This document shows, piece after piece, positions 1 through 64,000 of a stretch of DNA of 64,000 bases. Position numbers and translations under genes: made by a program. The DNA is from a virus. Its lineage: Duplodnaviria; Caudoviricetes. The stretch lies in the IMG/VR virus record IMGVR_UViG_3300049144_000095, positions 64,001 to 128,000 of that record; one strand, 5' to 3'. The notes under the pieces were generated by a model. The model was not told the origin of the DNA and searched no databases. It worked only from the letters and a program-made list of their open reading frames with translations. Numbering within the stretch: position 1 is the first letter of the stretch; each line of letters begins with the position of its first letter.

Positions 1-31
1 GGGGAAACCCCTTCGGAAAGGAGCAAAAAGG

Positions 32-442
32 ATGATCACTACTGCTGCGGTTGCCAAGGTCGTCGCCGGAACGATGCTGGCGGGCGGGGCCGTTGCCGGT
101 GTCGGAGCCGTCGAACACTGCCCCGTCGGCGAGGTGTTCGCCAACGGCGGGTGCGGCAAGGTCGTGCAGACCCTCCCCGACGAGAAGCGGCAGGGAACCG
201 GCACCATCTCCGCCGTGACCGTCGATGTCGACTTCCGCAACGGAGACGGCGAGCGCACCAACTCCGGGATCAGCACCGAGGACCAGTTCGAGTGGCTGGG
301 CGGCAAGAAGCCGGGCCGCGACGGCGACGGCGAACTGATCGAGGTCCGCCAGATCACCCAGGGCAAGGGTGGATGGGGCCCGCTCTACCAGGGCTGGATC
401 CCGGTCAAGTACACCCAGATCCCGCAGATGTTCAACGGCTGA
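32..442 (+). CDS. Exported hypothetical protein, possible SH3-like C-terminal domain
   Basis: GAAAGGAG SD; hydrophobic N-terminus; ends GWIPVKYT. Confidence 0.6.
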   Translation: MITTAAVAKVVAGTMLAGGAVAGVGAVEHCPVGEVFANGGCGKVVQTLPDEKRQGTGTISAVTVDVDFRNGDGERTNSGISTEDQFEWLGGKKPGRDGDGELIEVRQITQGKGGWGPLYQGWIPVKYTQIPQMFNG

Positions 443-448
443 CCGGTC

Positions 449-865
449 ATGAAGAAGGTCAGGACGTACGGGGAAGACTTCGCCCCCGTACCCTTCGGGA
501 TCACGTGCATCCCGGAAGACCAGCTTCAGCTCCCCTCGGGGGCGGCCCGGCCGATCTACGTGGCCTGTACGCATGACGGTTTCCTCGGCTGTGCGGAACA
601 TGTTTTCCAGACGGCCCAGGAGATCGGACTTCGGTACAACACTCTCGGCTGGGTGTTCCGTGTGACGGGCACCGGCCCGGACGAGGGTTCCTGGTGGGAG
701 TGGGCCATGCTCGACGGCACGCTGTCGCGGGCACTGGATGGCGGGCTTCACTCGCCGACCTTCGAGGACGCCTGCCTCGGTCTGCTTCGTGCTTATCAGA
801 TGCCGGAACCGTTCGGCATCAAGGTCGACGACGATCAGGGCCGTCACCTCGTCAGCCTCTCCTGA
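449..865 (+). CDS. Hypothetical protein
   Basis: Follows previous gene closely, GC3-rich codons. Confidence 0.6.
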   Translation: MKKVRTYGEDFAPVPFGITCIPEDQLQLPSGAARPIYVACTHDGFLGCAEHVFQTAQEIGLRYNTLGWVFRVTGTGPDEGSWWEWAMLDGTLSRALDGGLHSPTFEDACLGLLRAYQMPEPFGIKVDDDQGRHLVSLS

Positions 866-973
866 TCCGAGGTGCCGTCGCCCAGAGCGGGCACGACGGA
901 GGCTTGACGGTCTGCCACCAGCGGGCGTGCGCACGGCCACAAGCGCACGGCCAAACCGCGAACAGTACGGACA

Positions 974-1273
974 TCAGGCCCCGCTCTCACCGAGCGGGGC
1001 CTCCTCCGTTTCATGCTCAGGCCAGTGCCAGGTGCCGCCCGCCTTCCCCTCGGAGTACTCGCAGCCGCCGTCCATGAACGAGTGGAAGAACATGCCCGTG
1101 GGGTTCAGGGCTACCAGGCCGACCCAGTTCTCTTCGGTCGAGTCCTTCGGGTTCTCGATCACTTCGGTGACGATGGCAGCCCTGCACTTGGGGGCGTACG
1201 CCTGCGTGCCGTCTTCGCGGACGGGCGTGCCGTGGGAAACGTAGTGGACGATGCGGCCGACCGTGGGCTTCAT
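974..1273 (-). CDS. Conserved actinophage-type hypothetical protein
   Basis: MKPTVGRIVHYV...CRAAIVTEV...LVALNPTG pattern; 1-nt overlap with upstream gene. Confidence 0.7.
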   Translation of the reverse strand: MKPTVGRIVHYVSHGTPVREDGTQAYAPKCRAAIVTEVIENPKDSTEENWVGLVALNPTGMFFHSFMDGGCEYSEGKAGGTWHWPEHETEEAPLGESGA

Positions 1274-1830
1274 CAGATCTCCTGAACGAGAATGTCGCGG
1301 GTGTCCCAGGGGGTGTCTCGTTTGAGCAGCTTGAAGTTGGCGCCCTCTTCACGCAGGTAGGGGATGAGGACTCTCCCCTTGCGCACTTCGGCGTGGTCGG
1401 TGTTCATGTCGTCGCCCATGATCAAGCCGGGACTTGTGACCAGATCCTCGGCCAGCAGGTACTCGCGCATGGTGGCCGAACCGGAGTTGTCAGCATCGAG
1501 GTAGACAACGTCGAATCTCTCCCCATGGACCACGAGATCCTGCATGGTCCTGACGGAGTCGCCTGCATGGAAAGTGCAGAAGCCCCCCAGGCCTTCAGCG
1601 TCGACAGCGGCACGGGCTTCGCTGGGATCGAGATCGATGCCGACATACTCACTGCCAGGGTGACGGCTCAGGAGCCGGGCGAAGGCCAGGGTGGAGTGCC
1701 CGTCGCCGTCAAGGTGCTCCTGATCCAGGTTGCGAAGGACGCCGACCTCCAGAACGCGCAGCGTTTTCTTGCCCGAGCGGGCCATGAAAGCTGGCAGCTC
1801 TTCATAGATGATGTCACCGATCGTTGTCAC
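1273..1830 (-). CDS. Class I SAM-dependent methyltransferase (Methyltransf_24-like)
   Basis: VLEVG motif I, YVGIDLD motif II, GDS, FDVVYLDAD, IMGDD. Confidence 0.75.
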   Translation of the reverse strand: MTTIGDIIYEELPAFMARSGKKTLRVLEVGVLRNLDQEHLDGDGHSTLAFARLLSRHPGSEYVGIDLDPSEARAAVDAEGLGGFCTFHAGDSVRTMQDLVVHGERFDVVYLDADNSGSATMREYLLAEDLVTSPGLIMGDDMNTDHAEVRKGRVLIPYLREEGANFKLLKRDTPWDTRDILVQEI

Positions 1831-1872
1831 CCAAAGAGGGTAACCTGGCGTCCTGAAATGAGAGAAGTTGCC

Positions 1873-2046
1873 ATGGGAAAAAGCGGAAAGTCAGCAACCG
1901 GCACCGAAGTTGCAGAAAGCCCGCTCTGCGAATGCCCGCGATGGCTGGTGCGTGCAGGGGTCAGCGACGAGTTCATCCGCAAGGTGGAGAGGCGAGCCGG
2001 GGCGCGCTGGCTGTGTACGCGCTGCCAGCGCCCCTTACTGCCGTGA
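1873..2046 (+). CDS. Small Cys-rich protein with one TTA codon
   Basis: MGKSGK...CECP...CTRCQRPLLP; TTA at 2035-2037. Confidence 0.5.
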   Translation: MGKSGKSATGTEVAESPLCECPRWLVRAGVSDEFIRKVERRAGARWLCTRCQRPLLP

Positions 2047-2163
2047 CGTCAGAACATCCCGGACCAGCGTCGCGCCAGGCGGTCGCGCCGGACTCTGAGC
2101 AGCCGCCCGAGGAGCAGGCCGCTCGCCAGTCCGACGCCGTAGGCCAGCCAGCAGGGCATCCCA

Positions 2164-2550
2164 TTACTCCTTTTTGGGGGCCAGTTTCGCGATGTACTGG
2201 TGGGAGTAGCCAAGGATCCCCCCGGCATCTCGCACCGTGGTCTGTGCGGTGAGCTTCCTCACCGCAGTCACCAAGGCCTTCTCGGCTTCTTCCACGGCCA
2301 GCCGCGCGCTGTCCCGGGTCCTCTCGGCTTCAGCGACGACGGCTGCAAGCTCCGGGTCGGCGAACTCCATGCGGACGAGGAACGAGGTGGCGGGCACGTC
2401 CAGCAGATTGGCTACCAGGTCGACAGCCATCTCGTGCGCCTCCCCCCAGGTGCGGCCCTGCGTGACGGCAGACCCCTTCACGGGCAGCCCTTGCACGCGA
2501 GTCACCCAGAACTTGCCTTCGCGCTCAACCGTAGCGGTGTAGATGTCCAT
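2164..2550 (-). CDS. hicB: HicB-family antitoxin-like protein with C-terminal HTH
   Basis: YTATVEREGKFWV...TQGRTWGEAHEMAVDLVA; C-terminal TVRDAGGILGYSHQYIAKL HTH. Confidence 0.65.
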   Translation of the reverse strand: MDIYTATVEREGKFWVTRVQGLPVKGSAVTQGRTWGEAHEMAVDLVANLLDVPATSFLVRMEFADPELAAVVAEAERTRDSARLAVEEAEKALVTAVRKLTAQTTVRDAGGILGYSHQYIAKLAPKKE

Positions 2551-2613
2551 GCAAATTGTCTACCATGCTAGACTCAGCTTGTCTGCTCTGGTTGACGAGG
2601 TGAGGATCAAGGA

Positions 2614-2847
2614 ATGGGAATGCGCTGGACCGACTGGACGGGTCGACTCAAAGTGGAAGTGTTGCAGGAGGGTGGGCGCTGGACCGGCAAGCGAGCCATG
2701 GAGTACCTGCACTCCATCGGCTTTCACTGCACCATCGAACGTGCGCGCGTCTGCATGAAGAGGATCGCCGACCAGGAGCCCGAGCGGGTAGTCGTTGCCG
2801 AGGGGCATCGCTGGATCTGGGACGTGCGTGGCAGCGAGGAAGCGTGA
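2614..2847 (+). CDS. Hypothetical protein
   Basis: Divergent from hicB-like gene; AAGGA SD. Confidence 0.55.
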   Translation: MGMRWTDWTGRLKVEVLQEGGRWTGKRAMEYLHSIGFHCTIERARVCMKRIADQEPERVVVAEGHRWIWDVRGSEEA

Positions 2848-2851
2848 GTCC

Positions 2852-3439
2852 TTAGTCTGTCTCCTCCAGGTCGTCGTCCACCACGGGTTGCAGCTCTATC
2901 GGTCCGGCATTGCCTCCCACCTTCACCACTGCTGCCTTGTTGCGAGCAATGGCGTCAGCGGCCATGGCCGGGAAGGTGGTGTTCCACATGATCTCGACCG
3001 CCTCCCGGGACTCCTCGGGAAGGATCTCGACGATCTTTTCCAGCATCCCCACACGAAGGACATCGATCGCCGTGGTGACGAGTTGGGTCTGAGCCTGCGT
3101 CAGGCGCACCTGCTCATCGCGCAGCCGGTCCTTCTTGAGATCCATCAGCTCGGTGATCTCGCGGATCGTGTCGATCATGTTCTTCACGTTCCGGCCCTGC
3201 GTCAGCAGGTCTCCGTCCATCACCTGCTGCCAGAGGGCGCCGATCACACGCTCCAGGCGGGCAAGCTGCAACATCCGCATCTGCACGACGGACATCGAGG
3301 TTGCCTGGCTCTCCAGGTATGACGACATGCGCTCGTGCACAACTTCGACATCCAGACCCACGGTGGCCGCGATCTGGGCAAGGGTCTTTCCCTGGGCCGC
3401 CTGGTCGACCATCACCTGGGCGAGCGAATCGTGGGCCAC
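2852..3439 (-). CDS. HTH protein resembling actinophage terminase small subunit
   Basis: N-terminal GKTLAQIAATVG HTH followed by LARLERVIGALWQQVMDGD helix pattern. Confidence 0.45.
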   Translation of the reverse strand: MAHDSLAQVMVDQAAQGKTLAQIAATVGLDVEVVHERMSSYLESQATSMSVVQMRMLQLARLERVIGALWQQVMDGDLLTQGRNVKNMIDTIREITELMDLKKDRLRDEQVRLTQAQTQLVTTAIDVLRVGMLEKIVEILPEESREAVEIMWNTTFPAMAADAIARNKAAVVKVGGNAGPIELQPVVDDDLEETD

Positions 3440-3592
3440 CTACTGCTCCTCGCGAGTGTTCACCTTCCGCACGAGGCGGATGCCGTTCTGATACATCGGG
3501 TGCCGAGTGGATTCCAGCAGACGGTCGAGCCAGGCCACCGCCAGTTCGTTGTCCAGGTCCACGTGGATCGTGACCTCTTGGGTGTTCGCCAT
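3440..3592 (-). CDS. Small hypothetical protein
   Basis: MANTQEVTIHVDLD; abuts next gene; start re-called. Confidence 0.55.
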   Translation of the reverse strand: MANTQEVTIHVDLDNELAVAWLDRLLESTRHPMYQNGIRLVRKVNTREEQ

Positions 3593-3605
3593 GCAGTCCT
3601 GTCGC

Positions 3606-3681
3606 TTTCGTTGCAGCGTGGGGGCGACGCCCCAACGCAAGAGGTGGTTTCGTTGCAGCGTGGAGAGATCGCTGCAACGAA
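3606..3681. repeat. 16-bp direct repeat plus 12-bp inverted repeat (TTCGTTGCAGCG x3)
   Basis: TTTCGTTGCAGCGTGG at 3606 and 3648; CGCTGCAACGAA at 3670-3681. Confidence 0.8.
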
Positions 3682-3701
3682 GCTCATTGCCGACCGTGCC
3701 G

Positions 3702-4598
3702 TCAGACCGAGATGCCCACCCCGGCCCACGCCTCCCGCACGGCCGGGTTCAGGCCTCCGGAGTGCCGCCAGGTTGCACGGGCCAGCTCCACGAAGGTGCT
3801 GTTCGGGCCGAGATCCTGCATGGCCCGGCGCCACATGGCCAGCGGGCGCCCCCAGCTCGGCTCCTGTGTCGCCTCGCAGAGCAGAGCGAAGGCCCGATTG
3901 GGAATGCCCGAGTTGATGTGCACTCCGCCGTTGTCGGCCCGGATCTTCTGGTAGTGGTCCATGTGGCCTGGCTGCGGGTCCTTCCCCAGCAGGGGCGAGT
4001 CATACGCCTCCCCGGGGTGCAGCATGTTCCGGACGGAGGAGACTCCGTCCACCATGATCTCTTCGCCGATGCGCCAGTCCGTCTGGTTCTGGTCGGCCCA
4101 CTGCTGCACACATACACCGAACACATCGGCCAGGTGCTCATTCAGTGCGCCTGACTGCCCGGAGTACACCAGCCCCGGGCCGAGTGAGACGAGGGCGTGC
4201 CCGAACTCGTGAGCCATGATGTCGAGCGACCGCGTGAAGTCGCCGAACACCTGGCCGTCGCCCTCGCCGAACACCAGGTAGCTGCCGTTGAAGAAGGCGT
4301 TGGCGTACCCCTCGCCGTAGTGGACGACGCCGTCGGGAAACTCGTCCACGTCGAGTAGCTGCGATATGAGACCCGCGTGACCCCTGACCCGGTCGGCTGC
4401 CTCGTCTTCGTCAGTCATCAACCTGCCCGGCAGGGCGGTCCTGTTGGAGGCCGTGTAGACGGTGATCGGACCGGCGACCGATACCGCCTTCTCGCGCGCG
4501 GCGCGCAGCTTGGTGTCCACCTTGATGCCGGACGCGAAAGAGCGGTCGTTCTCTGCGACCTTCTTCGCGATGTGAGGTGGAATGAAAGTGCAGATCAT
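3702..4598 (-). CDS. M4 family (protealysin-like) zinc metalloprotease
   Basis: CTFIPPH propeptide, NAFFNG, HEFGH (HExxH), GALNEHLAD, DNGGVHINSG; no signal peptide. Confidence 0.9.
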   Translation of the reverse strand: MICTFIPPHIAKKVAENDRSFASGIKVDTKLRAAREKAVSVAGPITVYTASNRTALPGRLMTDEDEAADRVRGHAGLISQLLDVDEFPDGVVHYGEGYANAFFNGSYLVFGEGDGQVFGDFTRSLDIMAHEFGHALVSLGPGLVYSGQSGALNEHLADVFGVCVQQWADQNQTDWRIGEEIMVDGVSSVRNMLHPGEAYDSPLLGKDPQPGHMDHYQKIRADNGGVHINSGIPNRAFALLCEATQEPSWGRPLAMWRRAMQDLGPNSTFVELARATWRHSGGLNPAVREAWAGVGISV

Positions 4599-4692
4599 GC
4601 TGCGAAGTCTACGGCGCAAGAAGGTAAGCAAAGCGCCTGCAACCTGTATATCTTTCTGAAGCCCGTTCCTGTCTTCGTGAAAGCAGAATTGC

Positions 4693-4938
4693 ATGACCTT
4701 CACCCGGACTCACGTCCATGTTTCCTTTGCTGACCCGTACTTGCGCTGCAACCGGTGCGGAAGGCGGGTGGAGGGGTGGCACGATCCGGACCGCTGCGGG
4801 TGCGAGGGTGAGGCGGTCAACGAGCCGTGCGGCTGCCGTTTCGACGCTCGGAGCGTGTGCCCTTCCTGGTCGCCCGTGGACGGCTGCACCTGCCCTCCTG
4901 ATGCGCACGAGGTCCCCTCGGGTTCCAGGAAAGACTGA
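4693..4938 (+). CDS. Cys-rich hypothetical protein
   Basis: CNRC, CGC, CPSW, CTC; followed by hairpin. Confidence 0.55.
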   Translation: MTFTRTHVHVSFADPYLRCNRCGRRVEGWHDPDRCGCEGEAVNEPCGCRFDARSVCPSWSPVDGCTCPPDAHEVPSGSRKD

Positions 4939-4969
4939 GACCCCCGGCGGCGGATCCGGGGGTCTCAGT
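4934..4969. terminator. Perfect 14-bp hairpin between convergent genes
   Basis: ACTGAGACCCCCGG / CCGGGGGTCTCAGT. Confidence 0.7.
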
Positions 4970-5068
4970 GAAAGCAGACATCTCTCAGGCGCCCGAGGGC
5001 TGATGCCTGAGAGCCGACTACGCACGCCAGACTAGCAGACCAACTTGCCGACCCCGTGCTTGATTTCG

Positions 5069-6175
5069 CTACACAGTGAACTGTTCGACAAGGTCTGCGT
5101 AGACGTCAACAGCCGACTCGGCATGCTTGGCTCGCCTGGCCTCCATGTTCCTCATCTGGACGTACCTAAGTGTTGTCTCGATGCGGGCGTGATCGGCGTA
5201 GTCCTGGATCTCCTCCAGATCAACCCCCTCGTCGTGCATGTGAGTGAGTCGCGCTTTCCGGAGTACGTGCGGAGTCACGTCGCGGCCAGGCAGCACACCC
5301 GCTTCTTTGCCGAGCCTGGTGAGCAGCCGGTCGATTGCGTGCCGGTCCATCGGCTTGCTGTCGCCATCCACCAGGAGGTGACCCTCGGTACGTCCGTCGA
5401 GGGCTACCAGGAAGAGGTCCCGCAGCCTGTCAGGGATGGGCCACAAGCGCCTCTTGCTGCGCTTGCGGGTCAGGGCCAGGTACCACTTGCCGTCTACGAT
5501 CCGACGCTGAGAGATGGTGGCGGTGCAGCACTCGGAAACCCGTCCCGCCACTGTGTAGATCAAGGCCGGAACGACCGCCTCGCGGGCAGTCTTGGCGGCC
5601 TTGATGACGCGCCGGTACTCGTGCACCTCCAGCAGCGGGGTGGCCGTTGTCTCGTCGAACGGATCAACCTTCGGCCGGTCGTACTTGGTAACCGGGGATA
5701 CGAGCCTGTCGTCCTTCAGCTTCCAGGCGGCGTACCGCGTGAAGGAAGTTAGTGCGGACAGGCGACGGTTTATCGTCCGAGGGGATGCGTTCTTCGCCTT
5801 CTGTGCCTTGGTCCATGTCTCGATCATTTCCATGGAGATGCAGCCCAGGAAAAAGCGTTCGTGACCGCCGAGTTCCCGGGCAACCCCAGCCCACAGTCTG
5901 ATGTCGTCGGCGTAGTGCCGTTTTGACTCCAGGGCGGGCACTGCATCGGAGCCGAGCCAGGACATGACGAGCAGGAAGGTCTCGCGCTCACACAGCTCGG
6001 CCAGCCACTCGATCCGGTGCTTGCGTGGACCGAGCCTCCGTGTCTTCGGATCGCGCGGAGCGACTGTGCCAAGCACTTGGAACAGCCACTCTGCGGCATC
6101 CTCGGCGAGACCATTCCCTGCAACCAGCTCTGCATGGTGGACAGTTGCCAGGTCGCCGACTTTTGCTGTTGGCAC
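5069..6175 (-). CDS. Tyrosine recombinase / integrase
   Basis: Catalytic set GRVSE (R), K, PHVLR (HxxR), DHA (H), TTLRY (Y); SAM-like N-domain with TINRRLSALTSF. Confidence 0.9.
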   Translation of the reverse strand: MPTAKVGDLATVHHAELVAGNGLAEDAAEWLFQVLGTVAPRDPKTRRLGPRKHRIEWLAELCERETFLLVMSWLGSDAVPALESKRHYADDIRLWAGVARELGGHERFFLGCISMEMIETWTKAQKAKNASPRTINRRLSALTSFTRYAAWKLKDDRLVSPVTKYDRPKVDPFDETTATPLLEVHEYRRVIKAAKTAREAVVPALIYTVAGRVSECCTATISQRRIVDGKWYLALTRKRSKRRLWPIPDRLRDLFLVALDGRTEGHLLVDGDSKPMDRHAIDRLLTRLGKEAGVLPGRDVTPHVLRKARLTHMHDEGVDLEEIQDYADHARIETTLRYVQMRNMEARRAKHAESAVDVYADLVEQFTV

Positions 6176-6177
6176 CC

Positions 6178-6459
6178 TTACAGCAGTCCTTCGGGGAGCG
6201 GAGTCGGCTTGCTCGCCAGAAGCTTCTCGCGGCGGTCGGTCATGTTGATGAGTCCGCCCTGGCGCTCAAGGGTGAGCTGGTCGAAGAACTGAGCGTCCCC
6301 CCACGTGAGTTGCTTGTGCATCAGAGCATCTTCCTCGGTGCTTCCTTCGAGGGGCACCCAGGCGGCGGTGCACCATGCCCCTTCCTCGACATGGAACTTG
6401 TGCAGGCGGCCATGGTCGAAGCACCAGGCGAACGTGAAGACGGCCTCCGTGTCAGACAT
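6178..6459 (-). CDS. Hypothetical protein
   Basis: FAWCFDHGRLH motif; coupled to recombinase gene. Confidence 0.65.
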   Translation of the reverse strand: MSDTEAVFTFAWCFDHGRLHKFHVEEGAWCTAAWVPLEGSTEEDALMHKQLTWGDAQFFDQLTLERQGGLINMTDRREKLLASKPTPLPEGLL

Positions 6460-6568
6460 ATCGAACCTCTGTTCCCTTCTCTAGTCGGCGCTTAATACAG
6501 ATTATGCGCTTCGCCAGAAGCCGTTGTGCGAGTTGGCGCGCAAGTCCACTCAACCGTTACCCAGTCCA

Positions 6569-6597
6569 TTGACCTTGTGTAGAGATCGATACATACT
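6569..6597 (+). promoter_or_regulatory. sigma70-type promoter, probably leaderless for PadR gene
   Basis: TTGACC-17 nt-CATACT; GTG start 7 nt after the -10. Confidence 0.6.
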
Positions 6598-6603
6598 GAG
6601 GGG

Positions 6604-6918
6604 GTGACGCTTCCACGTATGACCCAGGCAACCGTCTCGATCCTGGAAGCACTCCTCCAGGCCGAGCGTGACCATCCGGCAGAATCCCTCTGGGGCCTGA
6701 GGGTCTGCCAGGTAACCGAGCTGATGCCCGGCACGGTCTATCCGGTGCTCATCCGACTGACCCGGCTCGGCTGGGTAGAGGTGAGCGAGGAGACCGGAGT
6801 GCACCCCGGTCGCCCGCCACGCAAGTACTACCGGTTCACGGACGAGGGCCGCATTCTCGCCGAAGCCTCACTAGAGCACCGAAGGGTGCAGAGGGCGCGA
6901 ATCGCAGGCAGGGGCTAA
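6604..6918 (+). CDS. PadR-family transcriptional regulator
   Basis: GTVYPVLIRLTRLGWV...RPPRKYYRFTDEG. Confidence 0.85.
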   Translation: MTLPRMTQATVSILEALLQAERDHPAESLWGLRVCQVTELMPGTVYPVLIRLTRLGWVEVSEETGVHPGRPPRKYYRFTDEGRILAEASLEHRRVQRARIAGRG

Positions 6919-7128
6919 ACGGCAATTCACTCGATCGGGTGTGCGGCCTCCGAGACGCTTCAAGCTTCCGCCGGTCTCGGGTAGAACTGACGTGCCCGCG
7001 AAGGGTGCTGGTCGGCGGGGTTCACCGTCCCCCAACGTGCCGGGCCCCGCCGACCCGATCCTTCGCCAAGTACCCTACGTGCGACGTGTGTTGCGTGCAC
7101 TGAATGGCCTGGGCCGCTATGGTGAAGT

Positions 7129-7422
7129 ATGGATACCTCCCCACATGTCGACCCGAATGCCGATCACCCGGCTTGCGGCATCTGTCCTTCGCGGCGCTTT
7201 CCCCGCTCAGGGTTCGCAGTATTCGACCGGCCCACGCGTGCCGCTCCGTTCAACCCCGACGACGGTTACCGGTATACCGCCGACGGGGTTCCGGCTTGCG
7301 TGCATCCGGACAGAATCGGACTTGAGCCGGACCGGACGGCGCCCCCGCCGGAGCCGGTCGAACCTGAACCTACGCCTGCGCCTCGGCGAAGCCGATGGCG
7401 CTGGTCATCCCGCGCTCGGTGA
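7129..7422 (+). CDS. Hypothetical protein
   Basis: HPACGIC...PFNPDDGYRY...ACVHP; Pro-rich tail. Confidence 0.55.
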   Translation: MDTSPHVDPNADHPACGICPSRRFPRSGFAVFDRPTRAAPFNPDDGYRYTADGVPACVHPDRIGLEPDRTAPPPEPVEPEPTPAPRRSRWRWSSRAR

Positions 7423-7960
7423 TGCCGATCCCCGCGTACAGCCCGTCGAGGATCACGCGGCGGCGCTCGGCCTCGTCCGCGTCGATCCAGTACCGGCTGT
7501 CGATGGGGCCGAAGGCCGTCTCGTACGCCTGCTGAGTGTAGTCCCCGCTGCGGTACGGGGTGTTCAGCAGGTGCTCGTTCACCGTGCTGTGCACGAAGGG
7601 GTGGCCGGTGCGCTCCTGGATCCTGGACAGGGCCGTGAACTGTGCGCAGAGCGCGTGGCTGGTGACGTCGAGCGGCACCGGCACGGGCAGCTCGGCGGCG
7701 ACCTCGTCGCCCGTCAGCTCGTACACGGCGCTCTTGAGGGCCATGACCCGGATGGTCCCGTGGATGAGGTGCGCGGCGTCACGCTGGACGGAGTACTCGG
7801 GGATGAGCGGTCCGCCGTAGAAGTCGTCCCAGTCGGAGTTGTACTTGGTGCACCCGTCGAGGACGGCCCCCATCTCGGGGTCGGCCAGCCAGTCGTCGAG
7901 GATGGCGCGGGCTCGCTGGGCCGTTTCCTCGGGCGCTGGACGCGTGAGGGTAGCAGACAC
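7370..7960 (-). CDS. Hypothetical protein, weak similarity to glycine-rich-domain (GRDP-like) family
   Basis: PLDVTSHALCAQF...TGHPFVHS; GAAAGG SD before GTG. Confidence 0.55.
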   Translation of the reverse strand: MSATLTRPAPEETAQRARAILDDWLADPEMGAVLDGCTKYNSDWDDFYGGPLIPEYSVQRDAAHLIHGTIRVMALKSAVYELTGDEVAAELPVPVPLDVTSHALCAQFTALSRIQERTGHPFVHSTVNEHLLNTPYRSGDYTQQAYETAFGPIDSRYWIDADEAERRRVILDGLYAGIGITERGMTSAIGFAEAQA

Positions 7961-7997
7961 GGATGTGCCTTTCGTCTCGTGATGGCGGGCCCTGATT

Positions 7998-8009
7998 GGG
8001 CCTAGGCCA
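7998..8009. promoter_or_regulatory. Palindromic operator-like site (1 mismatch)
   Basis: GGGCCTAGGCCA upstream of 7960. Confidence 0.55.
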
Positions 8010-8249
8010 ACCATGCCTGCGAACTTAGATCGTTAGGAAGGGGTTCGCCGGAAACTGCGAAACCAGTTAACGGAGTTGACGAGAAAATCGCTGTTCCCGA
8101 TATGTCCAATGGTCATACAACCATCTGCACGTCTGGCGAGTCTCCTGGGGTCAGGGGCTACAGTTGGCACGACTGGTCAGCCCCGGTCCGAAGCAAACAG
8201 ATGTGACCCGCATCGCGATCGTCACATCATTCGCACCAGATGAGGGATC

Positions 8250-8543
8250 GTGCACGACATGGACTTCTTCTGCGGCCCTGCGGTACTTCATCTGGATGGA
8301 GAAGTGCTCAGCGCATACGCCTTCGTGGACTCGGCCCGTGACCGCAACTACGAGGACTGGGGCGGGTACATCGAGGTCGACGGTTACTCGGACGTCATTC
8401 GCTTCCGTGCCTTCGGGAGCCTCAACGTCTACCTCCAGATACCCGGAGCCTCGGCGCGCGATATCGAGATCTCCAGCACTGAACCCGACGGGCTGGTCTT
8501 CCGGGGCCTGGGCTCGTCCCCTCTTCCCGTTGCTGCGGAGTGA
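8250..8543 (+). CDS. Hypothetical protein
   Basis: GC3-rich ORF, beta-rich pattern. Confidence 0.6.
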   Translation: MHDMDFFCGPAVLHLDGEVLSAYAFVDSARDRNYEDWGGYIEVDGYSDVIRFRAFGSLNVYLQIPGASARDIEISSTEPDGLVFRGLGSSPLPVAAE

Positions 8544-8634
8544 GTTGCGGAAACCGGTTGACCGACCTGTTCTTTCCTGAAGGCGGCCATCTTTCGATTA
8601 CGGCCTGACCTTCGACCACCCATCAGGAGAGTTC

Positions 8635-9420
8635 ATGCGCCAAGTGCAGCCCAAGGTCCGCCTGATCGGACGTCCGAGTCTCGACTACGACGAGGTTGCC
8701 GCTTACCTCAAGGAAGTCGGAGGAGAGAGTTGGCTCGAACGGCTGGACAGGGGCGAACTGGATGACGCTCAGAACCTCGGAGAATTCGCCGGACGCATCT
8801 GCTATCGCTCCTGGCGGCCGGGGCTGAACTCGAACGTAACCCGGGTGCGCACCGACCAGGATGAGTACCTGGCGAACATCCTCTCCAGTGCCCACGGCAG
8901 CGTTCTGGAGCACCTGAACTTCAACTTCATCTTCCAGGACGTAAGTCGTGTCTTGACGCACGAGCAGGTCCGGCACCGCGTCGGCACGGCCATATCGCAG
9001 GAGAGCCTGCGATTCGTCCGCCTGGACGACATCTCCTTCTGGTTCCCCGAGTGGGCGCGGGAAGACGACGAGCTGTACGAGCGGGCCCTGCGAATGCTCG
9101 GACAGATGGAGGACTTCCAGGTGTGGATGGCCGAACACTTCGGCCTCGACGACGACGGACGGACCTTCGCGTACAAGAAGCACAGGACATCCTTCATGCG
9201 CAGGTTCGCACCGGAAGGGCTGGCGACGTCCCTCGCCTGGACGGCGAACGTAAGGACATTGCGGCACGTCATCGAGTCTCGCACCGCCGAAGGGGCGGAA
9301 GAGGAGATCCGTATCGTCTTCGGCAAGGTCGGCGAGCTGATGAAGAAGGAAGCCCCCGCCCTCTTCGGTGACTACACGATCGAGGACGGGGCCTGGGTTC
9401 CCGGCTGGCGCAAGGTGTGA
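8635..9420 (+). CDS. thyX: FAD-dependent thymidylate synthase ThyX
   Basis: RHRxxxxSQESxR signature (VRHRVGTAISQESLR), EFAGRICY, HGSVLEH. Confidence 0.95.
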   Translation: MRQVQPKVRLIGRPSLDYDEVAAYLKEVGGESWLERLDRGELDDAQNLGEFAGRICYRSWRPGLNSNVTRVRTDQDEYLANILSSAHGSVLEHLNFNFIFQDVSRVLTHEQVRHRVGTAISQESLRFVRLDDISFWFPEWAREDDELYERALRMLGQMEDFQVWMAEHFGLDDDGRTFAYKKHRTSFMRRFAPEGLATSLAWTANVRTLRHVIESRTAEGAEEEIRIVFGKVGELMKKEAPALFGDYTIEDGAWVPGWRKV

Positions 9421-9424
9421 TTCG

Positions 9425-9706
9425 TCAGAAGAGCGTCACCGTGCCCGGTTCGACTTCGACCCCTTCCTCCTCGAAGACCTCCTGCACGTAGGCGGCATCG
9501 ACCGCCTGGACGTGCTGCATGGAGCCAGGGCAGAGCACGAGGGACCTTGGCTCCTGCTTGTGGTCGTGGACACTGACTATGCCGATCCCCGTGGTGGGGA
9601 TCCCTGCCACCGGCTGGTCGCACACCGGGCACCGTACGCGGGGATACTTCGCCACCACCACAGGATCGGGCCTCCTCGGCATTTCGGACAGACCAGGAAT
9701 CGCCAT
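9425..9706 (-). CDS. Zinc-ribbon hypothetical protein
   Basis: CPVC...HDH...CPGS. Confidence 0.55.
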   Translation of the reverse strand: MAIPGLSEMPRRPDPVVVAKYPRVRCPVCDQPVAGIPTTGIGIVSVHDHKQEPRSLVLCPGSMQHVQAVDAAYVQEVFEEEGVEVEPGTVTLF

Positions 9707-9770
9707 TCCGGCACTTCCCTGCCAAGAGTGTTGCAGACGGGAGAGGTTGCCCGGCGGAGCGCCGGTCCGA

Positions 9771-9983
9771 TCAGCCGGGTCCACCTCCAGGTCCCCACGG
9801 GGTGCCGCAGGAGCGGCAGTACAGATATCCGGCGTATCCGCTGATGCCGCCCTCGCGGTTCAGGCACACGGCGGCACATTTTCCCCTCAGCTCGAACCAA
9901 GCCTCCCCGCATCGACAGGTTGCCCCGTCGTACCCCTCGGGACCGTGCGGGCGCCGGTGGTCGTCCAGATTGATCACTGTCAT
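9771..9983 (-). CDS. Small Cys-rich protein
   Basis: CRCG...CRSCG. Confidence 0.6.
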   Translation of the reverse strand: MTVINLDDHRRPHGPEGYDGATCRCGEAWFELRGKCAAVCLNREGGISGYAGYLYCRSCGTPWGPGGGPG

Positions 9984-10098
9984 GACTCAAGCGTCAGATA
10001 CGGTCCGTCGCCCCTCCAAGGGGAAACGGTGAAAAATCTCGACGCTAGGCGCATCCGGCTGACGGGAACGACCGGAAGGTGATGCGTCCGAGGAGGCG

Positions 10099-10269
10099 TC
10101 AGGGTCGGCCCTTCACGCAGTGCGAATCACCCCAGAGCGTGGGGCCGTTGCGATGCAAGGTGTCCTCTCCGTGCTTCCTGAGTTCGCAGATGACCGGCGG
10201 TCCGGGGAGATCGAGTCGTGCCAGGCAGTCCCGGTCCACATCGCGGAGATAGGAAGATCGTTCTGGCAT
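10099..10269 (-). CDS. Small hypothetical protein
   Basis: MPERSSY...CELRKHGEDTLH; start re-called. Confidence 0.4.
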   Translation of the reverse strand: MPERSSYLRDVDRDCLARLDLPGPPVICELRKHGEDTLHRNGPTLWGDSHCVKGRP

Positions 10270-10303
10270 GTCTCGATCATACGTATGTGGCAGCCTTGTC
10301 CGC

Positions 10304-10498
10304 ATGGCTCGCATGCTGGGAACTTTCGAACGCTCATGGTGCCCGAAGTGCAAAGGGCCAGCGGGGCCGGACTGCCCGGACGTGTCCATGCGGAAGAGGT
10401 CACGCAAGGCCCAGGAGAGGCGTGAGTGGTGCGCCGAGGCTCGTACGTACCTCCAGCGTTCACAGGCCGCCAATGACGTGGAGGCGTCCGCCTCGTAG
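10304..10498 (+). CDS. Small hypothetical protein
   Basis: MARMLG...WCPKCKGP...RKAQERREW. Confidence 0.45.
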   Translation: MARMLGTFERSWCPKCKGPAGPDCPDVSMRKRSRKAQERREWCAEARTYLQRSQAANDVEASAS

Positions 10499-10623
10499 GC
10501 GTTGAAACCGGTACACCCGGCATCCCCCTCCGGTCCATCCAGCCGTTCCCGCACCAGTGTGCAATATGAGCAACATGATGACTGGGTAGGGTTCTTCACG
10601 TTCGGGCAGCCACACCCTATGAT

Positions 10624-10635
10624 CGGCCTAGGCCG
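10624..10635. promoter_or_regulatory. Palindromic operator-like site
   Basis: CGGCCTAGGCCG; minus-strand TAGGGT at 10614-10619. Confidence 0.65.
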
Positions 10636-10644
10636 CCCGTGGAG

Positions 10645-11034
10645 CTACATCGCCCCCCGGGTTCTGAGTTCGTCCAGCATGAGGTTGATCTCCGCATGCA
10701 GGGCGGCCTCGGAGAATCTGTCGCCGCCGGGAATCGCATAGTTCCGGAGGGTCTGTACCGCTTCGGTCAGCATCTCCTTCAACGTGTCGGTGGGCAAGCC
10801 GTGAACGGCCTGGTCGAAGTCGTCGTCGGCCCCCCCGGTGAGCGTGTTGAAGATGTCAAACGTAGGTTCGGTTTTGTAGGCGCACGACGGAATGGATTCA
10901 GCAGCCAATGGGATGGGCTCCAATCGCAGCGGGGCGCCTGTCTGGGGCTCCCCTACATCGAACACTAGTTCGACGAATGAGGGAACCCGGTTTCCTGGAC
11001 CGCGCCTGGATGACACGTCGAGACAGGTGTGCAC
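10645..11034 (-). CDS. Hypothetical protein
   Basis: Helical acidic C-terminal half; start uncertain. Confidence 0.45.
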   Translation of the reverse strand: MHTCLDVSSRRGPGNRVPSFVELVFDVGEPQTGAPLRLEPIPLAAESIPSCAYKTEPTFDIFNTLTGGADDDFDQAVHGLPTDTLKEMLTEAVQTLRNYAIPGGDRFSEAALHAEINLMLDELRTRGAM

Positions 11035-11194
11035 ACAGTTACGTTTGTGTCACCCTGCGATCATCTTCCAACCGGACTTGCGTGTCAACTAAAGTGTCCA
11101 GCCGGGAGGATGGGTCTGCGGCCCCCCTGGGGCAAGGGCACGAAGAGCGCCGTCTGCCCGCGCCACCGATGCCCCTCAGGAGAGCCGAGATCGG

Positions 11195-11695
11195 ATGCTG
11201 ACACTCGCAGCCAAGCTGAAGCATCTGGTCCGGCGCCTGTCCCCCGACCAGCCGTTCTCTGAGCGCCATCTGTCTGCGGCCGTCAGGGAGCTGCCTGGGC
11301 ACACGCGTGGAGGGTCCCGTACGGCCATCAACAAGCTGCTCCGGGGCATTGACGACAATCCCACGGTCGTGACCCTCATGGCGCTTGCTCAAGTCCTCGG
11401 GGCCCCAGCGCCCTTCCTCCTCCCTGGCTGGGACGACCTCACGGCTCTTTCGGTTCTCCAGAGGCGGCCCCAGGCGGTCGAGATCCTGCGACACCTGGAC
11501 GGGGTCCCCGAGGCAGACCTCCGCGATCTACTCGAAGACATAAAAAAGCGACGAATGGAACTCGGGTTGCCGCAGACCGTGGACCCGGTCCACATTGATC
11601 CGCACGATCAGAACGAGACCGACCCGCACGACCCCAGAAGGCGCAGCCCCAAGGACTCCGCCAGGTATGCGGCAGACTCCCTGGAAGGGACCTGA
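11195..11695 (+). CDS. XRE / EspR-like HTH regulator
   Basis: LAAKLKHL...SRTAINKLLRG...NPTVVTLMALAQVLG plus EspR-like C-terminal helices. Confidence 0.75.
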   Translation: MLTLAAKLKHLVRRLSPDQPFSERHLSAAVRELPGHTRGGSRTAINKLLRGIDDNPTVVTLMALAQVLGAPAPFLLPGWDDLTALSVLQRRPQAVEILRHLDGVPEADLRDLLEDIKKRRMELGLPQTVDPVHIDPHDQNETDPHDPRRRSPKDSARYAADSLEGT

Positions 11696-11698
11696 GAA

Positions 11699-12469
11699 TT
11701 GAGCAGCACGGCCACACCGCTCGACGGCGTCATATTCGGAACCTGCACCGGACTTGGGGTTGTCGTCACAGCCCTCTGCGCCTACCGGGCCAGGATGAAG
11801 CCGACTGTCGCCACGCGGTGCATCACCCTCGCCTTCGGTATTTGTACCGTAGGAGTCTTCTTTGCCGTTCCCGCCGTGGCCAGCAGGACCGAGGAGATCA
11901 CGGGGATCGATAACCTGCCGAAGCTCATCGCCCACACCTGTGCAATCCTCTGGTGCGTCAGTCTTCAGCTAGCGATGGTCGATATCGCGTACGCACCGAC
12001 GTACCTCCGTGTCGCAGTCATGCGCAGGAGTTTCGTAGCGGTTGCCGTCCTGGCCGCCATGATTCCCATATGGCTCAGCACCAACCAGTCCGGACTGGAC
12101 TTCACGACGGCTCACGCCAAGAATCCCGCCGTCAGGGTCTACCTGATTCTGTACCTGCTCTACACATTCTTCACGTGCACGGAGCTGGCCTTCATGTGCG
12201 CCAAGAGTGCCACCTACAACTGGCCCGGCCGCCCGTGGAGCAGTTTCGGGTACGGTGCCTCCGCCGTCGCCGCAGTATTCGGGCTCGCCTACTCCGTCTC
12301 CCGGGGCGGCTACCTGGTCGCCTACACGGCAGGGCATCCCTGGTCTTTGGAGCTGGAGGAGAAGATGTCCCCACTGCTCGCCGGAGTTGCCATCCTCTTC
12401 CTCTTCGTCGGCCTCACGCTCCCCCTCGTCGGAACTCTCCTCAAGGGGCGGAAAATGAGCACAAGCTGA
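11699..12469 (+). CDS. Multi-pass membrane protein resembling the N-terminal part of MAB_1171c-family proteins
   Basis: About 7 hydrophobic segments, GIDNLPKLIAH and DFTTAHA motifs; no C-terminal soluble domain. Confidence 0.6.
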   Translation: MSSTATPLDGVIFGTCTGLGVVVTALCAYRARMKPTVATRCITLAFGICTVGVFFAVPAVASRTEEITGIDNLPKLIAHTCAILWCVSLQLAMVDIAYAPTYLRVAVMRRSFVAVAVLAAMIPIWLSTNQSGLDFTTAHAKNPAVRVYLILYLLYTFFTCTELAFMCAKSATYNWPGRPWSSFGYGASAVAAVFGLAYSVSRGGYLVAYTAGHPWSLELEEKMSPLLAGVAILFLFVGLTLPLVGTLLKGRKMSTS

Positions 12470-12534
12470 CCCCTGAACAATCCGGAGAACCCCTCGTATG
12501 ATCGGTAGCCGAACTCGTCAGTGAACGAAAGAGG

Positions 12535-12801
12535 TTGCCGGTCATGGAGGAACCCAAAGACGCCAGCGCCGGGCAGACCCAGACTGTGCCCGACTTCCGC
12601 AGAGAGCTGACCTCGCTGCTGAACCGGCACTCCCGGGAAGCCGGTTCCGACACTCCGGACTTCATCCTCGCCGGTTATCTGCTCGGATGCCTGGAGAACT
12701 TCGACCGCTGCGTAGCCGCGCGCGAGCGGTGGTACGACATCAAGAAAAGCCCGGCAGAGTTGTATGCCGCAGGCATGCCGGAAAGGGTACGCAAGTCGTG
12801 A
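12535..12801 (+). CDS. Conserved phage-type hypothetical protein
   Basis: LTSLLNRHSREAGSDTPDFILAGYL. Confidence 0.7.
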   Translation: MPVMEEPKDASAGQTQTVPDFRRELTSLLNRHSREAGSDTPDFILAGYLLGCLENFDRCVAARERWYDIKKSPAELYAAGMPERVRKS

Positions 12802-13115
12802 CCCGCCGGATCAGCGCAGCCTACGCAGGTGTCACCGCCCTGCTCTTCCTGGGTGTCGCCGCATGCCAGTCCGGAGCAAGCGGCCAGTCCGAGAAGCCGT
12901 CCAGCTCCTCCATTGCCACCGCTCACGCCGACCTCGACTCTGCCGCACGGCGCTGGTCCCGCCTTGACCGGTCCACTCAGGATCTCGTGTGCCTTCAGGC
13001 TCTGGAGCGCGGCGGCCCCGACTACCAAGGCATGCTGCGTGAGCTGACCACGGCTGACATCTCCCAGCCGGAAGCTGCCGCCATGCTTCCGTACGCCGCC
13101 AACGAGTGCCACTGA
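12798..13115 (+). CDS. Putative lipoprotein
   Basis: GTGA overlap start; hydrophobic leader ending VAAC lipobox. Confidence 0.6.
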   Translation: MTRRISAAYAGVTALLFLGVAACQSGASGQSEKPSSSSIATAHADLDSAARRWSRLDRSTQDLVCLQALERGGPDYQGMLRELTTADISQPEAAAMLPYAANECH

Positions 13116-13125
13116 CCGAACGCGC

Positions 13126-13299
13126 ATGAGCCGCATCCACGTCTCACCGATCGGTGATCTGATCGAGCACGACCTGGAGTCCGAGGACTGCGTCTGCGGG
13201 CCCCTGGTACGGCCTGAGAAGCGCGAGGACGGATCGGTTGGATGGGTGGTGCTCCATCACTCCCTGGACGGTCGAGAGCGCCACGAGGACGCTGAATGA
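13126..13299 (+). CDS. Small conserved phage-type protein (57 aa, below ORF track cutoff)
   Basis: MSRIHVSPIGDLIEHD...DCVCGP...HHSLDGRE. Confidence 0.6.
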   Translation: MSRIHVSPIGDLIEHDLESEDCVCGPLVRPEKREDGSVGWVVLHHSLDGRERHEDAE

Positions 13300-13408
13300 G
13301 GGTCGCTGAGAACTGGGTGTGCCCGTCATGTCTGCGGATCCGGACTCCGTGGCACTGGCTGCTGCGCAGGCTCGGCCACTGCTTCGACTGGTACGGGTAA
13401 GGAGAAAG

Positions 13409-13441
13409 CCCCGGCATCGGCTGGACAGCTCGATACCGGGG
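13409..13441. terminator. Hairpin between convergent genes
   Basis: CCCCGGCATCG / CGATACCGGGG. Confidence 0.5.
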
Positions 13442-13529
13442 TTCCGTCTATACCGGGTTCCCGTTCCCCCGTTGGCGGCGTCAGGCTTCGCAGACCCACG
13501 AAGTCGCCGGTATACGGCACTTCTTCGCC

Positions 13530-13958
13530 TCAGGCGTCTCTCTCTCTTTCCTCGCCCTTCGAGTCAAAAGAGAGCAGGTCGCCCAGGCTCTCCGCTGCCC
13601 GCCTCTCGGCGGCTTCCTGTCGCATGCGACGCTCCCGGGCTCCCCGCAGGGCAGCCTGGCGCGCGTGCCCGCGCAGGCGGAGGTGGTCCCTGGAGTACTC
13701 CCCGCCATGGACGCCCGGCGGCAGCTCGGGCTGGTGGATGTTCGCGAAGTCCGCCGACAGGGCGGTCTCCACCTTCCAGGTGACGCCCTTGAGGTCGTCG
13801 GCGGTGGGTTCCCCGTCGGCGAAGCCTGGAGCCACCGTGGCCCAGTACTCGGCCAGAGCGAGGGCGTACGTCCGGTGATCCGGCTTGTCGTCGGCTGCGG
13901 CCAGGATGTCGACGATCCACTCGGCTCGCTGCTTGTCGCTGTACCGGTAGGCCGTCAT
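13530..13958 (-). CDS. Hypothetical protein
   Basis: MTAYRYSDKQ; overlap-coupled. Confidence 0.6.
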   Translation of the reverse strand: MTAYRYSDKQRAEWIVDILAAADDKPDHRTYALALAEYWATVAPGFADGEPTADDLKGVTWKVETALSADFANIHQPELPPGVHGGEYSRDHLRLRGHARQAALRGARERRMRQEAAERRAAESLGDLLSFDSKGEERERDA

Positions 13959-14224
13959 TCTCGCCCTTCCCCGGAGGCCTTCACGCGGAAGGAGCGGCGA
14001 CGCACTCCGGTAACCCATCCTTCACTGCCGAACTTCTTGGGCACTCCGGCCAGGTGTACCAGGTACGCCACCCCGTCGGGGTAGTTCACCTCAGGGTCCG
14101 GTGTGCCCGGGTGCGGCTCCTGATGGTCGACGATCTCGTAGTCCTGGTTCCTGTACTCGATGATCGTGCCCGGGGAGACCGGCGGATCGCCCGGCTTGTA
14201 GTCGGTCTTGTCTTCGTTGCTCAT
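13955..14224 (-). CDS. Hypothetical protein
   Basis: CCGGAAAGGAG SD. Confidence 0.65.
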   Translation of the reverse strand: MSNEDKTDYKPGDPPVSPGTIIEYRNQDYEIVDHQEPHPGTPDPEVNYPDGVAYLVHLAGVPKKFGSEGWVTGVRRRSFRVKASGEGRE

Positions 14225-14505
14225 GACCGCCTCTCCTTTCCGGAGGGTTCAACCCTCAGATCTTTCAGTCCGTACTCGCGCATGATCTCGGACCCGGCCT
14301 CGATGAGGGCTGCTGCCATCTCCTCGCTCATGGCGTCGAGCAACTTGCCGTGCCGGGGGTCGTCCGGATCGTGACCCTGCTCCACAAGGAGATCAGCGGC
14401 CAAATCGCGGATGCCGTCCACGGGCGAGAAGTAGTGTCGCTTGAGGTGTTCGTACCTCTCACGCGAAACGATGATGATCGACGGATCCAGATGTCCGCAC
14501 CTCAT
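14221..14505 (-). CDS. Hypothetical protein
   Basis: Overlap-coupled ORF. Confidence 0.55.
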   Translation of the reverse strand: MRCGHLDPSIIIVSRERYEHLKRHYFSPVDGIRDLAADLLVEQGHDPDDPRHGKLLDAMSEEMAAALIEAGSEIMREYGLKDLRVEPSGKERRS

Positions 14506-14536
14506 GACTTACTCACCCTCCCCTTTCGATCACCTT

Positions 14537-15007
14537 TTACTCGTCGGCCACGAGCTTCTTCATGGCCGACTCCAGCTCGTTGCGCCGCTCCTTGGAGGTC
14601 AAGCCCTGATCTCGGGCGGTCCAGGCCAGGGCGAAGCGGCCTACCGGCCGCCAGTCGCCGTTCACCTTCATCGCCTTGACCCACTTCTGGGAGACGGCGG
14701 GCGTTCCGAACTCGTAGACAGACACCATGTCCGTGGTGATGAGCTGTTTGCAGCCGTCGCTCTCAGCCTTGCTGGCGCAGGCGCCCGTGTTGTCGGACGG
14801 GTTGCCGAGGTCGGACACGCCGATTGCGTCGGCCAGCTTGCCCGCCGCTTGCTTGGCGGTGAGCCCACCGGGCTTGTTGTCGGGGGTGGCCGTTACCCTG
14901 CTCGTCGTCTCCTTCGGCTTGCTGTCGTTGTCGGCGCCGGAAGAGCAGGCGGAGAGCGAGAGGGTGGCGGTGATGACGACCGCGACAGCGGTGGTGCGAG
15001 TATTCAA
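14537..15007 (-). CDS. Putative lipoprotein
   Basis: TTG start, LSAC lipobox, Pro/Thr linker. Confidence 0.7.
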   Translation of the reverse strand: MNTRTTAVAVVITATLSLSACSSGADNDSKPKETTSRVTATPDNKPGGLTAKQAAGKLADAIGVSDLGNPSDNTGACASKAESDGCKQLITTDMVSVYEFGTPAVSQKWVKAMKVNGDWRPVGRFALAWTARDQGLTSKERRNELESAMKKLVADE

Positions 15008-15070
15008 GATTTCCTCGTTGGTAGTGCGATCAAGTCGGACGGCATTTCTAGCATTCAGCAGGGGTGGTGG

Positions 15071-15730
15071 TCACAGCACCTCGATGTTGGAGGTGTCGGG
15101 CTGGTGAGGGTCGACCACGAGCTGCCAGCCCGGGGTCTCCTTACCCATGTAGTGCCTCTCGTGGCCGTCCCGGACGCCTCGGGCGAGCAGCCTGCGTTCG
15201 ACCTCCTTGACGGAGCCCCGGCTCTTGCGCCCGCTCCCCTCGGACACCCAGCCGTTGCGCACCTCGTAGACGTCCCACCGCAGATCGCGTGTCGACTGAG
15301 ATCGCAGGTTCCAGACCTCTACGACTCCGGGCCCGAACTCGGCGCGCAGCGCCTTCTTCAGGCGCTCTTCCGCCTCTGCGGGATCGATGCCGGTGAAGAA
15401 CAGGGAGCTGGAGATACGAGAGCCGCTGGAGCGGATGACCGGCATCTCCTCACCGAGCGGGTCTTCTTCGTAGACCTCGGTGACCTTGACGTGAAACTCT
15501 CCGCCGAAGACGGACCGGACCTTGACCTGCGGGTCCTTCTCGCGGTGCAGGTGATCCCCGTCGCCCATTGCGCGATACGCAGGGATGAGCAGTTGCGACC
15601 TGAAGTCGAAATCCTGCACGTAGACCAGATCGGTCGGTCCGAGGTTGCGAACCTCGTCCGGCTCCATGAGGCGCATCTTGATCAGCGTCTTGCCGACCTC
15701 GGTGCGCGTGTTCTCTCCGCCGAAGATCAT
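15071..15730 (-). CDS. Hypothetical protein
   Basis: AGGAGG SD; GC3-rich. Confidence 0.7.
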   Translation of the reverse strand: MIFGGENTRTEVGKTLIKMRLMEPDEVRNLGPTDLVYVQDFDFRSQLLIPAYRAMGDGDHLHREKDPQVKVRSVFGGEFHVKVTEVYEEDPLGEEMPVIRSSGSRISSSLFFTGIDPAEAEERLKKALRAEFGPGVVEVWNLRSQSTRDLRWDVYEVRNGWVSEGSGRKSRGSVKEVERRLLARGVRDGHERHYMGKETPGWQLVVDPHQPDTSNIEVL

Positions 15731-15746
15731 GGTTCCTCCTATGTCG

Positions 15747-15799
15747 GACCGGGGGCTTCCCGAGCCGTTGTCGTAGTTGCGACCGGGGGCTTCCCGAGC
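15747..15799. repeat. 19-bp perfect direct repeat
   Basis: GACCGGGGGCTTCCCGAGC at 15747 and 15781. Confidence 0.85.
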
Positions 15800-15817
15800 G
15801 CTGATTCAACCCTAGCA

Positions 15818-15829
15818 TGGCCTAGGTCA
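15818..15829. promoter_or_regulatory. Palindromic operator-like site
   Basis: TGGCCTAGGTCA; minus-strand TAGGGT at 15809-15814. Confidence 0.7.
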
Positions 15830-15980
15830 CCCATAAAGGCGCGACGGTGAAAGGGCAGGGCGAGTTGCCGACAGCGGGCGGCCCGGCCAGCGGCCCTCCC
15901 TTCGGCGCGTACTGGAGCTACGGCGCAGAAAGTTGGCGCGCGGACCGGGCCGACGGCGCGAGTCGTCAGTCACCCTCGGG

Positions 15981-16136
15981 CTACTCGTCCTTCAGGTAAC
16001 CGTGAATCTTCTTCTCCAGCTCGGACCAGTCGGGATCAGCGGGCACGATGCCGGAGTTGACCTCGTCGCTCTCGGCGAGGAAGTCGAGCATCTTCTGGTG
16101 TGGACTGTCGACGCGGGGTTGTGGCCCGTCCGACAT
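15981..16136 (-). CDS. Small acidic protein
   Basis: MSDGPQPRV; GAGGAAG SD directly after 606-aa gene. Confidence 0.55.
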   Translation of the reverse strand: MSDGPQPRVDSPHQKMLDFLAESDEVNSGIVPADPDWSELEKKIHGYLKDE

Positions 16137-16143
16137 GGCTTCC

Positions 16144-17964
16144 TCAGTTCGTCTGGTAGTTCGGCAGATGGGGGCCGAGGTGGCCGATGTAGATCTTGCC
16201 GGTCTCGCCGCTGGTGTCGTCGTGAAGATGCATGCGCGGCGCCGGGGGCTTGCCCGAGCCGATCCGGATGTGGGCCTCCATGACGATCCGGCCCGACGGG
16301 TCGACCTCCCGAGGGACCGGCAGCGTGCGCGCGGCAACGAAGCGGGAGTTCATCATCACGCCCTTCGAGTCGACCTTGGAATACCGCGTGGAGGGGATGA
16401 CGCACTCCGCCCTCGGGTCGGACAGGTATGCGTGGAAGTGGGGCACCTCCTCAACGCCGCGCTCTTTCTTCATCCGTGCGTACTCCTCCAGCGCCTGCAA
16501 GGCCTCCCAGGACCGCTGAATCCAGCGCCGCTCACTTGTGTGCCCACGCAGTTTGTCGACCTCGCCGTGGACCGGTCCGAGTACGACATACTCCAGTGAA
16601 GTAGCGCGAGCGAAGAACTCGTCCCACGTCTCCGGTGCGCTTTCCTGAACGGTATCGTGGGTCAGCTCGAAGGTGCTATTGAGACGGGCCAGCTCGCGAC
16701 GCAAGGAAGACACCTCCTGCCTCAAGGTCCGCACGTCATGCTGCTGGGCATCGAGCAGTTCTTCGGCCAGCTCTACTTCTTCTTCGGCTGCTTCCCGGGC
16801 GGCCATTTCACGCCCCAGGTCGCTGTCCCGAATCATGCAGAGGGCGCGATCCAGCTCCCTGCGCAACTTCCTTTCAGACTCCCGGGCCTCTTCTTCTCGC
16901 CTCTTCGACTCGCGCATCTCGGCGAGAAGGTTCTCTCCGGATGCCTTGAACTTCTCGATGAAATCCTTGCTTTCCTTCAAGGCTGAAAGAAGCTTCTCGT
17001 TCTCCTTCTCCAGCTCTTCGAGCCTGTCTGCCGCAGAGTCCATCAACTTCACCCTGTCGGTGTCGGTCATCAGGTTCCAGTCGGCTTCCAGCTCCTGGAT
17101 CGCCTCCGGGTCGGCAACCAAAACTCCGCTGGTCAACAACCTGCTCAGCGCACTAGAGAGAGGGCCGATGTCGCCCAGCTTCATGAAGGAGGGGTTCATG
17201 GGGAACGACAAGTCGGACCGTCGGAGACCCTTTCGACGCTCCGGGGAAAGGACGATAGCTGCCCCACCCGAGGGAAGCTCCGTCCCGTACTTGACCAGAG
17301 TGCGGTTCAGATCTTTCCGCATCGATTCCCCCATGATGCGGACGTCGATGACGCGTCCATACAGGCTGGGGGGCAGTCGGGATATGAGGGGCGTCGGATG
17401 ATTCAAGCCCTCGCTGCCGAGGATTCTGTCCAGATCCATGTCGTCATGCGTAACGACGATGGCGGCGAACTTGAGGTTGGTCATCGAAGACAGCAGGCCA
17501 GCAAACTGTGCGCCCATTCTTGGGTGCAGAAGGTTGTACCCGACGTACTCCAGGCTTGCGTAGCGTGGATTCGACTTGCGATCCAGGAAGACAGACAATG
17601 GGGACGGCCATGCCGGATTCCACGGACGATCCGCCTTGGCGTACGCGTGAAAGAATCCGGACCTCGGATTATCGGCCGGGTCGTACTCGTGCGGCTCGAT
17701 GGCTGGCTGCTGTCGCTGGCTGGTCGCCCCCGGCTTGACATCATGCACGTTCAGACGGCCACGGACCTGCGCACCGTCCGGGGTGACCCATACGGCATCG
17801 TAGGACCACCAGCCTCCCGACACCTTCGTGTCGAGATGCGGCTCGTGCAGGATGACGTGTTTGTTGGCGGCCACCCGCTTTGCCACTTGCTCCACACTGG
17901 GCAGCACGTCCATGTTGCCCGTGGTATGCCAACCGGTCTCGTACGATGGATCTTTCTTCGGCAT
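16144..17964 (-). CDS. Coiled-coil protein with RelE/ParE-like C-terminal domain
   Basis: Central heptad-rich coiled coil; C-terminus MEAHIRIGSGKPPAPRMHLHDD...KIYIGHLGPHL. Confidence 0.6.
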   Translation of the reverse strand: MPKKDPSYETGWHTTGNMDVLPSVEQVAKRVAANKHVILHEPHLDTKVSGGWWSYDAVWVTPDGAQVRGRLNVHDVKPGATSQRQQPAIEPHEYDPADNPRSGFFHAYAKADRPWNPAWPSPLSVFLDRKSNPRYASLEYVGYNLLHPRMGAQFAGLLSSMTNLKFAAIVVTHDDMDLDRILGSEGLNHPTPLISRLPPSLYGRVIDVRIMGESMRKDLNRTLVKYGTELPSGGAAIVLSPERRKGLRRSDLSFPMNPSFMKLGDIGPLSSALSRLLTSGVLVADPEAIQELEADWNLMTDTDRVKLMDSAADRLEELEKENEKLLSALKESKDFIEKFKASGENLLAEMRESKRREEEARESERKLRRELDRALCMIRDSDLGREMAAREAAEEEVELAEELLDAQQHDVRTLRQEVSSLRRELARLNSTFELTHDTVQESAPETWDEFFARATSLEYVVLGPVHGEVDKLRGHTSERRWIQRSWEALQALEEYARMKKERGVEEVPHFHAYLSDPRAECVIPSTRYSKVDSKGVMMNSRFVAARTLPVPREVDPSGRIVMEAHIRIGSGKPPAPRMHLHDDTSGETGKIYIGHLGPHLPNYQTN

Positions 17965-18013
17965 GTCCTGAATCTTTCCTTTCGCTCAAGTACATCTTGC
18001 ACCCTGCCACTGA

Positions 18014-18054
18014 CAGAGGTGCCAAAAGTCCCGAAAGGACGCCTGGCACCTCTG
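18014..18054. terminator. 11-bp hairpin
   Basis: CAGAGGTGCCA / TGGCACCTCTG just past a minus-strand stop. Confidence 0.55.
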
Positions 18055-18058
18055 CTGA

Positions 18059-18265
18059 TCACTTCTCCGAGGCTTCGGCCGCTGCCACGACGGCCGCCGC
18101 GTTCAGTTCCGGCCCGGCATCCGGTCCCTGGTAGTTGCCGCCGCAGGAGCAGTGGTGACCGTCGTAGATGTAGCAGTACTTGAAGTGCGGGCCGCCAGGC
18201 AGACGGTTGTTGTTCAGGACGGTCTGAAGGGTCAGGAAGTTCACGGTCGATGTCCTCTCGCTCAT
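18059..18265 (-). CDS. Hypothetical protein
   Basis: AAGGAG SD. Confidence 0.55.
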   Translation of the reverse strand: MSERTSTVNFLTLQTVLNNNRLPGGPHFKYCYIYDGHHCSCGGNYQGPDAGPELNAAAVVAAAEASEK

Positions 18266-18272
18266 GACGGTC

Positions 18273-18509
18273 TCACTCCTTGTCGGCGAAGGCGCTGCCG
18301 CCCTGGCTCTCCAGCTCGGCGAGACGCACCAAGTCGCTGGCGGCGCGATTGGTCACGCCGTATTTCTTGCGAAGGAAGGTGGCGGCGAGGCGCAGTGTCC
18401 CTTCATGTCCCTGCTCGGCCTTCAGGTCAGCCACCAGCTCTTCGGCGCGCTGGAGACCGACCTTCTCCGTCAGGAGGTGGATGATTTGGTCTTCGGCGGA
18501 TGCGGTCAC
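18273..18509 (-). CDS. Hypothetical protein
   Basis: GTG start re-called (VTASAEDQ). Confidence 0.55.
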   Translation of the reverse strand: MTASAEDQIIHLLTEKVGLQRAEELVADLKAEQGHEGTLRLAATFLRKKYGVTNRAASDLVRLAELESQGGSAFADKE

Positions 18510-18555
18510 GCTCGGTACCCTCGTTCCTTGTTGATCCTTGAGGCGCTGTCGATGT

Positions 18556-18879
18556 TCACGTTTCCTGTGCAAGCTTGCGCGCATGGGCCTCGACGAGGTC
18601 CGCCAGTCCAAGGAGGGACCGCGCGATCCCGCCGGACCAGTCGTGCCCCTCGCGACGAATGGCCTCCGCGTCGCCGGATTGCACGGCAGCGTCCACCATC
18701 TCGCGGACTCGATCGGCCACAGGGGCGGCGAGGAGGATGAGATCTTCCCGTACCCGTCGGTGAGCTTCAGCGAGGTCGGCCACATGGCAGATGTCCTCAC
18801 AGGTACCGCCCTTGCCCGGTCCGGTGTGCCAGCCGTTGATGCAGGGCCCGCACAGACTGGACCATCGGTGCTGTGACAT
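18556..18879 (-). CDS. Hypothetical protein
   Basis: LCGPC...H...C. Confidence 0.6.
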   Translation of the reverse strand: MSQHRWSSLCGPCINGWHTGPGKGGTCEDICHVADLAEAHRRVREDLILLAAPVADRVREMVDAAVQSGDAEAIRREGHDWSGGIARSLLGLADLVEAHARKLAQET

Positions 18880-19109
18880 CAGTCCTCCTGGAAGAACGCG
18901 GGTCCGTCGTACTGTCGGAGCACCAGGCGGCGCCCTTTGTGCTTCTCGCGAGTCGACTGGAAGTGCGACACGGTGTCCTCCAGGGCCGTCTCACCGGCGT
19001 TGCTGCCGAAGCTGATGAGTTCACCAGTGACGGCATCGTGGATGCGGTAGTGCACCCAGTTCAGCTCGGCGGCGGAAGTGAGCGACCTGCCCTGCCAGAT
19101 GTCAGCCAT
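18879..19109 (-). CDS. Hypothetical protein
   Basis: MADIWQG; coupled. Confidence 0.6.
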   Translation of the reverse strand: MADIWQGRSLTSAAELNWVHYRIHDAVTGELISFGSNAGETALEDTVSHFQSTREKHKGRRLVLRQYDGPAFFQED

Positions 19110-19482
19110 GTCGCGCCTCGGCATCGTTGGCCCGCGCGATCTCGGCCTCGGCCAACTGGTCAAGTTCCGAATCCGCGAGGAGGACGAAAGCCGCCCTGGG
19201 TACCCAGCCGACCGTCGCTTCGACTCCCACCTGACGAACGTTGTCGCGACTTCCTCGCGCCTGATAGGCGCTCTCGAAGTACTTTGATTCCGCTTCCGGG
19301 AACCGGCCGTTCGGTATGGTCTTCACCCGGTAGAGTCGGTCGCCACCCTCGGTGCTGGCAGTGCGATCCGGGGCGGATGCGAGGAGGGCGTTCAGAAGAG
19401 AACAGGCGTCCTCGGCGTCCATCCCGGACCGGATGAGGTGGGTGAGGGTGAGTGATCGGTAGCGTGCGTGGCCGATGCTCAC
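19102..19482 (-). CDS. Hypothetical protein
   Basis: GCGGAAGGGGGGAGG SD. Confidence 0.6.
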   Translation of the reverse strand: MSIGHARYRSLTLTHLIRSGMDAEDACSLLNALLASAPDRTASTEGGDRLYRVKTIPNGRFPEAESKYFESAYQARGSRDNVRQVGVEATVGWVPRAAFVLLADSELDQLAEAEIARANDAEARHG

Positions 19483-19751
19483 GAGCCTCCCCCCTTCCGC
19501 TCGGCTGCGTACAGCTCGACGGTCTCCTTGGTGGCCGCGTAGCGTGCGGCGGCTACGATGAACTGCTGAATGTCCTGGGCGAGGGAGTTCACCCTGCCGG
19601 TGGCAATGCCGGAGTCGACGTCCCCCGCGAGGCGGGCGGCGGCTTCTGCGATGTCCTGGGCGTCACGAGTGAGGCTGGCCCTGGCGTTCTCCAGTCGAGA
19701 TGTGAGGGCGCGCTCGACCGTGTACGGAGATGCCTTGTCGTTGTTGTTCAA
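19479..19751 (-). CDS. Helical hypothetical protein
   Basis: ACGGAAGGGAG SD; first gene after operator 19790. Confidence 0.65.
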   Translation of the reverse strand: MNNNDKASPYTVERALTSRLENARASLTRDAQDIAEAAARLAGDVDSGIATGRVNSLAQDIQQFIVAAARYAATKETVELYAAERKGGGS

Positions 19752-19789
19752 GTTCCTTCTCCCTTCCGTGTGTTCAAGTCTACCGGAAA

Positions 19790-19801
19790 TGACCTAGGCC
19801 G
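19790..19801. promoter_or_regulatory. Palindromic operator-like site between divergent promoters
   Basis: TGACCTAGGCCG; minus TAGACT at 19777-19782, plus TACGCT near 19825. Confidence 0.75.
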
Positions 19802-19837
19802 TGGAGGCCGAGTCTCATTGTGGCTACGCTGTTCCCC

Positions 19838-20239
19838 ATGTCTGAGAAATGGGGGGCGGGCGACCAGCCTTGGCTGCGACGCCATCAGCCCGAAGCAACG
19901 TACAACCCGGTTCCAGCATCGGAGCTGTTGCAGTGCCTGTTCTGTGGAGCCAGGACTCTGAAGCGCTCGGCCTCCGACCGCCCCGAGGATTCCAATCGCC
20001 TGGAACTGTACTGCGACAACAGCCGGTGCGATGCCCGCGAGATGGTCTTGCTGGTACTGAGGGACAAGCAGCCCGGACTCAGGGCTGACGTGAAGGCTCT
20101 CCGGCTCGTGGACGACGGCACGCTGGACGTGCACAAGGCCTTCCCGCCCGAGGTGAAGTCGGACGACCTGTTCGACCTCCTGGAAGACCGGCCGAACATC
20201 GTCGGCCGCCGGATGCGCAAGACGTCCACGGACGGCTGA
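19838..20239 (+). CDS. Zinc-ribbon hypothetical protein, probably leaderless
   Basis: CLFC...CDNSRC; TACGCT 7 nt before ATG. Confidence 0.6.
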   Translation: MSEKWGAGDQPWLRRHQPEATYNPVPASELLQCLFCGARTLKRSASDRPEDSNRLELYCDNSRCDAREMVLLVLRDKQPGLRADVKALRLVDDGTLDVHKAFPPEVKSDDLFDLLEDRPNIVGRRMRKTSTDG

Positions 20240-20294
20240 CCCCCCATCGGGCGGCCTGCGTCGAGCTGCGGAAAAGTCGCCCGATGCAGGCCGC

Positions 20295-20954
20295 CTAGTC
20301 TTCGAGGTGCGCCGGGGATGCATCGTTCAGCCGGATCAGTTGCTCTTGTGCCTCGTTGCGCTGCCGCAGGTACTCCTCGACTTCGAAGCGTAGGGAGGCC
20401 TCGATTGAAGAGCCAAGCTCGGCGTCGGCATACCGTGCGGCCAGCCGGTACAGCAAGGCTGGCACCTGTTCGCGAGGGATTGTGCCGACGACCTGAACGT
20501 CCGGTCCGACCTTGCTGATCTTGATGTCCCACTCCTGGTCGTTCAGAGCGGTATCCAGGCGCATCTGAAGACGGGTCAACTGATCCGCATATCGACGGAT
20601 CCAGTCAGGGTGCGTGTCCTTCATCTCTGCGATGTGTCGTCCAGCATCATCGACCCACGCCAGAAGCTGTTCGTCGGTGGCGGTGTCGACCATCCACCGA
20701 AGATCCGAACGCAGCGCTTCAACCTCTTCCCTGTGTCGTTGCTGCTCCCGATTGAAGACGCCTTCCGGATGCAACACAAGAAGGAGGCCGCTGGCCGACC
20801 GAGTACCCCAGGTGCACCCACCGCTGGAGCGGTGCCGGTCCGTCCCGTGGCTCCTCGGCAGTATGCAGATCAGAGCTGAACCATCGAGGTCGCGAACGCG
20901 GTCACCGCAAGTTCTGGGGTGAAGAAGACGCCAGAGGGTCCTTGCGAGATTCAT
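20295..20954 (-). CDS. Hypothetical protein
   Basis: Helical, GC3-rich. Confidence 0.55.
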   Translation of the reverse strand: MNLARTLWRLLHPRTCGDRVRDLDGSALICILPRSHGTDRHRSSGGCTWGTRSASGLLLVLHPEGVFNREQQRHREEVEALRSDLRWMVDTATDEQLLAWVDDAGRHIAEMKDTHPDWIRRYADQLTRLQMRLDTALNDQEWDIKISKVGPDVQVVGTIPREQVPALLYRLAARYADAELGSSIEASLRFEVEEYLRQRNEAQEQLIRLNDASPAHLED

Positions 20955-21024
20955 GGGCCTGAGTATTCCCCAGGTGCCTCTTCCCGCGAAGGCCACGGGA
21001 AGAGGCGACGCCTATGATAGTTCA

Positions 21025-21237
21025 GTGCCAACCGACTACCGCGAGCCCCATGTTGACTGCGACAACTGCGGAGCGCACGCCGACCTCCCCACGCCGCCTG
21101 GCGCCCACTACAGCGTTGGCCGGAAGAAGCTGGCCGAGGCGGGCTGGACCTACCGGCCCAACCATGCTGAGCGGCCTTTGGTCATGCTGCCGCACACGTA
21201 CATCTGGAACTGCCCAGACTGTCCTTCCGTGGACTAG
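21025..21237 (+). CDS. Small zinc-binding protein, probably leaderless
   Basis: CDNC...CPDC; TATGAT 6 nt before GTG. Confidence 0.5.
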   Translation: MPTDYREPHVDCDNCGAHADLPTPPGAHYSVGRKKLAEAGWTYRPNHAERPLVMLPHTYIWNCPDCPSVD

Positions 21238-21401
21238 AGGCGCCACAGGCCAGCGCAGTGACAGCCGCGCTTGACGCTGTGACGGCGGCCCCAGCCCCAG
21301 AAGATCTCGTCGCAGGGCTGGCAGTACTTCTTCCAGCCGATCTGCCACAGCAGGTACTCCCACTCCGCCTTGACCCACGTCTTTGTTACGGGGTGGGTCA
21401 T
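21234..21401 (-). CDS. Small Trp/Cys-rich protein (55 aa)
   Basis: MTHPVTKTW...YCQPCDEIFWGW; overlap-coupled. Confidence 0.45.
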   Translation of the reverse strand: MTHPVTKTWVKAEWEYLLWQIGWKKYCQPCDEIFWGWGRRHSVKRGCHCAGLWRL

Positions 21402-21865
21402 GTCCACCACCGTCGGATGTCGGCGCCACGATGACGGGCGTACGCCACCATCTCCTCCATGCGCCTTACGTCCTCATGGGTGCGGCTGGGCCAGGCGCGC
21501 TGAAGGAACCACACCTCCCAGGTGTCGAGCTGGCACCCTTGCATGTCTTCGAACCTGACGGCGACCTTGCATTCGGCTGGGTCGAACTCGGACTCCCGCA
21601 TGAACAGCCGGGCGACGCGAACGCTCGATGCAATGATCATCCGCCGAACGGGCTGGCGCTGCACGCCCTCCCCGTCGTAGCGATAGAACCAGAGCGGCCC
21701 CTCGTTGCCCGGGTTCACCTCGCGACGGTAGACCAGCTTGCGTACTCCGTGACCGTTGCTCGCGTGCATGATCTGGTAGGTCTCCGGGGGGTTCATCGGA
21801 TCCCCGGAGATCACAAGGTCTGTTCCGTCGGCCGGACCTTCCACCAGCCGGACCTCTACGGGCAT
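21398..21865 (-). CDS. Hypothetical protein
   Basis: MPVEVRLVEGPADG start re-called. Confidence 0.55.
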   Translation of the reverse strand: MPVEVRLVEGPADGTDLVISGDPMNPPETYQIMHASNGHGVRKLVYRREVNPGNEGPLWFYRYDGEGVQRQPVRRMIIASSVRVARLFMRESEFDPAECKVAVRFEDMQGCQLDTWEVWFLQRAWPSRTHEDVRRMEEMVAYARHRGADIRRWWT

Positions 21866-21878
21866 ACCGCCAACCCCT

Positions 21879-22190
21879 TCAGTCGTGTGATCCGATCCAG
21901 TCGAACTGGCCAGGGTCGTCCCGGTACAGGGCGACCAGCGTCTCCTCGTGGGGCTCCAGCGGGGCGCGGCACACCTCGCTGCCGCAACACGGCGACAAGG
22001 CGAATCGGCAGCCGGTCTTGAGGAGCAGCAAGGTGTCCCGGCACTCGGCGCAGAATCCGTGCAGCAGGTTGTCCGGGTCATCCCGCCGGTCGCACCCGGC
22101 ACAGATCGGGTTGACAGGGTTGGCCCGGTCCCAGTCCCGCTTGGCCTTGTGGCGGCCCAAGGCTGCAATGATCTCCCGCTCTTCGTTCAC
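21879..22190 (-). CDS. Cys-rich hypothetical protein
   Basis: CAGC...CAEC...CC...C. Confidence 0.6.
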   Translation of the reverse strand: MNEEREIIAALGRHKAKRDWDRANPVNPICAGCDRRDDPDNLLHGFCAECRDTLLLLKTGCRFALSPCCGSEVCRAPLEPHEETLVALYRDDPGQFDWIGSHD

Positions 22191-22199
22191 GCGTCCCCC

Positions 22200-22604
22200 T
22201 CACAGCCCCTTGCGCAGCTCGTGCAGTGTCGGCCCCTCGCCGTTCTTCGTGCGCCACAGCGTCCACCCGTTGATGACGTTACCCGTCACCGCCTCGGCTG
22301 CCTTCGAGGGAGACCAGAACACTTCGGAATGACCTTCGACCACGATGCCGCCGTTGGCCTGTACCCGAGCCCGCCCAGTGCGCTTCGCCCTCCGCTGATA
22401 GAAGGCCAGCTCCTCTTCCGGCTTGAGGAGGCCTGCCTTGAGCAGTCTGGCCAACTGCCCCTTGATCACAGTTTGGCCGGGAGGCAGTGCAGGTTCGATC
22501 CTGTCGGGTCCGAGCTTGATGCTGATGCTGATGACGTCGGTGGCCCCCGCGTTGGCCAGGCGAGCAATCACCGTGGGGTCAAGATCGATCTTGAGTGTAG
22601 TCAT
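22200..22604 (-). CDS. RAMA-domain (DUF4357-like) protein
   Basis: LLKAGLLKP...FWSPSKAAEAVTGNVINGWTLWR...TLHELR. Confidence 0.75.
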   Translation of the reverse strand: MTTLKIDLDPTVIARLANAGATDVISISIKLGPDRIEPALPPGQTVIKGQLARLLKAGLLKPEEELAFYQRRAKRTGRARVQANGGIVVEGHSEVFWSPSKAAEAVTGNVINGWTLWRTKNGEGPTLHELRKGL

Positions 22605-22705
22605 GCGTGCCCCTGTTCGGCTGTTGTCCTCCTGTGCAGCATAGCATTTCAGCGACGCAGGAGGACTGATAGACTAACGCTGCAAGCCGAAGGGGAGGGT
22701 GACCA

Positions 22706-23668
22706 GTGAAAGATCGTCGCGAGGTGGAGCAGGGTGTTCTCGACGAATCCCTGATGGACGAGATCGTGCAGCTCTATGAGGCTGGTGTGCCTATTGCGCA
22801 CATCGTCGCTCAACTGCGTGAACGAGGGCTGGCTGCCAACTGGCACTGGGTCGATGCCGCCCTGGACCGATGCCAGATCATCCGGCACTCCAAGGCTGGG
22901 GTGATTCCCAGGGGGGCGACGGAAGGATTCTCCGTCGGCACACTCAAGCGGATCTGGGGCGAGGTGATCTCGACTGGACGAGGGGATGGCGCCCGTGTGG
23001 TGCGCCGAGGTGACCTTGTTCATCGCCGTCGAATGCGCGCCACTTTTCAGACATACGGCACTTTCGGAGGAAGAGGTCTCCCCGTCGGCGACGACGGACA
23101 TTCCAGGTTGAATAAGTATCTACTGACCGTTCTTGCAGAGCGGCATGCAGAAGGGAAGGGTGAAACTCTGCGCAGTCTGGCCGCGCGCATCAGAATGGAT
23201 GAATCTTCCCTGGCCCACTCCCTTCGAGACGCCGGGTATGTTGTCCAAACCAATGCCGAATGGACAGAACGAGAGCTACAGCGGCTGACCGGCGAGATCG
23301 TCAGCATGTATCGCGATGAAGAGAAGCCCTTGCCGATGATTCTCGATCAGCTTCGGCGGCAGTATGAAGTGTTCATTTCAGAACGCAGGCTGAGGAGTCT
23401 TCTTGAGGGTCAGGATGTCCCCATCCGGACCGAGCACCCTCGCTCGCGACCCGCAAGCATGCCACCTTCCGACTCCCGCTGGCGGAAGATACACGGACGC
23501 GAAGAAGAGCTGGCGCAGTCCATTCTCGACAGGAAACAGACGACGCGAGCAATTGCCGACGAGCTTGGCGTCGATCACATCTGGCTCGCCCAGGCGCTGC
23601 GTCGCACCGGTCATCTGCCTGACATGCCGTTGCACCACTACTGGGCCTGGAAGAAGTCTCAGGGCTGA
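22706..23668 (+). CDS. Multi-HTH DNA-binding protein
   Basis: Several HTH-like segments (VPIAHIVAQL, TLRSLAARI, TTRAIADELGV). Confidence 0.6.
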   Translation: MKDRREVEQGVLDESLMDEIVQLYEAGVPIAHIVAQLRERGLAANWHWVDAALDRCQIIRHSKAGVIPRGATEGFSVGTLKRIWGEVISTGRGDGARVVRRGDLVHRRRMRATFQTYGTFGGRGLPVGDDGHSRLNKYLLTVLAERHAEGKGETLRSLAARIRMDESSLAHSLRDAGYVVQTNAEWTERELQRLTGEIVSMYRDEEKPLPMILDQLRRQYEVFISERRLRSLLEGQDVPIRTEHPRSRPASMPPSDSRWRKIHGREEELAQSILDRKQTTRAIADELGVDHIWLAQALRRTGHLPDMPLHHYWAWKKSQG

Positions 23669-23714
23669 CGAGGGGGAAATGAACGAAGATGCCGGGCGAG
23701 CTGACCTTTCCCCC

Positions 23715-24305
23715 TCAAGCGGCCTCGCGGTGGCCGCCCAGCTCTTCGAAGACCAGCCCGACGAAGAAGCCGTCCAGCCAGTGGCTGCCCACCAGCGCCT
23801 TGACTGCTGCATGGTTGGCCACTGGCACCTCCTGGGCCAGGATGTTGCGCGCCTGAAACGACCGGACGGTGCTCACGAAGCCCAAGGTGTCCAGGTGGAT
23901 GACCTTGGCGAAGATCTCGGTGCGGCTCTGCTCGTCGGCCTGTGCGAGCTTGTGGTTGATGTTCGCCAGCGCGATGCGGTCCAGGAAAGCCTCCGACTTT
24001 CGACCCCTGCCTTCCTGGGCGTACGCCAGCGCGCCGAAGGTGAACCCTTCAGCCCAGGCCGCTCCGAGCCTCATCAGCAGCTCGTCCGGCGTGGAGTTCT
24101 CCAGCCTGACCTTCTGCGAGGTCTCTTCAGTCCGGCGCTTCCCGTGGTTCATCACCATGTCGTAGTCGAAGCGCCGGTTCAGTGCCTGCTCCGGTCCGAC
24201 CTTCACGATCTCCGCCTCGATGGCGTTGGTTGCGTCCACGATGCGCTCGTAGTCCGGATCGCCACTGGGGCGGTTCTCGTCGATCCACCGCTGCTGGTCC
24301 TGCAC
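23715..24305 (-). CDS. Hypothetical protein with two internal repeats
   Basis: AWAEGFTFGAL and HWLDGFFVGL motifs. Confidence 0.6.
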   Translation of the reverse strand: MQDQQRWIDENRPSGDPDYERIVDATNAIEAEIVKVGPEQALNRRFDYDMVMNHGKRRTEETSQKVRLENSTPDELLMRLGAAWAEGFTFGALAYAQEGRGRKSEAFLDRIALANINHKLAQADEQSRTEIFAKVIHLDTLGFVSTVRSFQARNILAQEVPVANHAAVKALVGSHWLDGFFVGLVFEELGGHREAA

Positions 24306-24364
24306 TTTTCTCTCCTCTTTCCGGGGGTCAGTCGATCTTAGACTGACGCCCCAGGAAGGCAGCG

Positions 24365-24634
24365 TCAGGTGGGTGACTCGCTGAGCGGGGCGATGGCGGT
24401 GTAGCAGGGACGGCACAGAACCAGGACGCCTGTGGCGTCAGCCGGGCTCTTTTCCTGTTCCCTTGGATTGAGCAGGTGCAGCAGGAGGCCGGGCTCGGCG
24501 GCGGACATGCACGATCCGTCTCCGTCGTGATAGAAGCGGCAGATGCAGCGGCATCCGCCGGGTCGGTGCTGCTGCCAGGTGAACGGCCAGGTCTCCTTGA
24601 GATAGAGCACGGGAAGCTCCGGCTCACCAGTCAC
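24365..24634 (-). CDS. Cys/His-rich hypothetical protein
   Basis: CRCICRFYH...C...CRPC. Confidence 0.55.
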   Translation of the reverse strand: MTGEPELPVLYLKETWPFTWQQHRPGGCRCICRFYHDGDGSCMSAAEPGLLLHLLNPREQEKSPADATGVLVLCRPCYTAIAPLSESPT

Positions 24635-24636
24635 GT

Positions 24637-25161
24637 CTACGCCTTCGGTTCGGGCAGCTTTTCGATCATTTCGCTGGTCAGGGTAACCCGGCCGAGGTTC
24701 AGGAAGATGTCCATCATCCTCATCTCGATCCAGGTTTCGGCAGGGTTGAACCCCTTGGCTCGCATGACTCGCTGGTACTTCGCCGGGATGTCCACGAGGA
24801 TGCCGGAGACGTTGTCCTCTCGCAGCTTCTCGCTCAGCTCCAGGGCCTGCGAGGTGAGATCAACGCCCAACTCCTGCCATTCCGGGCGGACCCGGCGGAC
24901 ATAGAGCCTGCCCGGCCCGTTGGGGAGCTTCAAGTACACGGTTGCGTCCTCGGGGGCGCTGACCTTGCCGGTCTCGGCGCCGTGCCAGACGCAAGGTGCC
25001 TTGATCATGGACAGGCACCACTCGACGAAGACCGGCGGCGGGATCACCTTCGTGTCCCAGCCCCACTCCACTACGCAGCCGCACGACTGCTGAAGAGGGG
25101 TCCAGTGGAGATCACTGGGCATGCCGTCCCGCCGCCCACGGTTCTGCTTCACGCGTCCCAT
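24637..25161 (-). CDS. Hypothetical protein
   Basis: QSCGC...CVWH; start uncertain. Confidence 0.55.
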   Translation of the reverse strand: MGRVKQNRGRRDGMPSDLHWTPLQQSCGCVVEWGWDTKVIPPPVFVEWCLSMIKAPCVWHGAETGKVSAPEDATVYLKLPNGPGRLYVRRVRPEWQELGVDLTSQALELSEKLREDNVSGILVDIPAKYQRVMRAKGFNPAETWIEMRMMDIFLNLGRVTLTSEMIEKLPEPKA

Positions 25162-25294
25162 GCGCCGAAGTATGCACTGCCGCAGGGTATTTGAGTGAAC
25201 GTTGGCCAAGGCTCCGGTCGAGTGGAGCCGCCGGTCCGCCGGGCTGTCCAGGGTGGGGCAGGCTCAAGGGAGATTGAATGCACGGCTGCCACGT

Positions 25295-25504
25295 TCAAGA
25301 CGGCTGACGCCTGGAGGGTGCGTCGGACTCCAGGAAGAGGGGGGGGGGGGCGGACAGAGCCGGTACGCCCAGCTCCAGGTCGGCCGACTCCTCCCGCCCC
25401 CTATCCGCCAGAAATGCTGCACTGGCTTGCATGTAGGTTTCGTCGGTGTCGGTCATGCGGCGCCGTACGGCCTTCTTGAAGGCGCTGTTGCTGTTCTTGG
25501 TCAT
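25295..25504 (-). CDS. Hypothetical protein containing a C12 tract
   Basis: MTKNSNSAFKKAVRRRM...GETY-like N-terminus. Confidence 0.55.
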   Translation of the reverse strand: MTKNSNSAFKKAVRRRMTDTDETYMQASAAFLADRGREESADLELGVPALSAPPPLFLESDAPSRRQPS

Positions 25505-25539
25505 GCCGCGACCCTGCGGCGCAGAGGGGTCAACGGGCT

Positions 25540-25755
25540 TCAGTCCGTTCGACGCATCCCGCGATCGTGGAACCGGCGCAGCGTCTCTGCCAGCTCTTCC
25601 GCGATGACCTCGTGGCCCTCGGGCAGCAGCTTCCCTGCCTGATGCCGAAGGAAGGTGCCTTCGGGGGCGAGCCGGTGGACCAGGATCCGCAGCTCATCCA
25701 GGGAGACCGTGATTGCGGCCCGGTCCGGCTGGGGGACGTTCTCGATGTCAGCCAC
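25540..25755 (-). CDS. Hypothetical protein
   Basis: GTG start re-called; overlap-coupled. Confidence 0.5.
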   Translation of the reverse strand: MADIENVPQPDRAAITVSLDELRILVHRLAPEGTFLRHQAGKLLPEGHEVIAEELAETLRRFHDRGMRRTD

Positions 25756-26140
25756 TCCCGGTGGCCCCCTCTCGTTTCTTGGCCGCTTCGTAACGGGCGC
25801 GGGCTGCGATGAACGCCGCCTCCGTACCCCCGCGATCAGGATGCGCTTCGGCCATCGCCGCGCGCAGCTCGGCAAGCAGCGGCGTCTTCCTGTAATCGGG
25901 AAGTTCCGGAGGCTTCAGGTGGAGGCGGCGCAGGGTGTACCCGTGGTAGACCTCGCCGTCCGTCTCGATCCTCTGTCGGTCGACGAACCCGGTCCGGCCG
26001 TTGCCGTACCTGAAGTAGATCCGCTTCGGAGTCCTCTTCGTGATCTCGTGACGGAGGATCTGGTAGTTGCCGAGGGCGCCGTCGTCCCAGTTGGCATCCC
26101 ACAGCTCGTACAGGTACTCGGTCGGCGCCAGCTCACCCAC
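25748..26140 (-). CDS. Protein with C-terminal minimal J-domain (HPD motif)
   Basis: LRAAMAEAHPDRGGTEAAFIAARARYE. Confidence 0.65.
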   Translation of the reverse strand: MGELAPTEYLYELWDANWDDGALGNYQILRHEITKRTPKRIYFRYGNGRTGFVDRQRIETDGEVYHGYTLRRLHLKPPELPDYRKTPLLAELRAAMAEAHPDRGGTEAAFIAARARYEAAKKREGATGSG

Positions 26141-26723
26141 GACCAGGTACCTGCGGGATCAGGACGTCGACACCACAGTCAGGGTGCGTGCAGATGCCGC
26201 CGTACGGCAGGTCATCAGCCGTCACCGGATAGAAGTCCGGATCGGGCTCGGGCGGGACATGGCTCAGGCAGCGCAGGATGCGGCCACCCTGAGACCTGTA
26301 CGCGACAATGGGTGCCTCGCTGGCCCGACGGCGCAGTTCGGCCATGACGGCGAGCGCACCCGTTTCCCGCTCGATCTCACCCTGGTCGTGCAGCTTGAGG
26401 GCCACTTCCTCGGCAATGTCAGCGGCAGCCTCCAGGGCCCTGGCATGCGTGGTCACCAACTGCCCATGCTGCCCGGTCTCGGTTGCAGGCAGCCGATGAC
26501 CCAGCTCAATCATGAAGAAGGGCGCCCAGTCCTGCCGGTAGTTGCATTCCTCGTCGGGGCAGCGCCACCCCTGCTCGGTGGCGACGAGAATCTTGACCAC
26601 GCCATGGCGGTCGTCGCCGCATGTGAACGGGTGCATGCCGCCCCGCGTCTGAAAGGCGTTCAGTGCGTGGACCTGCTCGGGTGTCCAGGGTGCCTTCTGG
26701 ATGCCTGCTTGATCGATAAGCAT
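26133..26723 (-). CDS. Zinc-binding hypothetical protein (paralog of 28703-29038)
   Basis: PWTPEQVHALN...HPFTC...LVATEQGWRCP. Confidence 0.65.
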   Translation of the reverse strand: MLIDQAGIQKAPWTPEQVHALNAFQTRGGMHPFTCGDDRHGVVKILVATEQGWRCPDEECNYRQDWAPFFMIELGHRLPATETGQHGQLVTTHARALEAAADIAEEVALKLHDQGEIERETGALAVMAELRRRASEAPIVAYRSQGGRILRCLSHVPPEPDPDFYPVTADDLPYGGICTHPDCGVDVLIPQVPGRG

Positions 26724-26749
26724 GGATCTCCTCAGCTCGGAGCTACAGG

Positions 26750-27064
26750 TCAGGACTTGCCCAGCAGGCCGAGGAGCAGGCCGGACACCCTGAAGTAAGT
26801 GTCGTAGGCCGGAGTGTCGGGTCGGACGTCTGCGAGCGCACGCATTTCGATCAGGTGCGCGATGGCGTCCACCGTCTTCCGGTCGAGCAGTTCACTTTGC
26901 GCGGCCCGGATCAGTTCCAGGCCCAGAGCTGTGGCGTCCTCTCGCGTGAAGAGGGCGTCGCTGCCCGGAGTCACGATGTCCTTCCAGGCGAGGGAGGTCT
27001 GATCTCCGTCCTGCTCGACGGTGAACTTCCGGCCGCCGACTGATGTGATCTTCTTCTGGTCCAT
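26750..27064 (-). CDS. Hypothetical protein
   Basis: CCGGAAAGAGAAGGG leader; first gene after operator 27103. Confidence 0.65.
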   Translation of the reverse strand: MDQKKITSVGGRKFTVEQDGDQTSLAWKDIVTPGSDALFTREDATALGLELIRAAQSELLDRKTVDAIAHLIEMRALADVRPDTPAYDTYFRVSGLLLGLLGKS

Positions 27065-27102
27065 GCTGCATCCCTTCTCTTTCCGGACTTCCATCCTATC
27101 GG

Positions 27103-27114
27103 TGACCTAGGCCG
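27103..27114. promoter_or_regulatory. Palindromic operator-like site
   Basis: TGACCTAGGCCG; minus TAGGAT at 27093-27098; contains the TAG stop of upstream gene. Confidence 0.75.
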
Positions 27115-27574
27115 TTGAGGGACCCTTACCGCGAGATTGGACAGGCGTAGAGATGGCACGCTCTGGAGTCCAGCCCCGCCCTAGTCTCCCCATGAGGGTC
27201 GAGACGTAGACCAGCGGGCACCGTTCGTCCAGCAGCCACTCGCTGTACGTCTTCGTCTCGCCCCAGGCGGTGAGCCGGTGGGGCGCTCGCTTGGTCCGGT
27301 AAGCGGCGAAGTCGGGGTCGTTCTCCAGCATCCAGGCGTGCCACTCGTGTACCTGGCCGATCATCCAGACGTCTCGCCGCGCGATCTGTATCACCGGAGG
27401 CGGGAACAGGCCTTGCGGCGGGACGCTGGGCCGGGACATCCGGCTGTCGTAGCGGACTTGCCATTCCTCGACAAGACGTCCTGAGATGCCGAACTCGCGG
27501 CCCACGTCCCAGGCATCCCCCAGCCGGGGAAGGTCGGGCTGCCGTGAGAGCCAGTACTCGATGGGGTTCTCCAT
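27107..27574 (-). CDS. AlpA-like HTH fused to HNH-associated DNA-binding domain
   Basis: VGREFGIS...FPPP...VWMIGQVHEW; LTAWGETKTYSEW...RLGRGWTPERAISTP; no HNH nuclease core. Confidence 0.55.
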   Translation of the reverse strand: MENPIEYWLSRQPDLPRLGDAWDVGREFGISGRLVEEWQVRYDSRMSRPSVPPQGLFPPPVIQIARRDVWMIGQVHEWHAWMLENDPDFAAYRTKRAPHRLTAWGETKTYSEWLLDERCPLVYVSTLMGRLGRGWTPERAISTPVQSRGKGPSTA

Positions 27575-27657
27575 CCTGTAAAAATATCGCAGAACGAAGT
27601 GAAAGAATCCTTTAGTTCGGCGCTGAGGTGGGACGCGAAACTACAAGAGCTGGACCC

Positions 27658-28032
27658 TCACTCCCGCCGGGAGTCGCAAGGGCAGACCAGGTTGCTGCCG
27701 GGGACACCACGGGACACCGTGAACCAGCAGCGGCCGTCTACGTCATGCACCCCCGTCTCGTGATCACACGACGGACACCGCCTGCTGGCAGCCCGGTCGG
27801 TGCCGTTCTGCACGTCGCTCGCGCTCTCCTCGTCGGCCCAGTAGTCGGGCCGTACCGGCTCCCAGTCGCCGTAGGTGATGCGGCGGCGGATCTGAACACC
27901 CCGGGAGTGCTGACCAGGAACGAGGTCGCCTCCACCGTCAGGTCGGGGGAACCAGGTGTGGAAGTCCCACTCCGGCGGAGGAATGCACGGCAGCAGGCTC
28001 TTGCGTATCGGCTCGGACTCGGGCCAGTTCAC
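27658..28032 (-). CDS. Hypothetical protein
   Basis: CPSCDH...H...C...CPC; start re-called. Confidence 0.5.
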   Translation of the reverse strand: MNWPESEPIRKSLLPCIPPPEWDFHTWFPRPDGGGDLVPGQHSRGVQIRRRITYGDWEPVRPDYWADEESASDVQNGTDRAASRRCPSCDHETGVHDVDGRCWFTVSRGVPGSNLVCPCDSRRE

Positions 28033-28706
28033 TGTGGAGTTCCCTCCCCGGCACCTGACGGACCGGTGTTGTCGGAGTTCCAGGCGTCGACCACTTTGCC
28101 AGCGACCTTGATGTCCCGTCCCGCTGTATCGATACCGACATATCCGAGAATCCCTCGGATCCCGGAGGGCGGCACGTAGTCGACGCACTCGCACACCGAG
28201 CAGGCCTCACGGGTCCAGCCCGGTCGTTGGCGCCGGTGCTCGGCCTCGGTGTGCCTGCACTCGTACCGCTCCTGATGGTTGCCGTCTGCCTGTCTGCGCA
28301 GCTCCGCCTCGATCAGGCGGGCTCCATGGAGTACCCCTTCGCGATCACCCGAAGAGCGGGCAACCCTGCGCAGAAAACGAGCCGCCTCGCGCCAACCTTC
28401 CGCCGGGGTTCCGAAAGGTTCCATGCCGCAGGCGTCACAGCACCCGCACTGATCCACGCAGACGAGTTCGTCGCCTTCCTCGTCACCCTCGGCCGATACC
28501 CTCATGCTCGCTTCGAAGGCGACCAGATGTGTCCGCGCCGCAGCCAGGCGTGCGCAGTGACCGCAGGGTCTTCCCGACTCGTCCCAGACGCCGGGCCGCT
28601 GGTGTGCATGAGCAGGGCCGCTGTAGTCGAGCGCGTAGCGCAGATCATCCGCCAGGAGGGCGGCGAACGCGGCTTCGGCCTCAGTTCGTTTGGCTGTCTC
28701 GCTCAC
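28029..28706 (-). CDS. Cys-rich hypothetical protein
   Basis: CGHC, CVDQCGCCDAC, CRH...CSVCEC. Confidence 0.55.
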   Translation of the reverse strand: MSETAKRTEAEAAFAALLADDLRYALDYSGPAHAHQRPGVWDESGRPCGHCARLAAARTHLVAFEASMRVSAEGDEEGDELVCVDQCGCCDACGMEPFGTPAEGWREAARFLRRVARSSGDREGVLHGARLIEAELRRQADGNHQERYECRHTEAEHRRQRPGWTREACSVCECVDYVPPSGIRGILGYVGIDTAGRDIKVAGKVVDAWNSDNTGPSGAGEGTPQ

Positions 28707-29038
28707 GACATCTCCCCGGCTTCTCGCATGGCCTGCAACAGGCGTGCCCCCCGTGCGATGTCGATGGGCCAGGTCCAACGCCTGGCCCCTGACCCACACG
28801 CCGGGTCCGGACACACCCATCCGTCCGTGGTGGCCATCAGTAAGGGGCCACCCGTAAGGACTCGCCCGCTTTTGTGACTGGGCCACCAGCAGCGCATCTT
28901 GGGTCGGCTGGGGTTCTCGGGGCCATGCTCCTGAAGGCAGTTCAGTGCGTCCACCTGTTCACTCGTCCACGGTGCCTCGACAGTCCAGGGCCACTCCCCC
29001 AGGGGTGTCGTCAGTGGGTCGAAGGGAGTCTGGCTCAT
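28703..29038 (-). CDS. Zinc-binding hypothetical protein (paralog of 26133-26723)
   Basis: PWTSEQVDALN...C...H...LMATTDGWVCP. Confidence 0.65.
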   Translation of the reverse strand: MSQTPFDPLTTPLGEWPWTVEAPWTSEQVDALNCLQEHGPENPSRPKMRCWWPSHKSGRVLTGGPLLMATTDGWVCPDPACGSGARRWTWPIDIARGARLLQAMREAGEMS

Positions 29039-29100
29039 GGGGCAGCTCCAGGAGGCGAAGGGCGACACAGGTGTTGTCGCGGGGATCTCCAGTCTACCCC

Positions 29101-29112
29101 TGGCCTAGGCCG
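29101..29112. promoter_or_regulatory. Palindromic operator-like site between divergent promoters
   Basis: TGGCCTAGGCCG; minus TAGACT 29091-29096, plus TAATCT 29125-29130. Confidence 0.75.
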
Positions 29113-29136
29113 GATGGTCAGGTCTAATCTGGCTTC

Positions 29137-29358
29137 ATGGATTCCACACTTCAGCCGCTCCCCTGGTCCCGAGAACTTCCCCTCAACAGGCAGGAGGAGT
29201 TCGCGGCCGAACTCCGGCGCACACCCGAGCGCCTGCTGCCCCATCTGATCGCCGCCTGGAAGACGACGGCCGAGTTCTACGCGAACCCGGGGCCGCTGCT
29301 CCGCCTGGTGGCAGCCCCCGGCGAGGGCTTCGCGTACCTCAGGCCGCCTACATCCTGA
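29137..29358 (+). CDS. Small helical protein resembling C-terminal domains of actinobacterial Phd-type antitoxins
   Basis: EFAAEL...LIAAWKTTAEFYANP; leaderless ATG after TAATCT. Confidence 0.5.
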   Translation: MDSTLQPLPWSRELPLNRQEEFAAELRRTPERLLPHLIAAWKTTAEFYANPGPLLRLVAAPGEGFAYLRPPTS

Positions 29359-29599
29359 CGGGCCCTCACCGCACGGGCAGCTTCCCGGCAGGGAGCAGAC
29401 AGAGCCGGGGTCTCGGGGCGAACACGAGACGGCCGGAGCATGGGGCGACTCCGGCCGTCTTGCTGGGAAGAGTTCACGGCTCTTCCCACAGGGCCCTCCA
29501 AGGGCACCGGCGCACGCGGTGAGGACCGTGCGCCAGTGAGGAGAGTAGGTGCCTCCGGCTGGCGAGCGCCAACCCTCGGACAGTCCCGGACGGAGTTGG

Positions 29600-29833
29600 T
29601 CAGGGACGGCACTTCAGGCCGTAGGCCACGATGAAACGCAACACGAGCAGGCCCCCGACGAAGTGCAGGTAGAAGGCCGCTCCTGAGGGGATGCTGAGCA
29701 GGTCCGCCATGATGTCGGGACACGTGAACAGAGGAAGACCCACAGCTCCTGCCGCCTTGGCTTCCAGACGCATGGGGGTCCCGGACTTCTTGTCCTCTGA
29801 CTGAGGGGCGTTCTTCGGGGTGCTGTCGTCCAT
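29600..29833 (-). CDS. Small membrane protein
   Basis: AAAAGGAG SD; hydrophobic C-terminal half. Confidence 0.5.
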   Translation of the reverse strand: MDDSTPKNAPQSEDKKSGTPMRLEAKAAGAVGLPLFTCPDIMADLLSIPSGAAFYLHFVGGLLVLRFIVAYGLKCRP

Positions 29834-30166
29834 GACTTCTTCTCCTTTTCCGATTGGGTCAACTCTAGCTCTGGCAGAACTGGTTGAGCCTCAACGGATG
29901 CTCAGAGTCCCGAAGCGGTCACGGGCCGGACAAAGCTGAGCTGGCACAGGGGTCTTCCGCTGCCTCCCCCGAGGGCGGTGCCACCTCTCACGCGGAGCGA
30001 GTCACGCGCGCCGGGTCTCACACCCGGATGCCAGTGAGTTGATGATACGACAAGCCTCAGCGGGGGCGGCAGGGGCCTCGACCTCGCCAGCTCTCCAGGG
30101 GTTGTAGGTCTGGGCTTGTAGGTTTGTGGTTCTGTGGATCTGGATTGTGGATGAAAGAGCGCCGGG

Positions 30167-30556
30167 GTGAGCGAGCGCAGACAAGACGAGGCGACACAGC
30201 CTGCATCGGTGTTCCGTAGCCGTGGCTACGAGCACGTCTCCTACTACCGGGTGTACTGCACGGCCGACTGCGGCTACTACCTCTCAAGAGAGGAGGGCTC
30301 GTGGTCCAGGACGACACACAGGCGGTACGCCGCCTGCTTCCCCGACGCAGACAAGGCGTGGCAGGCCGCACGGTCCGCCGGGTGGGCGAACGTACTGCTC
30401 CCAGGGCATGACCCGCACAAGCACGGTCCCTACGGCCCGAAGCAGCGCATGTTCTACTGCGACCAGAGCGGCGCCGGGGACTGCCAGGAGGTCCGCGAGT
30501 ACAAGGACGCCACCGTGTGCCCCGAGTGCAGAGGCGCCGGATGGTTCCCCTGGTAG
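30167..30556 (+). CDS. Zinc-ribbon hypothetical protein
   Basis: CTADC, CDQ...C, CPEC. Confidence 0.55.
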   Translation: MSERRQDEATQPASVFRSRGYEHVSYYRVYCTADCGYYLSREEGSWSRTTHRRYAACFPDADKAWQAARSAGWANVLLPGHDPHKHGPYGPKQRMFYCDQSGAGDCQEVREYKDATVCPECRGAGWFPW

Positions 30557-30586
30557 CCGGGACCGGACACGGAGGAGATGGTTCGA

Positions 30587-30742
30587 GTGAGCAGGCACTT
30601 CATGCTGGCCGTTCAGGTGGCCCTGCCTGGCCATGACGACGAAGAGGAGGAGGCGACTCTGTCGCTCCTTCAGGAGCGCATCAGAGGTCTGCCCGAGTTC
30701 AAGCAGCTCGGCGCAACGATGGACCCGCCCGAGCAGATCTGA
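30587..30742 (+). CDS. Small acidic protein (51 aa)
   Basis: GGAGGAG SD; followed by terminator. Confidence 0.5.
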   Translation: MSRHFMLAVQVALPGHDDEEEEATLSLLQERIRGLPEFKQLGATMDPPEQI

Positions 30743-30752
30743 CCCGAGTCAG

Positions 30753-30793
30753 AAAAGAGCCCCCTTGTGATCAACTCACGAGGGGGCTCTTTT
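30753..30793. terminator. Bidirectional intrinsic terminator
   Basis: AAAAGAGCCCCCT / AGGGGGCTCTTTT. Confidence 0.8.
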
Positions 30794-30963
30794 GCGCACG
30801 AGGCGCATCGGTGCCTGAAGGCTATCAGAGCCTTGCCCCGTCAGGAGGCAAAGGGGCCCACGTAGAGAAGGCGCAGCGGATTTTTCTGCCGACTCGATTT
30901 CCGGATCCTGACTCGCTTCATGGTTTTTCGGCAGGGACCGGACAGAGGCCTCTATCCCGCCAA

Positions 30964-31161
30964 TTAGTCGGGGTCCATCGGAGGCGGCGAATCGATTGAC
31001 CCTTCTTCGCTCCGCTTCCAGACCGGATGCGGCCTCTTGTGGATCTCGGTCATCTCCATCATGCGTGTGACCATGTAGCGCAGCACGGCTGCATCGAGGT
31101 CGACCGGGTAAGGGGTCGAGTTGTCGAGGAGGTGGATCATGTCGTCTTCACTGATGCTCAT
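30964..31161 (-). CDS. Hypothetical protein, first gene of left arm
   Basis: GC3-rich; borders non-coding hub. Confidence 0.5.
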   Translation of the reverse strand: MSISEDDMIHLLDNSTPYPVDLDAAVLRYMVTRMMEMTEIHKRPHPVWKRSEEGSIDSPPPMDPD

Positions 31162-32130
31162 GCGGTGAGCCTAGGGCAAGGAAGCCCTGTGGAAAACGCC
31201 CACGCGGCCCACACGTAGACGGACACGAGACCAAAACCTGGAACCAAATTCAGAAATACATTTCCCAATTGGTTTTCTCATTGGTTGGGAATTCTTGGGA
31301 TCTCCTGGTTTTCCTGCCCTTTGTTTTTCTCCCTTCCTAGCCTGCCTGCTTTCCCGCTCGCTTTCCTTTCCGATTGCTTTCCTATTGCTGTGTGTATTGC
31401 TTTTGTGTGTACGTGATATCGAGCGTGCATCGTGTGGATTGTTGTCATCCCCTTTCCTTGTTGCATTCCTTTTGCCTCTCCCTTCCGATCGTCTTCTTTC
31501 CCTTGTGTCCTGTGCATTGTGTGCATTGCGTCGCCTGCCGAATGTGCACATGTGTGGTGTGAGATAGAGGCTGGTCACAGAGTCGAGTCACCCGCTTTCG
31601 CATCCTTCCGAATTGCTGCGCCTTTTCCCCTGCCATCCCTCGTGGCCATGCAGTGGTGAGTAAGGGCAGAAAGGAAACAAGAGAATGAACAAGAGAGTGA
31701 CAGGAAAAGGGCGCACGCATTCCCGCTGAAAGGCACTCTCGAAGCTGCGCCGAAAGCACACCGCAACACCCCCTCCCTTTCACGTGCACTCACCCGCACC
31801 CCATTCGAGCCGCACCGTTCCGCGCGCCTGCCACCCGCACCGTTCGCGAGGCTTCCCGTGCCCGTTCGATGGCTGGTCAGAGACTCGCCGACTCGCACCC
31901 GGGGCGCCCCCGCGCGTCACGTGCCCGGGGCGCACACGCATGCGCGCGCCTGCCCGCCCTCGCGCGTGCCCGCGTACCTGCGTCACGCGTGCGTGCGTGC
32001 TGCGCGTCCGCGTACCTGCGCATGCACACCCCTGGCTTGCCACATGTCCGACTTGCCTCTCTTGTTCTCTTCTTTCCTTCCATCCCTCCCCTTTCTCTCA
32101 CATCCCCACATGCCCACATGATTCGGGCAT

Positions 32131-32951
32131 ATGGGACAGACTCCCGTGCTGGCCAGTGGAGCGCACACACGCGCGTAGGGAGCCTGTTTCCCCAGGTCAG
32201 ACCTAGTGTCAGGACAAATGGGACACCCCTCCTGACCTGCGATGTTTGCAGTTGGCCTATTGCTGACAGAACGTCTCGTAAGCAATCGCGCCGACACAGT
32301 GAACCGAGCAACAAAAGCCCAGCTCAGAGGCATGATCAGCGTTGATCCCGACATATGGGACAGGCTTGTGACCTGCGGTTATGTCGAGCCGAGTGCAGGT
32401 TTCGAGCGAGAGAAATACCGTCGCCTCTCGTCTCATCTAGAGGCATAAGGCTTGGTTCCACTCTTGTGTTCTCTTGTCTGTATGTGTCTACACAGACACA
32501 CCAAACTGGACACATGGGACAGAACTTCTTTCCGTGCTGGTCAAGTGCCTTTTTCTGCACTTCTTTGCGACCCCCTTTGACTCCCCCGAAACCCTCCCCG
32601 ACCCTGTCCGTTTCGCCCTGACATGCGGGACTTTCTCCTGTGACCTGGGTCACACATTCGAGTGGAAAGCAGTTTCCACTAGCGTTTGCATACCCCCCAG
32701 CTTTCGCAAATCGCTGCCCTTGTATCGCCATGTATGTCCGTTTCCCTCATGGGGCTCTGATCCCTGAGACCCCTTCTGACCTGCACAAATAACTTTCTCG
32801 CTAGCATCGTCGCAGGTCATACAGCATGGCCTAGGCCGTTATCTGTTCGTTACCAACTTCCCTTTTGTTGCTGGTCAGAGCGCTATCCAAGTCGCGACCC
32901 GGCATGTCCTGACTTTTGGGAGCCTGGAGCGGACAGAGCCATGACCTGCGG
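32131..32951. repeat. Iteron-like cluster: ATGGGACAS x4 and TGACCTG(C/G)-type x10
   Basis: ATGGGACA at 32131, 32218, 32355, 32514; TGACCTG variants at 32191, 32232, 32369, 32535, 32618, 32641, 32776, 32811, 32869, 32942 on both strands. Confidence 0.7.
32827..32838. promoter_or_regulatory. Palindromic operator-like site in hub
   Basis: TGGCCTAGGCCG. Confidence 0.65.
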
Positions 32952-33952
32952 TTTCTTAATCGTTGCTCTCGCCTTCGATAACGCAATGAATCCCATCATG
33001 CCAATCTTGTGTTGTCCCGCCGGGCACATGGCCAACGGGACGCAACGCACCACGAGGCAAGCCGCACACGCAAACCCCTTCGGGGGGGCCGCGACGTTGC
33101 AGCTTGGGCGAGTGGTCCGGAGAGCGGGAACGCCGGTAGTCGTAACGCCGGTAACCCGATCGATGGGGTTCCTTGAGATGTTCGGAGCCGAACGCGAGAC
33201 GCCCGGGTCGTACCGGGTAGCGCGGGAGGCGCAAGCGGCGAGATGCGGGCCGGAAATCGCATCGCTCGACTCTGGGGGAGGGTGTTTCCCTCCGTCAGTT
33301 CGGGACCGGCGCACGCGGAGTACGCAGCCACTTGCCGGAACGCCTTACAGCCGCAACCTGCGCGGCGGGGGAATCCGGGAATGTTGTGGGAAACACGTGT
33401 CAGGGAGTTAGTCCGGCCCGACGAGATGCGGCGCACGTGAGTACGCGTCACTTGCCAGGAAGTGCAACCCCAATCCACGGGGGGAAGTCTGGGAATACAT
33501 GCGGGAAAGCGTGTCAAGTCAGTTAGTCCGCGAACGGTGCCCGTTGCACCCTGGATTCGAGTCAAAACGCACTGCGCGAGTACGGCGCAGATGATTGCAC
33601 GTTCTTCGGTTAGGAAACCCGGGGCGATACGTGCACAACGGTACGGCCGGATACGGGGAGACTCGGAAACTCCCCCCGGCGGCGCACGGGGGCCGCGTAG
33701 CGGCTCCCGTGACACACGCATTACCCGGCGGGACGGATGCTGACGCATCACGCACGGACTGACGTCCTGATCTACGGGACGCGTGACGACGTAACGCGCG
33801 GTCCGTCCCGCCACATCGCTCACGTTTGGTGAGTACGAGCGGACAACTTGCGTCCGATAGGCACCGGTCAAGAGCCGGGCAACCTATTACGGGTGAGCTG
33901 TGTCCGTTCCTCCCACTGCGCGTTGGTGGTGAATCCGGAAAGGGGATGCGGG

Positions 33953-34129
33953 ATGACGGTTTATCTCGCGAACGGCGGAACGCTTACGGTCCTGGCAAAT
34001 GGGACCGTGGAACTCCGCCGGAACGGACAGACAATGCGGGTGAGCGGGCGCGGCAGTCACCGCGCAACGGCGGATTGGGTCCGCTCCCTGGCGTTCGGCC
34101 GTGACGTTCGGTACGTCACGGCAGGCTGA
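33953..34129 (+). CDS. Small hypothetical protein, first of + strand array
   Basis: CCGGAAAGGGG leader; MTVYLANGG. Confidence 0.6.
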   Translation: MTVYLANGGTLTVLANGTVELRRNGQTMRVSGRGSHRATADWVRSLAFGRDVRYVTAG

Positions 34130-34178
34130 CAGTCGCTCCGTAAAGGCGGAGCGCGGGCATTCGGAAAGGGCAGGAACC

Positions 34179-35939
34179 ATGGGACGAACCTTTGTTGCAC
34201 TGAACAGCGACGGACAGCCGCGTATGTACGGGTACGCCCGGGGCGCGGGTCACGTCGTCCTGATCCCGGTGGACGCGATGAACGATCCTTTGGCGACGGG
34301 CGGCGTGCTGGAAACGCCGTGCGGCGGTAAGGGAGTGGACTCCGAACGGCTCACGGAGAAGTTCACCGGTGACAAGATGTGCACGCGTTGCGTTGCGTGG
34401 CTCGACTCCGACGGGGGCCGCAACGACGTCGAAGCGGCGCGGGAAGCGAAGTGGGACCGTGAGAACACGGGTCCGTCCCTCGCGGAGATCATGGGCGACC
34501 ACATCCTGATCACGCTTGACGGGGCGCGGGAGGTGAAGGGGCCGGACGCGCGGGAGGAGTCTGCCCCGGAGCCGGTCCGGGAGATCACCCGCGAGGAAGT
34601 GCGGGACCTTATCGGGCGCAGCAAGCGGGGCGCGGCCGTGCGGAAGCGCGAGGCGGCCGTAGAGCGGGAGCGGGAGCGGTTGGCCGCGCAGCGGAAGGCG
34701 CGGGAAGCGCGGGATGCTGCTGCGGAAGCGCGGGAGGAGTCTGCCCAGGAGTCGGAGCCGGTACAGGGTGAGCTGTGGGGCAAGACTCATGCGGAGATGC
34801 GGGCGGCGGTCGCAACCTTCTACGCGTCCGGTAAGCCTGTCCCGGCGGAAGTTGCCGCTCTGCCTGATCCGGCCGTGGTGCAGGTTCAGTGGTCCGGGAC
34901 GAACGGCGCGGGGGACACCGACTGGCGCGGATGCGAGGGTGCCGGTCCGGTGGCGGTCGTCAACGCGGAGCGGACGCACGGGAAGTGCCCGGCATGCAAC
35001 GCGTACATCGAATTGACGGACACCGAGGGGGAAGAGGACTTCCGCATCGGGTCGCACTACGAATACGGGGTCGCGGCCCCCGCCAACCCCCACATGTCGT
35101 CACAGTCGTTGGACGCCGTGGAACACGGGACGGTGCCCGGGTCCCCCGTGATCGCGAACAAGCGGCGCAAGGTCGAAGCACTGTGCAAGCGTTCTGACAA
35201 GGTGGCGCGCGGCGTCACCCAGGGCGGAGCGAAGCAGTGCCCGGAGTGCGCGCGGTCGGTGGAACTGTACAGGCGGGAGCGCACCGTCAAGGGCAAAGCG
35301 AAGGTGCAGTGGGTCTACCCGGAACACGTCGACTCGCGGGACACGTTCGGTCGGTCGGGAGCGGACGGCAAGGGTGAGCGCAAGGTCACGCCGCGCGGGA
35401 GTGGCGCGGACGCCGGTAAGGGCGCGCGGGATCACGGGAGTGTGAACGGCTCCGCGAACACGGGGGCCCACAACCTCCCGCCCGTCCAGCCCAAGAGCGG
35501 ATGGCTGGCCGTGGCCGGTACGTCGGTCCTCTCTGCCACGGTGCGTCCGGGTGTGGATCCGGTGGTGCAGGGCGAGTGGTGCCCGCTGTGCAAGGGTCCG
35601 AAGAACATCGTGCACCGTGGCAAGTCGCGCGGGTGGCGCCGTGACCACTCGAAGAAGATGGCGGCCTGGCACAAGGAGCAGGACGCAAAGCGCGCGGTCA
35701 AGCGGGAGCGGGACACGCAGCAGGGTAAGCGACTCCCCCAGGGTGCGCGTAAGGCCGCGCGGCAGGCTGCGAGCGTCGGGAGTTTCGCCGAAGGGACCGT
35801 GGCCGGTGTGGTGATGCGCGGGACGCGTCCGGAGGACACCCCCGCCGGGACGCCGGTCGGCAAGCGCACGCGACAGGTCAGCAAGCGCACCCCCGCCCCG
35901 GGTGAGGCGGAAGCGGTCAAGGGCGGCAAACGCAAGTAG
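34179..35939 (+). CDS. Large basic protein with several CxxC/His zinc modules
   Basis: CTRC, CPAC..H, CPEC..H, CPLC..H; Arg/Glu coiled segment. Confidence 0.7.
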   Translation: MGRTFVALNSDGQPRMYGYARGAGHVVLIPVDAMNDPLATGGVLETPCGGKGVDSERLTEKFTGDKMCTRCVAWLDSDGGRNDVEAAREAKWDRENTGPSLAEIMGDHILITLDGAREVKGPDAREESAPEPVREITREEVRDLIGRSKRGAAVRKREAAVERERERLAAQRKAREARDAAAEAREESAQESEPVQGELWGKTHAEMRAAVATFYASGKPVPAEVAALPDPAVVQVQWSGTNGAGDTDWRGCEGAGPVAVVNAERTHGKCPACNAYIELTDTEGEEDFRIGSHYEYGVAAPANPHMSSQSLDAVEHGTVPGSPVIANKRRKVEALCKRSDKVARGVTQGGAKQCPECARSVELYRRERTVKGKAKVQWVYPEHVDSRDTFGRSGADGKGERKVTPRGSGADAGKGARDHGSVNGSANTGAHNLPPVQPKSGWLAVAGTSVLSATVRPGVDPVVQGEWCPLCKGPKNIVHRGKSRGWRRDHSKKMAAWHKEQDAKRAVKRERDTQQGKRLPQGARKAARQAASVGSFAEGTVAGVVMRGTRPEDTPAGTPVGKRTRQVSKRTPAPGEAEAVKGGKRK

Positions 35940-36003
35940 CAGGCACGTTCACGCTCGGGGGCCCGGGACGGTCCGGGCCCCCTCCGGAGAGGACTCAGAA
36001 AAG

Positions 36004-36189
36004 ATGAGCTGGATTCAGAACCTGCCCGCGTACGCCATCCGTCGGGGCCTCGCGAACGGGGACTTCAGGCCCGAGCAGATCGCCGAGGCGGAGCGGCGCT
36101 TGACGGAACTCACGGTCGACCGGCCGCGCATGGTGATCGGTCTGGGGGTCCGGGACGACCGGCCACGCGGCGTCGTCGCCGTGGGCTGA
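36004..36189 (+). CDS. Hypothetical protein
   Basis: MSWIQNLP; array gene. Confidence 0.6.
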   Translation: MSWIQNLPAYAIRRGLANGDFRPEQIAEAERRLTELTVDRPRMVIGLGVRDDRPRGVVAVG

Positions 36190-36275
36190 CACGGCACAGC
36201 TCCGACCGCAGACAGGTGACGTGCGGGGGTCCGGGGACCGTTTCGGACCCCCGCCCCGGAAAGGGAGAGATACGC

Positions 36276-36731
36276 ATGGACGGTAAGGGTGAGACGCGGG
36301 TGCGGCGACGGTGGGCAGTGATGCCCCGGGACGGGAGCAGGCGGGTCGGCAGGGTGGAACGGTCGGTGTACCTGATCTGCGCGGTCGCGGTCGCGGGTGC
36401 GGCACTGCGGGTCGCGGCGCTGCTCTCCGGGACGGGAGCGGACACCGCCGGGGACACCACGGAGCGGGACCGGCAGATGATCATGACCGGTGGCTACCTG
36501 TCGTGGCAGGTGACGGACGGGTGTGCGCAGGGTCCGGTGGAGTGCAGCCGGGTACTGCGGGAGGCCAACGTCGGGGGTCGCGCGTACGGGGTGCGCGTGA
36601 TGAGCGACGGATCGCTGATCGGGCGGGACGACGATCCCGGTGCGGTCACGGTATCGGTGTCGGAGCTGCCCGCCGGTGACTGCTGGTGGGAGGTCAAGGC
36701 GGACGGTTCTACGGAACCGCTCTGCAAGTGA
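36276..36731 (+). CDS. Membrane-anchored hypothetical protein
   Basis: CCGGAAAGGGAG SD; one TM segment. Confidence 0.6.
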   Translation: MDGKGETRVRRRWAVMPRDGSRRVGRVERSVYLICAVAVAGAALRVAALLSGTGADTAGDTTERDRQMIMTGGYLSWQVTDGCAQGPVECSRVLREANVGGRAYGVRVMSDGSLIGRDDDPGAVTVSVSELPAGDCWWEVKADGSTEPLCK

Positions 36732-36828
36732 CGTGACGGAGATGCGCGCCGGGGTCGCCGGGCCGTGACGGTCCGGGGTCCCTGGGGTGCCGCTCGGAAG
36801 CGGTATTCATCGGAGAGGGGTAAGAGAC

Positions 36829-37245
36829 ATGGGCAACTACACGAACCGCGTTTCCCTGCTGCTGGCCGGGATCATCGCGTTGCTGATGGCTCCGTCGGGC
36901 GCGGCGGACGCGGCACCGATGGGCGGGACCCGCGTCGCGGCGGTGCGGTCCGTCTGTGAGACGGGGTACCGGGGGATGCCGGAGTACGACCGCTACTGCC
37001 TGGTCAACGGCACGGCGCGGGACGGGATGCGCCTGTGGTTCGCGGAGATCGACGGCAAGCGCTACAGCGTGCGGGAGCGGCGCGCGATGTGCCGGGACGC
37101 GCGGGCGACCGGCAGCATCCGGCGGGGTGCCATGGACCTGATGAACGACGTCGCCTACGACCGCTACCGCAACTACCGGGATGTCCTGCGGGTGACGGGC
37201 GCGGTCGCGGTGCTGGACTGCCGGGCGCTGGGCATCAAGGGCTGA
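36829..37245 (+). CDS. Secreted hypothetical protein
   Basis: Signal peptide ending ADA-A; 4 Cys. Confidence 0.65.
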   Translation: MGNYTNRVSLLLAGIIALLMAPSGAADAAPMGGTRVAAVRSVCETGYRGMPEYDRYCLVNGTARDGMRLWFAEIDGKRYSVRERRAMCRDARATGSIRRGAMDLMNDVAYDRYRNYRDVLRVTGAVAVLDCRALGIKG

Positions 37246-37262
37246 CGGTCGGGATCGGCTGA

Positions 37263-37299
37263 CGGGAGCGCCCCGGGGGACAACTCCGGGGCGCTGACG
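37263..37299 (+). repeat. Conserved intergenic hairpin element (GACG-tail class)
   Basis: CGGG-AGCGCCCCGG-loop-CCGGGGCGCT-GACG. Confidence 0.8.
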
Positions 37300-37384
37300 C
37301 CAACTTGTCGCGACGGACGTAAAGGCGTCCGGGACTTAATCCGGACCCGGCGGTTGCCGGGTCCGGCGGAAAGGAAAGTCACGC

Positions 37385-37645
37385 ATGGGAATCACCACGG
37401 TTGTCACCGATGGCGGAATGGTCTTCCTGGACGACGCGCCGTTGCCGGTGCGGTCGGAAGACGTCGAGCCGCGCGACTCGGCCACGGTGCCTTCGGCACT
37501 GCGGGACCACGCGCACACCGTTCTGCCGAACGAGCCGGGTGACTGGTGGACGGTCGGGGAGTTCCGGGACAGGGACGGGGAGTTCACCACGGCCGTTGCC
37601 CGGCGGATTCCGGACGGGGTCGTGCGGTACGGGACGTCCGACTAG
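37385..37645 (+). CDS. Hypothetical protein
   Basis: GCGGAAAGGAAAG leader. Confidence 0.65.
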   Translation: MGITTVVTDGGMVFLDDAPLPVRSEDVEPRDSATVPSALRDHAHTVLPNEPGDWWTVGEFRDRDGEFTTAVARRIPDGVVRYGTSD

Positions 37646-37697
37646 GCGCATTCGCGCGGGTCGGCGACAGGTTGTCGGAAACGGAGAGGAAACGGTC

Positions 37698-38036
37698 ATG
37701 GGTGTTTCGCTGAGCAAGCCGGGCGACGCGTTGGGCACGTGGAGCGAAGGGGTCGGGGTGAAGGGTGAGCCGGTGCGGGTCATGGCCGGACTGCCGGTCC
37801 GCAAGATCAGGGGGCCGGTGATCCGGGTGTCCGGAATGCGCTATGCGGGACGGAACATCGTGTCCGTCGCGGTGGAACCGGTGCTGGGTGACCGCATCGG
37901 ACAGTCCACGCTGATCGCGGCGGACGGGGTGGAGCACAGTTACGGAGACGTCGGGCCGCTGCTCCGTCTGCGGTTCTGGTGGCTGCGCCACACGATTGAC
38001 GCCGGAACCTACGCGGGCATCGGCCGGATGCGCTAA
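37698..38036 (+). CDS. Hypothetical protein
   Basis: ACGGAGAGG SD; MGVSLSKP. Confidence 0.6.
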   Translation: MGVSLSKPGDALGTWSEGVGVKGEPVRVMAGLPVRKIRGPVIRVSGMRYAGRNIVSVAVEPVLGDRIGQSTLIAADGVEHSYGDVGPLLRLRFWWLRHTIDAGTYAGIGRMR

Positions 38037-38044
38037 CCTGTTCG

Positions 38045-38056
38045 TGGCCTAGGCCG
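38045..38056. promoter_or_regulatory. Palindromic operator-like site
   Basis: TGGCCTAGGCCG; TAACCT at 38034-38039. Confidence 0.7.
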
Positions 38057-38078
38057 ACGGAAGGGAGAGGGGAACGGA

Positions 38079-38408
38079 ATGACGCAGAACATGTTGGGTG
38101 AAGCGGAGCGATTCTGGGACCAGGACGCGCGGGAGTTCGTCTCCGGGCACATCGTGGTGCGGGTCTCGTTCGCGATGGATCTGTCGAGGCAGTGCGCGGC
38201 CCGGGGCGTGATGCTCACGGACGACGGAACCGTGTACACGTGGACGATCCGGCGTCCCGGCCACGAGGACATGAACGGCTGCCGGAGGATCGCGACGCGG
38301 GTACGCGGGACGCTCCGGGACAACGCGTTCGGCCTGCTGGAGTTCGAGCGGAAGTACGTCGAGCCCGGCCTGTACGTGCGGTACGGCGCGGCGATCAGGG
38401 CGCTGTAG
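38079..38408 (+). CDS. Hypothetical protein
   Basis: ACGGAAGGGAG leader. Confidence 0.7.
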   Translation: MTQNMLGEAERFWDQDAREFVSGHIVVRVSFAMDLSRQCAARGVMLTDDGTVYTWTIRRPGHEDMNGCRRIATRVRGTLRDNAFGLLEFERKYVEPGLYVRYGAAIRAL

Positions 38409-38495
38409 GCACCGGGGAGTCGCGCTAGGGCGGCCGGGAGTCATTCCGGCCGCCCGGGGGTGTCGCCCGGCACTGAGGTACGGAAAGGGGAAGGC

Positions 38496-38966
38496 ATGTA
38501 CGAGGTTGTCCGACCGGAACGCAAGATCGGGACGTCGGACGGGTGGCGGACCGAGCCGGAACAGCGGCGCACGTTCCACACGGCGGCCGGTCTGTTCCGG
38601 TGGGCGCTGCGGGAGCGGGTGTTCAGTCACCGCACCGGCGGGGTGCCGTACCCGACCCGGTTCGATGACGTCCACCTGGGCGACCGGAACGGTGACGAGG
38701 GGTACGACTACCACCTGATCGACACGTTCACCCCGTGGGAGATCACGGGTGAGCATCTGGCCGCGATGCGCCGGGTGCAGCGCCGGTACGCGGAGATCGT
38801 TCACTACCTGCGGGAGGTCGAGCCGGGGTGGGAGCCGGACACGTCCGTGAGCCCGACCGGCAAGATCAGTTACGCGGACAACTCCGTGGTCCTGTACGAG
38901 ATCAGCAAGTACGGCGGGAAGCGGAGCCGGACGCTGGTCGCCCCGCACGGTGACGCCTGCTTCTGA
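38496..38966 (+). CDS. Hypothetical protein
   Basis: ACGGAAAGGGG SD; SYADNS motif. Confidence 0.7.
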   Translation: MYEVVRPERKIGTSDGWRTEPEQRRTFHTAAGLFRWALRERVFSHRTGGVPYPTRFDDVHLGDRNGDEGYDYHLIDTFTPWEITGEHLAAMRRVQRRYAEIVHYLREVEPGWEPDTSVSPTGKISYADNSVVLYEISKYGGKRSRTLVAPHGDACF

Positions 38967-39031
38967 CGGACCGGGACCGGCGGACGGGAGCGCCCCCGGG
39001 CGGGGCGTTCCAGCCTGCCTATCGCGGCAGG
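38964..39031 (+). repeat. Long-form hairpin element (two stems)
   Basis: TGA...GGCGGACGGGAGCGCCCC-loop-GGGGCGTTCCAG-CCTGCC-loop-GGCAGG. Confidence 0.85.
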
Positions 39032-39050
39032 TCGGAGAGGGGAACGGAAC

Positions 39051-39653
39051 GTGACGAACCGGACGGTTCGGTACGCGAAGGTGCGCACGGCGGGTGACTC
39101 GGACCGGAATGACGGGATCGGTGTTCAGTACGGAACGAACATCCCGCACCGGTCGATTCGAGATCTTCCGGTGGAGACATTCGCTTCAGTCATGCTGCGG
39201 GACAGGACGACGCGCGGCGCTTGCGCCAGGAAGGCAAGGGCGGAAAGGGGAGGAAAGGTGGGACAGATGCTTCAGGTTGTGGAACTGCGGGACGTACCGG
39301 CGCCGGGTGCGCCGCATCCGGAAAGCGGGTTCGAAGGATGGGTGCCGCTGGCGGACGCGATGGCGGCCGGGATCGACCTGTCGTACGTGACGGACGGGAT
39401 CGGCCCCCGGGTGCGCGGCATGGTCTACCGGGGCGGGTACCTGCGGAACGTCAGCACGGTGCACAACGTGTTCGTGTGCGTGGCTCCGGCGGACAGGGAC
39501 CCGGAGACGGGACGGCCCCGCCCCCGCCGTGCGGTGTGGTGGGATGTGGCGGAAGAGTCGGCCGACGACGACGGGCGGGTCCGGCGCCATATGACGTCAT
39601 GGCAGTACGACAGGGACAACAGGCCGTTGTTCATGGCGCTGAACGTCGGGTGA
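39051..39653 (+). CDS. Probable fusion: N-terminal paralog of 39743 gene plus second gene with own SD (start 39258/39267)
   Basis: MTNRTVRYAKVR resembles MANQTIKHAKVR; internal CGGAAAGGGGAGG SD at 39241. Confidence 0.6.
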   Translation: MTNRTVRYAKVRTAGDSDRNDGIGVQYGTNIPHRSIRDLPVETFASVMLRDRTTRGACARKARAERGGKVGQMLQVVELRDVPAPGAPHPESGFEGWVPLADAMAAGIDLSYVTDGIGPRVRGMVYRGGYLRNVSTVHNVFVCVAPADRDPETGRPRPRRAVWWDVAEESADDDGRVRRHMTSWQYDRDNRPLFMALNVG

Positions 39654-39719
39654 CAGAACCGGAGTCGGCGGACGGGAGCGCCCGGGATTCCGGGCGTTTC
39701 CACCTGCCTGCTGTGGCAG
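39651..39719 (+). repeat. Long-form hairpin element (two stems)
   Basis: GGCGGACGGGAGCGCCCGG-GATT-CCGGGCGTTTCCAC-CTGCC-loop-GGCAG. Confidence 0.85.
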
Positions 39720-39742
39720 CGACCTTCGGGAAGAGAGAAGAA

Positions 39743-39940
39743 ATGGCGAACCAGACGATCAAGCACGCGAAGGTGCGCGCGAAGGTGGACCCGGACCGCG
39801 AGGACGGGGTGAAGGGGCACGCGGGAGTCGGTGTCTACTTCGGGTCGAACGTCGCCCGCCGGGAGATGGAGGGGTTGCCGCTGGCCAAGTTCACGGCGCT
39901 TCTGCCCCGGGTGAAGACGACGCATGGGGTCTGTCACTGA
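39743..39940 (+). CDS. Small basic protein
   Basis: MANQTIKHAKVR...TTHGVCH. Confidence 0.65.
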   Translation: MANQTIKHAKVRAKVDPDREDGVKGHAGVGVYFGSNVARREMEGLPLAKFTALLPRVKTTHGVCH

Positions 39941-39965
39941 CGGAAGACAGGGAGAGGGGACGACG

Positions 39966-40205
39966 TTGGCAACCTGCTTGCCCCTGTATGCGCTGTACCT
40001 GTGCAGCGGATGGCTGATTCTGGATCGCGGGATCAAGTACCCGCCCGCCGCGCTGCGCAGAGAGGTTGCACTGAACGGCGTAGGGAGTTCACTGGGAGAC
40101 CGGTGGTTCAACGCCAGTCTGGCCGTTGCCTACCTGCTCGTCCTGCATGTGTGGCCGGTCGCCGTGTACCGGAAGCTGCGTCATGGACGCGTCGTAGGCA
40201 AGTGA
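39966..40205 (+). CDS. Small membrane protein
   Basis: TTG start after GGGAGAGGGG; two hydrophobic segments. Confidence 0.55.
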   Translation: MATCLPLYALYLCSGWLILDRGIKYPPAALRREVALNGVGSSLGDRWFNASLAVAYLLVLHVWPVAVYRKLRHGRVVGK

Positions 40206-40270
40206 CAGTCGGGATCGGCGGACGGGAGCGCCCGGGACTCCGGGCGTTCCAGCCTGTCAGTCGTGACAGG
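40203..40270 (+). repeat. Long-form hairpin element (two stems)
   Basis: GGCGGACGGGAGCGCCCGG-GACT-CCGGGCGTTCCAG-CCTGTCA-GTCG-TGACAGG. Confidence 0.85.
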
Positions 40271-40286
40271 AGGAAAGGGGAAGAGC

Positions 40287-40853
40287 ATGCGCACGCAGAC
40301 CACTCCGGTGCGGATGGAAACCAAGTACGGGGCGCTGTACATCGCCATCGAACCCGCCGACGAGTACAGCTACCGCGACACGGAGCGCGGGAACGTCATC
40401 GAGCTGCGGCCCCAGTTGCGGGTGTGCACCGCCCCGGAGTTCGAGGCGGACGCGGTGGCGGAGCACTGGACCATTCGGGGCCGGGCCTACACCATCCACG
40501 ACTTCATGATCTTCGACGCGCGGCGGGACGGGCGGTGGCACCGGCTCCGGTCGCCGTACATGGGAGGGTTCCGCAACGACCGCCGGGGTCCGGTGGAGTT
40601 CAGGACGGCGACGTTCGACCTGATGCGGGACACCGTGGTCACGGCGCTGGACGAGTTCGCGGCGCGTCACCCGGGATGGGAGGACGTCAGCCGCTACCTG
40701 CTGCACTCGAACAAGGCGACCGGCGCGGAGCTGGCGGCGATGGAGGCCCGTAGGGAGGCGGAGAGGTACGACGCGGAGGCGGCGGAGTTCCGGACGCGGG
40801 CGGAGCCCTTCGCGGCGGCCCTGTCGAAGAGCGGGATCAGCCTGACCGGCTGA
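40287..40853 (+). CDS. Hypothetical protein
   Basis: GGAAAGGGG SD. Confidence 0.7.
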   Translation: MRTQTTPVRMETKYGALYIAIEPADEYSYRDTERGNVIELRPQLRVCTAPEFEADAVAEHWTIRGRAYTIHDFMIFDARRDGRWHRLRSPYMGGFRNDRRGPVEFRTATFDLMRDTVVTALDEFAARHPGWEDVSRYLLHSNKATGAELAAMEARREAERYDAEAAEFRTRAEPFAAALSKSGISLTG

Positions 40854-40892
40854 CCGGACCCGGCGCGAACGGAAGCAAGGGAGGTGCGGGAC

Positions 40893-41084
40893 ATGGACGG
40901 AATGCGGCTCGAAGACGCTCCGCAATGGGTTCAGGATCTCGTGGTGGACAAGGCTCTCGGCTTCCTGGAGACGACCGAACAGGGCGAGCCGGTCCGGGTG
41001 GAAAGCGTAACGGACAGGATCGCAAAGATCCGGGTCGGAGAGTTCGTGTACACGGCCTTCCGCGCGGAGTGGTGGATCAGCTAG
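40893..41084 (+). CDS. Small hypothetical protein
   Basis: GGGAGGTG SD. Confidence 0.6.
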   Translation: MDGMRLEDAPQWVQDLVVDKALGFLETTEQGEPVRVESVTDRIAKIRVGEFVYTAFRAEWWIS

Positions 41085-41106
41085 GTACGGAAAGGGTGAG
41101 GAAACG

Positions 41107-41601
41107 ATGGACCTGATGCAGATGGCGGGTCACCTGTCACTGGAGTTCGGGGTCACGATGGAGGGGCCGTTCGGCGGTCCGCACATGCGAACCGTGCGGC
41201 TGTGGCTGCCGAACCGGCGCGGGGTGTCCCTGCTGGTCCGCGCGGGACACCACGACCCCGGAACGGCGGAGTTGCTGGTATTCCGGGAGAAGCTGCCGGA
41301 CCCGGACGTGATCTACCAAGGGATGACGCCGTGGCGGGAGGACTACTCGACGGTCGTCACGATCGACAGCCTGACGGTGGACATGGACAAGGCGCGTGCG
41401 GCGCTGCGGATCCTGCGGGAGCTGCCGGAGATCGACGTGCGGGACATGCGGGACACGCGGGAGCTGCGTTCGGCGGGGTTCGTCCACTACGGACACAGCA
41501 CCACGGCGTGCGGGAACCTGTGGCCGAACGACACCGTGACGGAGCACATCAAGGGCATCCGGTGCCTGCCGTGCATGGTGGAAGTGCACCGGCCGGTCTG
41601 A
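41107..41601 (+). CDS. Hypothetical protein with C-terminal H-C..CxxC zinc motif
   Basis: VHYG...TACG...IRCLPC. Confidence 0.7.
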   Translation: MDLMQMAGHLSLEFGVTMEGPFGGPHMRTVRLWLPNRRGVSLLVRAGHHDPGTAELLVFREKLPDPDVIYQGMTPWREDYSTVVTIDSLTVDMDKARAALRILRELPEIDVRDMRDTRELRSAGFVHYGHSTTACGNLWPNDTVTEHIKGIRCLPCMVEVHRPV

Positions 41602-41632
41602 TCCGGGCGAACGGAAGGGAGGGAGAGGGAAC

Positions 41633-41851
41633 GTGGCGGCATGGGACAAGATCACCCTGGAGGGTGAACACGGCCAGTACCAGACCAGGGTGGCGGAGCT
41701 GGACCTGATGATCATGCGCTACCTGCCCGCATCCGTGGAGGACTTGCGGGACCTGATCCGAGAGCGCCAGGGGGACCCCGACTACAACGTGTCCACAGTC
41801 ACGGAAGGTCTCATGATCCTGGCCGAACTGGACGGATACGCCATCAACTAG
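41633..41851 (+). CDS. Small hypothetical protein
   Basis: ACGGAAGGGAG leader. Confidence 0.65.
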   Translation: MAAWDKITLEGEHGQYQTRVAELDLMIMRYLPASVEDLRDLIRERQGDPDYNVSTVTEGLMILAELDGYAIN

Positions 41852-41870
41852 AACGGTCTGGGCGGTGATC

Positions 41871-41906
41871 TTCGGGGGCGTTCCGCTCTGCGGGACGTGC
41901 CCCGTG
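41871..41906 (+). repeat. Conserved intergenic hairpin element
   Basis: TTCGGG-stem-loop-CCCGTG. Confidence 0.75.
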
Positions 41907-41952
41907 GGTTCCCGGTCGGGGACACGGGTGATGAAAGGGAGTGAAGTAGAGG

Positions 41953-42480
41953 GTGCGGACCTACGGATACAGGGTCGGCGTTACGTCTCTGGACATGGAT
42001 CCCGAGACCAGCCTGGTCAAGCGTCTGGAGTTCAAGGCGCCGGACCGACATGCGGCTGAGCGCATGATCGACGTGTGGGCGGCGGTGGAACGCAAGACGA
42101 TCACGTCCCGGGTGCTGCTCGCTGACGGGGTCACGTTCCTGGAGGCCGGGAAGTTGCGGATCACCGGTCTCGCCATGGAACTTTCGAACATGTTCAAGGC
42201 GTCCGTCACCGGACCGTTCGAGTTCGGGTACGGCAGTGCGCCGGGCTGGGCGGTCCGCGTGATCATGCGGAACGGGTACGGCGTGAGCATCGCGACGGGC
42301 GGCCCGCACAAGAACGACCCGCCGCCGGTGATCGAGTTCACCACCTGCCACGACGACGGGACGTACGTGCGGTGGGACGTCTGCCCGGACGTGCTGATGG
42401 GCGGGCAGCGCGGGACCGAGGACGGCAGTACGGACCTGGACGAGATCGTCGCGGTCATGCGCAAGCTGCCGCAACCCTGA
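41953..42480 (+). CDS. Hypothetical protein
   Basis: NGYGVSI motif; array gene. Confidence 0.7.
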   Translation: MRTYGYRVGVTSLDMDPETSLVKRLEFKAPDRHAAERMIDVWAAVERKTITSRVLLADGVTFLEAGKLRITGLAMELSNMFKASVTGPFEFGYGSAPGWAVRVIMRNGYGVSIATGGPHKNDPPPVIEFTTCHDDGTYVRWDVCPDVLMGGQRGTEDGSTDLDEIVAVMRKLPQP

Positions 42481-42510
42481 CGGTAACGAACGGGTTACAC
42501 TCTGCGGGAA

Positions 42511-42522
42511 CGGCCTAGGTCA
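42511..42522. promoter_or_regulatory. Palindromic operator-like site
   Basis: CGGCCTAGGTCA; TAGAGT at 42538-42543. Confidence 0.7.
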
Positions 42523-42580
42523 TTGTCATTTCACCGCTAGAGTCTGCACTGGGATCGCGGAAAGACGGAAAGGGAAGAAC

Positions 42581-42940
42581 GTGAAACTGAACCTGCGGCA
42601 TTCGGACAACGCGGGTACGGAACTGTGGCGTCAGTACCAGGACGTCCTGAGGGCGGCGAGCGCGGCCGACCAGCCGGGAACGCTTCCGACGGGCGCGAGC
42701 AAGGTCACCGCTACCCCGGCGGGCGGGGAGCTGAGCCAGCTTCCGCCCGAATGGCAGAAGGAAGCCGCGCACGCCTCGCACGTCATCTACCACTACGGAA
42801 CACCGATCGCCTGGATCGACGTCCGGGACAACGTGTGGGTCGTGCCGCCGGAGAAGTACAGCCCGGGAACCACCGGCGCCCAGAACCGCATCCGCGACCG
42901 GCTCGGGAACACGCCGTACCGCACGGCGCCGGTGGGCTGA
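42581..42940 (+). CDS. Conserved phage early-type hypothetical protein
   Basis: IYHYGTPIAW...WVVP..KYS.GTT..QNRIR. Confidence 0.7.
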   Translation: MKLNLRHSDNAGTELWRQYQDVLRAASAADQPGTLPTGASKVTATPAGGELSQLPPEWQKEAAHASHVIYHYGTPIAWIDVRDNVWVVPPEKYSPGTTGAQNRIRDRLGNTPYRTAPVG

Positions 42941-42953
42941 CCGGTCGGTGACG

Positions 42954-42989
42954 TTCGGGAGCGCCCCGTGGAAGCGGGGCGTTCCAGTG
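42954..42989 (+). repeat. Conserved intergenic hairpin element
   Basis: TTCGGGAGCGCCCCG-loop-CGGGGCGTTCCAGTG. Confidence 0.85.
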
Positions 42990-43017
42990 CATTACCGGAC
43001 GGAATGGGAGAAGAGAA

Positions 43018-43323
43018 ATGATGGACGGCATCCCGATGGTGCAGCTCAAGGACGGCGCCTCGGTTCCGAAGGTGACCGTGACGACGGCACTCATGAACCT
43101 TCAGCACCTCCGCAACACCAACCCGGTCGCCCTGTTCGAGCTGGTGGAGATCGCCCGGAACCCCGGTCACGTGCCGTTCCCCGGGACGAAGGACGCACTC
43201 CAGAAGATGAGCATGCTTGACGGGTTGGGGAAGATCCACGACGACACCCGGAAGGTCATCGTCAACGCCATCCCGGGGGACCTCATGGAGCTGCGGATCG
43301 TCGACCCGATGACCGGCGAGTAG
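43018..43323 (+). CDS. Hypothetical protein
   Basis: ACGGAATGGGAG leader. Confidence 0.7.
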   Translation: MMDGIPMVQLKDGASVPKVTVTTALMNLQHLRNTNPVALFELVEIARNPGHVPFPGTKDALQKMSMLDGLGKIHDDTRKVIVNAIPGDLMELRIVDPMTGE

Positions 43324-43332
43324 GGGACGGAC

Positions 43333-43521
43333 ATGACGGACGCGGAGTACGTGGGGCGGGAGTTCCGTAAGGCGCTCAAGGACCGTGACGGTGGGCCGGT
43401 CGAGACGGTCCGCGTCAAGGCGGAGGGGCCGACGGGGAGTTCCCGCTGGGTCACCGTGAGCGTGGGGACGTGGGAGCGGATGATCGCCGCCGGGGTGGCG
43501 GCGATCGGGAAGAGTGAGTGA
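43333..43521 (+). CDS. Small hypothetical protein
   Basis: VKAEGPTGSSRWVTV; weak resemblance to 55123 gene. Confidence 0.6.
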   Translation: MTDAEYVGREFRKALKDRDGGPVETVRVKAEGPTGSSRWVTVSVGTWERMIAAGVAAIGKSE

Positions 43522-43958
43522 TGGGGCACCGGGTCACACAGCGGCACGTCGAAGAGGTCAACCGGGGCGACCTGATCCAGGTTGCGGGCGGGTACGTCAT
43601 CGCGGACACCCTGAGTGCGCGCTCCGCGTCCTCGGCGGACCTCACACCCGTGCCGTTCTGGTATGACACGGACGGCGAGAGGCACTACCCGAACCCGACG
43701 GACAACACGCTGACGGTGGTGGACGACCCACCCTTCCAGACGCACGCGCACGGCCGGAGCGCCGGGAAGGACGCCGCCGGGCATGCGCTGGACAAGGCGG
43801 ATGCGGCGCTGTGCCCGGACGGGCGACGGTCCGGGACGCTGGACAAGTTGGAGTCCGGCACGGCCCTTGCGGCTGTCACGTGCAAGCCGTGCCGCCGGAT
43901 CATCGGGCTCGTCGGCCAGGCGCGCGGGGAGCGCAAGCGCGAGAGCAACGGGATCTGA
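43518..43958 (+). CDS. Hypothetical protein with H-C..TCxxC zinc motif
   Basis: THAH...ALC...VTCKPC. Confidence 0.65.
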   Translation: MMGHRVTQRHVEEVNRGDLIQVAGGYVIADTLSARSASSADLTPVPFWYDTDGERHYPNPTDNTLTVVDDPPFQTHAHGRSAGKDAAGHALDKADAALCPDGRRSGTLDKLESGTALAAVTCKPCRRIIGLVGQARGERKRESNGI

Positions 43959-43960
43959 TC

Positions 43961-44140
43961 ATGGCGGAGACCTGGGACGGCCGGAACACCATGGTCTGCA
44001 CGTACGGGGGCGGCATTTCCGTGCTGACCACGGGCGGCGGGAAGCCTAGCGAAAGCGTCCAGTACACAGCGGAGGAGGCCCTGAAGCTGGCTGAGGAGAT
44101 CGCCGACGTAGCGCGTCGACAGCTCAGCGATCAGGGCTGA
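43961..44140 (+). CDS. Small hypothetical protein
   Basis: MAETWDG; coupled. Confidence 0.6.
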   Translation: MAETWDGRNTMVCTYGGGISVLTTGGGKPSESVQYTAEEALKLAEEIADVARRQLSDQG

Positions 44141-44154
44141 CGGAAGGGGGAGGC

Positions 44155-44358
44155 ATGGACGGACTGACGGCGGAGGAAGTTGCCCGGGAGATCCGGGCGG
44201 AGGTGGAGATCGCGGACGAGGCGGACGACTTGGCCGCGCACCGCGCCCTGCGGATGCTCTCGAACAGGTTCAGCCGCTTGTTCATGGAGCGGAACCCCGG
44301 GTTCAGCGTCCCTGTGTTCGAGCGGGAGTGCGGACTGGTCGAGGACCGGGATTCATGA
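44155..44358 (+). CDS. Small conserved phage-type protein
   Basis: NPGFSVPVFEREC (NPxF...F..AC pattern). Confidence 0.65.
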   Translation: MDGLTAEEVAREIRAEVEIADEADDLAAHRALRMLSNRFSRLFMERNPGFSVPVFERECGLVEDRDS

Positions 44359-44654
44359 CGGTCCGGCTGGTCGCCGTGGATCCCTGGGACTGCGGCTGCA
44401 ACGAGTGCTGTACGGGCGAGTACGTTGCGCTCCGTTTCGCGACGGACGAGAACGTCGCGGACATGCTGGCCGGAAGGCTGGCGAACCACCTGAACAACGG
44501 GACGGAACTGGACGTCACGACCACGTACCGGGTCGATTCGACCGGCAGGCGCACGGAGTTGGCGGCGGAGCGGGTCACGGTCATCTACACGCACTACGAC
44601 GGGCAGAGCAAGACGTGGGAGCCGGACCCGTACCGTGCGGGCCTGATCAAGTAA
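44355..44654 (+). CDS. Conserved actinophage-type protein
   Basis: VDPWDCGCNECCTGEYVAL. Confidence 0.65.
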   Translation: MTVRLVAVDPWDCGCNECCTGEYVALRFATDENVADMLAGRLANHLNNGTELDVTTTYRVDSTGRRTELAAERVTVIYTHYDGQSKTWEPDPYRAGLIK

Positions 44655-44676
44655 GACGGAAAGGGAGGAAACAGAA

Positions 44677-45159
44677 ATGGCGCAGTTCACGGAGACGCCG
44701 GGCCGCGAACGCAACCCCCTCGGCGGGCGGGAGGCCGACGGCTTCGATCAGTGGTTGCGGGAGGCCACGCAGCTCATGGGGGAGTCGGAGGACAGCCTCC
44801 GAGAGGAACTGCCCCTGGGTAACCCCATGCGCTACGTGGCCGTCGAGGCCTCCGCTCACTACGGGCGGATGCTGGGTGCCTGGAAGGAAGTCAGCAAGGG
44901 TCACGGGGGCGACGGGGCGCGGGACCGGTTCGAGGTCAACCTGATCTCGGCGGTGATGAGCGCCCACGGTGCGGCGGAGTACGCCCGGAGCCGGAGGTAC
45001 GGTCCGGACGACACCACGGCGGGCGGGCGGCCGATGGCGGACGTCGGGGCGGAGTACCTGCGGGCGTGCACGATCCTCGCGAAGTACGTGGGCGTCAACG
45101 AGCTGGACGTGCACGCCTGCGGCGGGGACCAGGCCAAGCTGTCCGCCCTGCGGGCCTGA
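44677..45159 (+). CDS. Hypothetical protein
   Basis: ACGGAAAGGGAGG SD. Confidence 0.7.
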   Translation: MAQFTETPGRERNPLGGREADGFDQWLREATQLMGESEDSLREELPLGNPMRYVAVEASAHYGRMLGAWKEVSKGHGGDGARDRFEVNLISAVMSAHGAAEYARSRRYGPDDTTAGGRPMADVGAEYLRACTILAKYVGVNELDVHACGGDQAKLSALRA

Positions 45160-45175
45160 CGGAAGGGGCGGAACG

Positions 45176-45412
45176 GTGGGCGTCGAATACACCGACCCGG
45201 GCAAGGTGTCGGAGGTCAGCGTCACACAAGTGCCGGTCAGTGGACAGACGGCGACCAGGTACGGGGCGAAGATCCCGACCTGTCACATGATCAAATACGA
45301 CGGTGCGTGGCGGAGGGTCTATGTCATGAACTACTCAACCCCGTACGTCAGGGTCACGGGACGCGATGTGGTGCTGGACTCGGAGACTCAGCACCGGCTG
45401 AACGTGATCTGA
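45176..45412 (+). CDS. Conserved phage early-type protein
   Basis: YGAKIPTCHMIKY...WRRVYV..YS. Confidence 0.65.
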   Translation: MGVEYTDPGKVSEVSVTQVPVSGQTATRYGAKIPTCHMIKYDGAWRRVYVMNYSTPYVRVTGRDVVLDSETQHRLNVI

Positions 45413-45425
45413 CGGAGCGGCGATC

Positions 45426-45464
45426 TTCGGGGCGGCACGGGGGGTGACTCCGTGTGGCTCCGTG
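45426..45464 (+). repeat. Conserved intergenic hairpin element
   Basis: TTCGGG-stem-loop-TCCGTG, then GGTCGGACGATCC shared with 46617 copy. Confidence 0.75.
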
Positions 45465-45497
45465 GGTCGGACGATCCGGACGGAAAGGAGTGGGGGC

Positions 45498-45689
45498 ATG
45501 GCTGACGGCACGGACAAAATCAAGATCGAGACGGCGGAGGACGGAACGCTCACGCTCTCGGGGTTGACCCCGAATCAGGGGTGGCTGATCTACAGCGGAC
45601 TCTGGCAGATGCTGACGGAGCAGGACGACGAGGAAGCTGGGCAGCTCGGCGAAGCCATCTCGGCCCAGCTCGGAGTCAACGGCCACTGA
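45498..45689 (+). CDS. Small acidic protein
   Basis: ACGGAAAGGAG SD. Confidence 0.65.
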   Translation: MADGTDKIKIETAEDGTLTLSGLTPNQGWLIYSGLWQMLTEQDDEEAGQLGEAISAQLGVNGH

Positions 45690-45712
45690 GGCCGACGGAA
45701 AGGAGTGGGAAC

Positions 45713-46114
45713 GTGGCCTACGTGATTGAAGTCAACAAGCGGGACGTCTCGCGGTACGCGGAGGAGTGTGAGTTCAAGAACGACGACGACCACGAGTGCG
45801 ACGACCAGTGCCGCTACCTGGACGGGGACGTGCGGGAGATTCGCGACTACGGCAAGGCGGAGTACGAGTACGACCCGGACGACGCGGAGCTGTACGGGAC
45901 GCCGGTCCAGTGGGCGTCGGAGTACCTGGGAGGCCACAACTTCCCGGCTCTGAACAAGCCGCAGATCCACGACGGCAAGGTCAGCGAGCACGAGTGGCTG
46001 TCGGCCAGCGACCCGCACCCGTATCAGGAACACGAGACGGAGTACAGCATCTACCTGCGGGGGGACTGGACGCCGGAAGAGCGGGCGCAGGTCTTCGAAG
46101 CGGTCGGGCACTGA
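45713..46114 (+). CDS. Highly acidic protein
   Basis: EECEFKNDDDHECDD; ACGGAAAGGAG SD. Confidence 0.7.
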   Translation: MAYVIEVNKRDVSRYAEECEFKNDDDHECDDQCRYLDGDVREIRDYGKAEYEYDPDDAELYGTPVQWASEYLGGHNFPALNKPQIHDGKVSEHEWLSASDPHPYQEHETEYSIYLRGDWTPEERAQVFEAVGH

Positions 46115-46125
46115 GGGGGTTACGG

Positions 46126-46602
46126 GTGAAGCACACGTACCTGTACCCCCTGAAGGACGGGGAGCTGCCGCTCTGGCGGATGGCTCGCACGGGGGCGGCC
46201 GACCTGTTCGATTCCCCCCAGGAGGAACCGCCGAGCGTCATGTGGGAGCACTACATGCGGCTCAGCGACGCTCTGGGGGCCGCCCGGGACGAACTGCACA
46301 AGCGGCTGGAGTCCCGGGACCGCATCTGCATCGGGCGGCACTACATGATCCCCGGTTCACTGTGCGAGGTGGCACAGAGTCACGAGAGAGACGCGGATCA
46401 GGTGGTCCGCTACGTCACCCGGGAACTGTGGGACGCACCGCTGTTCTACGGGATCACGTGGGCCAACGTGGTCGGCACGCTCCAGAGGGCGGCGGGGCAG
46501 GACGGCCGTGACGAGTGGGCGGAGATCCAGGGGTTCTGCGCAGTCAACAGGATGTCGAAGGACAACGGGAAGGGCATTCGCGTGGTCCCGGTGTGGATGT
46601 GA
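46126..46602 (+). CDS. Hypothetical protein
   Basis: MKHTYLYPL start re-called. Confidence 0.6.
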   Translation: MKHTYLYPLKDGELPLWRMARTGAADLFDSPQEEPPSVMWEHYMRLSDALGAARDELHKRLESRDRICIGRHYMIPGSLCEVAQSHERDADQVVRYVTRELWDAPLFYGITWANVVGTLQRAAGQDGRDEWAEIQGFCAVNRMSKDNGKGIRVVPVWM

Positions 46603-46616
46603 AGGGACCGACGTAC

Positions 46617-46654
46617 TTCGGGGGTGCGCGGGAGTGATCCCGCGTGCCTCCGTG
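46617..46654 (+). repeat. Conserved intergenic hairpin element
   Basis: TTCGGGGGTGCGCGGGA-GTGA-TCCCGCGTGCCTCCGTG. Confidence 0.8.
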
Positions 46655-46685
46655 GGCCGGACGATCCAAGCGGAAGGGAGAGAAC

Positions 46686-46922
46686 GTGGGTGAGGCCCGG
46701 CTGGACGAGGTCAACAGGAAGATCGCGGAACTGGAAGCGCGGAGAGCCGAACTCCTGGATCCGAAGCGACAGGAGATCCGGGAAGCGTACGGAGAGTTGG
46801 AGCGGGTCCTGAACCGGCTCGATGAGCTGGGTGAGAACGTGTCGAACGGCGACGGATATGCCGTCCATGTCGTCGGATCTCGGTTCCGCTACACGCACGG
46901 CGACGACCTTCAGGAGAGGTGA
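46686..46922 (+). CDS. Small coiled-coil protein
   Basis: LDEVNRKIAELEARRAEL. Confidence 0.65.
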   Translation: MGEARLDEVNRKIAELEARRAELLDPKRQEIREAYGELERVLNRLDELGENVSNGDGYAVHVVGSRFRYTHGDDLQER

Positions 46923-46928
46923 AGAGAC

Positions 46929-47354
46929 ATGCTGGACAGTTGGGTGATCACGGACGCCGACGAGACCTGGGACTTCCGGGTCGAGGTCAAGCGGGACGAC
47001 CAAGCGGGACGGCCGGAGGGGAACGCCGACGTCTACGACGCCGAGATCATGGAGAAGGAGAGTCCCGAGGCGGTGCAGTGGGCCCGGGACGCCGTGAAGG
47101 CGTGGGAGCGCGACGACTGGTGCTTCGCCGTGATCTTCGTGACGCCGGTCCTCAAGGGAGCGGACGTCACCTTCGGTGAGGCCACGGACGTGCTCGGCGG
47201 GTGTGACTGGGGGTGGCTGCCCGGCGGGGAGGACGGGAAGGGCACGAACACCAGCGACCGCGACTATGCCCGGGAGGCCTGGATCAACGACATGATCGGC
47301 GAGGCCAAGAGCAAGGCGGGCGAACTACTGAAGAAGATCAAGGGTTCGGACTGA
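46929..47354 (+). CDS. Acidic conserved phage-type protein
   Basis: AWERDDWCFAVIFV...LGGCD. Confidence 0.7.
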   Translation: MLDSWVITDADETWDFRVEVKRDDQAGRPEGNADVYDAEIMEKESPEAVQWARDAVKAWERDDWCFAVIFVTPVLKGADVTFGEATDVLGGCDWGWLPGGEDGKGTNTSDRDYAREAWINDMIGEAKSKAGELLKKIKGSD

Positions 47355-47364
47355 AGGGCGCCTC

Positions 47365-47673
47365 GTGGAGATCGCAGTAAGCGGCCAGACGATCACGTGC
47401 GTGACCCGAGGGGAGTTCACGGGCAGGCGGCCTGAGTTCGACGTCGCCTTCGGCACCTCCGGAGCGTATGTCGCGGTGGAGTACGAGTGCCGGTTCACCT
47501 ACGACAACGGACAGTGGGACACGCGCGCTGTCACGGTCGTGGGTGCTGCCAAGAAGGGCGATGGGAGCGTCGGCCGCCGCACGCGCAGCGTGCACTTCAT
47601 CGTGAGTGCCGAGGGCACCCCGGACTGGGTGCCGTCCCTCATCGAGCGCGTTCGCGCGACCATCACGTTCTGA
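47365..47673 (+). CDS. Hypothetical protein
   Basis: Array gene. Confidence 0.6.
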   Translation: MEIAVSGQTITCVTRGEFTGRRPEFDVAFGTSGAYVAVEYECRFTYDNGQWDTRAVTVVGAAKKGDGSVGRRTRSVHFIVSAEGTPDWVPSLIERVRATITF

Positions 47674-47700
47674 CGTACGGACGGAAGGGAGAAGGAATGG

Positions 47701-47991
47701 ATGAGCGGCAAGGTGCTGGGCGACTACGCCATCCTCAAGGACTCGGTGCATGACGCGCTCAACTACGAGTCGGAGGACCAGCGGTACATGATCCTCTCGA
47801 CGGGTGTGCACGGCGACGGTCCGGAGTACGGGCACGGAGTCTCGTTCGCCACGACGCTCGGCAGGGCGCACGGTGACGCCGACTGGGCGGGAACCTACGG
47901 GAAGCACTCGATCGTCGTGGACCTGGAGAACATGGTGTTCACGCCATGGGACAAGCTGCCGGTCGTGTACGACAGCACGAACGAGGGCTGA
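47701..47991 (+). CDS. Hypothetical protein
   Basis: ACGGAAGGGAG leader; IVVDLEN. Confidence 0.7.
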   Translation: MSGKVLGDYAILKDSVHDALNYESEDQRYMILSTGVHGDGPEYGHGVSFATTLGRAHGDADWAGTYGKHSIVVDLENMVFTPWDKLPVVYDSTNEG

Positions 47992-48005
47992 CCGAAGCGT
48001 GCCGG

Positions 48006-48040
48006 TTCGGGAGGGTGCGGCGCAGCCGTGCCTTCCAGTG
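48006..48040 (+). repeat. Conserved intergenic hairpin element
   Basis: TTCGGGAGGGTGCGGC-GCA-GCCGTGCCTTCCAGTG. Confidence 0.85.
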
Positions 48041-48076
48041 CCAGTACGAAACGGACGGAAAGGACAAGAAACGATC

Positions 48077-48574
48077 ATGACCAAGAGCCTGGACGAACTG
48101 CTGCACGGACCGAGCGCGCTGCCGGTGCTGGTGCGGGCCGACGGGACTTACGAGACGGCCGCGTACCCGCCCGTCACGATGGCGGAGTATGCCCCGGAGT
48201 CGATCATGATCGACTGGTCGGGCGACTGGGACATGCCCGACGTACTGGAAGGACACGAGCGTGACGCCATCGCTCGTATCGAGAACGGGTGGCGGGTGCT
48301 GACCGGGTGGGCCGGACCGGGAACTCTGTTCATCTTCGACGCCGGTCAGCGGCACTTCGGGCGCGACCTGGAGGAACACATCCTGGAGACGCCGGGCCTA
48401 TGGGCGATCGTCTCGGTGGAAATACAGCCGCCGCACTGTGACGTCGGGGACGACGGGATGCCGTGTGCCGATTTCGCGGAGCACGAGCGCTGCGAACACG
48501 TCGACTGCCTGGCAGAGTCGCAGGCGGCCGGATGGGCGCTGATCCACAAGGAAATCCCGGAGGGCGGGAAGTGA
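48077..48574 (+). CDS. Acidic hypothetical protein
   Basis: ACGGAAAGGA SD. Confidence 0.7.
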   Translation: MTKSLDELLHGPSALPVLVRADGTYETAAYPPVTMAEYAPESIMIDWSGDWDMPDVLEGHERDAIARIENGWRVLTGWAGPGTLFIFDAGQRHFGRDLEEHILETPGLWAIVSVEIQPPHCDVGDDGMPCADFAEHERCEHVDCLAESQAAGWALIHKEIPEGGK

Positions 48575-48792
48575 GCGGATCGGCGGAGCTGAACTGGGTG
48601 ACCTGGAACGGCCACCCGGCAAGCGGTACCAGGTACCAGGAAGCCACGGACGGCGACGGTAAGACGTGGGCACGGGTGCGGGTGGGTGAGGAAGTCGTGT
48701 TCGGTCCGACAGTCGACACCGACAAGGCGTATGCGGAGTACAACCGCAGGTACGTCGACTACACGAGCAAGATCGAGAAGGAGAACGCGTGA
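48571..48792 (+). CDS. Small hypothetical protein
   Basis: GTGA overlap. Confidence 0.6.
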   Translation: MSGSAELNWVTWNGHPASGTRYQEATDGDGKTWARVRVGEEVVFGPTVDTDKAYAEYNRRYVDYTSKIEKENA

Positions 48793-49223
48793 CGCACTAC
48801 AGCATCGGCGAGGAACGCGACGGATCGTTCGAGGGCTGGCGGGAGTGGCCGTTCCTGATCGACGGCGACGAGCGCGGCAAGGTCGAGTACACCGGCAAGG
48901 GATACCGGGCGGACGTCACGTACACCGGCGTCGAGCGGCTGTCCCTGCGCCTGGCCGTGGCCGACGGGGAGCGGCAGGCGGAGGCGAAGCGTGGCCAGTT
49001 CTCCGGGACCGGGGTGAACGTCGAGGTCAGGGCGCTCGCCGCCACGGACACGAAGCCGTCCCGGCTGGCGGTCATCGCCGGGGACGGCACCCGCACGGAA
49101 GTGCCGTGGGATCACAGCTACGAGGGGATCCGGCTCGCCGAGACGGCGGTCCGGCGGATGATGCCAGACGCGGAGCCGGTGTACATCAAGGGCACCAAAG
49201 ACGGCTGGCTGTTCCGGATCTGA
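48789..49223 (+). CDS. Hypothetical protein
   Basis: GTGA overlap; VKALAATDTKPSR-like motif. Confidence 0.7.
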   Translation: MTHYSIGEERDGSFEGWREWPFLIDGDERGKVEYTGKGYRADVTYTGVERLSLRLAVADGERQAEAKRGQFSGTGVNVEVRALAATDTKPSRLAVIAGDGTRTEVPWDHSYEGIRLAETAVRRMMPDAEPVYIKGTKDGWLFRI

Positions 49224-49237
49224 GGAAAGGGAAGATC

Positions 49238-49624
49238 GTGACTGACACCTGGCGGGTCGAAGACATCCCGGCCTATCAGTTCGACGGCAGCGGACGGCGC
49301 CCGATGACGGACGAGGACGCGGCAATGTCCGCCCCGTCCGTTCTGATCAGGGACGTCACGCTGGAGGAGGCGCAGCGCAAGCTGTTCGGACACCTGACCG
49401 CCAACCGTGAGTACGCCAAGCGGCGCAACGGGGACCGCGCCTACACCGAGGCAATCGAGGCTCTGGGGCGCGGTGTCCGCATGGTCCAGGTCGGCGGGCG
49501 GGGTTTCCGCATCAGGGACGTCGCCGCCTGTGAAGGAGAGCACGGCCTGTACAAGAACTGCGCGGTCTGCACCCCCGAGAACCACCCGAAGTTCGATCCC
49601 ATCGTCCTGCGTCCGTACCGCTGA
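49238..49624 (+). CDS. Hypothetical protein
   Basis: GGAAAGGG SD; C..H...CAVC tail. Confidence 0.65.
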   Translation: MTDTWRVEDIPAYQFDGSGRRPMTDEDAAMSAPSVLIRDVTLEEAQRKLFGHLTANREYAKRRNGDRAYTEAIEALGRGVRMVQVGGRGFRIRDVAACEGEHGLYKNCAVCTPENHPKFDPIVLRPYR

Positions 49625-49633
49625 GCGGGGATG

Positions 49634-49681
49634 TTCGGGAAGATTCGGAGTCTTCCACTCCGGATTCCGAATCTTCCAGTG
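49634..49681 (+). repeat. Conserved intergenic hairpin element (longest stem)
   Basis: TTCGGGAAGATTCGGAGTC-loop-GATTCCGAATCTTCCAGTG. Confidence 0.85.
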
Positions 49682-49735
49682 CATCTCTGACCGGTGACGA
49701 ACAACCCGAATCGGAACGAAATAGGAGAAGGAGAC

Positions 49736-50248
49736 ATGGAAGGCGCACCGCTCTGCCCCCTGTGCAGGATCCGGCCGTGCGAGTACGACAGCGAACCGCC
49801 GGGACCGGGCGGCCACTTCAGTACATGCACCACGTGCTTGCTGCTCTACGGATATCGGGAGCACAACCACACCTACTACCCCAGCCCGGCGCAGGTGGCG
49901 GCCGGTACGTACAAGGCGGGTCACTCGTGGCGCACCTCGGTCTCGGTCCATCCGCTCTGGGAGAACGGGAAGCTCGTCGGTTTCCGCTGTTCCGAGTTCA
50001 GCGAGTGCGGATGGGAGCGCCGGTTCACACCCGAGGAACTGGAGCCGTGCTGTGTGCACAGCACGGCCGTGTACCCGATCGTGAAGATCAAGGGGTTGTG
50101 CTTCACGAGCCGGAAGCACCGGGCGGAACGCGGAGAGTGCGACGAGCGCGGTTACATCACGGACTACGGACGGGAGCAGGAACGGCTGCGCTCGGACGCC
50201 GCGAACTGGGACCCGGGCCGGTGCATCGAGAGGGTGAGGCAAGGGTGA
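49736..50248 (+). CDS. Cys-rich hypothetical protein
   Basis: CPLC, CTTC, CSE..CGW, CC, C. Confidence 0.65.
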   Translation: MEGAPLCPLCRIRPCEYDSEPPGPGGHFSTCTTCLLLYGYREHNHTYYPSPAQVAAGTYKAGHSWRTSVSVHPLWENGKLVGFRCSEFSECGWERRFTPEELEPCCVHSTAVYPIVKIKGLCFTSRKHRAERGECDERGYITDYGREQERLRSDAANWDPGRCIERVRQG

Positions 50249-50430
50249 GCGAGCCGTATCGGAAGGGCTACAAGATCACCCCGAACGGCGGAGCGGAGAT
50301 CTTCACACCCTGCCCGACGGTCGCCTGGGAGTGGAAGGCCTCGCCGTCCGCGAAGGTGGTGGAGGTCGCCATGGACGGGCCGGAGCACGATCCGGACGAG
50401 TGCAAGACCTGTGTGCAGTACATGAGCTGA
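50245..50430 (+). CDS. Small hypothetical protein
   Basis: GTGA overlap; H...CKTC. Confidence 0.6.
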   Translation: MSEPYRKGYKITPNGGAEIFTPCPTVAWEWKASPSAKVVEVAMDGPEHDPDECKTCVQYMS

Positions 50431-50441
50431 CGGCGGGAGCA

Positions 50442-50480
50442 TTCGGGAGGGTTCCGGGCTGAATTCGGAACCTTCCAGTG
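50442..50480 (+). repeat. Conserved intergenic hairpin element
   Basis: TTCGGGAGGGTTCCGGG-loop-TTCGGAACCTTCCAGTG. Confidence 0.85.
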
Positions 50481-50530
50481 TGTTCCTGATCCACATGAAC
50501 ACCTTGAATCTTGACGGAAGGGAGTAAAAG

Positions 50531-50914
50531 ATGACGAACGGGACGGCGGCGATCACGTTCACGAAGGCCACGGTGAGGGAGGTCGCCGGGCGGGCGAAGG
50601 TGTTCACCGAGGGCGAGTTCGCACTGGAGACGACCGGGAGCGACCTGGGCAACGGGGTCCGGTACTTCGACGCACACACGCAGACCGTGTGGTTCGGGTC
50701 GAAGGGCGCGCGGCAGGCCTGCGCCTACTACATCGGCGGGATGCTCGGCACGGCGCAGTACGGCGACCGGCTGATCTCGGACGAGGACATGACCTACCTG
50801 AAGCGCGTGCAGGCCGCCTACATGAACGGCTCGCAGGCACGCAGGCGCGACATGGAGAACTGGGAAGAGCAGGGACGGGAGCGCGCCCGGCTGGGATTCG
50901 AAACCGCCAAGTGA
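50531..50914 (+). CDS. Hypothetical protein
   Basis: ACGGAAGGGAG SD. Confidence 0.7.
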   Translation: MTNGTAAITFTKATVREVAGRAKVFTEGEFALETTGSDLGNGVRYFDAHTQTVWFGSKGARQACAYYIGGMLGTAQYGDRLISDEDMTYLKRVQAAYMNGSQARRRDMENWEEQGRERARLGFETAK

Positions 50915-51165
50915 ACCGGTTCCAGCTCACGGTCACACCGCCCGGCGGGAATCCGATCCGCAAGGCCCCCACTCTGACGCAGGAGGTCTCGGCGTATCAG
51001 GCGATGGTGATTCTGATGAACGCCGATCCGGCCGTGGCGGTGGCGGAGCCGGTCGACTACCCCACGGCCCGGGAGTTCGGCCGGGGACTGAGCAGGGCGC
51101 CGAGCCGGTACGAGGTGAGAGACCGGCAGACCGGCATCACCTTCATGATCGAACGCACGAACTGA
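50911..51165 (+). CDS. Hypothetical protein
   Basis: GTGA overlap. Confidence 0.6.
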   Translation: MNRFQLTVTPPGGNPIRKAPTLTQEVSAYQAMVILMNADPAVAVAEPVDYPTAREFGRGLSRAPSRYEVRDRQTGITFMIERTN

Positions 51166-51185
51166 CGGAACGGAGAAGAGGCGTA

Positions 51186-51854
51186 ATGCAGGGCACCGTC
51201 ACGCTCAAGAACGGCAAGGAAGTCGGCACTGGCACCTGGTTCGAGGGGAGAATGGGCTGGCACAACACCTACCGGATCATCGAGACCGCCGAGACGCACG
51301 GCTTCACGATGGACGCCGACGACCGGAAGGCGCTGGACTGGTACAAGGAGACGTCCGGCGGCTGCGGGAACGGAACCGACGACGAAGAGGACATGGCGGA
51401 GGCGATCGTCGGGCAGGGCGGCCTGTCGGACAGGGCCAGCGACTACATGGAGGAGCTGCTGCCCGACGGGTGGACGCTGCTCTGGGATGCCGGGGAGCTG
51501 TCCCTGGTGCAGAGCTACGTGGCGTGCAGCTTCCACGGCAACGGATGCGACGTCGACTTCGACCCCCGCACCGGCCGCGAGATCGTCAACCTGTGCTACG
51601 ACGACCGGCCGGACTACAAGATCAAGGTGAGCCTGCTGCGCAGCGACGGCCACTGGGTCGCGTACGGCATCGCCCTGCGGGACGAGGACGAGGACATGAC
51701 GCCGCTGGCCAGCACCGACACCACGTTCGAGGCTCCCGGGTTGGACAACCTGAAGGTCGAGGGCGACCACTGGCACCCGAGCACGATCCCTTCGCGGCAC
51801 GTGCGGGAGGCCGCCGAGAAACTGGTCGCCGAGTACGAGCGCATCAAGCGCTGA
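51186..51854 (+). CDS. Highly acidic protein
   Basis: Many D/E clusters (DDEEDMAE, DEDEDM). Confidence 0.75.
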   Translation: MQGTVTLKNGKEVGTGTWFEGRMGWHNTYRIIETAETHGFTMDADDRKALDWYKETSGGCGNGTDDEEDMAEAIVGQGGLSDRASDYMEELLPDGWTLLWDAGELSLVQSYVACSFHGNGCDVDFDPRTGREIVNLCYDDRPDYKIKVSLLRSDGHWVAYGIALRDEDEDMTPLASTDTTFEAPGLDNLKVEGDHWHPSTIPSRHVREAAEKLVAEYERIKR

Positions 51855-51924
51855 AGGAGCACACCGGCGGCATGTGCACGGCGGAAGCCGGGCGAAAACG
51901 AGTATCAACGGAGGGGATGAACGG

Positions 51925-52287
51925 ATGTCCGAACAGAACACGATGAAGGTGCTGCGTGCGGTGCGCTTCGAGCTGGACCCGGAGGTGGGCGGCCCCGCAG
52001 TCGAAGGAGCACCGGAGATCTTCTACAGCCGACTGGACGTCATGGAGATCGAACTGCCCGAGGGGGGCACGGACGTGCTGGCCTCGGCGACGGACTCACA
52101 GGGGTCGGTCCACTGGGGGCGCTCCCTGGCCGACTTCGACGCGACGGTGGCGCTCAACGAGCGCAAGGAACGCGCCCTTGGGGCGATCCTGAGCGGCCCG
52201 GACGTGATCGTGCCGGTGGGGAGTCCGGCCATGGTGCCGGGGCCCGACCTGGCCAAGGTGGAACCGGTGCGCAAGCTCAAGAACTGA
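51925..52287 (+). CDS. Hypothetical protein
   Basis: GGAGGGG SD. Confidence 0.6.
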   Translation: MSEQNTMKVLRAVRFELDPEVGGPAVEGAPEIFYSRLDVMEIELPEGGTDVLASATDSQGSVHWGRSLADFDATVALNERKERALGAILSGPDVIVPVGSPAMVPGPDLAKVEPVRKLKN

Positions 52288-52299
52288 CCGCCCCTGCGG

Positions 52300-52335
52300 T
52301 TCGGGCGTGCACGGATCTCGCCGTGCACGCCCGTG
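52300..52335 (+). repeat. Conserved intergenic hairpin element
   Basis: TT-CGGGCGTGCACGG-loop-CCGTGCACGCCCG-TG, perfect 13-bp stem. Confidence 0.85.
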
Positions 52336-52361
52336 TTGTACAGACGAAAGGGAGAGCGAAG

Positions 52362-52721
52362 GTGGACCTCAAGTACAGCCGTGAGGAGTGGCTGAGCGCC
52401 GTTGAGGCGGCTGAGCTGTACGAGTGGGACGAGATCGACGCCGGGGAGAAGCACGGTCCGTTGGCGGAGTGGCTGTGCCGGGACGTGTACACGCACGAGA
52501 AGGTCGACCACGATGTGGATGTGATCACGGCGGCGATCAACGCGCTCAGGGTGCAGGGTGAGGAGGACTTCAGTCCCGAGCGGCTGGTCACCGTGCTCTG
52601 GTCGCACATCGGCGAGGTCTGGGTGGACGACAAGGTCGAGCCGCGCGAGGGCGAGGTCCAGGTCGAACCGGAAGGGACCGCTTCGCTGGCTGCCCATCGT
52701 TTCGACACGGCCAAGTGGTGA
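52362..52721 (+). CDS. Acidic protein
   Basis: ACGAAAGGGAG SD. Confidence 0.7.
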   Translation: MDLKYSREEWLSAVEAAELYEWDEIDAGEKHGPLAEWLCRDVYTHEKVDHDVDVITAAINALRVQGEEDFSPERLVTVLWSHIGEVWVDDKVEPREGEVQVEPEGTASLAAHRFDTAKW

Positions 52722-52731
52722 CGGAGGGGTC

Positions 52732-52917
52732 ATGACGAGCATCGCACGCATGATCGAAGTGCTTCAGAACGTACCGGAGGGGATGCAGGGCAAGACGCTC
52801 GTCCTGTTCGGCCCGCAGGGTCAGCGGTGGACGGTGCGGGAGGACGTCACTCAGCTCAACGTGCAGGGGGACGAGATCCACGTGTTCGTCGAACCGCAGG
52901 AGCGGCCCTCCGTGTGA
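52732..52917 (+). CDS. Small hypothetical protein
   Basis: ACGGAGGGG SD. Confidence 0.6.
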   Translation: MTSIARMIEVLQNVPEGMQGKTLVLFGPQGQRWTVREDVTQLNVQGDEIHVFVEPQERPSV

Positions 52918-52953
52918 TTCGGGAGCGCCCGGAGGGGGCCGGGCGCTGACGTG
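52918..52953 (+). repeat. Conserved intergenic hairpin element (GACG-tail class)
   Basis: TTCGGG-AGCGCCCGG-loop-CCGGGCGCT-GACGTG. Confidence 0.85.
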
Positions 52954-52984
52954 TCCCACGGAGGCAACGGAAGGGGAAGCGCAA

Positions 52985-53224
52985 GTGATGGACTACGACG
53001 ACATGAGGGACTGGCAGTACCGGGAGGAGAATCCCGGCTACGAACGGTCGATCGGCCTGACGGCCAGTGACCTGGCGGACTGTGACCCGGAGATGGCCGT
53101 TGAGGTCGCCGGGATCTACGCCCGGGACAACCGTAAGCGCCAGGAGAACAACCTGCGTGCGGACAACGCGCGGCTGCGGGCGCTGCTGAAGGAGCACGGG
53201 ATCGACCCGGACGAACAGGACTGA
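52985..53224 (+). CDS. Small acidic protein with C-terminal coiled coil
   Basis: LRADNARLRALLKEHGIDP. Confidence 0.7.
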   Translation: MMDYDDMRDWQYREENPGYERSIGLTASDLADCDPEMAVEVAGIYARDNRKRQENNLRADNARLRALLKEHGIDPDEQD

Positions 53225-53237
53225 TCACCACGCGTCA

Positions 53238-53270
53238 CGGGAGCGTCCGGACTCGCGCCGGGCGCTGACG
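53238..53270 (+). repeat. Conserved intergenic hairpin element (GACG-tail class)
   Basis: CGGG-AGCGTCCGG-loop-CCGGGCGCT-GACG. Confidence 0.75.
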
Positions 53271-53312
53271 CGTCTCGTGGTGAGACGTAATCGAACGGAC
53301 TGGAGAAGAGAC

Positions 53313-53867
53313 ATGCTCAAGAGACTGAAGCGTGCGCTGGGCGCGGAGGTGGCCGACGGTGAGCCGGGAACCGGCGTGGTCGGCCGGGTGGGCACCTCCC
53401 CTGCGGGCAACTCGATCCTGGAGATCGGCACGCTCAACGAGGACAAGTCCTGGACCAAGCTGCGGGACGGCGGTCACATCGTTCTGAACCCGGACGAGCG
53501 GGAGGTGCTGATCGGGTCGTTGGAATCCCACCGGCCCTACCGCGTGCTCGAACTCGGCGACGTCGTCACCGTGAAGGGCGAGGAGTACGAGGTGCTGGCC
53601 GTGCACTACCTCAACGCCACGGCCGACGGCGAACACCTGCGCGGCGCCATCCTGACGTACAGCGCCAACAAGCAGCAGTGGGCGGTGTTCACGGCGAACC
53701 CGCAGGGCGAGGCGAACTACGGCACCTACACCCCCCACTCGCAGGACGCGCTGAACGCGTACGCCACGCGCATCGTGGAGCACACGTACACGCACTTCAA
53801 CGCCACGCCTCCGGCGCTCACGTTCGCTCACGTCGCCGACCGGGACAAGCTGAGGTCCGGGACGTGA
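53313..53867 (+). CDS. Hypothetical protein
   Basis: GGAGAAGAG SD. Confidence 0.7.
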   Translation: MLKRLKRALGAEVADGEPGTGVVGRVGTSPAGNSILEIGTLNEDKSWTKLRDGGHIVLNPDEREVLIGSLESHRPYRVLELGDVVTVKGEEYEVLAVHYLNATADGEHLRGAILTYSANKQQWAVFTANPQGEANYGTYTPHSQDALNAYATRIVEHTYTHFNATPPALTFAHVADRDKLRSGT

Positions 53868-54475
53868 ACCTGAACCTGACGGGCCTCCGGGTCGTCGCCG
53901 ACGTGAAGGGTCAGACGGTCTACGGGGTGGCCAGGGTGCGCTACCTGGACGGCCACCGGAACGCCGGTACCTACGAACTGGAGCGCAACGGTCAGCCGCC
54001 AGTCCTGGTGCCGTGGGAGGACTGCTCACCGGGCCCCAACTGGGTGGACACCCCAGAGGAGCACCGGTTCGCCGGAACAGAGTTCTACCGACCCGCCTTT
54101 CTGGACGAGACGCGCCGGGCCTACCTGACGGCGGGGTGCGGGGTGATTGTTCCGGGTGACATGGACCAGCTCCGCAACCTGATCGCCAAGGTCGAACCGG
54201 GCGACAGCGTGAACTGGTACAACTACGGCGCGAACGAGTTCCGGGGTGATCTCACGGTCGACTCGAAGGACGAGCGAGAGGTAGCACTCTCGGGATCGGC
54301 GAACGCACCGAAGTCGTATCGGTGGCCGGACGCCGAGGAGTTCGGTCCACAGTACGCGCACGAGTTCGAGGTCGCCGGTACCGCCCTGCACATCGTGAGG
54401 GTGCCTCCGGCCCGGACGGGCAAGCACCCCTCCCGTTCCCTGTCGCTCACGTTCCGGCGCCCGAGGGTGCTCTGA
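53864..54475 (+). CDS. Hypothetical protein
   Basis: GTGA overlap. Confidence 0.65.
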   Translation: MNLNLTGLRVVADVKGQTVYGVARVRYLDGHRNAGTYELERNGQPPVLVPWEDCSPGPNWVDTPEEHRFAGTEFYRPAFLDETRRAYLTAGCGVIVPGDMDQLRNLIAKVEPGDSVNWYNYGANEFRGDLTVDSKDEREVALSGSANAPKSYRWPDAEEFGPQYAHEFEVAGTALHIVRVPPARTGKHPSRSLSLTFRRPRVL

Positions 54476-54489
54476 AGAAAGGGGAGATC

Positions 54490-54741
54490 ATGGAATCCAG
54501 GGAGATCGACCTGCCGGAGGGATACCTCACGGTGAAGGTGCCGGGCGGGATCGTGGTGATCTCGGCGGGGCTGATCGACACGCGCACCAAGGACCCGGTG
54601 GTCGTCGTGAACGTCGACTCCAAGCACGAGTCCTCGCCGGACAGTGACGACCGGCTGTGGACCGTGGACGAGTTCCGTCCGTACGGCAAGCCGGGTGAGG
54701 TCAAGATGCGCGGCGTGAAGTGGAAGAAGGGGGGCGCATGA
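54490..54741 (+). CDS. Hypothetical protein
   Basis: GAAAGGGGAG SD. Confidence 0.65.
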   Translation: MESREIDLPEGYLTVKVPGGIVVISAGLIDTRTKDPVVVVNVDSKHESSPDSDDRLWTVDEFRPYGKPGEVKMRGVKWKKGGA

Positions 54742-54983
54742 GCTACGAGGCCTACGAGTTCAACCCGGGGCCGGGCGGGGTCGAAGTGGTGAAGGTGCCA
54801 CAGATGGACGTCCCTCGGCGCCTGCTGAAGGACGTGCGCAAGGGCCGGGTCGTCATCAGTGGCCAGGTGGAGCACCAGGACTCCGGGGAGACGGCGGTCT
54901 CGATCGTCTGGGGCCCTCACCGCAGGACGGACGGCAGTCGTCCGGTGCTCGCCTGGTACGAGTGCCTGGGACGCGATAGCTGA
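54738..54983 (+). CDS. Hypothetical protein
   Basis: ATGA overlap. Confidence 0.65.
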   Translation: MSYEAYEFNPGPGGVEVVKVPQMDVPRRLLKDVRKGRVVISGQVEHQDSGETAVSIVWGPHRRTDGSRPVLAWYECLGRDS

Positions 54984-55040
54984 ACGCCTGGACGGTAATT
55001 CAGGCAAGAGTCACGAACGGGCTACTGAGTTCTGCTATCG

Positions 55041-55052
55041 TGGCCTAGGCCG
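55041..55052. promoter_or_regulatory. Palindromic operator-like site
   Basis: TGGCCTAGGCCG abutting extended -10 TGCTATCGT (55033-55041). Confidence 0.75.
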
Positions 55053-55057
55053 ACGGG

Positions 55058-55099
55058 TTCGGGAGTGGCCGGTCCTTCACGGGACCGGCCACTGACGTA
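55058..55099 (+). repeat. Conserved intergenic hairpin element (GACG-tail class)
   Basis: TTCGGG-AGTGGCCGGTCC-loop-GGACCGGCCACT-GACGTA. Confidence 0.85.
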
Positions 55100-55122
55100 C
55101 TTGCCGGACACGGAAGGGAGAA

Positions 55123-55293
55123 ATGATGGGTGACGACTTCAACTACGGGGCCGCGCTGATCGGGGACCTGGGGAGTCTCGATAACGGCGGCAAGATCAAG
55201 CTGACGACGGAGACCGGCGAGACCAAGTGGAAGGATCTGTCGCCGGACAAGCTGCGGCGCATCGCTGCGATCGTCGCCGAGCCGGAGGACTGA
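55123..55293 (+). CDS. Small protein (56 aa, below ORF track cutoff)
   Basis: ACGGAAGGGAG SD; KIKLTTETGETKWKDLS. Confidence 0.65.
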   Translation: MMGDDFNYGAALIGDLGSLDNGGKIKLTTETGETKWKDLSPDKLRRIAAIVAEPED

Positions 55294-55326
55294 CCGCATC
55301 CGCCGGTCAGAACGGAAGGGAGAAGG

Positions 55327-55698
55327 GTGAGCGAGCGCAGTCAGGACATGTGGCGGGTGATCATCAACGCCAGTGACGAGAACGGGAAGAAGATCTACGA
55401 CCTGCGAGCGGAGGGCGTGCTTGTTCTCCCCCGGCCGATGACCGCCCTGCATGCCGCCGACTACGCACTGCGGGTGGCGGTACGACAGGAGCCAGTACCG
55501 GCGGAGTTCGAGGTGGCGATCTGGGGCTGGGACGACCTCGCCTCGGACATCACGCGCCTGAGCGGCGCGGTCGCCAGGTACGACGACGAACGCGGTGTTT
55601 ACCTGCGGCATGCGCCCTGGCTCATCGGCGTTCAGGACCGGGAAATCGGTGAGCCCGAGGGCGCAGCCTTCTTTCCGTTGGATCAGGGGAACGCATGA
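55327..55698 (+). CDS. Hypothetical protein
   Basis: ACGGAAGGGAG SD. Confidence 0.65.
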   Translation: MSERSQDMWRVIINASDENGKKIYDLRAEGVLVLPRPMTALHAADYALRVAVRQEPVPAEFEVAIWGWDDLASDITRLSGAVARYDDERGVYLRHAPWLIGVQDREIGEPEGAAFFPLDQGNA

Positions 55699-56075
55699 GC
55701 GGGACCATGGCGCCTGAGACGGCACGGGAGGCCTGGCTGCGGGGGCATGAGGATGCTCTCCGGTACATCTCGTACGGCGATCCGTCCTCCTGGCGTGCCA
55801 TCACGGGCTCGGACCCTACAGATGAGGGCTACGCCGAGCGGATCTTCGATCGTCTCGCACGGGACTGGAAGGCGGGCTGGAATCACGGAGCCGCCCTGAT
55901 CGCGGACGGAAGCGTGCCCTGCGGCTGCGAGCACGTGAGCCACATGGAGGAGGGCACCGGCCACCTCTACATGGGTGTGCGGGCCGGACAGCAGAAGGCA
56001 CAGCACGTCGGCCGGGTGTGCGACGCCTGTGCCGCCACCCACATGAAGCCCTACCTGGTGAAACCGGAGGACTGA
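55695..56075 (+). CDS. Zinc-binding hypothetical protein
   Basis: CGCEHVSH...H...VCDAC. Confidence 0.7.
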   Translation: MSGTMAPETAREAWLRGHEDALRYISYGDPSSWRAITGSDPTDEGYAERIFDRLARDWKAGWNHGAALIADGSVPCGCEHVSHMEEGTGHLYMGVRAGQQKAQHVGRVCDACAATHMKPYLVKPED

Positions 56076-56078
56076 GCG

Positions 56079-56435
56079 ATGGCCAACGAGATCATCCGGC
56101 GTCTGCGGGACGGAGGAGTGCTCGGAGAGACGGTGGAGTCCTGGCACTGCGAGTCCGAGGGTCCGGGAGAGCCGGGCGGCCGGACCTACCACGTGCTGTA
56201 CGCACCGAACGGCCGGATCCGAGTCGATGTGAGCGGCTGCTGGTCGAGCACGTATCACACGGTGTTGATCGAGCCGGAAGAGGTACGCCCCGCCGAAGAG
56301 TGGCGGGAGCACCTGCTGGCCACCGGCCAGACGCCGGGGAGGCGGGCGTACTGCCAGCACTGCGGCCTGGAGAAGCCGGACGGGCTGATGGGTTCATGTC
56401 CCGAGGGGTGCCGGGACCACCAGCCGGAGTGGTGA
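56079..56435 (+). CDS. Hypothetical protein
   Basis: CQHC...CPEGC tail. Confidence 0.65.
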   Translation: MANEIIRRLRDGGVLGETVESWHCESEGPGEPGGRTYHVLYAPNGRIRVDVSGCWSSTYHTVLIEPEEVRPAEEWREHLLATGQTPGRRAYCQHCGLEKPDGLMGSCPEGCRDHQPEW

Positions 56436-56452
56436 CGGAAAGGAGAGAACGG

Positions 56453-56845
56453 ATGAGCTTCGGGCAGATCGAGGTCTACAGTCACGGTTCGACGCACACG
56501 CTCTACGAGTTCTGCGGGTTCGACGCCTGCCGGGATGTGATCCTGAGCAGGGGTTTCGAGATCCAGAGTGACGTGTTCGAGCGGGACGAGTTCTGGCTGG
56601 ACGAGGGCGAGGTCAAGATCACCGTCGTCGGCCGCCTGGACGAGTCGGACAGGTGCGTCTGGTGCTTCGGCTGCGGGGACTTCCTGCGCCACGCCAACGC
56701 CTCCCTGGAACCCGACGGATCGTACGCCGGGTGTGAGTGCGCCGAGCGCGGCCACGACCCGACCAAGGACCGGGAGCCGATGCGCCCGCTGGTCGTGGAG
56801 ACCGGCAAGCTGGAACTTCGCCCCTTCGAGGGAATGCACTTTTAG
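56453..56845 (+). CDS. Cys-rich hypothetical protein
   Basis: ACGGAAAGGAG SD; C..C, CVWC..CG, CEC. Confidence 0.7.
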   Translation: MSFGQIEVYSHGSTHTLYEFCGFDACRDVILSRGFEIQSDVFERDEFWLDEGEVKITVVGRLDESDRCVWCFGCGDFLRHANASLEPDGSYAGCECAERGHDPTKDREPMRPLVVETGKLELRPFEGMHF

Positions 56846-56941
56846 GCGATTGAGCGGGAGGCGCCCCAGGATCACCGACCTGCGCCGGGGGTCCGGGAGT
56901 GTCGCCGGTCAAGGCGGCGGGACGGAAAGGAGGCAAGGGAC

Positions 56942-57175
56942 ATGTCGGACGTGAAGTACCCGGGGTGCATGGTCGAGCTGTTGGACGAGATCGACGGCAA
57001 CGCGGTCATCATCTTCCGGAAGGTTCGCAAGGAGCTGATCAAGTACCTGACGGAAGAGCAGGGGTGGAGTCGCGAGGAGGCCGTGAAGGAGGGTGACGCC
57101 TTCCAGGCCGAAGCCATCTCCGGTGACTACGAGGACATGCTCGCCACGTGCCGCCGCTGGGTGGACGTCATCTGA
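56942..57175 (+). CDS. Conserved mobile-element small protein
   Basis: DGNA..I...VRK.L...EA.SGDYE.ML..C..WV pattern. Confidence 0.75.
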   Translation: MSDVKYPGCMVELLDEIDGNAVIIFRKVRKELIKYLTEEQGWSREEAVKEGDAFQAEAISGDYEDMLATCRRWVDVI

Positions 57176-57187
57176 GAGGGCACGACC

Positions 57188-57499
57188 GTGAACGATGAGC
57201 AGGCACCGGAGGGCTGGACCGTTGGGCTGGAGGGCAAGGAGCCCACGGTGGCACTCTCTGATCAGACCCCCTACAAGGCAGTCTGGATCGACGTGGAGGG
57301 TCCTTCGGATGCCCTCTCCCCCACCGAAAGGCTGGCGCTGACGAGTCAGCTCGCCGAAAGGGCGGCCCGGGAGTGGGCGCAGGAGGAAGGACTCGGCACC
57401 CCGTACCTCACGGGAGCCAGCCTGGATTCCTGGGTCGCCGACAAGCGGTTCAAGCGCACGCACGCCTACCAGGCTCCGGTGGAACACGGCGGAGGCTGA
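57188..57499 (+). CDS. Hypothetical protein
   Basis: GAGGGG SD. Confidence 0.6.
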   Translation: MNDEQAPEGWTVGLEGKEPTVALSDQTPYKAVWIDVEGPSDALSPTERLALTSQLAERAAREWAQEEGLGTPYLTGASLDSWVADKRFKRTHAYQAPVEHGGG

Positions 57500-57545
57500 C
57501 CAGGCCAAAGGATGAAAGTACGCAACCGGAAAGGAGAGGGAAACG

Positions 57546-57869
57546 ATGGAAGAGCCGAACGAGGGCTACAACTGGGCCACCAAGGCGGTGTCGGACTGGG
57601 TCATGAGTGACCCGGTTGTCCGGGATGCGGCGGCGGACGTGATCCGCGTGCACGCCGGACCCCGGGCCGGGTTCTGGCTGGCCGAACTCCTCTGGCGGGC
57701 GCTGTACGGGCCAGGACTGCCGTTCGTGAACAGGTCCAACCTGGCTCGCCATCTTCGTGGCGAACTGGGGGCCGTATCGGAACCGAACTTCGTGCACGTC
57801 GACTTCGAGGCGATCCGGCTCCGGCTGGCCCAGTACGAGGCGGAGGGTGGCAATCGTGCCGGAGCGTGA
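57546..57869 (+). CDS. Conserved phage early-type protein
   Basis: GYNWATKAVSDWV..D...VDFEAI. Confidence 0.65.
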   Translation: MEEPNEGYNWATKAVSDWVMSDPVVRDAAADVIRVHAGPRAGFWLAELLWRALYGPGLPFVNRSNLARHLRGELGAVSEPNFVHVDFEAIRLRLAQYEAEGGNRAGA

Positions 57870-58212
57870 GGTCTGGGTGGACTTCGACGGCAATCCGCTG
57901 AAGTTCCAGTACGGCGACTACGTCCGCATCGACATCTCATCGAACCCGGCACGAGCACACGGCGTCCCCTTCCTGGAAGGCTACGTCCGGGGCTACAGCC
58001 TGTCACAGGTGAGTGACAGAACATGCAGCGCCGCCTATGAACTGTTCCAGCTCGGCAACCCCCCGCTGCGGTACGTGCTGGAGGGGGTCCTCGTTCGCGC
58101 CGAGGAACGACTCCCCCACTCGTGCCCATCGGGCCGGGAGTGCCCGCTGTGCGGGAACGGCGCCCCCGCGCGGGGGCTGTCGATCTTCGACGGACCCAAG
58201 ATCAAGGACTGA
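57856..58212 (+). CDS. Hypothetical protein
   Basis: GGAGGG SD; H.C...CPLC. Confidence 0.6.
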   Translation: MPEREVWVDFDGNPLKFQYGDYVRIDISSNPARAHGVPFLEGYVRGYSLSQVSDRTCSAAYELFQLGNPPLRYVLEGVLVRAEERLPHSCPSGRECPLCGNGAPARGLSIFDGPKIKD

Positions 58213-58227
58213 CGGAAGGAGAAGGGC

Positions 58228-58491
58228 ATGCCCGGACCGGACAAGACGATCAAGGTCGGACCGAACGACCGGCTGGTGCGAGTGCTGCTGCCGAACGGAG
58301 AAGGCGCCGTGGACATCGTGCTGGGGTTGACGAAGGACGACGGCCAGGAGTGCATTCGCGTGGACGTGGCATCCGACAGCGAACGCTACGGTCCCGACAG
58401 GCACGGCCGGACCTGGGCCGTCGAGAACGGCAACCCGGGACCCGGGGTCGTGTTCCTCATCGCCCAGAAGCGAGCGGGCGAAGGTGAGTAG
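58228..58491 (+). CDS. Hypothetical protein
   Basis: ACGGAAGGAG SD. Confidence 0.65.
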   Translation: MPGPDKTIKVGPNDRLVRVLLPNGEGAVDIVLGLTKDDGQECIRVDVASDSERYGPDRHGRTWAVENGNPGPGVVFLIAQKRAGEGE

Positions 58492-58984
58492 GCCGCCATT
58501 CGGCCACGACGCCGACCTGGACGACCCGCTGACGAAGCTCCGCATCGCCGTCACGCGCTCGCACCCGATGTCGTCCTACCTGGTGGCGTTCGACCGGGAG
58601 AGCGAGGCCCGGCCCACCGAGAGGGAGGCCAAGATGCTCGCCTCCTACCTGGCTGAGTACAAGCACCACTACTACAAAGGCGGCCCGTTCGAGCGGCAGA
58701 TGACCAAACGCCCCCTGGATGTGGACAACAACGCCAACGGTGTCATCTTCCGGAAGTGGGCCGAGGATGACTGGGGGCTCCGCCGTCAGTCGCAGGACAG
58801 GGGGCCACTGTACGTCCCCATGTCACCGTCGGCACGGAAGGCGTACCCCCGCGAGAACCCCCTCGGTCCGCTGACCCTTCAGCAGCTCATGGACTGGGAT
58901 CACGCCAAGGGGGTCGGGGACGAGCCGCTACCGCGCTGGGTGGCATGGAAGGCGGCGCACCCCGAGGTGTTCGGGGAGCAGTGA
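58484..58984 (+). CDS. Hypothetical protein
   Basis: Overlap-coupled; W-rich C-terminus. Confidence 0.7.
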   Translation: MSRPPFGHDADLDDPLTKLRIAVTRSHPMSSYLVAFDRESEARPTEREAKMLASYLAEYKHHYYKGGPFERQMTKRPLDVDNNANGVIFRKWAEDDWGLRRQSQDRGPLYVPMSPSARKAYPRENPLGPLTLQQLMDWDHAKGVGDEPLPRWVAWKAAHPEVFGEQ

Positions 58985-59071
58985 CAGGGGGGGGCGCCCT
59001 AGGGTGTCCGGCTCCGGCCGGGCACCCGGGAGTGCCGCTCACAGGGAGCGACACGGAAGGGAGAAGAGACG

Positions 59072-59161
59072 GTGAAGGTCGAGGGGTGGCTGGCGGCCGA
59101 CCCGGAGGACGACGACCTGGGCAAGCAGGCCGACGAGATCCGCCGCAAGCACGGCATCTGA
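59072..59161 (+). CDS. 29-aa peptide
   Basis: ACGGAAGGGAG SD; MKVEGWLAADPEDDDLGKQADEIRRKHGI; flanked by hairpins. Confidence 0.5.
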   Translation: MKVEGWLAADPEDDDLGKQADEIRRKHGI

Positions 59162-59222
59162 CAAGCTGCACCGGGGCGGCCGGTACCCTCCGGCCGCCCC
59201 CCACCGGAGGGGAAGGAACGGG

Positions 59223-59699
59223 ATGCTCAAGAAGCGGTTCATCGTCGTCTCACGCAGTGCTGGAAGCGTGGATTCGATCCAGGCTCTTCGGGGCCGGTTC
59301 ACGGGGGATCTGGCGAGTGTCGACGTGGCGTTCGACGAGATCGCCGGAGCTGCGGAGGCGATCGAACACGATCTCAAGGGGCGAGGGGTGAAGCCGAGGA
59401 CGGCTACCCGCCTCGCCTGGGACATGTCTCGCACGCAGGTCGGGTTCATCCATCACGTTCCCGAAGCCGCTGACATGTACTACCGCATTCTAATCGCCCA
59501 CTTCACGTCGAACAAGAGACCGATCACCCCGGGGCTGAGCGTGCGGGACTACGACCAGCGGAAGGGCGTGGTCACGGCAGCTCAGTTCATGGCCGACTCC
59601 CCCATGGCCCCCGGAGGGGTCTACCACGACGGCTGGTACTACGTGGAGGCCAACCGGGAGGCCAAGAGGTACCAGGGCTCGAAGCTGGTGGCGCTGTGA
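59223..59699 (+). CDS. Hypothetical protein
   Basis: GGAGGGGAAGG SD. Confidence 0.7.
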   Translation: MLKKRFIVVSRSAGSVDSIQALRGRFTGDLASVDVAFDEIAGAAEAIEHDLKGRGVKPRTATRLAWDMSRTQVGFIHHVPEAADMYYRILIAHFTSNKRPITPGLSVRDYDQRKGVVTAAQFMADSPMAPGGVYHDGWYYVEANREAKRYQGSKLVAL

Positions 59700-60046
59700 T
59701 CACGCGAGAGCAGGCGGAACAGGCTCTGGCCTGCATCCGGCGACAGTTCCGGGTGGAGGTCGGCATCTACGGTTCCGAGCCGAAGCTGATCGAGAACTGG
59801 AAGCCCTTCGTGTGGGAGGGCCGGGAAGTGCACACCGAGCCGGTCCCTTTCGCCATCCTGTGGGAGGAGGGGCCAGATCACTGGGCGGAGCGGGCAAGAA
59901 CGGGCGGCGTGGACGAAGAGCTGACCCTGGAAGCCAGGGACTTCGACAAGAACTACGTCGTCGAGACTCCGGCGGCAACAGGCTGGCCGGAGGGCGTGGG
60001 GCAGTCGGCCTACTTTTCATGGGTGCTCACCCTCTACTCGGAGTGA
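59696..60046 (+). CDS. Hypothetical protein
   Basis: GTGA overlap; ILWEEGP.HW motif. Confidence 0.7.
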   Translation: MITREQAEQALACIRRQFRVEVGIYGSEPKLIENWKPFVWEGREVHTEPVPFAILWEEGPDHWAERARTGGVDEELTLEARDFDKNYVVETPAATGWPEGVGQSAYFSWVLTLYSE

Positions 60047-60065
60047 AGGACGGAGAGGCGGAATC

Positions 60066-60356
60066 ATGGGCGAGGTGAACACCAGCTACATCTACGCGTC
60101 CGTCGTGACGGATGGCGAATTCATCGACTCGCAGGAGTGGGACGGGATTCTCGACACGTATAAGGTCGAGTTCTACCTGACGGGCCCTCTCAACGTGAAC
60201 ACGCAGAACGATCTGCGTTATGGGTACGCCCTGTCGGGAGATGAGGCGTCCACTCTTCGGGATGGATTTCCTTCTGTTGACGATGCGGAAAAGCACGCCC
60301 GCCTGGTCATGCGTGCACACGACGCGAAGGCCTCACACATGGAGGCCCCCTTCTAG
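60066..60356 (+). CDS. Acidic hypothetical protein
   Basis: ACGGAGAGG SD. Confidence 0.65.
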   Translation: MGEVNTSYIYASVVTDGEFIDSQEWDGILDTYKVEFYLTGPLNVNTQNDLRYGYALSGDEASTLRDGFPSVDDAEKHARLVMRAHDAKASHMEAPF

Positions 60357-60400
60357 GGCTGAGATCGCCCTCGCCGGAACGGAACGGAGAAGAAAAGGTC

Positions 60401-60940
60401 ATGGAGAAGGCTGCTCACTGGGTACTGGACGGGCCGATCGAGTACGACGCCGGGGATCTCGGCGGTGACATCCAGCTCGGCCCGGCAGTCTCGGCCCGCT
60501 TCCGGAGCGACGACTGCCCGGAGGCGCGGTTCGAGGTCATCGCATACGTCACGGCGAAGACGTACTCGGAACTGGGCGAGTCGGAGCCGGACTGCCCGCA
60601 CGAGATGACCGTCCTGGAGCGCAGTGCCGACGGCGGTGTCCGGCGGGCGAAGATGCCGGAGGAGCACTCGGCGTGCTCCTGGAAGCCAGGAACGGTGGAT
60701 GTGCAGGCGCAGTACGTATATCGGATGAACGGCCGCGTGGACGAGTACGGCAACTACGAATCCGACGGCACCGACGAGATCACCTACGAGTGGGTCGGGA
60801 ACAACATGGGCTACCCCGGCGACACGCTCTCCTGGCAGCTTCACGTCGCCAAGCAAGACGCCCGACGGTACGTGGAGCGCTACGTGACCCGGGTGAACGA
60901 TTTCCTGGTGTGGGACGGCCGTACACGGCCGAACGGCTGA
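60401..60940 (+). CDS. Acidic hypothetical protein
   Basis: GGAGAAGAAAAGG leader. Confidence 0.7.
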   Translation: MEKAAHWVLDGPIEYDAGDLGGDIQLGPAVSARFRSDDCPEARFEVIAYVTAKTYSELGESEPDCPHEMTVLERSADGGVRRAKMPEEHSACSWKPGTVDVQAQYVYRMNGRVDEYGNYESDGTDEITYEWVGNNMGYPGDTLSWQLHVAKQDARRYVERYVTRVNDFLVWDGRTRPNG

Positions 60941-60960
60941 AAGACGGAAAGGGGAACGAG

Positions 60961-61389
60961 ATGGGCTGGGTACTGCACGAGGAGCCCTGGACGGACGACG
61001 GCGAGTACTCCCCGCTTCAGGTCGGGAAGGCCGCGCACATTCGCTTCAGGCACACGGACAAGCCCGGACGGCTGCTGACCATGAGTGCCTACCCGATGGC
61101 GCCGGAGGTCGAAGTCGTGACTCATAAGGACACGGTCGAGACGTTCCACGGCTACAAGGCCGACATGGACAAGCTCGCGGTCGAAGTACACACCGAGTTC
61201 ATGATCTGCGACGACATCCGCGACCCCGGGGGCACCGAGAACTGGTGCGACTACCGGTGCAAGCGCCTCAACACCGCCTACAGCGGCATCGATGGCGAGA
61301 AGGTTCGGGCGGCCGAGGCGGACGCTCTGAAATTCGTCCGCCGCTTCAACGGCGAGCGGGACATCGACTGGGACGGCGAGCGGTTCTGA
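60961..61389 (+). CDS. Hypothetical protein
   Basis: ACGGAAAGGGG SD. Confidence 0.7.
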   Translation: MGWVLHEEPWTDDGEYSPLQVGKAAHIRFRHTDKPGRLLTMSAYPMAPEVEVVTHKDTVETFHGYKADMDKLAVEVHTEFMICDDIRDPGGTENWCDYRCKRLNTAYSGIDGEKVRAAEADALKFVRRFNGERDIDWDGERF

Positions 61390-61398
61390 GCCGGTGCG

Positions 61399-61434
61399 TT
61401 CGGGAGGACAGGACGCGCGTCCTGTCCTCCAGTG
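61399..61434 (+). repeat. Conserved intergenic hairpin element
   Basis: TTCG-GGAGGACAGGAC-GCGC-GTCCTGTCCTCC-AGTG, perfect 12-bp stem. Confidence 0.85.
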
Positions 61435-61461
61435 CACATCGGATCGGAGAAGGGACAAAGG

Positions 61462-61887
61462 ATGACCACCGAGAACACGCTGACCAGCATGATCACCGGT
61501 AACTGGGAGCTGTTCGCCTTCCTGTGGCCGATCGCCCTCGGCGAGCCGGTCGGCCCCGACGGAGACGTCTTCGGATACGGGGATGACCAGCTCGCCGAGT
61601 GGGTGATTCAGATGCTCAACGGCGAGACGCAGAACTGGCCTTCCCTACTGAGCCGCCTCACCTCCACCGACGCCGAGCTGTGGAAGAAGGGGCGTACCCT
61701 CATCGTCGCCCAGGTCGAGAATCTGGACGACGAGGGGTGGGCGCGAGTCCGTGAGGGGTTGATGACGGCTCACCCGGACCGCGAGATCCCTTGCCCGTAC
61801 TGTGCGACTCGGGTGCTGGCCACCGAGGACGCGTTCCACAAGCACTACCAGCAGGACAAGTGCTGGGAGGACGACGACGAGAACTGA
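61462..61887 (+). CDS. Hypothetical protein with C-terminal zinc finger
   Basis: CPYC...FHKHY...C. Confidence 0.7.
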   Translation: MTTENTLTSMITGNWELFAFLWPIALGEPVGPDGDVFGYGDDQLAEWVIQMLNGETQNWPSLLSRLTSTDAELWKKGRTLIVAQVENLDDEGWARVREGLMTAHPDREIPCPYCATRVLATEDAFHKHYQQDKCWEDDDEN

Positions 61888-61907
61888 TCCGGCAGAAGGA
61901 GTGGAAC

Positions 61908-62090
61908 GTGAGCGGTATCGAGCAGCAGGTCAGTGCCGTCCTGGGTGATCATGCCAGCGACTACGACATACCGGGCATCGTGGAGGAGATTCACAGGTTG
62001 TACGGCCCGGTCGTCAGCATCAACGAAATCCACGGTCCTGCCTGGCTCGGAATCCTGGATCGCAACGAAGCGAAACTGATGAGGGCGTGA
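61908..62090 (+). CDS. Small hypothetical protein
   Basis: AAGGAG SD; DYDIPGIVEEI. Confidence 0.6.
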   Translation: MSGIEQQVSAVLGDHASDYDIPGIVEEIHRLYGPVVSINEIHGPAWLGILDRNEAKLMRA

Positions 62091-62133
62091 ACGCGACCGA
62101 AGGAAAGCTCATCGAGCGGCTGAAGGGAACAGA

Positions 62134-62289
62134 GTGATCAAAGGCAAGATCGAGTTCACCGGAGAGACTATCGAGGACGTCCGGGCGGCGATCGAGGAGG
62201 CGCTGAACCGGATCAACCTCGGCAACATCACCGGCTTCGATCGCAACGAGTCCGGCAGCTTCAGCTTCGACGTCAACCACGACGCCTGA
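62134..62289 (+). CDS. Small protein (51 aa)
   Basis: MIKGKIEFTGETIEDV...GFDRNESGSFSFDV. Confidence 0.6.
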   Translation: MIKGKIEFTGETIEDVRAAIEEALNRINLGNITGFDRNESGSFSFDVNHDA

Positions 62290-62313
62290 ACTGGCCAGCG
62301 GAAAGGGGAGAAA

Positions 62314-62598
62314 ATGGAACTGACGGCTCCGCAGGGTGAGCACGAAATCACCCTTTACCAGCAAATGGACGGTGGCTGGACCGAGTTCGCCACCGGTCGC
62401 GGCAACGTCTCCGCAGGGGCGACGCGAAGCGATGTGGTGCAGGGCCTCACGGAGTTCGTCCAGGAGGTGCTGCGGAACAGCAGCACGCCTCGGGAGGAGC
62501 GTCCACTGCTGCATCAGGTGCTCGCTTCCGCCACGGTCCCTCCGTTCGGCATGATCGCCGTCAACGGCTTCGGTACCGAGATGGTTGTCGAAGCCTGA
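62314..62598 (+). CDS. Hypothetical protein
   Basis: GCGGAAAGGGGAG SD. Confidence 0.65.
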   Translation: MELTAPQGEHEITLYQQMDGGWTEFATGRGNVSAGATRSDVVQGLTEFVQEVLRNSSTPREERPLLHQVLASATVPPFGMIAVNGFGTEMVVEA

Positions 62599-62618
62599 AG
62601 CGGCCAGCGGCAGTTCGA

Positions 62619-62647
62619 TGGACGAGAGTGGCCTAGGTCAGTAGGAT
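62619..62647 (+). promoter_or_regulatory. sigma70-type promoter with palindromic operator in its spacer
   Basis: TGGACG-17 nt-TAGGAT; TGGCCTAGGTCA at 62629-62640. Confidence 0.75.
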
Positions 62648-62687
62648 GCGAAGGCCCCGGATCAATCAGGGCTCGGGAGGGAGAAGT

Positions 62688-63026
62688 ATGCAGAACGACA
62701 GGCCCGCCGACTTCTACGACGTCTGCGCCAGGCAGGAGGGTGTGCGCAGTCAGGTGTTCCGGTTCGAGGGGACGGAGCAAGGCTTCCTTCGGGCCAAGAA
62801 GTATGCACGGGACTACAACAAGTCCCTGCGGGACGCCATGGGCCTCACAGAGGTCGACCTGGAGACCGAGATCAGCAGCCTGGATTTCAATCGGCCCGAC
62901 CAGTACGAGAAGGCCCTGACGATCGAGTCCTACCGAGACCACTCGGCCTCGGTCCGCCCCGCCTACGAGATCCCCGTCATCAAGGACGGCGATCCGCTGC
63001 CGACCGACTACCCGCACGACTTCTGA
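62688..63026 (+). CDS. Hypothetical protein
   Basis: GGGAGGGAG SD. Confidence 0.7.
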   Translation: MQNDRPADFYDVCARQEGVRSQVFRFEGTEQGFLRAKKYARDYNKSLRDAMGLTEVDLETEISSLDFNRPDQYEKALTIESYRDHSASVRPAYEIPVIKDGDPLPTDYPHDF

Positions 63027-63043
63027 CCCCGGAGGGACAAGAC

Positions 63044-63355
63044 ATGCAGGAAGCCGATCACTACCTCATCCACGTCCGCCACGAGGACGCTCAAGGCAAG
63101 GCCGAGTGGCGCGTGACCATGCCGCACAACGAGGTCGGCGCTGCGGTGCGGGAAGCTCTCCAGTTCCAGAGCAAGGGGCTCGTCACCTTCATCACCGGAC
63201 GGAATGACGCGGCGGAGATCCTATTCGTCATGCCGGTTGCGGCGTACCCGATCGCCGGTGTCGTCAACTTCGACACCGGCATCTTCGGCTGCCCGGACGA
63301 GCGCACCCGGGATGCGGTGATCGCATTCGCCGACAAGGTGGGCTGGACCGCCTGA
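63044..63355 (+). CDS. Hypothetical protein
   Basis: GGAGGG SD. Confidence 0.65.
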   Translation: MQEADHYLIHVRHEDAQGKAEWRVTMPHNEVGAAVREALQFQSKGLVTFITGRNDAAEILFVMPVAAYPIAGVVNFDTGIFGCPDERTRDAVIAFADKVGWTA

Positions 63356-63624
63356 TGGTCACGGCGAACGTGGACATGCAGGAGCCGACCAGCGGCATCA
63401 TCCTGGTCACCGGCAATCACGGCTACCCGGAATGCCCGCAGGCCCTTCTCGGCAAGGACGGCGAGGAGTGGTACGTCGAGGACTCCTACGGCGACCTCGA
63501 CAGGGACGGCAAAACCGCCCGGAAGGACTTCTTCGAGAAGGCCAGGACCCGGAAGGGGGCAATCCGGAAGTGGCTTGCCCACCTGGGGCTGGAGGCCGAG
63601 ATCAAGACGGAGCGCGAGTACTGA
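63355..63624 (+). CDS. Hypothetical protein
   Basis: TGATG overlap. Confidence 0.65.
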   Translation: MVTANVDMQEPTSGIILVTGNHGYPECPQALLGKDGEEWYVEDSYGDLDRDGKTARKDFFEKARTRKGAIRKWLAHLGLEAEIKTEREY

Positions 63625-63674
63625 ATCGCGCGATCACGCAAGTGATGGCATTCGAGACGGAAAGAGAGAAGAGC

Positions 63675-64000
63675 GTGCACCTCAGCAAGAAGCTGGCATC
63701 CGACATCCTCACTGGCCTGATGAACGGCACGTACGAGGCGGAGGCGGACGAACCCGCCCTGGGCGGCGAGGACTTCCAGGACTGGATCAACGAAATCGCC
63801 GACCTCAAGGACGAACACGGTCCGGACATGGTCGTGGCGCTGGCCGAGTTCGCCGAGAGCTGGCTGCACACCGTCATCCGGTCCCACGAGGTCGACGACT
63901 TCGCCGAGCAGCACTTCAAGGGATCCGGCCACTCCAAGGGCGAGGTGCTGAAGAACTACGCCAGGCAGGACGACTTCGGCCTGGGCAAGCTCTGGGCCAT
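63675..64000 (+). CDS. Acidic protein, possible ArdA-like antirestriction protein (truncated by window end)
   Basis: ACGGAAAGAGAG leader; WINEIADL.DEHG...DDFAEQHFKGSGHSKGEVLKNYA resembles ArdA F.E.Y.G...S..DFA..Y core. Confidence 0.4.
   Translation, partial: MHLSKKLASDILTGLMNGTYEAEADEPALGGEDFQDWINEIADLKDEHGPDMVVALAEFAESWLHTVIRSHEVDDFAEQHFKGSGHSKGEVLKNYARQDDFGLGKLWA

What the first reader, a model, noticed from the sequence alone, without database searches (positions are those of the whole stretch)
7998..62640. Eleven-copy palindrome YGRCCTAGGYCR overlapping promoters on both arms: candidate master operator regulon
Seen: exact matches at 10624, 15818, 19790, 27103, 29101, 32827, 38045, 42511, 55041 and 62629, plus a 1-mismatch copy at 7998; all are intergenic or at a stop codon. 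A rough estimate (70% GC, independent bases) gives about 0.2 expected copies in 64 kb, and CTAG is generally avoided in Streptomyces DNA. In most cases a TAGRRT-like -10 lies 1-15 nt downstream on the strand of the next gene (TAGGAT 62642 and 27093; TAGACT 19777 and 29091; TAGGGT 10614 and 15809; TAGAGT 42538; TAATCT 29125). In two cases the -10 lies just upstream (55036, 38034). At 62619 the site fills the spacer of TGGACG-17-TAGGAT. Inference: this is a repressor (or activator) binding network that switches on accessory and early blocks together, analogous to phiC31 conserved inverted repeats or L5 stoperators. Candidate binders in the window are the EspR-like HTH, PadR, the multi-HTH protein and the AlpA-like protein.
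Basis: partly seen in the sequence, partly recalled or inferred. Interest (0 to 1): 0.8.

Follow-up and report, generated by a model that had tools for sequence, protein, structure and literature searches.

The report
Phage GntR-repressor operator network
A 12-base palindrome sits on about 30 promoters of a 251-kb Streptomyces jumbo phage and is most likely the docking site of the phage's own DasR/NagR-like (GntR/HutC) repressor, a sound but fairly ordinary regulatory circuit that has not been described in print for these phages.

Summary
The window holds 10 exact copies of YGRCCTAGGYCR plus one copy with an outer mismatch, against 0.03-0.14 expected. The whole 251-kb genome holds 30 copies of the core, and all are intergenic. 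The genome is a BM-cluster-like Streptomyces jumbo siphophage. Satis, JustBecause and Frankenweenie each carry 15 copies, and all 15 Satis sites map to orthologous gaps here.

The palindrome lies next to -10-like hexamers at variable positions. Sometimes it covers the start site and sometimes it fills the -35/-10 spacer. That is how an operator behaves, not a promoter element.

The best candidate binder lies outside the window: a 244-aa GntR/HutC protein (genome 210-944, the orthologue of Satis gp101).
- Its own promoter carries the palindrome.
- It keeps the two arginines and the glycine that NagR uses to read DNA.
- The site matches the DasR/NagR dre operator at 10 of 12 positions.
- Orthologues down to 44% identity keep the site, while relatives with changed reading residues have different palindromes.

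Nothing here is experimentally shown. This scan reached the same reading earlier on two related phage genomes.

The parts
7998..8009 (.). Operator copy with one outer mismatch (GGGCCTAGGCCA), between divergent genes 7370-7960(-) and 8250-8543(+)
   Evidence: A TAAGTT -10-like hexamer lies on the minus strand at 8022-8027, so the operator would sit just downstream of the start site of the leftward gene.
10624..10635 (.). Operator copy CGGCCTAGGCCG. A leftward TAGGGT (10614-10619, minus strand) lies 5 nt from the 10-bp core, so the operator sits in the promoter spacer.
15818..15829 (.). Operator copy TGGCCTAGGTCA. A leftward TAGGGT (15809-15814, minus strand) lies 4 nt from the core. This site is in lineage-specific DNA.
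19790..19801 (.). Operator copy TGACCTAGGCCG between divergent genes 19479-19751(-) and 19820-20239(+). A leftward TAGACT lies at 19777-19782.
27103..27114 (.). Operator copy TGACCTAGGCCG. A leftward TAGGAT (27093-27098) lies 5 nt from the core, and the RBS and ATG of gene 26750-27064(-) follow.
29101..29112 (.). Operator copy TGGCCTAGGCCG flanked by two divergent -10-like hexamers. TAGACT (29091-29096, minus strand) is on one side. TAATCT (29125-29130, plus strand) is on the other and ends 7 nt before the ATG at 29137, which suggests a leaderless mRNA.
32827..32838 (.). Operator copy TGGCCTAGGCCG in the low-GC, gene-poor 31.2-33.9 kb stretch. It lies about 400 bp from the point that aligns with the start of the Satis terminal repeat. 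The target gene is unclear.
38045..38056 (.). Operator copy TGGCCTAGGCCG, orthologous to Satis 181134. TAACCT (38034-38039, plus strand) lies 6 nt upstream, so the operator covers the start site. The RBS and ATG of gene 38079-38408 lie 23 nt downstream.
42511..42522 (.). Operator copy CGGCCTAGGTCA, orthologous to Satis 179121. The -10 is ambiguous: TACACT at 42496-42501 upstream or TAGAGT at 42538-42543 downstream. Satis and JustBecause have TATGAT 8 nt upstream.
55041..55052 (.). Operator copy TGGCCTAGGCCG, orthologous to Satis 171827. TATCGT (55036-55041) abuts it (TAGTCT in JustBecause), so the operator spans about -6 to +5. A conserved leader hairpin follows.
62629..62640 (.). Operator copy TGGCCTAGGTCA, orthologous to Satis 166396. 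It fills the 17-nt spacer between TGGACG (62619-62624) and TAGGAT (62642-62647). The whole arrangement is conserved in Satis and JustBecause.

Best explanation
YGRCCTAGGYCR is the operator of a phage-encoded GntR/HutC-family repressor. That protein has a winged-HTH domain plus a UTRA effector domain, is 244 aa long, and is encoded at genome 210-944 on the minus strand, outside the window. It is the orthologue of Satis gp101.

Proposed mechanism: a dimer binds the 12-bp palindrome, and each winged HTH reads the GG at positions -5/-4 with two arginines (R34, R44), as NagR does. Each operator lies either over the -10/+1 region or inside the -35/-10 spacer of a host-sigma-type promoter, so the bound protein blocks RNA polymerase.

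The targets are about 30 transcription units of small non-structural (early or accessory) genes, plus the repressor's own gene (autoregulation). The 57-kb replication and virion block has no sites. An unknown small molecule bound by the UTRA domain would release the repressor.

Shown here: the motif statistics, its intergenic and promoter-adjacent placement, its conservation in relatives, and the family membership and reading residues of the protein. Inferred: the binding itself, the direction of regulation (repression), the transcription start sites, and the existence of an effector.
For: (1) Non-random and intergenic: 29 exact copies against at most 0.6 expected, and 30 of 30 cores intergenic.

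(2) Conserved: Satis, JustBecause and Frankenweenie have 15 copies each. All 15 Satis sites map to orthologous gaps here, with the 12-mer invariant while the flanks diverge.

(3) Operator-like placement: 26 of 32 gene-oriented sites have a TANNNT hexamer within -19 to +26, which is 3.6 times the intergenic background. The hexamer either abuts the site upstream (TACGAT, TAGACT or TAAGCT directly before GGCC, with the RBS and ATG only 14-30 nt downstream) or lies 2-16 nt downstream. Examples of the second kind are TTGACA-c-GGCCTAGGCC and TGGACG-N17-TAGGAT.

(4) Cognate protein: Pfam GntR plus UTRA. A profile of the family hits NagR/YvoA at E=2.6e-24 and DasR at 2e-18. R34, R44 and G65 align with NagR R38, R48 and G69, which read G-5, G-4 and the minor groove.

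(5) The site equals the dre core TGGTCTAGACCA at 10 of 12 positions and keeps the HutC layout with a central TA.

(6) Autoregulatory copy: a site lies 23 nt before the gene's start codon, with conserved upstream promoter sequence.

(7) Covariation across relatives:
- Ten IMG/VR loci and four other contigs, with orthologues at 44-73% identity, all keep YGGCCTAGGCCR 20-60 nt upstream of the gene.
- One orthologue with R34 changed to Leu has T[C/A]GCCTAGGCAA instead, that is, position +/-5 is changed.
- Fourteen more distant homologues lack one or both reading arginines (R34 mostly Lys; R44 mostly His). They carry different CTAG-centred palindromes upstream, such as GCGCTACTAGTAGCGC.

(8) No sigma-factor domain is detectable in the genome.
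Against: There is no binding, expression or start-site data. Only soil-metagenome DNA runs hold this sequence.

The -10 assignments rest on sequence alone, and several sites have no good -35.

Other conserved HTH proteins exist in this phage group, for example a small HTH_26 protein next to the UvrD-like helicase (Satis gp84), and they are not excluded.

The Arg-to-Leu covariation rests on a single lineage seen over only 20 kb.

Position -3 is C in all 60 half-sites but T in dre sites and in the HutC consensus (GT...AC), so the site is not a canonical HutC operator.

Position -7, which NagR reads through its wing, is not conserved here.
Confidence: 0.72

Rival explanations
1. The palindrome is an operator, but it is bound by a different conserved phage DNA-binding protein. 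One candidate is the small Cro/C1-like HTH_26 protein next to the UvrD-like helicase (orthologue of Satis gp84). Another is one of the other annotated HTH proteins (Satis gp87, gp152).
For: Several HTH proteins are annotated in Satis. The HTH_26 protein is present in distant relatives that keep the site, and its operon lies downstream of one of the sites.
Against: The site resembles HutC operators, not typical Cro sites. The GG pair matches the two retained arginines of the GntR protein. The palindrome upstream of the GntR gene changes when the GntR reading residues change.
Confidence: 0.1
2. The sites are read by a host regulator, either DasR or another chromosomal HutC-type protein. This would tie phage early transcription directly to the host's N-acetylglucosamine or nutrient status.
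For: The site matches the DasR dre core at 10 of 12 positions. NagR makes no base-specific contact at position -3. Chromosomal homologues of the phage protein exist in Streptomyces and Kitasatospora at about 40% identity.
Against: Position +/-3 is C/G in 60 of 60 half-sites, whereas dre has T/A. The genome has no canonical GGTCTAGACC at all. The phage carries its own regulator with a site on its own promoter, conserved down to 44% identity. The chromosomal homologues lack the second reading arginine.
Confidence: 0.07
3. The palindrome is a promoter element or activator site that switches the blocks on. It could be a recognition element for a phage transcription factor or alternative sigma factor, or a MerR-like spacer-binding activator.
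For: In about half of the sites with a downstream -10, the palindrome lies at a fairly constant 4-5 nt before a TAGRRT hexamer, and several of these promoters lack a convincing -35.
Against: The position relative to the -10 ranges from abutting upstream to 16 nt upstream of it. Perfect dyad symmetry does not suit sigma recognition. No sigma70 r2 or r4 domains were found. HutC-family proteins are almost always repressors.
Confidence: 0.06
4. The motif is not a transcription-factor site. Instead it is a restriction/modification target (CCTAGG is the AvrII site), a recombination or packaging signal, or an RNA hairpin.
For: CCTAGG is a known restriction site and CTAG is strongly avoided in the genome. 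The core can form a 3-4 bp hairpin.
Against: All copies are intergenic and promoter-adjacent with specific flanks beyond CCTAGG. The hairpins fold no better than shuffled sequence. In many sites transcription would start inside the palindrome. One copy sits on the promoter of a regulator whose family reads such palindromes.
Confidence: 0.02

Closest known systems
DasR (Streptomyces) and NagR/YvoA (Bacillus subtilis) with their dre operators, GntR/HutC subfamily
   Same: The domain architecture is the same: GntR winged HTH plus UTRA. The full-length profile match to NagR has E=2.6e-24. The two arginines and the wing glycine that read the DNA are retained. The operator is a TA-centred palindrome with GG at -5/-4 and equals TGGTCTAGACCA at 10 of 12 positions. 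Sites overlap core promoters.
   Different: Position +/-3 is C/G in every half-site rather than T/A, and no conserved bases lie beyond 12 bp. The regulator is encoded by a phage and controls 15-30 phage promoters rather than sugar-catabolic operons. Of the two phosphate-binding arginines of NagR, only one aligns with a conserved arginine, and the pocket helix carries a 5-residue insertion, so the effector is probably not GlcNAc-6-P.
KorSA, TraR and KorA, the GntR/HutC 'kil-override' repressors of Streptomyces conjugative plasmids and AICEs (pSAM2, pSVH1, pSN22, pIJ101)
   Same: Each is a HutC-type, autoregulated central repressor carried by a Streptomyces mobile element that keeps element genes silent. 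The pSN22 TraR DNA-binding domain (PDB 1v4r) is a hit to the family profile. This phage group also carries FtsK/TraB-like and SpdB_N-like genes.
   Different: Their reported sites are different and are mostly repeats, for example TTTGGTACACAACT for pSVH1 TraR and AC[TC]T[AG]TT[GC][TG][GT]ACG for SCO3932. They control one to a few promoters, not 30, and act in plasmids or ICEs rather than a virion-forming jumbo phage.
Cluster A mycobacteriophage operators and stoperators (L5 gp71), and phiC31 conserved inverted repeats
   Same: A phage regulator has many (about 20-30) short conserved sites dispersed through intergenic regions of the genome.
   Different: Stoperators are asymmetric 13-mers oriented with transcription, and they act partly inside operons. 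The binding proteins belong to other families. The comparison with phiC31 CIRs rests on my recollection only and was not tested here.

Membership tests
GntR/HutC repressor-operator system | A regulator with a GntR winged HTH and a UTRA (chorismate-lyase-fold) effector domain is encoded in the same genome | tested here: met
   Pfam GntR (1.1e-8) and UTRA (1e-16) on genome 210-944(-). The family profile hits NagR at E=2.6e-24 over the full length.
GntR/HutC repressor-operator system | DNA-reading residues equivalent to NagR Arg38, Arg48 and Gly69 are present | tested here: met
   R34, R44 and G65 align with them. The roles of the residues are taken from PMC4333415.
GntR/HutC repressor-operator system | The operator is a palindrome of the type NyGTMTAKACNy, with a central TA and 4 nt between GT and AC | tested here: inconclusive
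   The central TA, the spacing and the G at -4 fit. Position -3 is C rather than T in 60 of 60 half-sites.
GntR/HutC repressor-operator system | An autoregulatory site lies in the regulator's own promoter and is conserved with the gene | tested here: met
   The site lies 23 nt before the start codon here. It is present upstream of orthologues at 44-73% identity in 14 further loci.
GntR/HutC repressor-operator system | Direct, sequence-specific binding and release by an effector | not testable with these tools
   Needs EMSA, footprinting or DAP-seq and ligand screening.
Host DasR dre regulon | Match to the dre consensus A(G/C)TGGTCTAGACCA(G/C)T, including T/A at +/-3 | tested here: not met
   All 60 half-sites have C/G at +/-3, and there is no GGTCTAGACC or GTCTAGAC anywhere in the genome.
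Sigma-factor promoter element | Fixed distance to the -10 or start site, and a cognate sigma factor or RNA polymerase encoded by the phage | tested here: not met
   The distance to the -10 varies from abutting upstream to 16 nt upstream of it. No Sigma70_r2 or r4_2 domain was found.
Cluster A stoperators | An asymmetric 13-bp site oriented with the direction of transcription | tested here: not met
   The site is a symmetric 12-bp palindrome.

The most novel reading that the evidence does not exclude
The phage uses a ligand-sensing HutC repressor as a metabolic gate. While a host metabolite is absent (or present), the repressor holds some 30 early and accessory promoters shut, so the 251-kb genome can sit quietly in the mycelium as an episome or, in this integrase-bearing relative, as a prophage. 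The single C-for-T change at +/-3 keeps the phage regulon insulated from the host DasR regulon. Newly acquired accessory DNA is recruited to the circuit by gaining the 12-mer: 15 sites in 186-kb relatives, 30 sites here.
Probability: 0.25. Interest if true: 0.7.

Novelty: new member of a known kind. Interest (0 to 1): 0.45.

Why it matters
If confirmed, this would give BM-cluster Streptomyces jumbo phages their first defined regulatory circuit, made of one repressor, one 12-bp operator and a list of 15-30 target promoters. It would also be an example of a phage using a small-molecule-sensing HutC regulator as its global switch.

That would make several questions testable with Satis on S. lividans. 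What signal releases early transcription? Can these phages persist quietly in mycelium? How does accessory DNA get wired into an existing regulon?

The operator/repressor pair, which differs from the host dre site at one position per half-site, could also serve as an orthogonal switch for Streptomyces engineering.

Tried and rejected
- Megablast of 8 kb of the window against GenBank phages found nothing. Relatives were found only at protein level.
- The E. coli-type sigma-70 consensus scan found no promoters in 37 kb. I consider it uninformative for 65% GC Streptomyces-type promoters, so I used TANNNT enrichment instead. One scan call (60) failed on a size limit.
- No tRNAs were found in the window.
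- Sequencing runs: no RNA holder is listed, only soil-metagenome DNA runs, so no start-site or expression evidence could be obtained.
- The genome search could not reach the 272-kb and 199-kb contigs behind L066 and L067. The variant motif of the R34-to-Leu lineage could therefore be examined over only 20 kb.
- A first Markov simulation timed out and was replaced by an analytic expectation.
- Full-text search for GGCCTAGGCC found no relevant paper, and the BM genome announcement I read (Satis/JustBecause) does not mention the motif.
- RNA-hairpin reading: the folds are no better than shuffles.
- Pfam scans of about 40 window proteins found only PadR and one HTH_3 among possible DNA binders.
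- I did not run a structure or complex prediction. The family assignment was already clear from sequence, and the complex tool does not take DNA.


Full report
WHAT THE DNA IS

The window is bases 64001-128000 of a single 251,159-bp contig with 65% GC. The contig ends overlap by 156 nt, so the assembly is circularly permuted. IMG/VR holds it as a virus record that CheckV rates complete. The only sequencing runs that hold it are soil metagenomes.

The genome encodes a terminase, portal protein, capsid/protease, DNA polymerase, primases and a DnaB-like helicase. Its portal protein is 80-83% identical to those of the BM-cluster Streptomyces siphophages Satis, Kradal, JustBecause, Kela and Frankenweenie, which are 184-200 kb long. 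The BM genome announcement I read (Satis/JustBecause) says nothing about promoters or repeats.

About half of my 415 rough gene calls have a homologue in Satis or JustBecause. In the window, positions 13.1-33.9 kb have almost none. The tyrosine integrase (5069-6175) and the PadR gene (6619-6918) have none either.

All eleven coordinates are right. Exact 12-mers number 10 in the window and 29 in the genome, against 0.03-0.14 and 0.07-0.57 expected under Markov orders 0-3.

The 10-bp core GRCCTAGGYC occurs 30 times, and it accounts for 30 of the 36 CCTAGG in the genome. CTAG itself is eight-fold under-represented, 106 against 811 expected.

All 30 cores lie in the 16% of the genome that is non-coding. 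None lies in the 57 kb between 6.8 and 64 kb, which holds the replication and virion genes. Under uniform placement that absence has a chance of about 4e-4 (my arithmetic).

Pooling the 60 half-sites gives A-G-G-Y-C-R and no information beyond position 6. The element is therefore a strict 12-bp palindrome.

CONSERVATION

Satis, Frankenweenie and JustBecause each have exactly 15 cores, at syntenic positions. All 15 Satis sites map to orthologous intergenic gaps in this genome. Window sites 38045, 42511, 55041 and 62629 belong to this conserved set.

In three-way alignments the 12-mer is invariant while the flanks drift at about 70% identity. The other seven window sites lie in the rearranged left-end region (7998, 10624) or in the lineage-specific block (15818-32827). 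The site count therefore doubles in this larger genome, and the extra window copies lie in DNA the relatives lack.

OPERATOR OR PROMOTER ELEMENT?

I oriented each site by its downstream gene. In 26 of 32 site-gene pairs a TANNNT hexamer lies within -19 to +26 of the core, which is 3.6 times the intergenic background. Two arrangements occur.

(i) The hexamer abuts or lies just upstream of the palindrome. Examples are TACGAT|GGCC, TATCGT|GGCC and TACAAT|GGCC. Relatives have TAGACT, TAAGCT or TAGTCT at the same spot. The ribosome-binding site and start codon are only 14-30 nt downstream, which leaves no room for a downstream promoter. The palindrome then spans roughly -6 to +5.

(ii) The palindrome lies 2-16 nt upstream of a Streptomyces-type TAGRRT hexamer, inside the spacer. 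Window 62629 shows a conserved TGGACG-N17-TAGGAT. Genome 246132 shows TTGACA-c-GGCCTAGGCC. The left-arm sites have 4-5 nt between the core and TAGGGT, TAGGAT or TAGACT.

Window 29101 sits between two divergent -10-like hexamers.

A symmetric element whose distance to the -10 varies this much behaves like an operator that occludes RNA polymerase. It does not behave like a sigma-recognition element. No sigma70 region 2 or region 4 domain is detectable in the genome. The start sites are inferred from sequence only.

WHO BINDS IT

The site at genome 968 lies 23 nt upstream of a 244-aa gene (210-944, minus strand). Its orthologue in Satis, gp101, is annotated 'helix-turn-helix DNA-binding protein' and is the lone rightward gene in a long leftward block.

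Pfam finds GntR plus UTRA in this protein, which places it in the HutC subfamily. DasR is among its best hits in the PDB. A profile of 18 homologues matches NagR/YvoA over the full length at E=2.6e-24.

In the NagR-DNA crystal structures the palindrome GTGGTCTAGACCAC is read as follows: Arg38 reads G-5, Arg48 reads G-4, and the wing Gly69 reads G-7 through the minor groove (PMC4333415). These residues align with R34, R44 and G65 of the phage protein.

The phage site TGGCCTAGGCCA has an invariant G at -5, G (80%) or A at -4, and the same CTAG centre. It equals the dre core at 10 of 12 positions, and the difference is C instead of T at -3 in all 60 half-sites. It keeps the spacing of the HutC consensus NyGTMTAKACNy but not its T/A at +/-3.

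COVARIATION ACROSS RELATIVES

- Orthologues at 44-73% identity keep YGGCCTAGGCCR 20-60 nt upstream of the gene. This holds in metagenomic and isolate-assembly contigs (L067, L070, L071, L072) and in ten IMG/VR loci. One of these genomes has only 59% GC.
- One orthologue (P0067, on a 272-kb contig in a Streptomyces sp. assembly) has Leu in place of R34. It carries TCGCCTAGGCAA and TAGCCTAGGCAA upstream of its gene and no GGCCTAGGCC in 20 kb. The base that this arginine would read is the one that changed.
- Fourteen more distant homologues on 83-153-kb viral contigs lack one or both reading arginines: R34 is mostly Lys and R44 is mostly His. They have other CTAG-centred palindromes upstream, for example GCGCTACTAGTAGCGC.
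- A second HutC paralogue is found in this genome but not in Satis or JustBecause (250377-251111; R34 to Pro, R44 to Thr). It has the related inverted repeat GAGCTAGTA-N16-TACTAGCTC before its gene and nowhere else in the genome.

These patterns fit each HutC protein reading the palindrome on its own promoter. This is correlation, not a binding assay.

PadR (6619-6918) and the HTH_3 protein (11195-11695) exist, but neither has a homologue in Satis or JustBecause. Those phages keep 15 sites each, so these proteins cannot be the conserved binder.

RIVAL EXPLANATIONS

- A different conserved HTH protein, such as the HTH_26 protein beside the UvrD-like helicase, cannot be excluded. Nothing specifically points to it.
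- Host DasR is a plausible cross-reader because NagR does not contact position -3. However, the invariant C/G at +/-3, the absence of any canonical dre in the genome, and the phage's own autoregulated regulator all argue for a dedicated, insulated system.
- Restriction-site and RNA-hairpin readings fail on placement and on folding energy.

LIKELY BIOLOGY (INFERENCE)

HutC proteins are typically effector-released repressors. Streptomyces plasmids and integrative elements use HutC-type KorSA and TraR proteins as autoregulated central repressors. Here the targets are operons of small non-structural genes, the tRNA and small-RNA region, and the regulator itself. The virion and replication modules are spared.

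The circuit could time the shut-off of early genes, or it could hold the genome quiet in a carrier state. Three observations hint at the second option:
- Contigs of 185-272 kb bearing orthologues turn up in Streptomyces isolate assemblies.
- This relative carries an integrase.
- The UTRA domain has many invariant charged residues, including one of the two phosphate-binding arginines of NagR.

The effector is unknown.

RELATION TO EARLIER NOTES OF THIS SCAN

After I had reached this reading, I found two earlier follow-ups on related phage genomes that came to the same conclusion. This window adds four things: the doubling of the site count through lineage-specific DNA, the two promoter arrangements, the residue-operator covariation across three protein groups, and the second paralogue.

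VERDICT

This is a new, unpublished member of the HutC repressor-operator kind, used genome-wide by a jumbo phage. It is of moderate interest and is readily testable with Satis on S. lividans.

Noticed in passing
outside the window: genome 250377-251111 (+), L011:2377-3111; upstream L011:2320-2360: A second GntR/HutC paralogue (28% identical to the first) that has no detectable counterpart in Satis or JustBecause. It is convergent with the first gene. Its upstream region has the inverted repeat GAGCTAGTA-N16-TACTAGCTC, found nowhere else in the genome. Distant homologues on 83-93-kb viral contigs have related GCTACTAGTAGC palindromes.
   Followed up: partly
window 31200-33950: A low-GC (0.60), gene-poor stretch where the strand bias of genes and the GC skew flip. 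The first 115 bp of the Satis terminal repeat align to window 32301-32415, so the physical genome ends or terminal repeat of this phage probably lie here. The contig itself is circularly permuted, with a 156-nt end overlap.
   Followed up: partly
window 13100-33900, and 4600-8000: A 21-kb block of small genes with almost no homologue in Satis or JustBecause. A separate insertion carries a tyrosine integrase (5069-6175) and a PadR regulator (6619-6918). This BM-like phage may be temperate, unlike its described relatives.
   Followed up: partly
window 55053-55100: A strong hairpin (agtggccggtcc...gggaccggccact) directly after the operator at 55041, in the leader of the next gene. It is conserved in Satis and JustBecause.
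   Followed up: no
outside the window: genome 22636-22647 and 157796-157807: Half-conserved copies (TGGCCTAGGCTA and CGGCCTAGGGTG) in intergenic DNA, which may be weak operators. Window CCTAGG at 31170 and 58998 lack the flanks.
   Followed up: no
window 1273-1830(-), 3702-4598(-), 8644-9420(+), 22200-22604(-): Accessory genes found in passing: a class I methyltransferase, a thermolysin-like M4 peptidase, ThyX, and a RAMA-domain protein (a domain associated with restriction enzymes and adenine methylases).
   Followed up: no
L066, L067, L070-L072 and (relatives): Phage-length contigs (185-272 kb) bearing orthologues of the regulator occur in assemblies of Streptomyces isolates. Relatives carry FtsK/TraB-like, SpdB_N-like, SLT, NlpC/P60 and M23 genes near the regulator, which resembles Streptomyces conjugative-plasmid kil-kor modules. 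The 272-kb relative has a fatty-acid/polyketide-type gene set (KAS III, ketoreductase, acyl-CoA oxidase, acyltransferase) next to the regulator.
   Followed up: no

Follow-up and report, generated by a model that had tools for sequence, protein, structure and literature searches.

A terminus-proximal arm of co-oriented small genes in a jumbo Streptomyces siphophage, probably early and host-directed

The gene array and its leader

The window analysed here is a stretch of 64,000 nucleotides (positions 64,001 to 128,000 of IMG/VR record IMGVR_UViG_3300049144_000095). It comes from a jumbo Streptomyces siphophage whose 251-kb genome assembled as a circle and which is related to the cluster BM phages Satis, JustBecause and Frankenweenie. 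Given a 156-nt overlap between its two ends, the contig has an arbitrary start. Genes were called by codon-usage log-odds combined with non-overlap dynamic programming. Between 33953 and 64000 the caller selected 75 of 75 genes on the + strand and no ORF on the minus strand, which confirmed the roughly 75 co-oriented small genes described in the first-pass annotation as real. High-GC3 minus-strand ORFs carried a mirrored GC1/GC2/GC3 pattern, as antisense shadows do. The products had been described as mostly 50-200 aa long, and 70 of the 74 profiled proteins fell within this range (one was below 50 aa, three were above 200 aa; median 112 aa). The 73 junctions included ten 4-nt overlaps, four other overlaps, 23 gaps of 1-30 nt and 25 gaps of more than 60 nt, and the coding density of the array was 0.90. 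A Shine-Dalgarno core of at least 4 nt preceded 72% of the array genes versus 64% of those elsewhere. At 34000 the GC skew shifted from about -0.03 to +0.16, and purines made up 57% of the arm coding strand.

The same-strand run continued past the window edge at 64000, comprising 144 uninterrupted + strand genes up to genome position 155334. The whole arm contains about 155 + strand genes, reaches genome position 160736 and spans ∼62.8 kb, a quarter of the 251-kb genome; the 75 window genes are its first half. The next-longest same-strand run in the genome comprised 37 genes. Many of the proteins had been called acidic, and 39 of 74 did have a pI below 5.5, although this was not distinctive (53% versus 48% in the rest of the genome). 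Cys-rich proteins were a minority: 11 of 74 had at least four Cys and two of 74 had at least two CxxC motifs.

The array is preceded on the + strand by a non-coding leader of 1.54 kb (32416-33952), which separates the terminal repeat from the first ORF. No gene was called and no Rfam match was found in the leader, which contained an operator palindrome (32828-32837), short iterated motifs and a tandem pair of units of ∼100-120 nt (∼33310-33530). Two blocks (33167-33379 and 33565-33702) were conserved with the right end of Satis, and in all seven IMG/VR relatives 2.9-3.9 kb without a gene of at least 70 aa lay upstream of the first large gene. The leader is a candidate promoter and leader-RNA region.

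The first arm ORF (33953-34129, +, 58 aa) had a weak coding score and was conserved, with 72% nucleotide identity to Satis gene 337 and a 59-63-aa ORF at the matching position in five of seven IMG/VR relatives. It is followed by the largest arm gene (34224-35939, +), which encodes a basic 571-aa protein (pI 9.3) with four CxxC pairs. This gene was conserved in nine of nine relatives compared and its protein family comprised 45 cluster representatives; the protein had no match in Pfam, NCBIfam or PADLOC. Its AlphaFold model (mean pLDDT 72, pTM 0.28) shows small, confidently predicted domains and a long helix with disordered linkers between them, and Foldseek matched nothing in the PDB at E ≤ 0.001. 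Zinc-ribbon ribosomal proteins and a subunit of RNA polymerase I were among its highest-ranking weak rows.

A further 73 small genes occupy 36004-64000 (+), the last of them cut by the window edge. Gene calls, the conservation matrix, collinearity with Satis and the sibling contig described below showed variable genes interspersed among a conserved backbone, of which the genes starting at 36276, 36829, 37698, 38079, 42581, 43518, 44355, 48077, 50531 and 51186 (all +) were identified by conservation across nine relatives. An acidic 141-aa protein assigned to phrog_5644 (46929-47354, +) was modeled as an alpha/beta fold (pLDDT 94, pTM 0.85). It had no match in the PDB (Foldseek E > 0.4, VIA-align Z ≤ 5.1), and its BFVD and Atlas matches were solely to uncharacterised phage proteins. 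Thus, the structure prediction and Foldseek check proposed for the products, applied to two proteins, gave confidently predicted domains in both and a PDB match for neither. The last gene (63675-64000, +, continuing to window coordinate 64142) encodes a very acidic protein of 155 aa with a net charge of -23. An ArdA-like identity, considered for this protein, had no sequence support: ArdA was absent among the Pfam families at E ≤ 10 for the protein and three homologs, and ArdA chains were likewise missing from the PDB matches of a four-sequence profile at E ≤ 10. Its Atlas feature scores were ≤ 0.76.

The predicted genome end and conservation among relatives

As the first-pass annotation stated, the array starts right after a non-coding hub. 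This hub is predicted to contain a direct terminal repeat of 1.2 kb and the physical genome end. By homology to the BM phage ends, the repeat is placed at ∼31236-32415 (∼1.18 kb, non-coding). When the hub was aligned to Satis and Frankenweenie with blastn, the alignments stopped exactly at phage coordinate 1, corresponding to window position 32415, the outer edge of the repeat, so that the arm would start 1.5 kb inside the physical genome end and read inward. The terminal motif TTTCTCTCGCTCGAAACC was conserved in all three phages, including at the JustBecause terminus, and the inner edge of the repeat (∼31236) aligned to coordinates 1039-1088 of Satis, JustBecause and Frankenweenie. The direct terminal repeats of BM phages are 1,038-1,049 bp long and have defined ends (PMC6687918, PMC10652959). 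In the circular assembly the repeat is predicted to have collapsed to a single copy; on the arm side, the virion end would lie at ∼31236.

The layout of the arm recurred in Satis, in seven IMG/VR relatives and in a 253-kb contig from the assembly of a Streptomyces isolate. In strict collinear order, 52 of the 155 arm genes matched Satis, and the sibling contig matched 34 of 56 genes in the compared interval. The collinear backbone thus amounts to about one third of the arm genes, the remainder being variable. Within the 10 kb following the homolog of the 571-aa gene, all 151 genes of the seven IMG/VR relatives were co-oriented, and Satis genes 337 down to 235 lie on one strand and are nearly all annotated as hypothetical. 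Judged from these sequence matches, the arm is homologous to the right arm of the cluster BM phages. Identity to Satis was 60-90% in the virion module versus a rough median of 48% (range 28-72%) in the arm, supporting faster evolution of the arm in both sequence and gene content.

Functional matches, hairpins and operators

The first-pass annotation had noted an absence of recognisable enzyme motifs, and database searches agreed: none of the 74 window proteins had a solid Pfam match (best E 8e-4) or an NCBIfam match below E 0.006. PADLOC likewise gave no match among the 74 proteins, and no anti-restriction, anti-CRISPR, anti-TA or takeover family was matched in the window with Pfam, NCBIfam or PADLOC. 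PHROGs matched seven of the 74, all to families of unknown function. Products matching mostly structural or housekeeping families would have spoken against a host-takeover array, and no such family was present among the 155 arm proteins; the arm held no virion, replication or lysis genes.

An orphan DarG-like macrodomain is encoded in the arm outside the window (genome 141018-141464, window coordinate 77018), with scores of E 1.2e-40 in NCBIfam and E 1.1e-42 in PADLOC and with a Pfam Macro domain at genome 141072-141401. DarT was not detected, and the same search was also silent in every control genome. Orphan DarG-like antitoxins of phages have been published as counter-defence proteins that neutralise DarTG (PMC11825919, PMC11481870, PMC13309987). 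The macrodomain is, as predicted from its profile matches, the sole arm member with a recognisable counter-defence-type role. The original reading of the array as a takeover and anti-defence region therefore holds in part. The genes are non-structural, nearly all unannotatable and placed at the terminus, with the DarG-like gene beyond the window, but no window gene matches anti-defence. The arm may be a reservoir of anti-defence factors.

Hairpins and operators had been proposed to divide the array into blocks. The elements are real, but they occur genome-wide and are not arm-specific: structured gaps were as common elsewhere in the genome as in the arm, and of 34 operator sites 11 were in the arm and 23 outside it. 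The 31.7-kb virion module contained none (4.3 expected). The operator and the hairpins are common to many other non-structural genes and are therefore no mark of a separate temporal class. A TANNNT motif abutted the operator at nine flanks versus 0.08 expected; five of these flanks were in the arm, all facing the arm direction. The palindrome GGCCTAGGCC (38046-38055) lies 24 nt ahead of the gene that starts at 38079, and GGCCTAGGTC is found in a 100-nt gap at 42512-42521, followed by TAGAGT, and again at 62630-62639, followed by TAGGAT. At 55042-55051 the -10-like hexamer TATCGT (TANNNT) abuts the 5' side of the palindrome, making this site a candidate internal rightward promoter. No canonical -35/-10 promoter was found in the leader or arm, and neither a phage sigma region 2 nor a T7-type RNA polymerase was found. 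The phage has two GntR HTH genes.

Three near-identical hairpins of ∼65 nt (starting at 38965, 39653 and 40203; repeat families D1, D5 and D6) lie within 38964-40270 (+) together with the paralogous genes 39051-39653 and 39743-39940, one of three paralog pairs in the arm. This region is a duplicated hairpin-plus-gene cassette. The intergenic hairpin family is exemplified at 42956-42990 (+), where the conserved flanks TTCGGGAG and TTCCAGTG enclose stems that vary between copies; other copies lie at approximately 38985, 39673, 40223, 48008, 49636, 50444 and 61401.

Known early regions and interpretation of the arm

The closest known systems are the right arms of Satis, JustBecause and Frankenweenie, which are homologous, strictly collinear over their whole length, on one strand and mostly annotated as hypothetical. 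The BM right arm also opens with a 58-aa ORF and a large zinc-ribbon protein ∼1.5 kb inside the right terminal repeat. The arm described here is larger (∼155 genes in 62 kb versus ∼103 genes in 44-46 kb for Satis genes 235-337), as is the genome (251 kb versus 184-200 kb in BM phages). The right arm of L5 and D29 is transcribed by 15 min from the early promoter Pleft, which lies at the right genome end and has a non-coding leader; repressor sites accompany this promoter and recur in many intergenic regions throughout the genome (PMC5712189). As in these phages, dozens of small genes are read inward and the virion genes, late in L5 and D29, occupy the other arm. The L5 arm is several-fold smaller than the arm described here and shares no sequence homology with it, and L5 is temperate. 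Stoperators in L5 are asymmetric 13-mers that follow the direction of transcription, whereas this phage has a 12-bp palindrome, ends formed by a predicted 1.2-kb terminal repeat and a predicted early timing.

The SPO1 host-takeover module and the T5 pre-early (first-step-transfer) region are terminal sets of small, mostly unknown genes that are the first to be read by the host polymerase and whose products shut down the host and counteract its defences. The SPO1 module has ∼24 genes in a terminal repeat of ∼13 kb, the T5 region ∼17 genes in ∼10 kb. In contrast, the repeat is short and non-coding here and does not include the arm, which is 6-9 times larger than those modules; homologs of the SPO1 or T5 modules were not detected in the arm, and it is not known to carry an injection-stop signal. 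The T4-type hyperplastic regions reportedly carry PeSL (promoter-early stem-loop) cassettes, as described by Arbiol and colleagues in 2010. They resemble the arm in their small ORFan genes with stem-loops between them, strong variation among relatives and duplicated cassettes, but the arm units lack a recognisable promoter each and hairpins with conserved flanks occur in only ∼8-12 gaps. The free-standing DarG-type macrodomain, one of 155 genes and outside the window, resembles on sequence grounds the phage orphan DarG-like antitoxins.

Adjoining the predicted genome end, the arm occupies a position comparable to that of the early regions in T5, SPO1 and L5. Since hardly any of its proteins has a known match, it is, by analogy, probably an early, host-directed gene set. 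Early timing is partly supported by this position, by putative host-type promoters whose operator does not occur in the virion module, and by analogy with L5 Pleft, T5 and SPO1. No RNA run containing the arm sequence was found. Overall, we lean somewhat towards a terminus-proximal accessory arm of a jumbo siphophage with direct terminal repeats, read early by the host and carrying takeover and counter-defence genes.

The arm might instead be a permissive cargo region, in which dispensable accessory genes (exclusion genes, regulators, odd enzymes, selfish cassettes) gather near a tolerant genome end with no coherent programme and with timing mixed across some ten promoter blocks. We regard this as possible, if rather doubtful. 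Two thirds of the arm genes are without a homolog in Satis, even the 253-kb sibling lacks 39% of the genes in the interval compared, and several widespread PHROG families sit where Satis has no gene. The 59-aa gene at 43961 is 95% identical to a relative while its neighbours reach only ∼35-50%, which indicates recent exchange. The duplicated cassette, operator sites identical to those on other gene sets, and the mutually unrelated nature of the few annotated members (macrodomain, ProQ-like domain, phosphatase) point the same way. Against this, a collinear backbone of ∼50 genes has been kept across 30-70% protein divergence from Satis, and at least 11 genes of the first 17 kb are retained in nearly all nine relatives. 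Genome-end position and conserved leader are invariant in all relatives, orientation is perfectly uniform at the coding density given above, and both folded proteins tested have confidently predicted domains.

Alternatively, the arm could serve a quiescent or carrier state instead of lytic takeover, its genes being silenced or expressed in part from a resident phage genome through the GntR/operator network, like the immunity and host-benefit genes of a lysogen. The sibling genome (252,977 bp) is a separate contig in the Streptomyces isolate assembly, and the operator sites with the two GntR-family genes resemble a repressor/stoperator network (PMC5712189). This carrier state is nonetheless unlikely, as BM phages are described as having neither integrase nor repressor, with a temperate lifestyle considered unlikely (PMC10652959), integrase and partition families are absent among the arm proteins, and a phage contig in an isolate assembly can reflect chronic or contaminating infection. 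That many calls are unreal, being long open frames of high-GC DNA, is very improbable. Weak calls do exist at 33953 (score 8.9), 39966 (TTG start, score 14) and 59072 (29 aa), but the weakest, 33953, is conserved in relatives, codon-usage scores are all positive and the listed scores and GC3 are typical of the long genes of the genome. The frequency of Shine-Dalgarno cores, the third of genes with collinear protein-level homologs and the two confidently modeled products also speak against artefacts.

Early or host-takeover gene arrays are of an already known kind; published work on the BM arm covers neither function nor timing. Under the favored reading of an early, host-directed arm, host RNA polymerase would read it from the leader promoter region and from internal promoters in which a TANNNT -10 element abuts the 12-bp palindromic operator. 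The operator would probably be bound by one of the two GntR-family proteins and the promoters later shut off, while strong GC hairpins after stop codons may punctuate or stabilise the transcripts. In lambda and T7, packaging starts at the terminase-proximal end. If it does so here, the arm would be packaged last and enter the cell first, and host takeover and counter-defence would then be early tasks of its small, mostly soluble proteins.

Gene array and predicted genome end

The arm, a long series of small plus-strand genes that starts at window position 33953, lies on a single IMG/VR virus contig of 251,159 bp that was rated 100% complete; the window corresponds to its bases 64001-128000. 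The ends of this contig overlap (genome positions 1-156 repeat 251004-251159 with 99.4% identity), which makes it a circular assembly whose start is arbitrary and whose unique length is ∼251.0 kb. In IMG/VR the record is listed as linear, without end repeats. The same sequence was present, as contigs, in five soil-metagenome runs, all of them DNA; no RNA run was listed.

Because raw ORF lists were useless in DNA of 65% G+C (341 ORFs listed), genes were called using a codon-usage log-odds score and non-overlap optimisation. Between 33953 and 64000 this yielded 75 genes, all 75 on the + strand, and 70 of the 74 profiled products measured 50-200 aa (median 112 aa), in agreement with the ∼75 co-oriented small genes described in the first-pass annotation. 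The window covers the first half of the arm and the same-strand run extends past its edge. Genome-wide, the unbroken run comprised 144 genes (genome 98224-155334); when two small minus-strand calls were allowed it reached ∼155 + strand genes and 62.8 kb, ending at genome 160736. The next-longest same-strand run in the genome had 37 genes, and the arm takes up a quarter of the genome and 37% of its genes. Coding density was 0.90, a Shine-Dalgarno (SD) core preceded 72% of the starts, ten junctions had 4-nt start/stop overlaps, and the GC skew shifted at 34000 from about -0.03 to +0.16. That the array is an artefact of gene calling is highly improbable. Only three paralog pairs were found within the arm, which is thus not an expanded gene family.

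The arm is preceded by a 2.8-kb non-coding stretch (the hub) that is collinear with the right end of the Streptomyces phage Satis. Alignments of the hub to the left termini of Satis and Frankenweenie ended exactly at phage base 1, corresponding to window position 32415, and the inner repeat edge of the cluster BM phages (phage coordinates 1039-1088) aligned at window 31197-31235. From these two alignments, a non-coding direct terminal repeat of ∼1.18 kb is predicted at 31236-32415, probably collapsed to one copy by the assembly, with 32415 as the putative physical terminus. The terminal word at 32415 (minus strand) is TTTCTCTCGCTCGAAACC here and TTTCTCACACTCGAAACC in Frankenweenie, and the end motif is conserved in Satis, Frankenweenie and JustBecause. 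Contigs mapped on 30001-50000 gave no decisive sign of a repeat; they carry no read starts and their depth was flat. Read towards the arm, the virion DNA would begin at ∼31236 and continue through the repeat and a 1.54-kb non-coding leader to the first ORF at 33953. The hub would accordingly contain repeat and leader, and the arm does start directly after it, as first proposed.

The leader contains two tandem units of roughly 100-120 nt each (33310-33530), which lie near blocks conserved with Satis (33167-33379 and 33565-33702). By analogy with the mycobacteriophage L5, these units could be part of a leader RNA resembling the abundant Pleft transcript. An Rfam search at E ≤ 0.1 over 30500-64000 returned nothing, the leader units included.

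Conservation and variation among relatives

Among the large proteins encoded in other parts of the genome are a tape-measure protein, a family A DNA polymerase, a DnaB helicase and a primase, which mark the virus as a tailed phage. Its nearest described relatives are the cluster BM Streptomyces phages Satis, JustBecause and Frankenweenie, which were reached only by distant blastn; megablast of 10 kb against phage records gave no match. BM phages are siphoviruses of 184-200 kb with prolate heads, defined ends and direct terminal repeats of 1,038-1,049 bp (PMC6687918, PMC10652959). Terminase, portal and major capsid protein shared 78-90% identity with their Satis counterparts, and across the virion module almost every gene was common to both phages, at 60-90% identity.

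In Satis, genes 337 down to 235 occupy one strand; the series begins 1.5 kb inward of the right repeat and consists almost wholly of genes annotated as "hypothetical protein". Matches to Satis were obtained for 52 of the 155 arm proteins (21 of 73 in the window), mostly at 30-70% identity and in strict collinear order from Satis 183.5 kb down to 138.5 kb. The first ORF of the arm likewise lies ∼1.5 kb inside the right repeat, as placed by homology, and behind a non-coding stretch. By both homology and position, the arm belongs to the class of the BM right arm.

A search for related loci with a 12-row alignment as query retrieved seven IMG/VR relatives on contigs of 69-260 kb. All shared the same order: repeat-like sequence, 2.9-3.9 kb without a sizeable gene, a large first protein, and then 19-25 genes in 10 kb. 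Summed over the seven relatives these were 151 genes, all on the same strand. In five of the seven, an ORF of 59-63 aa precedes the large first protein. A closer sibling of 252,977 bp (GCA_042741515.1, JBHYKT010000008.1) forms its own contig in the isolate assembly of Streptomyces sp. NPDC058947 and has collinear homologs for 34 of the 56 genes between 34224 and 57188, at 28-84% identity.

The conservation matrix separated a backbone of + strand genes kept in nearly all relatives (starts at 34224, 36276, 36829, 37698, 38079, 42581, 43518, 44355, 48077, 50531 and 51186) from variable genes that sit between them. The variable gene at 43961-44140 (59 aa) had 95% protein identity with an IMG/VR relative (L022) whose neighbouring genes are ∼35-50% identical, which points to a recently exchanged mini-cassette. 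The arm also has cassette-like traits in common with the hyperplastic regions of T4.

The source metagenome run also contained a second relative, diverged in sequence and with a depth 5-8 times lower (window 44356-46922); its contig matched only patches of this interval, which points to an arm that differs in gene content. On its other side, the predicted repeat is separated from the homolog of Satis gene 2 by ∼18 kb of mostly minus-strand small genes (13115-31161). These genes had no counterpart at the left end of Satis; the expansion of the genome relative to BM phages is concentrated beside both termini.

Operators, putative promoters and hairpins

A 12-bp palindrome with the consensus TGGCCTAGGCCA, termed the operator, occurred at 34 sites in the genome, 31 of them intergenic. 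The word CCTAGG was rare, with 36 occurrences and 86 expected. The arm has eleven of the sites, one of them a variant within a hairpin at 58996; the four clear copies of the window are those at 38046, 42512, 55042 and 62630, and one more operator is located in the leader at 32828. The 31.7-kb virion module had none, against 4.3 expected. The hexamer TANNNT directly adjoined the palindrome at nine flanks (0.08 expected), five of them in the arm and all five facing the arm direction. This arrangement fits host-type -10 elements with an operator over the start site. Searches of the genome detected neither sigma region 2 nor a T7-type RNA polymerase. A scan of 30500-50000 for E. coli-type consensus promoters gave 0 sites, and a relaxed TTGAC-N17-TANNNT scan found only 7 in the whole genome.

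Two paralogous genes for GntR-family helix-turn-helix (HTH) proteins flank the contig junction (genome 210-944, minus strand, and 250398-251111, plus strand), and the former is preceded, at a distance of 24 nt, by an operator palindrome. The L5 stoperators are oriented repressor sites, whereas the palindrome here has no orientation, with one leader and 11 arm sites, and its binding by GntR proteins is putative.

Hairpins were scored by the z-score of their minimum free energy (MFE) against shuffled sequences, as a count of perfect stems was too strict. About half of the co-directional gaps of 40-160 nt folded far better than shuffles, with z < -2 in 47% inside the arm versus 48% outside. One intergenic family has conserved flanks (TTCGGGAG ... 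TTCCAGTG) around differing, compensating stems and starts at approximately window 38985, 39673, 40223, 42956, 48008, 49636, 50444 and 61401. The conserved flanks suggest an RNA or DNA element recognised by a protein and not plain terminators. A genome-wide scan for CGGGAG hairpins was noisy, and a clear family emerged only among the intergenic arm copies. These hairpins, together with a duplicated hairpin-plus-gene cassette at 38964-40270, are limited to the window part of the arm. The first-pass annotation had described blocks delimited by hairpins and operators. Blocks of roughly 5 kb can indeed be recognised, but the elements that delimit them are not specific to the arm; the rest of the non-structural genome has the same kinds of operators and hairpins.

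Products, timing and role of the arm

Sequence profiles annotated almost nothing in the arm. For the 74 window proteins there was no solid Pfam match (best E 8e-4), no NCBIfam match below E 0.006 and no match to any PADLOC family. Seven of the 74 matched PHROGs, all without function, and three of these fall into widespread families (45176-45412, 46929-47354 and 56942-57175, all on the + strand). The 81 proteins past the window added four annotations: a DarG-type macrodomain, a ProQ C-terminal-like domain, a phosphatase PHROG and a weak HNH match. The arm had no virion genes. Its products are mostly soluble, with a hydrophobic segment in 5% versus 13% of the proteins elsewhere. Acidic products make up just over half, in keeping with the initial remark, but the other genes of the genome have a similar share. 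Near the start of the arm (34224-40205), roughly the first ten products are mostly basic (pI 8.8-10.5), and most later ones are acidic.

Structure prediction and Foldseek searches, proposed in the first-pass annotation for each product, were run on two, and neither matched the PDB. The 141-aa protein at 46929-47354 was predicted to fold with a pLDDT of 94; it had no PDB match (Foldseek E > 0.4; VIA-align best Z 5.1) and in fold searches resembled only uncharacterised phage proteins. AcrIF24 and Acb4 were rejected as candidates for it, as a Z of about 4 is at noise level. The 571-aa first protein (34224..35939) was modelled as a chain of small confident domains, including CxxC pairs, with disordered linkers between them. 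Its family comprises 45 cluster representatives. Foldseek found no PDB match for it, and a wide VIA-align search was filled by a long helix and uninformative for the other domains.

A reading of the acidic 155-aa product of the gene at 63675 (net charge -23) as ArdA (PF07275) gained no support from sequence searches. It had no Pfam family at E ≤ 0.01, and ArdA was not among the families at E ≤ 10 for this protein and three homologs. A PDB profile search at E ≤ 10 gave only a ribosomal protein, and Atlas feature scores were ≤ 0.76.

The expectation of anti-defence families was thus not borne out among the window proteins, but one candidate was found in the arm beyond the window. The gene at genome 141018-141464 encodes a DarG-type macrodomain (NCBIfam antitoxin_DarG, E 1.2e-40; PADLOC DarG, E 1.1e-42; Pfam Macro, 41 bits, over the cut-off). 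DarT (PF14487) had no match in the genome and none in 14 control genomes either, so that this result does not establish its absence. Orphan DarG-like macrodomains are a published kind of phage counter-defence. Two Phage_ProQ_C_like domains (genome 154475-154789, in the arm, and 225872-226195) hint at RNA-level control of the arm transcripts.

Phages lambda and T7 package the terminase-distal end of their genome last and eject it first. As terminase is encoded near the opposite end here, the arm-side end would by this precedent enter the cell first, which argues for early timing. The putative host-type promoters of the arm, its lack of virion genes and the absence of the operator from the virion module point in the same direction. 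A further precedent is given by L5 and D29, in which the early promoter Pleft, located at the right genome end with a non-coding leader, has the right arm transcribed by 15 min and the repressor sites are intergenic (PMC5712189); the arm can be likened to the L5 Pleft arm. It may also be compared with the SPO1 host-takeover and T5 pre-early modules as terminal early modules. The latter are defined by genes that lie inside a long terminal repeat, whereas the repeat predicted here (31236-32415) carries no coding sequence and the first ORF of the arm is 1.5 kb away from it. Literature searches turned up no BM phage transcriptome.

Taken together, we lean towards the reading that the arm is read early and that its products act on the host, for which the putatively orphan DarG-like macrodomain is the one supporting case. 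The main rival, a permissive cargo region of mixed functions and timing, is possible but less probable. A role of the arm in a carrier state is unlikely. That a sibling forms its own contig in an isolate assembly suggests a carrier or resident state, although the published description of BM phages holds them unlikely to be temperate. The early, host-directed reading can be extended, tentatively, to a joint one. The arm would be the first DNA to enter, a reservoir of ∼155 genes with at least ten takeover or counter-defence products of undescribed families and folds (for example the phage-only fold at 46929-47354). The arm would be shut off by a DasR-like network of palindromic operators, and through the same network phages of this type could remain quietly present in cultures of Streptomyces, which the sibling contig suggests.

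Large terminal arms of small genes without known function are familiar to phage specialists, and the finding of one is not surprising; what stands out is the size of this arm and its almost wholly unannotated content. Streptomyces defence repertoires are dense and unusual, yet only very few counter-defence proteins have been described from phages of these bacteria. Between them, the arm and its BM homologs encode well above a hundred proteins that are folded and conserved but carry no annotation, and they lie where well-studied phages keep host-directed early genes. This reservoir is practically testable: the arm is anchored, by homology, to a physical genome end, its backbone can be told apart from variable genes, and cultured relatives exist (Satis, JustBecause and Frankenweenie) together with a Streptomyces isolate assembly that holds a near sibling.

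Follow-up and report, generated by a model that had tools for sequence, protein, structure and literature searches.

A family of structured intercistronic hairpins in the early-gene array of a large Streptomyces phage, with a candidate role in transcript processing

The early-gene array and its hairpins

The DNA considered here is a window of 64,000 nucleotides from the 251-kb genome of a Streptomyces phage (G000). Its early genes form an array punctuated by hairpins, each of which lies between a stop codon and the following ribosome-binding site. A covariance model, R1, which also supplies the bit scores listed below for each element, finds 18 copies in this genome, all on the gene strand and together spanning 29 kb. 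Two of them lie beyond the window end (window-equivalent positions 64872-64940 and 66402-66460), and the remainder of the 251-kb genome holds no additional copy according to the model, whose scores step from 35 to 22 bits. Scores on the reverse strand are about 40 bits below those on the sense strand. The first-pass annotation had described 16 such hairpins, all on the + strand; every one of them is present with the layout that was proposed, all are strong folds, and the strand assignment extends to 18 of 18 copies.

The box of the hairpin stands 11-21 nt from the upstream stop codon in 14 of the 18 copies and 25-56 nt from the downstream start codon in 16 of them, a space into which a promoter would not fit; only ordinary purine-rich ribosome-binding sites are seen at the downstream genes. 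Copies have clearly multiplied through duplication, for example in the tandem element-plus-gene units at 38964-40270. Bare box sequences at suitable spacing occur at 79 unrelated viral loci, of which 77 score nothing with the model, and the family is not due to chance. The features of the window are the following (z, RNAfold score against dinucleotide shuffles):

37251..37311, + strand: Element 1, box variant ACGGGAG...CUGACG; R1 48.7 bits; z -5.5; single extended hairpin; syntenic orthologs in G001 and Satis
38973..39025, + strand: Element 2, GACGGGAG...CCAGCC subfamily; R1 45.4 bits; a small second hairpin follows
39661..39714, + strand: Element 3, GACGGGAG...CCAGCC subfamily; R1 50.2 bits; z -4.8; within the tandem element-plus-gene duplication
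40211..40264, + strand: Element 4, GACGGGAG...CCAGCC subfamily; R1 55.4 bits; z -4.6
41861..41916, + strand: Element 5, UUCGGGG...CCCCGUG variant, with G.A replaced by G-C; R1 37.8 bits
42944..42999, + strand: Element 6, UUCGGGAG...UCCAGUG type; R1 57 bits; z -5.5; orthologs in G001 and Satis
45416..45474, + strand: Element 7; R1 44.6 bits; z -5.7
46607..46664, + strand: Element 8; R1 43.2 bits; z -4.2
47996..48050, + strand: Element 9; R1 51.6 bits; compensatory changes against the G001 ortholog
49624..49691, + strand: Element 10, long upper stem; R1 51 bits; z -6.9
50432..50490, + strand: Element 11; R1 53 bits; orthologs in G001, Satis, Frankenweenie and Kela
52290..52345, + strand: Element 12, UUCGGGC...GCCCGUG variant; R1 47.7 bits; z -4.9
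52908..52963, + strand: Element 13, UUCGGGAG...CUGACGUG variant; R1 54.4 bits; z -3.8
53226..53282, + strand: Element 14, CUGACG variant; R1 41 bits; z -2.5; orthologs in G001 and Satis
55035..55051, + strand: promoter-like -10 (TATCGT) and GGCCTAGGCC palindrome, abutting Element 15
55048..55109, + strand: Element 15, CUGACG variant; R1 48.9 bits; immediately 3' of the promoter-like site
61389..61444, + strand: Element 16; R1 51.5 bits; z -5.9; three pairs with compensatory changes relative to the G001 ortholog

Fold, mismatch box and covariation

In each element a GC-rich upper stem of variable sequence stands on a conserved box (5'-UUCGGG / CC(A/C)GUG-3'). Below the box comes a lower stem, likewise variable, which begins at or near the upstream stop codon, is rich in mismatches and covaries as well. 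Upper stems measure 10-19 bp and carry variable loops of 3-9 nt; in 46 of 59 copies 13-16 nt separate the box from the loop, which puts the box approximately in the middle of the helix. This interrupted helix has a median of 25 bp in a continuous hairpin (62 distinct copies). The family is larger than originally described, both in its 18 copies and in the continuation of each one below the box, which brings the interrupted helix to about 25 bp. Across the 16 window copies z ranges from -1.8 to -6.9, with values of -3.5 or lower in 14, and a single extended hairpin is the fold of 15. For Element 12, an alternative pairing takes the place of the lower stem in the MFE fold.

Within the box the pairing order is U.G or G-C, a U.U or A.C mismatch, an invariant C-G, G.A or G-C, and then G-C pairs. 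The C is invariant in 48 of 48 distinct copies from four phages and is paired with G in 47. No copy has a regular pair at the position beside it, which is U.U in 36 and A.C in 12; the first-pass annotation was right about the recurrent base, 5'-UUCG / xGUG-3', and its U-U mismatch. A G.A or G.G mismatch also frequently flanks the invariant pair; the G.A is exchanged for G-C in 19 of the 48 copies, and the universal mismatch is only the U.U or A.C one. Three variants of the box interchange, even between orthologs (CUGACG vs CUCCAG).

Both stems are recovered by RNAalifold with compensatory changes at 18 of 20 pairs, as was anticipated from the variable stems that always pair, through G-U pairs and compensatory changes. 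In the 48 distinct copies 91.7% of the cells are paired, against 30-48% with slid partners, percentages that are somewhat inflated because the alignments were fitted to the model, and double changes are found in 217 cells. Among 12 pairs of syntenic orthologs in G000 and G001, 15 double and 22 single changes keep a pair vs 14 that break one. Identity between orthologs is 97% (5') and 90% in the box halves, 78-86% in the stems and 46% in the loops. Element 5, for instance, is 92% identical to its G001 ortholog, yet the flanking DNA gives no blastn match, while the orthologs of Element 11 (G001, Satis, Frankenweenie and Kela) keep box and lower stem and have a remodelled upper stem. G-U pairs number 159 vs 24 A-C, and therefore it is the sense strand that folds. 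The earlier view that a folded single strand is recognised, rather than a double-stranded DNA motif or a plain terminator, holds: it agrees with the stem covariation, the excess of G-U over A-C, the conservation of the box beside free loops, and the absence of a U-tract.

Relatives, transcription context and possible function

The covariance model detects 9-17 copies in each of five related large phages, namely Satis, Frankenweenie, Kela and two known from IMG/VR genomes. A sixth relative, an incomplete IMG/VR record, has at least three, so the family is not absent from related genomes. In the three BM-cluster phages, a model built from the studied genome alone finds 12, 13 and 17 copies, with E-values down to 3e-10. 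The copies of the relatives are on one strand, clustered, and in many cases at orthologous gene junctions; in Satis, at least 8 of 12 occupy junctions orthologous to those of G000 copies. At least seven phage genomes retain the box, with flanking proteins 30-55% identical. At gathering scores no Rfam 15 model matches within 104 kb, nor does any at E up to 1 in window positions 36000-64000, and the BM genome papers make no mention of these elements. The family thus seems undescribed, as the first-pass annotation supposed, and is best read as a lineage-specific structured RNA element that the sense transcript of the early-gene array carries.

The layout recalls that of integron cassettes: the array is made up of small orphan genes on one strand, and behind each comes an imperfect hairpin that has conserved base boxes and a free centre. 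The elements might then be single-stranded DNA sites for recombination or replication, either attC-like or PeSL-like junctions at which early genes are shuffled, or signals for priming. DNA hairpins also tolerate G-T pairs, a tyrosine recombinase is encoded by G000, G001 and G006, and lineage-specific genes, many of which occur in the arrays, adjoin elements, as do one tandem duplication and, as a purely descriptive observation, some indels. This explanation is nevertheless highly improbable: Satis, Frankenweenie and Kela, the three cultured BM phages, carry 12-17 copies and no tyrosine recombinase (PF00589 absent), the recombinase of G000 is about 30 kb away from the array, G000 has no serine recombinase, and the sequence of the box is itself unlike attC core sites. 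Moreover, three phages share largely colinear early arrays, in which the elements stay at orthologous junctions.

With respect to transcription, a scan of the array's + strand as far as window position 50999 gave neither a sigma-70-like promoter nor a U-tailed terminator. Nine copies stand in series between two promoter-like sites, putatively promoters, with no promoter among them. Only one of the 18 copies, Element 15, follows such a site, and the order TANNNT-GGCCTAGGCC-element is conserved for its orthologs in G000, G001, Satis and Frankenweenie; the GGCCTAGGCC palindrome has 32 copies genome-wide, 31 of them intergenic. No U-tract comes after the elements, whose 9-nt tails average 2.0 T; what lies 3' of the upper stem is the box, and then the arm of the lower stem. 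The canonical intrinsic terminator was rejected on this absence and on the lack of placement at the ends of transcription units, as far as the putative promoters delimit them.

A U-tract-less intrinsic terminator or attenuator would halt the host RNA polymerase, or make it pause, behind each early gene, so that expression is graded along the array; a phage antiterminator might lift this effect at a later stage. The hairpins are indeed strong, GC-rich and 11-21 nt past stop codons, generic long terminator-like palindromes of actinobacteria score 34-48 bits with the model, and the early region of phiC31 is reported to have the U-less terminators eta, etb and etc (Ingham et al. 1995, cited in PMC3993855). 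We consider this role unlikely. The mycobacterial RNA polymerase is reported to require a U-tract (PMC3993855), and even modest termination at each of nine promoterless serial copies would be expected to silence the distal genes. One copy is placed immediately 3' of a promoter-like site in four phages, a terminator does not need a conserved mismatch box with a covarying lower stem, and phiC31 has no member of the family (no significant match; best R1 score 16.6 bits, E 0.17).

The function that we tentatively favour, with a little less than even confidence, is that of RNase III-type intercistronic processing or stability signals of a long early transcript, because there is no U-tract, nine copies are in series without a promoter, and one conserved copy comes directly after a promoter-like site. 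The elements have the intercistronic position, the approximately two turns of double-stranded RNA (20-22 bp or more) and the distortion between stems of such signals. Bacterial RNase III reads helix geometry together with weak box preferences. An idealised substrate of the enzyme has 22 bp; a target that contains mismatches or loops receives single-strand cuts, which leave stabilising 3' hairpins (PMC3867540). The RNase III of S. coelicolor prefers G-C duplexes and cuts the internal loop of the rpsO-pnp intergenic hairpin (PMC10126417). We infer that a double-strand-specific endoribonuclease may act on the box, the simplest candidate being RNase III of the host (AbsB/Rnc). Against this, the rpsO-pnp hairpin and the 16S flanks, in one Streptomyces genome, contain no similar box, and no RNase III gene is encoded by the phage. 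A cut at the distorted centre of the helix would split the polycistronic early transcript into separate messages, the upstream one keeping the GC-rich upper hairpin as a 3' stabiliser and the downstream one gaining a defined 5' end 25-56 nt ahead of its start codon. Hammerhead-like ribozymes are found further down the same array, in the same position between stop codon and ribosome-binding site, and therefore the phage appears to use intercistronic cleavage.

We know of no requirement of bacterial RNase III for a fixed box sequence, and therefore the strong conservation of the box could point to a different, sequence-specific factor. In its general form, the box would be read by a dedicated RNA-binding protein, an early or virion protein of the phage or a host factor, that acts on the neighbouring cistrons through their translation, stability, antitermination or cleavage. 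The near-identity of the 5' box half among orthologs whose stems drift and whose loops are free agrees with it, as does the persistence of the same box next to such divergent proteins. Most array proteins match no family, and therefore the binding partner could hide among them. But no candidate protein was found, and the box variants interchange, therefore recognition of shape fits better than strict recognition of sequence; such a protein is improbable.

The box may also be the address label of a dedicated recognition system other than RNase III, which we regard as rather doubtful. In one form, a structure- and sequence-specific protein or nuclease, encoded by the phage or delivered with the virion, would process or gate some 18 early cistrons in the manner of Cas6 or Csy4; in the other, the box would belong to an attC-like single-strand site that, with a host recombinase, exchanges early-gene cassettes. 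If true, either form would give large actinophages a device of a new type, regulatory or evolutionary.

Stable intercistronic hairpins shield upstream messages in many operons, and the elements might be only passive barriers to 3' exonucleases, or insulators of cistrons, with the box kept through common ancestry and no specific recognition. The spread of copies through duplication accords with this, but common descent leaves unexplained both a box 90-97% conserved beside compensating turnover of the stems and its survival of protein divergence to 30-50% identity, and this explanation is very unlikely.

Comparison with known systems

Four roles had been suggested for the hairpins. The endoribonuclease processing site fits best, whereas the others fare worse. 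The N4 virion-polymerase hairpin promoter has a 5-7 bp stem and a 3-nt loop with conserved bases, and is used by the phage virion RNA polymerase. It was discarded here: stems are 10-19 bp, loops are 3-9 nt and not conserved, and no T7-like or beta-subunit RNA polymerase was detected, a weak negative with a silent PF00940 control. Antitermination sites are a poor fit too. The lambda boxB has a conserved loop read by N, and HK022 put is a two-hairpin unit after a promoter, with one or two sites per genome, while the loops here are free, the copies 18, and only one follows a promoter-like site.

Cassette shuffling is weakened by the colinear arrays and the cultured phages discussed above. Integron attC sites likewise are imperfect hairpins with conserved foot bases, a free centre and a strand-specific fold, one per small promoterless gene in a same-strand array, but their core sequences differ, the cultured carriers of the elements have no integron-type recombinase, and the junctions here are stable over long divergence. 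The PeSL of T4-type phages and the ESAS/SAS of cluster K mycobacteriophages also recur between small early genes and include a stem-loop. However, PeSL contains an early promoter, and none exists within the elements here, and SAS has a fixed sequence and sits at the start codon, in contrast to the ordinary ribosome-binding sites of this array.

The eta, etb and etc of phiC31 are likewise GC-rich, devoid of poly-U and located between early genes of a Streptomyces phage. They are not members of the family, which is defined by the conserved mismatch box and lower stem and whose arrangement argues against efficient termination. The hairpin sites of phage SP82 reportedly share sequence among copies; like the elements, they are early-mRNA hairpins of a large Gram-positive phage, but they are few and of unrelated sequence. 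They are reported to be B. subtilis RNase III sites of the early mRNA (Panganiban and Whiteley 1983, cited in PMC4838370).

The early precursor of T7 is punctuated by five RNase III signals, and where the enzyme cuts at their distortion, a 3' hairpin remains (PMC3867540). These signals (R0.3, R0.5, R1, R1.1 and R1.3) differ in having an asymmetric internal loop instead of single mismatches of fixed sequence, in lacking any sequence relationship with the family, in belonging to another host and RNase III, and in number, five against 18 elements whose cleavage is only predicted. They are, likewise, repeated interrupted intercistronic hairpins on a long early transcript made by the host polymerase, and their upper and lower stems, parted by a central distortion, span about two helical turns.

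The early gene array and its intergenic sites

The window comes from a 251,159-bp IMG/VR record, rated complete and derived from soil metagenomes, whose nucleotide matches among deposited phages are only short stretches of about 78% identity to 185-200-kb cluster BM Streptomyces phages (Satis, Kradal, Kela, JustBecause, and Frankenweenie). Onward from about position 34000 of the window runs a long array of small + strand genes with a strong G-over-C skew. Throughout window 34000-64000 the sense strand is strongly enriched in G over C (GC skew +0.08 to +0.19) and has more A than T, while the left 34 kb is without skew; speculatively, a C-poor early transcript might be resistant to Rho loading. 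Genes were called with a codon-usage caller made for this analysis, and their starts are approximate. The array proteins tested gave no Pfam family above threshold and a single PHROG, of unknown function. Five soil-metagenome DNA runs, and no RNA run, are listed as containing the stretch at window 40000-49999. In the left part, on the minus strand at 5150-5632, a 398-aa frame matches the tyrosine recombinases (PF00589, 79.9 bits); this gene is found in the present genome and in its IMG/VR relatives G001 and G006, and was not found in Satis, Frankenweenie, or Kela.

The array is punctuated by intercistronic hairpins, 16 of them in the window (elements 1-16), built around a conserved mismatch centre, the box (5'-UUCGGG / CC(A/C)GUG-3'), that lies between variable upper and lower stems. 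The layout described by the first-pass annotation was present at all 16 of its sites. Of the 18 copies in the whole genome, 14 have 11-21 nt between the stop codon and the start of the box, and 16 have 25-56 nt between the box and the next start codon. In the latter space, the lower-stem arm and a ribosome-binding site rich in purines leave no room for a promoter. A consensus scan of the array + strand over window 31000-50999 detected neither a sigma-70-like promoter nor a U-tailed terminator. A palindrome of the form (T)GGCCTAGGCC(A) occurs in 32 copies in the genome, 31 of which are intergenic.

Palindromes and the adjoining element (window positions)
8000, GGCCTAGGCC-type palindrome
10626, palindrome
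15820, palindrome
19792, palindrome
27105, palindrome
29103, palindrome
32829, palindrome
38047, palindrome, within the element-bearing array
42513, palindrome, within the element-bearing array
55043, palindrome, within the element-bearing array, abutting element 15
55048..55109, + strand, element 15
62631, palindrome, within the element-bearing array

By reading of the listed sequences, about half of the palindromes come directly after a TANNNT -10-like hexamer and many are located 20-30 nt before a start codon, which makes them look like genome-wide promoter-plus-operator sites for some regulator. Nine elements follow one another between the palindromes at 42513 and 55043, and the TANNNT-palindrome-element arrangement of element 15 recurs in G001, Satis, and Frankenweenie. 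The possibility that the elements are U-less terminators is weakened by this serial arrangement, by the missing U-tract, and by the conserved copy right after a promoter-like site, which makes little sense for a terminator; such a function would also leave the box and the lower stem unexplained. Tails with at least four T are found in 2 of 16 family hairpins versus 18 of 65 other hairpins of the genome, with no clear separation between the two sets.

Fold and definition of the hairpin family

The conserved bases of the hairpins, initially placed at the foot of the structure, are indeed conserved, but folding locates them in the middle of a helix that continues below the box for 8-14 further positions, with regular single mismatches and often as far as the upstream stop codon. 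Unconstrained folding with 25-nt flanks yields one unbroken hairpin, 25 bp long at the median; its arm between the invariant C and the loop is 13-16 nt long (46 of 59 copies), and the loop, of 3-9 nt, is unconserved. Compared with dinucleotide shuffles, the individual elements have z-scores from -1.8 to -6.9 (-3.5 or lower in 14 of 16). When the 16 window copies were aligned with two similar copies found just past the window, RNAalifold returned a 20-pair consensus covering both stems, with compensatory changes at 18 of the 20 pairs. The covariance model built from these copies, run on the whole genome, recovers exactly the same 18, all on the + strand and spanning genome 101.2-130.5 kb, after which the scores fall from 35 to 22 bits; the reverse strand at these copies scores about 40 bits lower.

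A larger alignment of 48 distinct copies from four phages defines the box more closely. All 48 copies have C in column 13, and in 47 it pairs with G. Immediately outside this C-G pair, the two bases never form a standard pair (U.U in 36, A.C in 12), and the next pair outward, U.G in 35 copies and G-C in 11, sets two subfamilies, UUCGGG...GUG and GACGGG...GCC, respectively. Just inside the C-G pair, G stands opposite A in 23 copies and opposite C in 19. A third box variant, CUGACG, has the G.A mismatch moved by one position plus a G.G mismatch, and in one ortholog pair the switch to or from this variant is the sole difference in box type. The alignment was fitted to the covariance model and its pairing figures lean towards structure, with a large margin: 91.7% of the cells are paired, compared with 30-48% after a shift of the partners by one to three columns, and 217 cells carry double changes, values that no shuffle reached. 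G-U pairs (159) far outnumber A-C pairs (24), where the estimated base composition of the strand predicts roughly equal numbers, and the sense strand is therefore the one that folds. Compensating stems with G-U pairs and the confinement to the + strand, both proposed from inspection of the sequence, are borne out by the alignment and the genome scan.

Two further observations concern the same intergenic regions. At window 38964-40270, a small second hairpin, which shows compensatory changes, comes after each of three near-identical elements, so that tandem element-plus-gene units are formed where G001 has a shorter, unrelated segment. Another conserved set of intergenic hairpins, smaller in number and framed by CTAGGG...CCCGGG, is located at window 38425-38458, 58999-59030, and about 56851-56932; it scores 18.7 bits with the model, under the threshold, and its parts match several places in G001 at 86-90% identity, above the conservation of the neighbouring genes.

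Distribution and conservation among phages

Trained on copies of the present genome only, the model finds at least 12 copies in Satis, at least 13 in Frankenweenie, and at least 17 in Kela (E-values down to 3e-10), all in annotated intergenic gaps and on the minus strand, the one that encodes the small hypothetical genes arrayed in the right arm. The 259.6-kb relative G001 contains at least 13 copies with E below 2e-4, besides two that score more weakly, each orthologous in position to a copy of the present genome, and two more IMG/VR genomes contain at least nine and at least three. Some of these whole-record searches scored the best 150 candidates, hence the lower bounds. In every carrier genome the copies lie on one strand and cluster within about 20-30 kb. 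The family, whose absence from related genomes had been considered at the outset, is thus present in cultured phages and IMG/VR relatives, and comprises no fewer than 60 distinct copies, with strong covariation, from seven or more genomes.

Two pattern scans, whose matches were mostly due to chance, served to check the specificity of the model. Among 79 viral loci with a bare box (two box sequences at a suitable distance, from viral contigs), 77 were negative and the other two belong to the IMG/VR relatives. Of 80 bacterial loci with a 17-mer from the 5' half, 79 were negative and one, from Xylanimonas, scored. This match and two in a 7.3-Mb Streptomyces genome (G009) were rejected, as they are long palindromes of a generic, terminator-like kind that lack the mismatch box; locus L211:3573-3637 (Xylanimonas oleitrophica) and G009:C1:572581-572640 (Streptomyces sp.) reach 44-48 bits. 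Long GC-rich palindromic hairpins of this kind after bacterial genes are the false-positive class of the model and are to be expected in bacterial genome scans. No Rfam family matches the elements (gathering scores over 104 kb; E up to 1 over window 36000-64000), a full-text literature search found no description of the hairpins, and the repeats mentioned in the two BM genome announcements are terminal repeats only. In agreement with the first-pass annotation, which knew of no such family in Streptomyces elements, this structured RNA is new to Rfam and, so far as the literature search shows, undescribed.

The arrays of the present genome and G001 are colinear, with 66-80% nucleotide identity in alignable genes, and share twelve syntenic junctions carrying elements. 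Across these twelve pairs, 15 pair changes are double and compensatory, 22 are single and keep the pairing, and 14 break or make a pair. Orthologous copies are 97% and 90% identical in the two box halves, 78-86% in the stems, and 46% in the loops; one element is 92% identical between genomes whose adjoining genes are no longer alignable at the nucleotide level. At the protein level, both genomes and Satis keep broadly the same array order at 30-80% identity, with many genes confined to one lineage, and at least 8 of 12 Satis elements sit at junctions orthologous to those of the present genome. Because the box is conserved, the stems compensate, and the junctions are orthologous across the three phages, the elements are, on this comparative evidence, old, fixed in place, and under purifying selection, and are not frequently moving repeats. 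An integron-like or PeSL-like role as DNA, akin to the cassette shuffling first suggested, is weakened by the stability of these junctions and by the absence of any tyrosine recombinase from three carriers (Satis, Frankenweenie, and Kela). Stem length, loop conservation, and copy pattern speak against the N4-type hairpin promoters and nut/put-like antitermination elements suggested at the same time. No phage RNA polymerase was found in the genome, a weak negative since the PF00940 control was silent.

A candidate role in transcript processing

Little is known about the organisation of early gene expression in large actinophages. We tentatively consider the elements to be RNase III signals in the phage early transcript on which the host enzyme acts, and give this slightly less than an even chance. 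Their features match the logic of the RNase III signals of other phages, whose role they would share. No phage-encoded RNase III was found in the genome, so the cutting would fall to the host RNase III. The idealised substrate of bacterial RNase III is 22 bp, and mismatches or loops in the target lead to single-strand cleavage that leaves a stabilising 3' hairpin (PMC3867540). The S. coelicolor enzyme prefers a G-C duplex and cuts at the internal loop of an intergenic hairpin (PMC10126417). Regarding the endoribonuclease site proposed earlier, size, mismatch centre, and position would fit. Farther down the + strand array, beyond the window, the space between a stop codon and the next ribosome-binding site is twice occupied by a sequence resembling a type II hammerhead, and the two have a common core:

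Genome 154020-154082 (14720-14782 of locus L008), + array, hammerhead-like sequence
Genome ~139255-139320, + array, hammerhead-like sequence

Against Hammerhead_II (RF02276), one of them reaches 30.4 bits, short of the gathering score, 37 (E 4e-4, 700-base scan). Their stop-to-RBS position in the same array suggests that intercistronic cutting is useful to this phage.

The weak point of the RNase III reading is the fixed box sequence, since no such requirement is known for RNase III. In one Streptomyces genome (G009), considered for host mimicry, neither the intergenic hairpin of rpsO-pnp nor the flanks of the 16S rRNA contain a UUCGGG / CCAGUG-like box, a finding with little weight either way. 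Binding of the elements by a dedicated RNA-binding factor is fully compatible with their conservation pattern, and is without a candidate protein. The cultured carriers Satis, Frankenweenie, and Kela have S. lividans or S. scabiei as hosts, and for S. coelicolor, to which S. lividans is closely related, RNase III mutants are available (PMC10126417); therefore, the proposed mechanism is directly testable. Should the elements prove to be RNase III signals, a Streptomyces RNase III would for the first time have a consensus-like substrate, and the hairpins would serve directly as insulators and stabilisers when genes are expressed polycistronically in Streptomyces; otherwise, the fixed box indicates an RNA-binding factor not yet known. 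A clean structured RNA family without an Rfam entry has been defined.

Among known systems, phiC31 is reportedly a case of U-less early terminators, and it differs in that the covariance model finds no family member there, a further point against the terminator reading. For RNase III signals, SP82 is a Gram-positive phage precedent, as cited in PMC4838370. The early precursor of T7 is punctuated by five such signals (PMC3867540), and the present elements resemble them as interrupted hairpins punctuating an early transcript.
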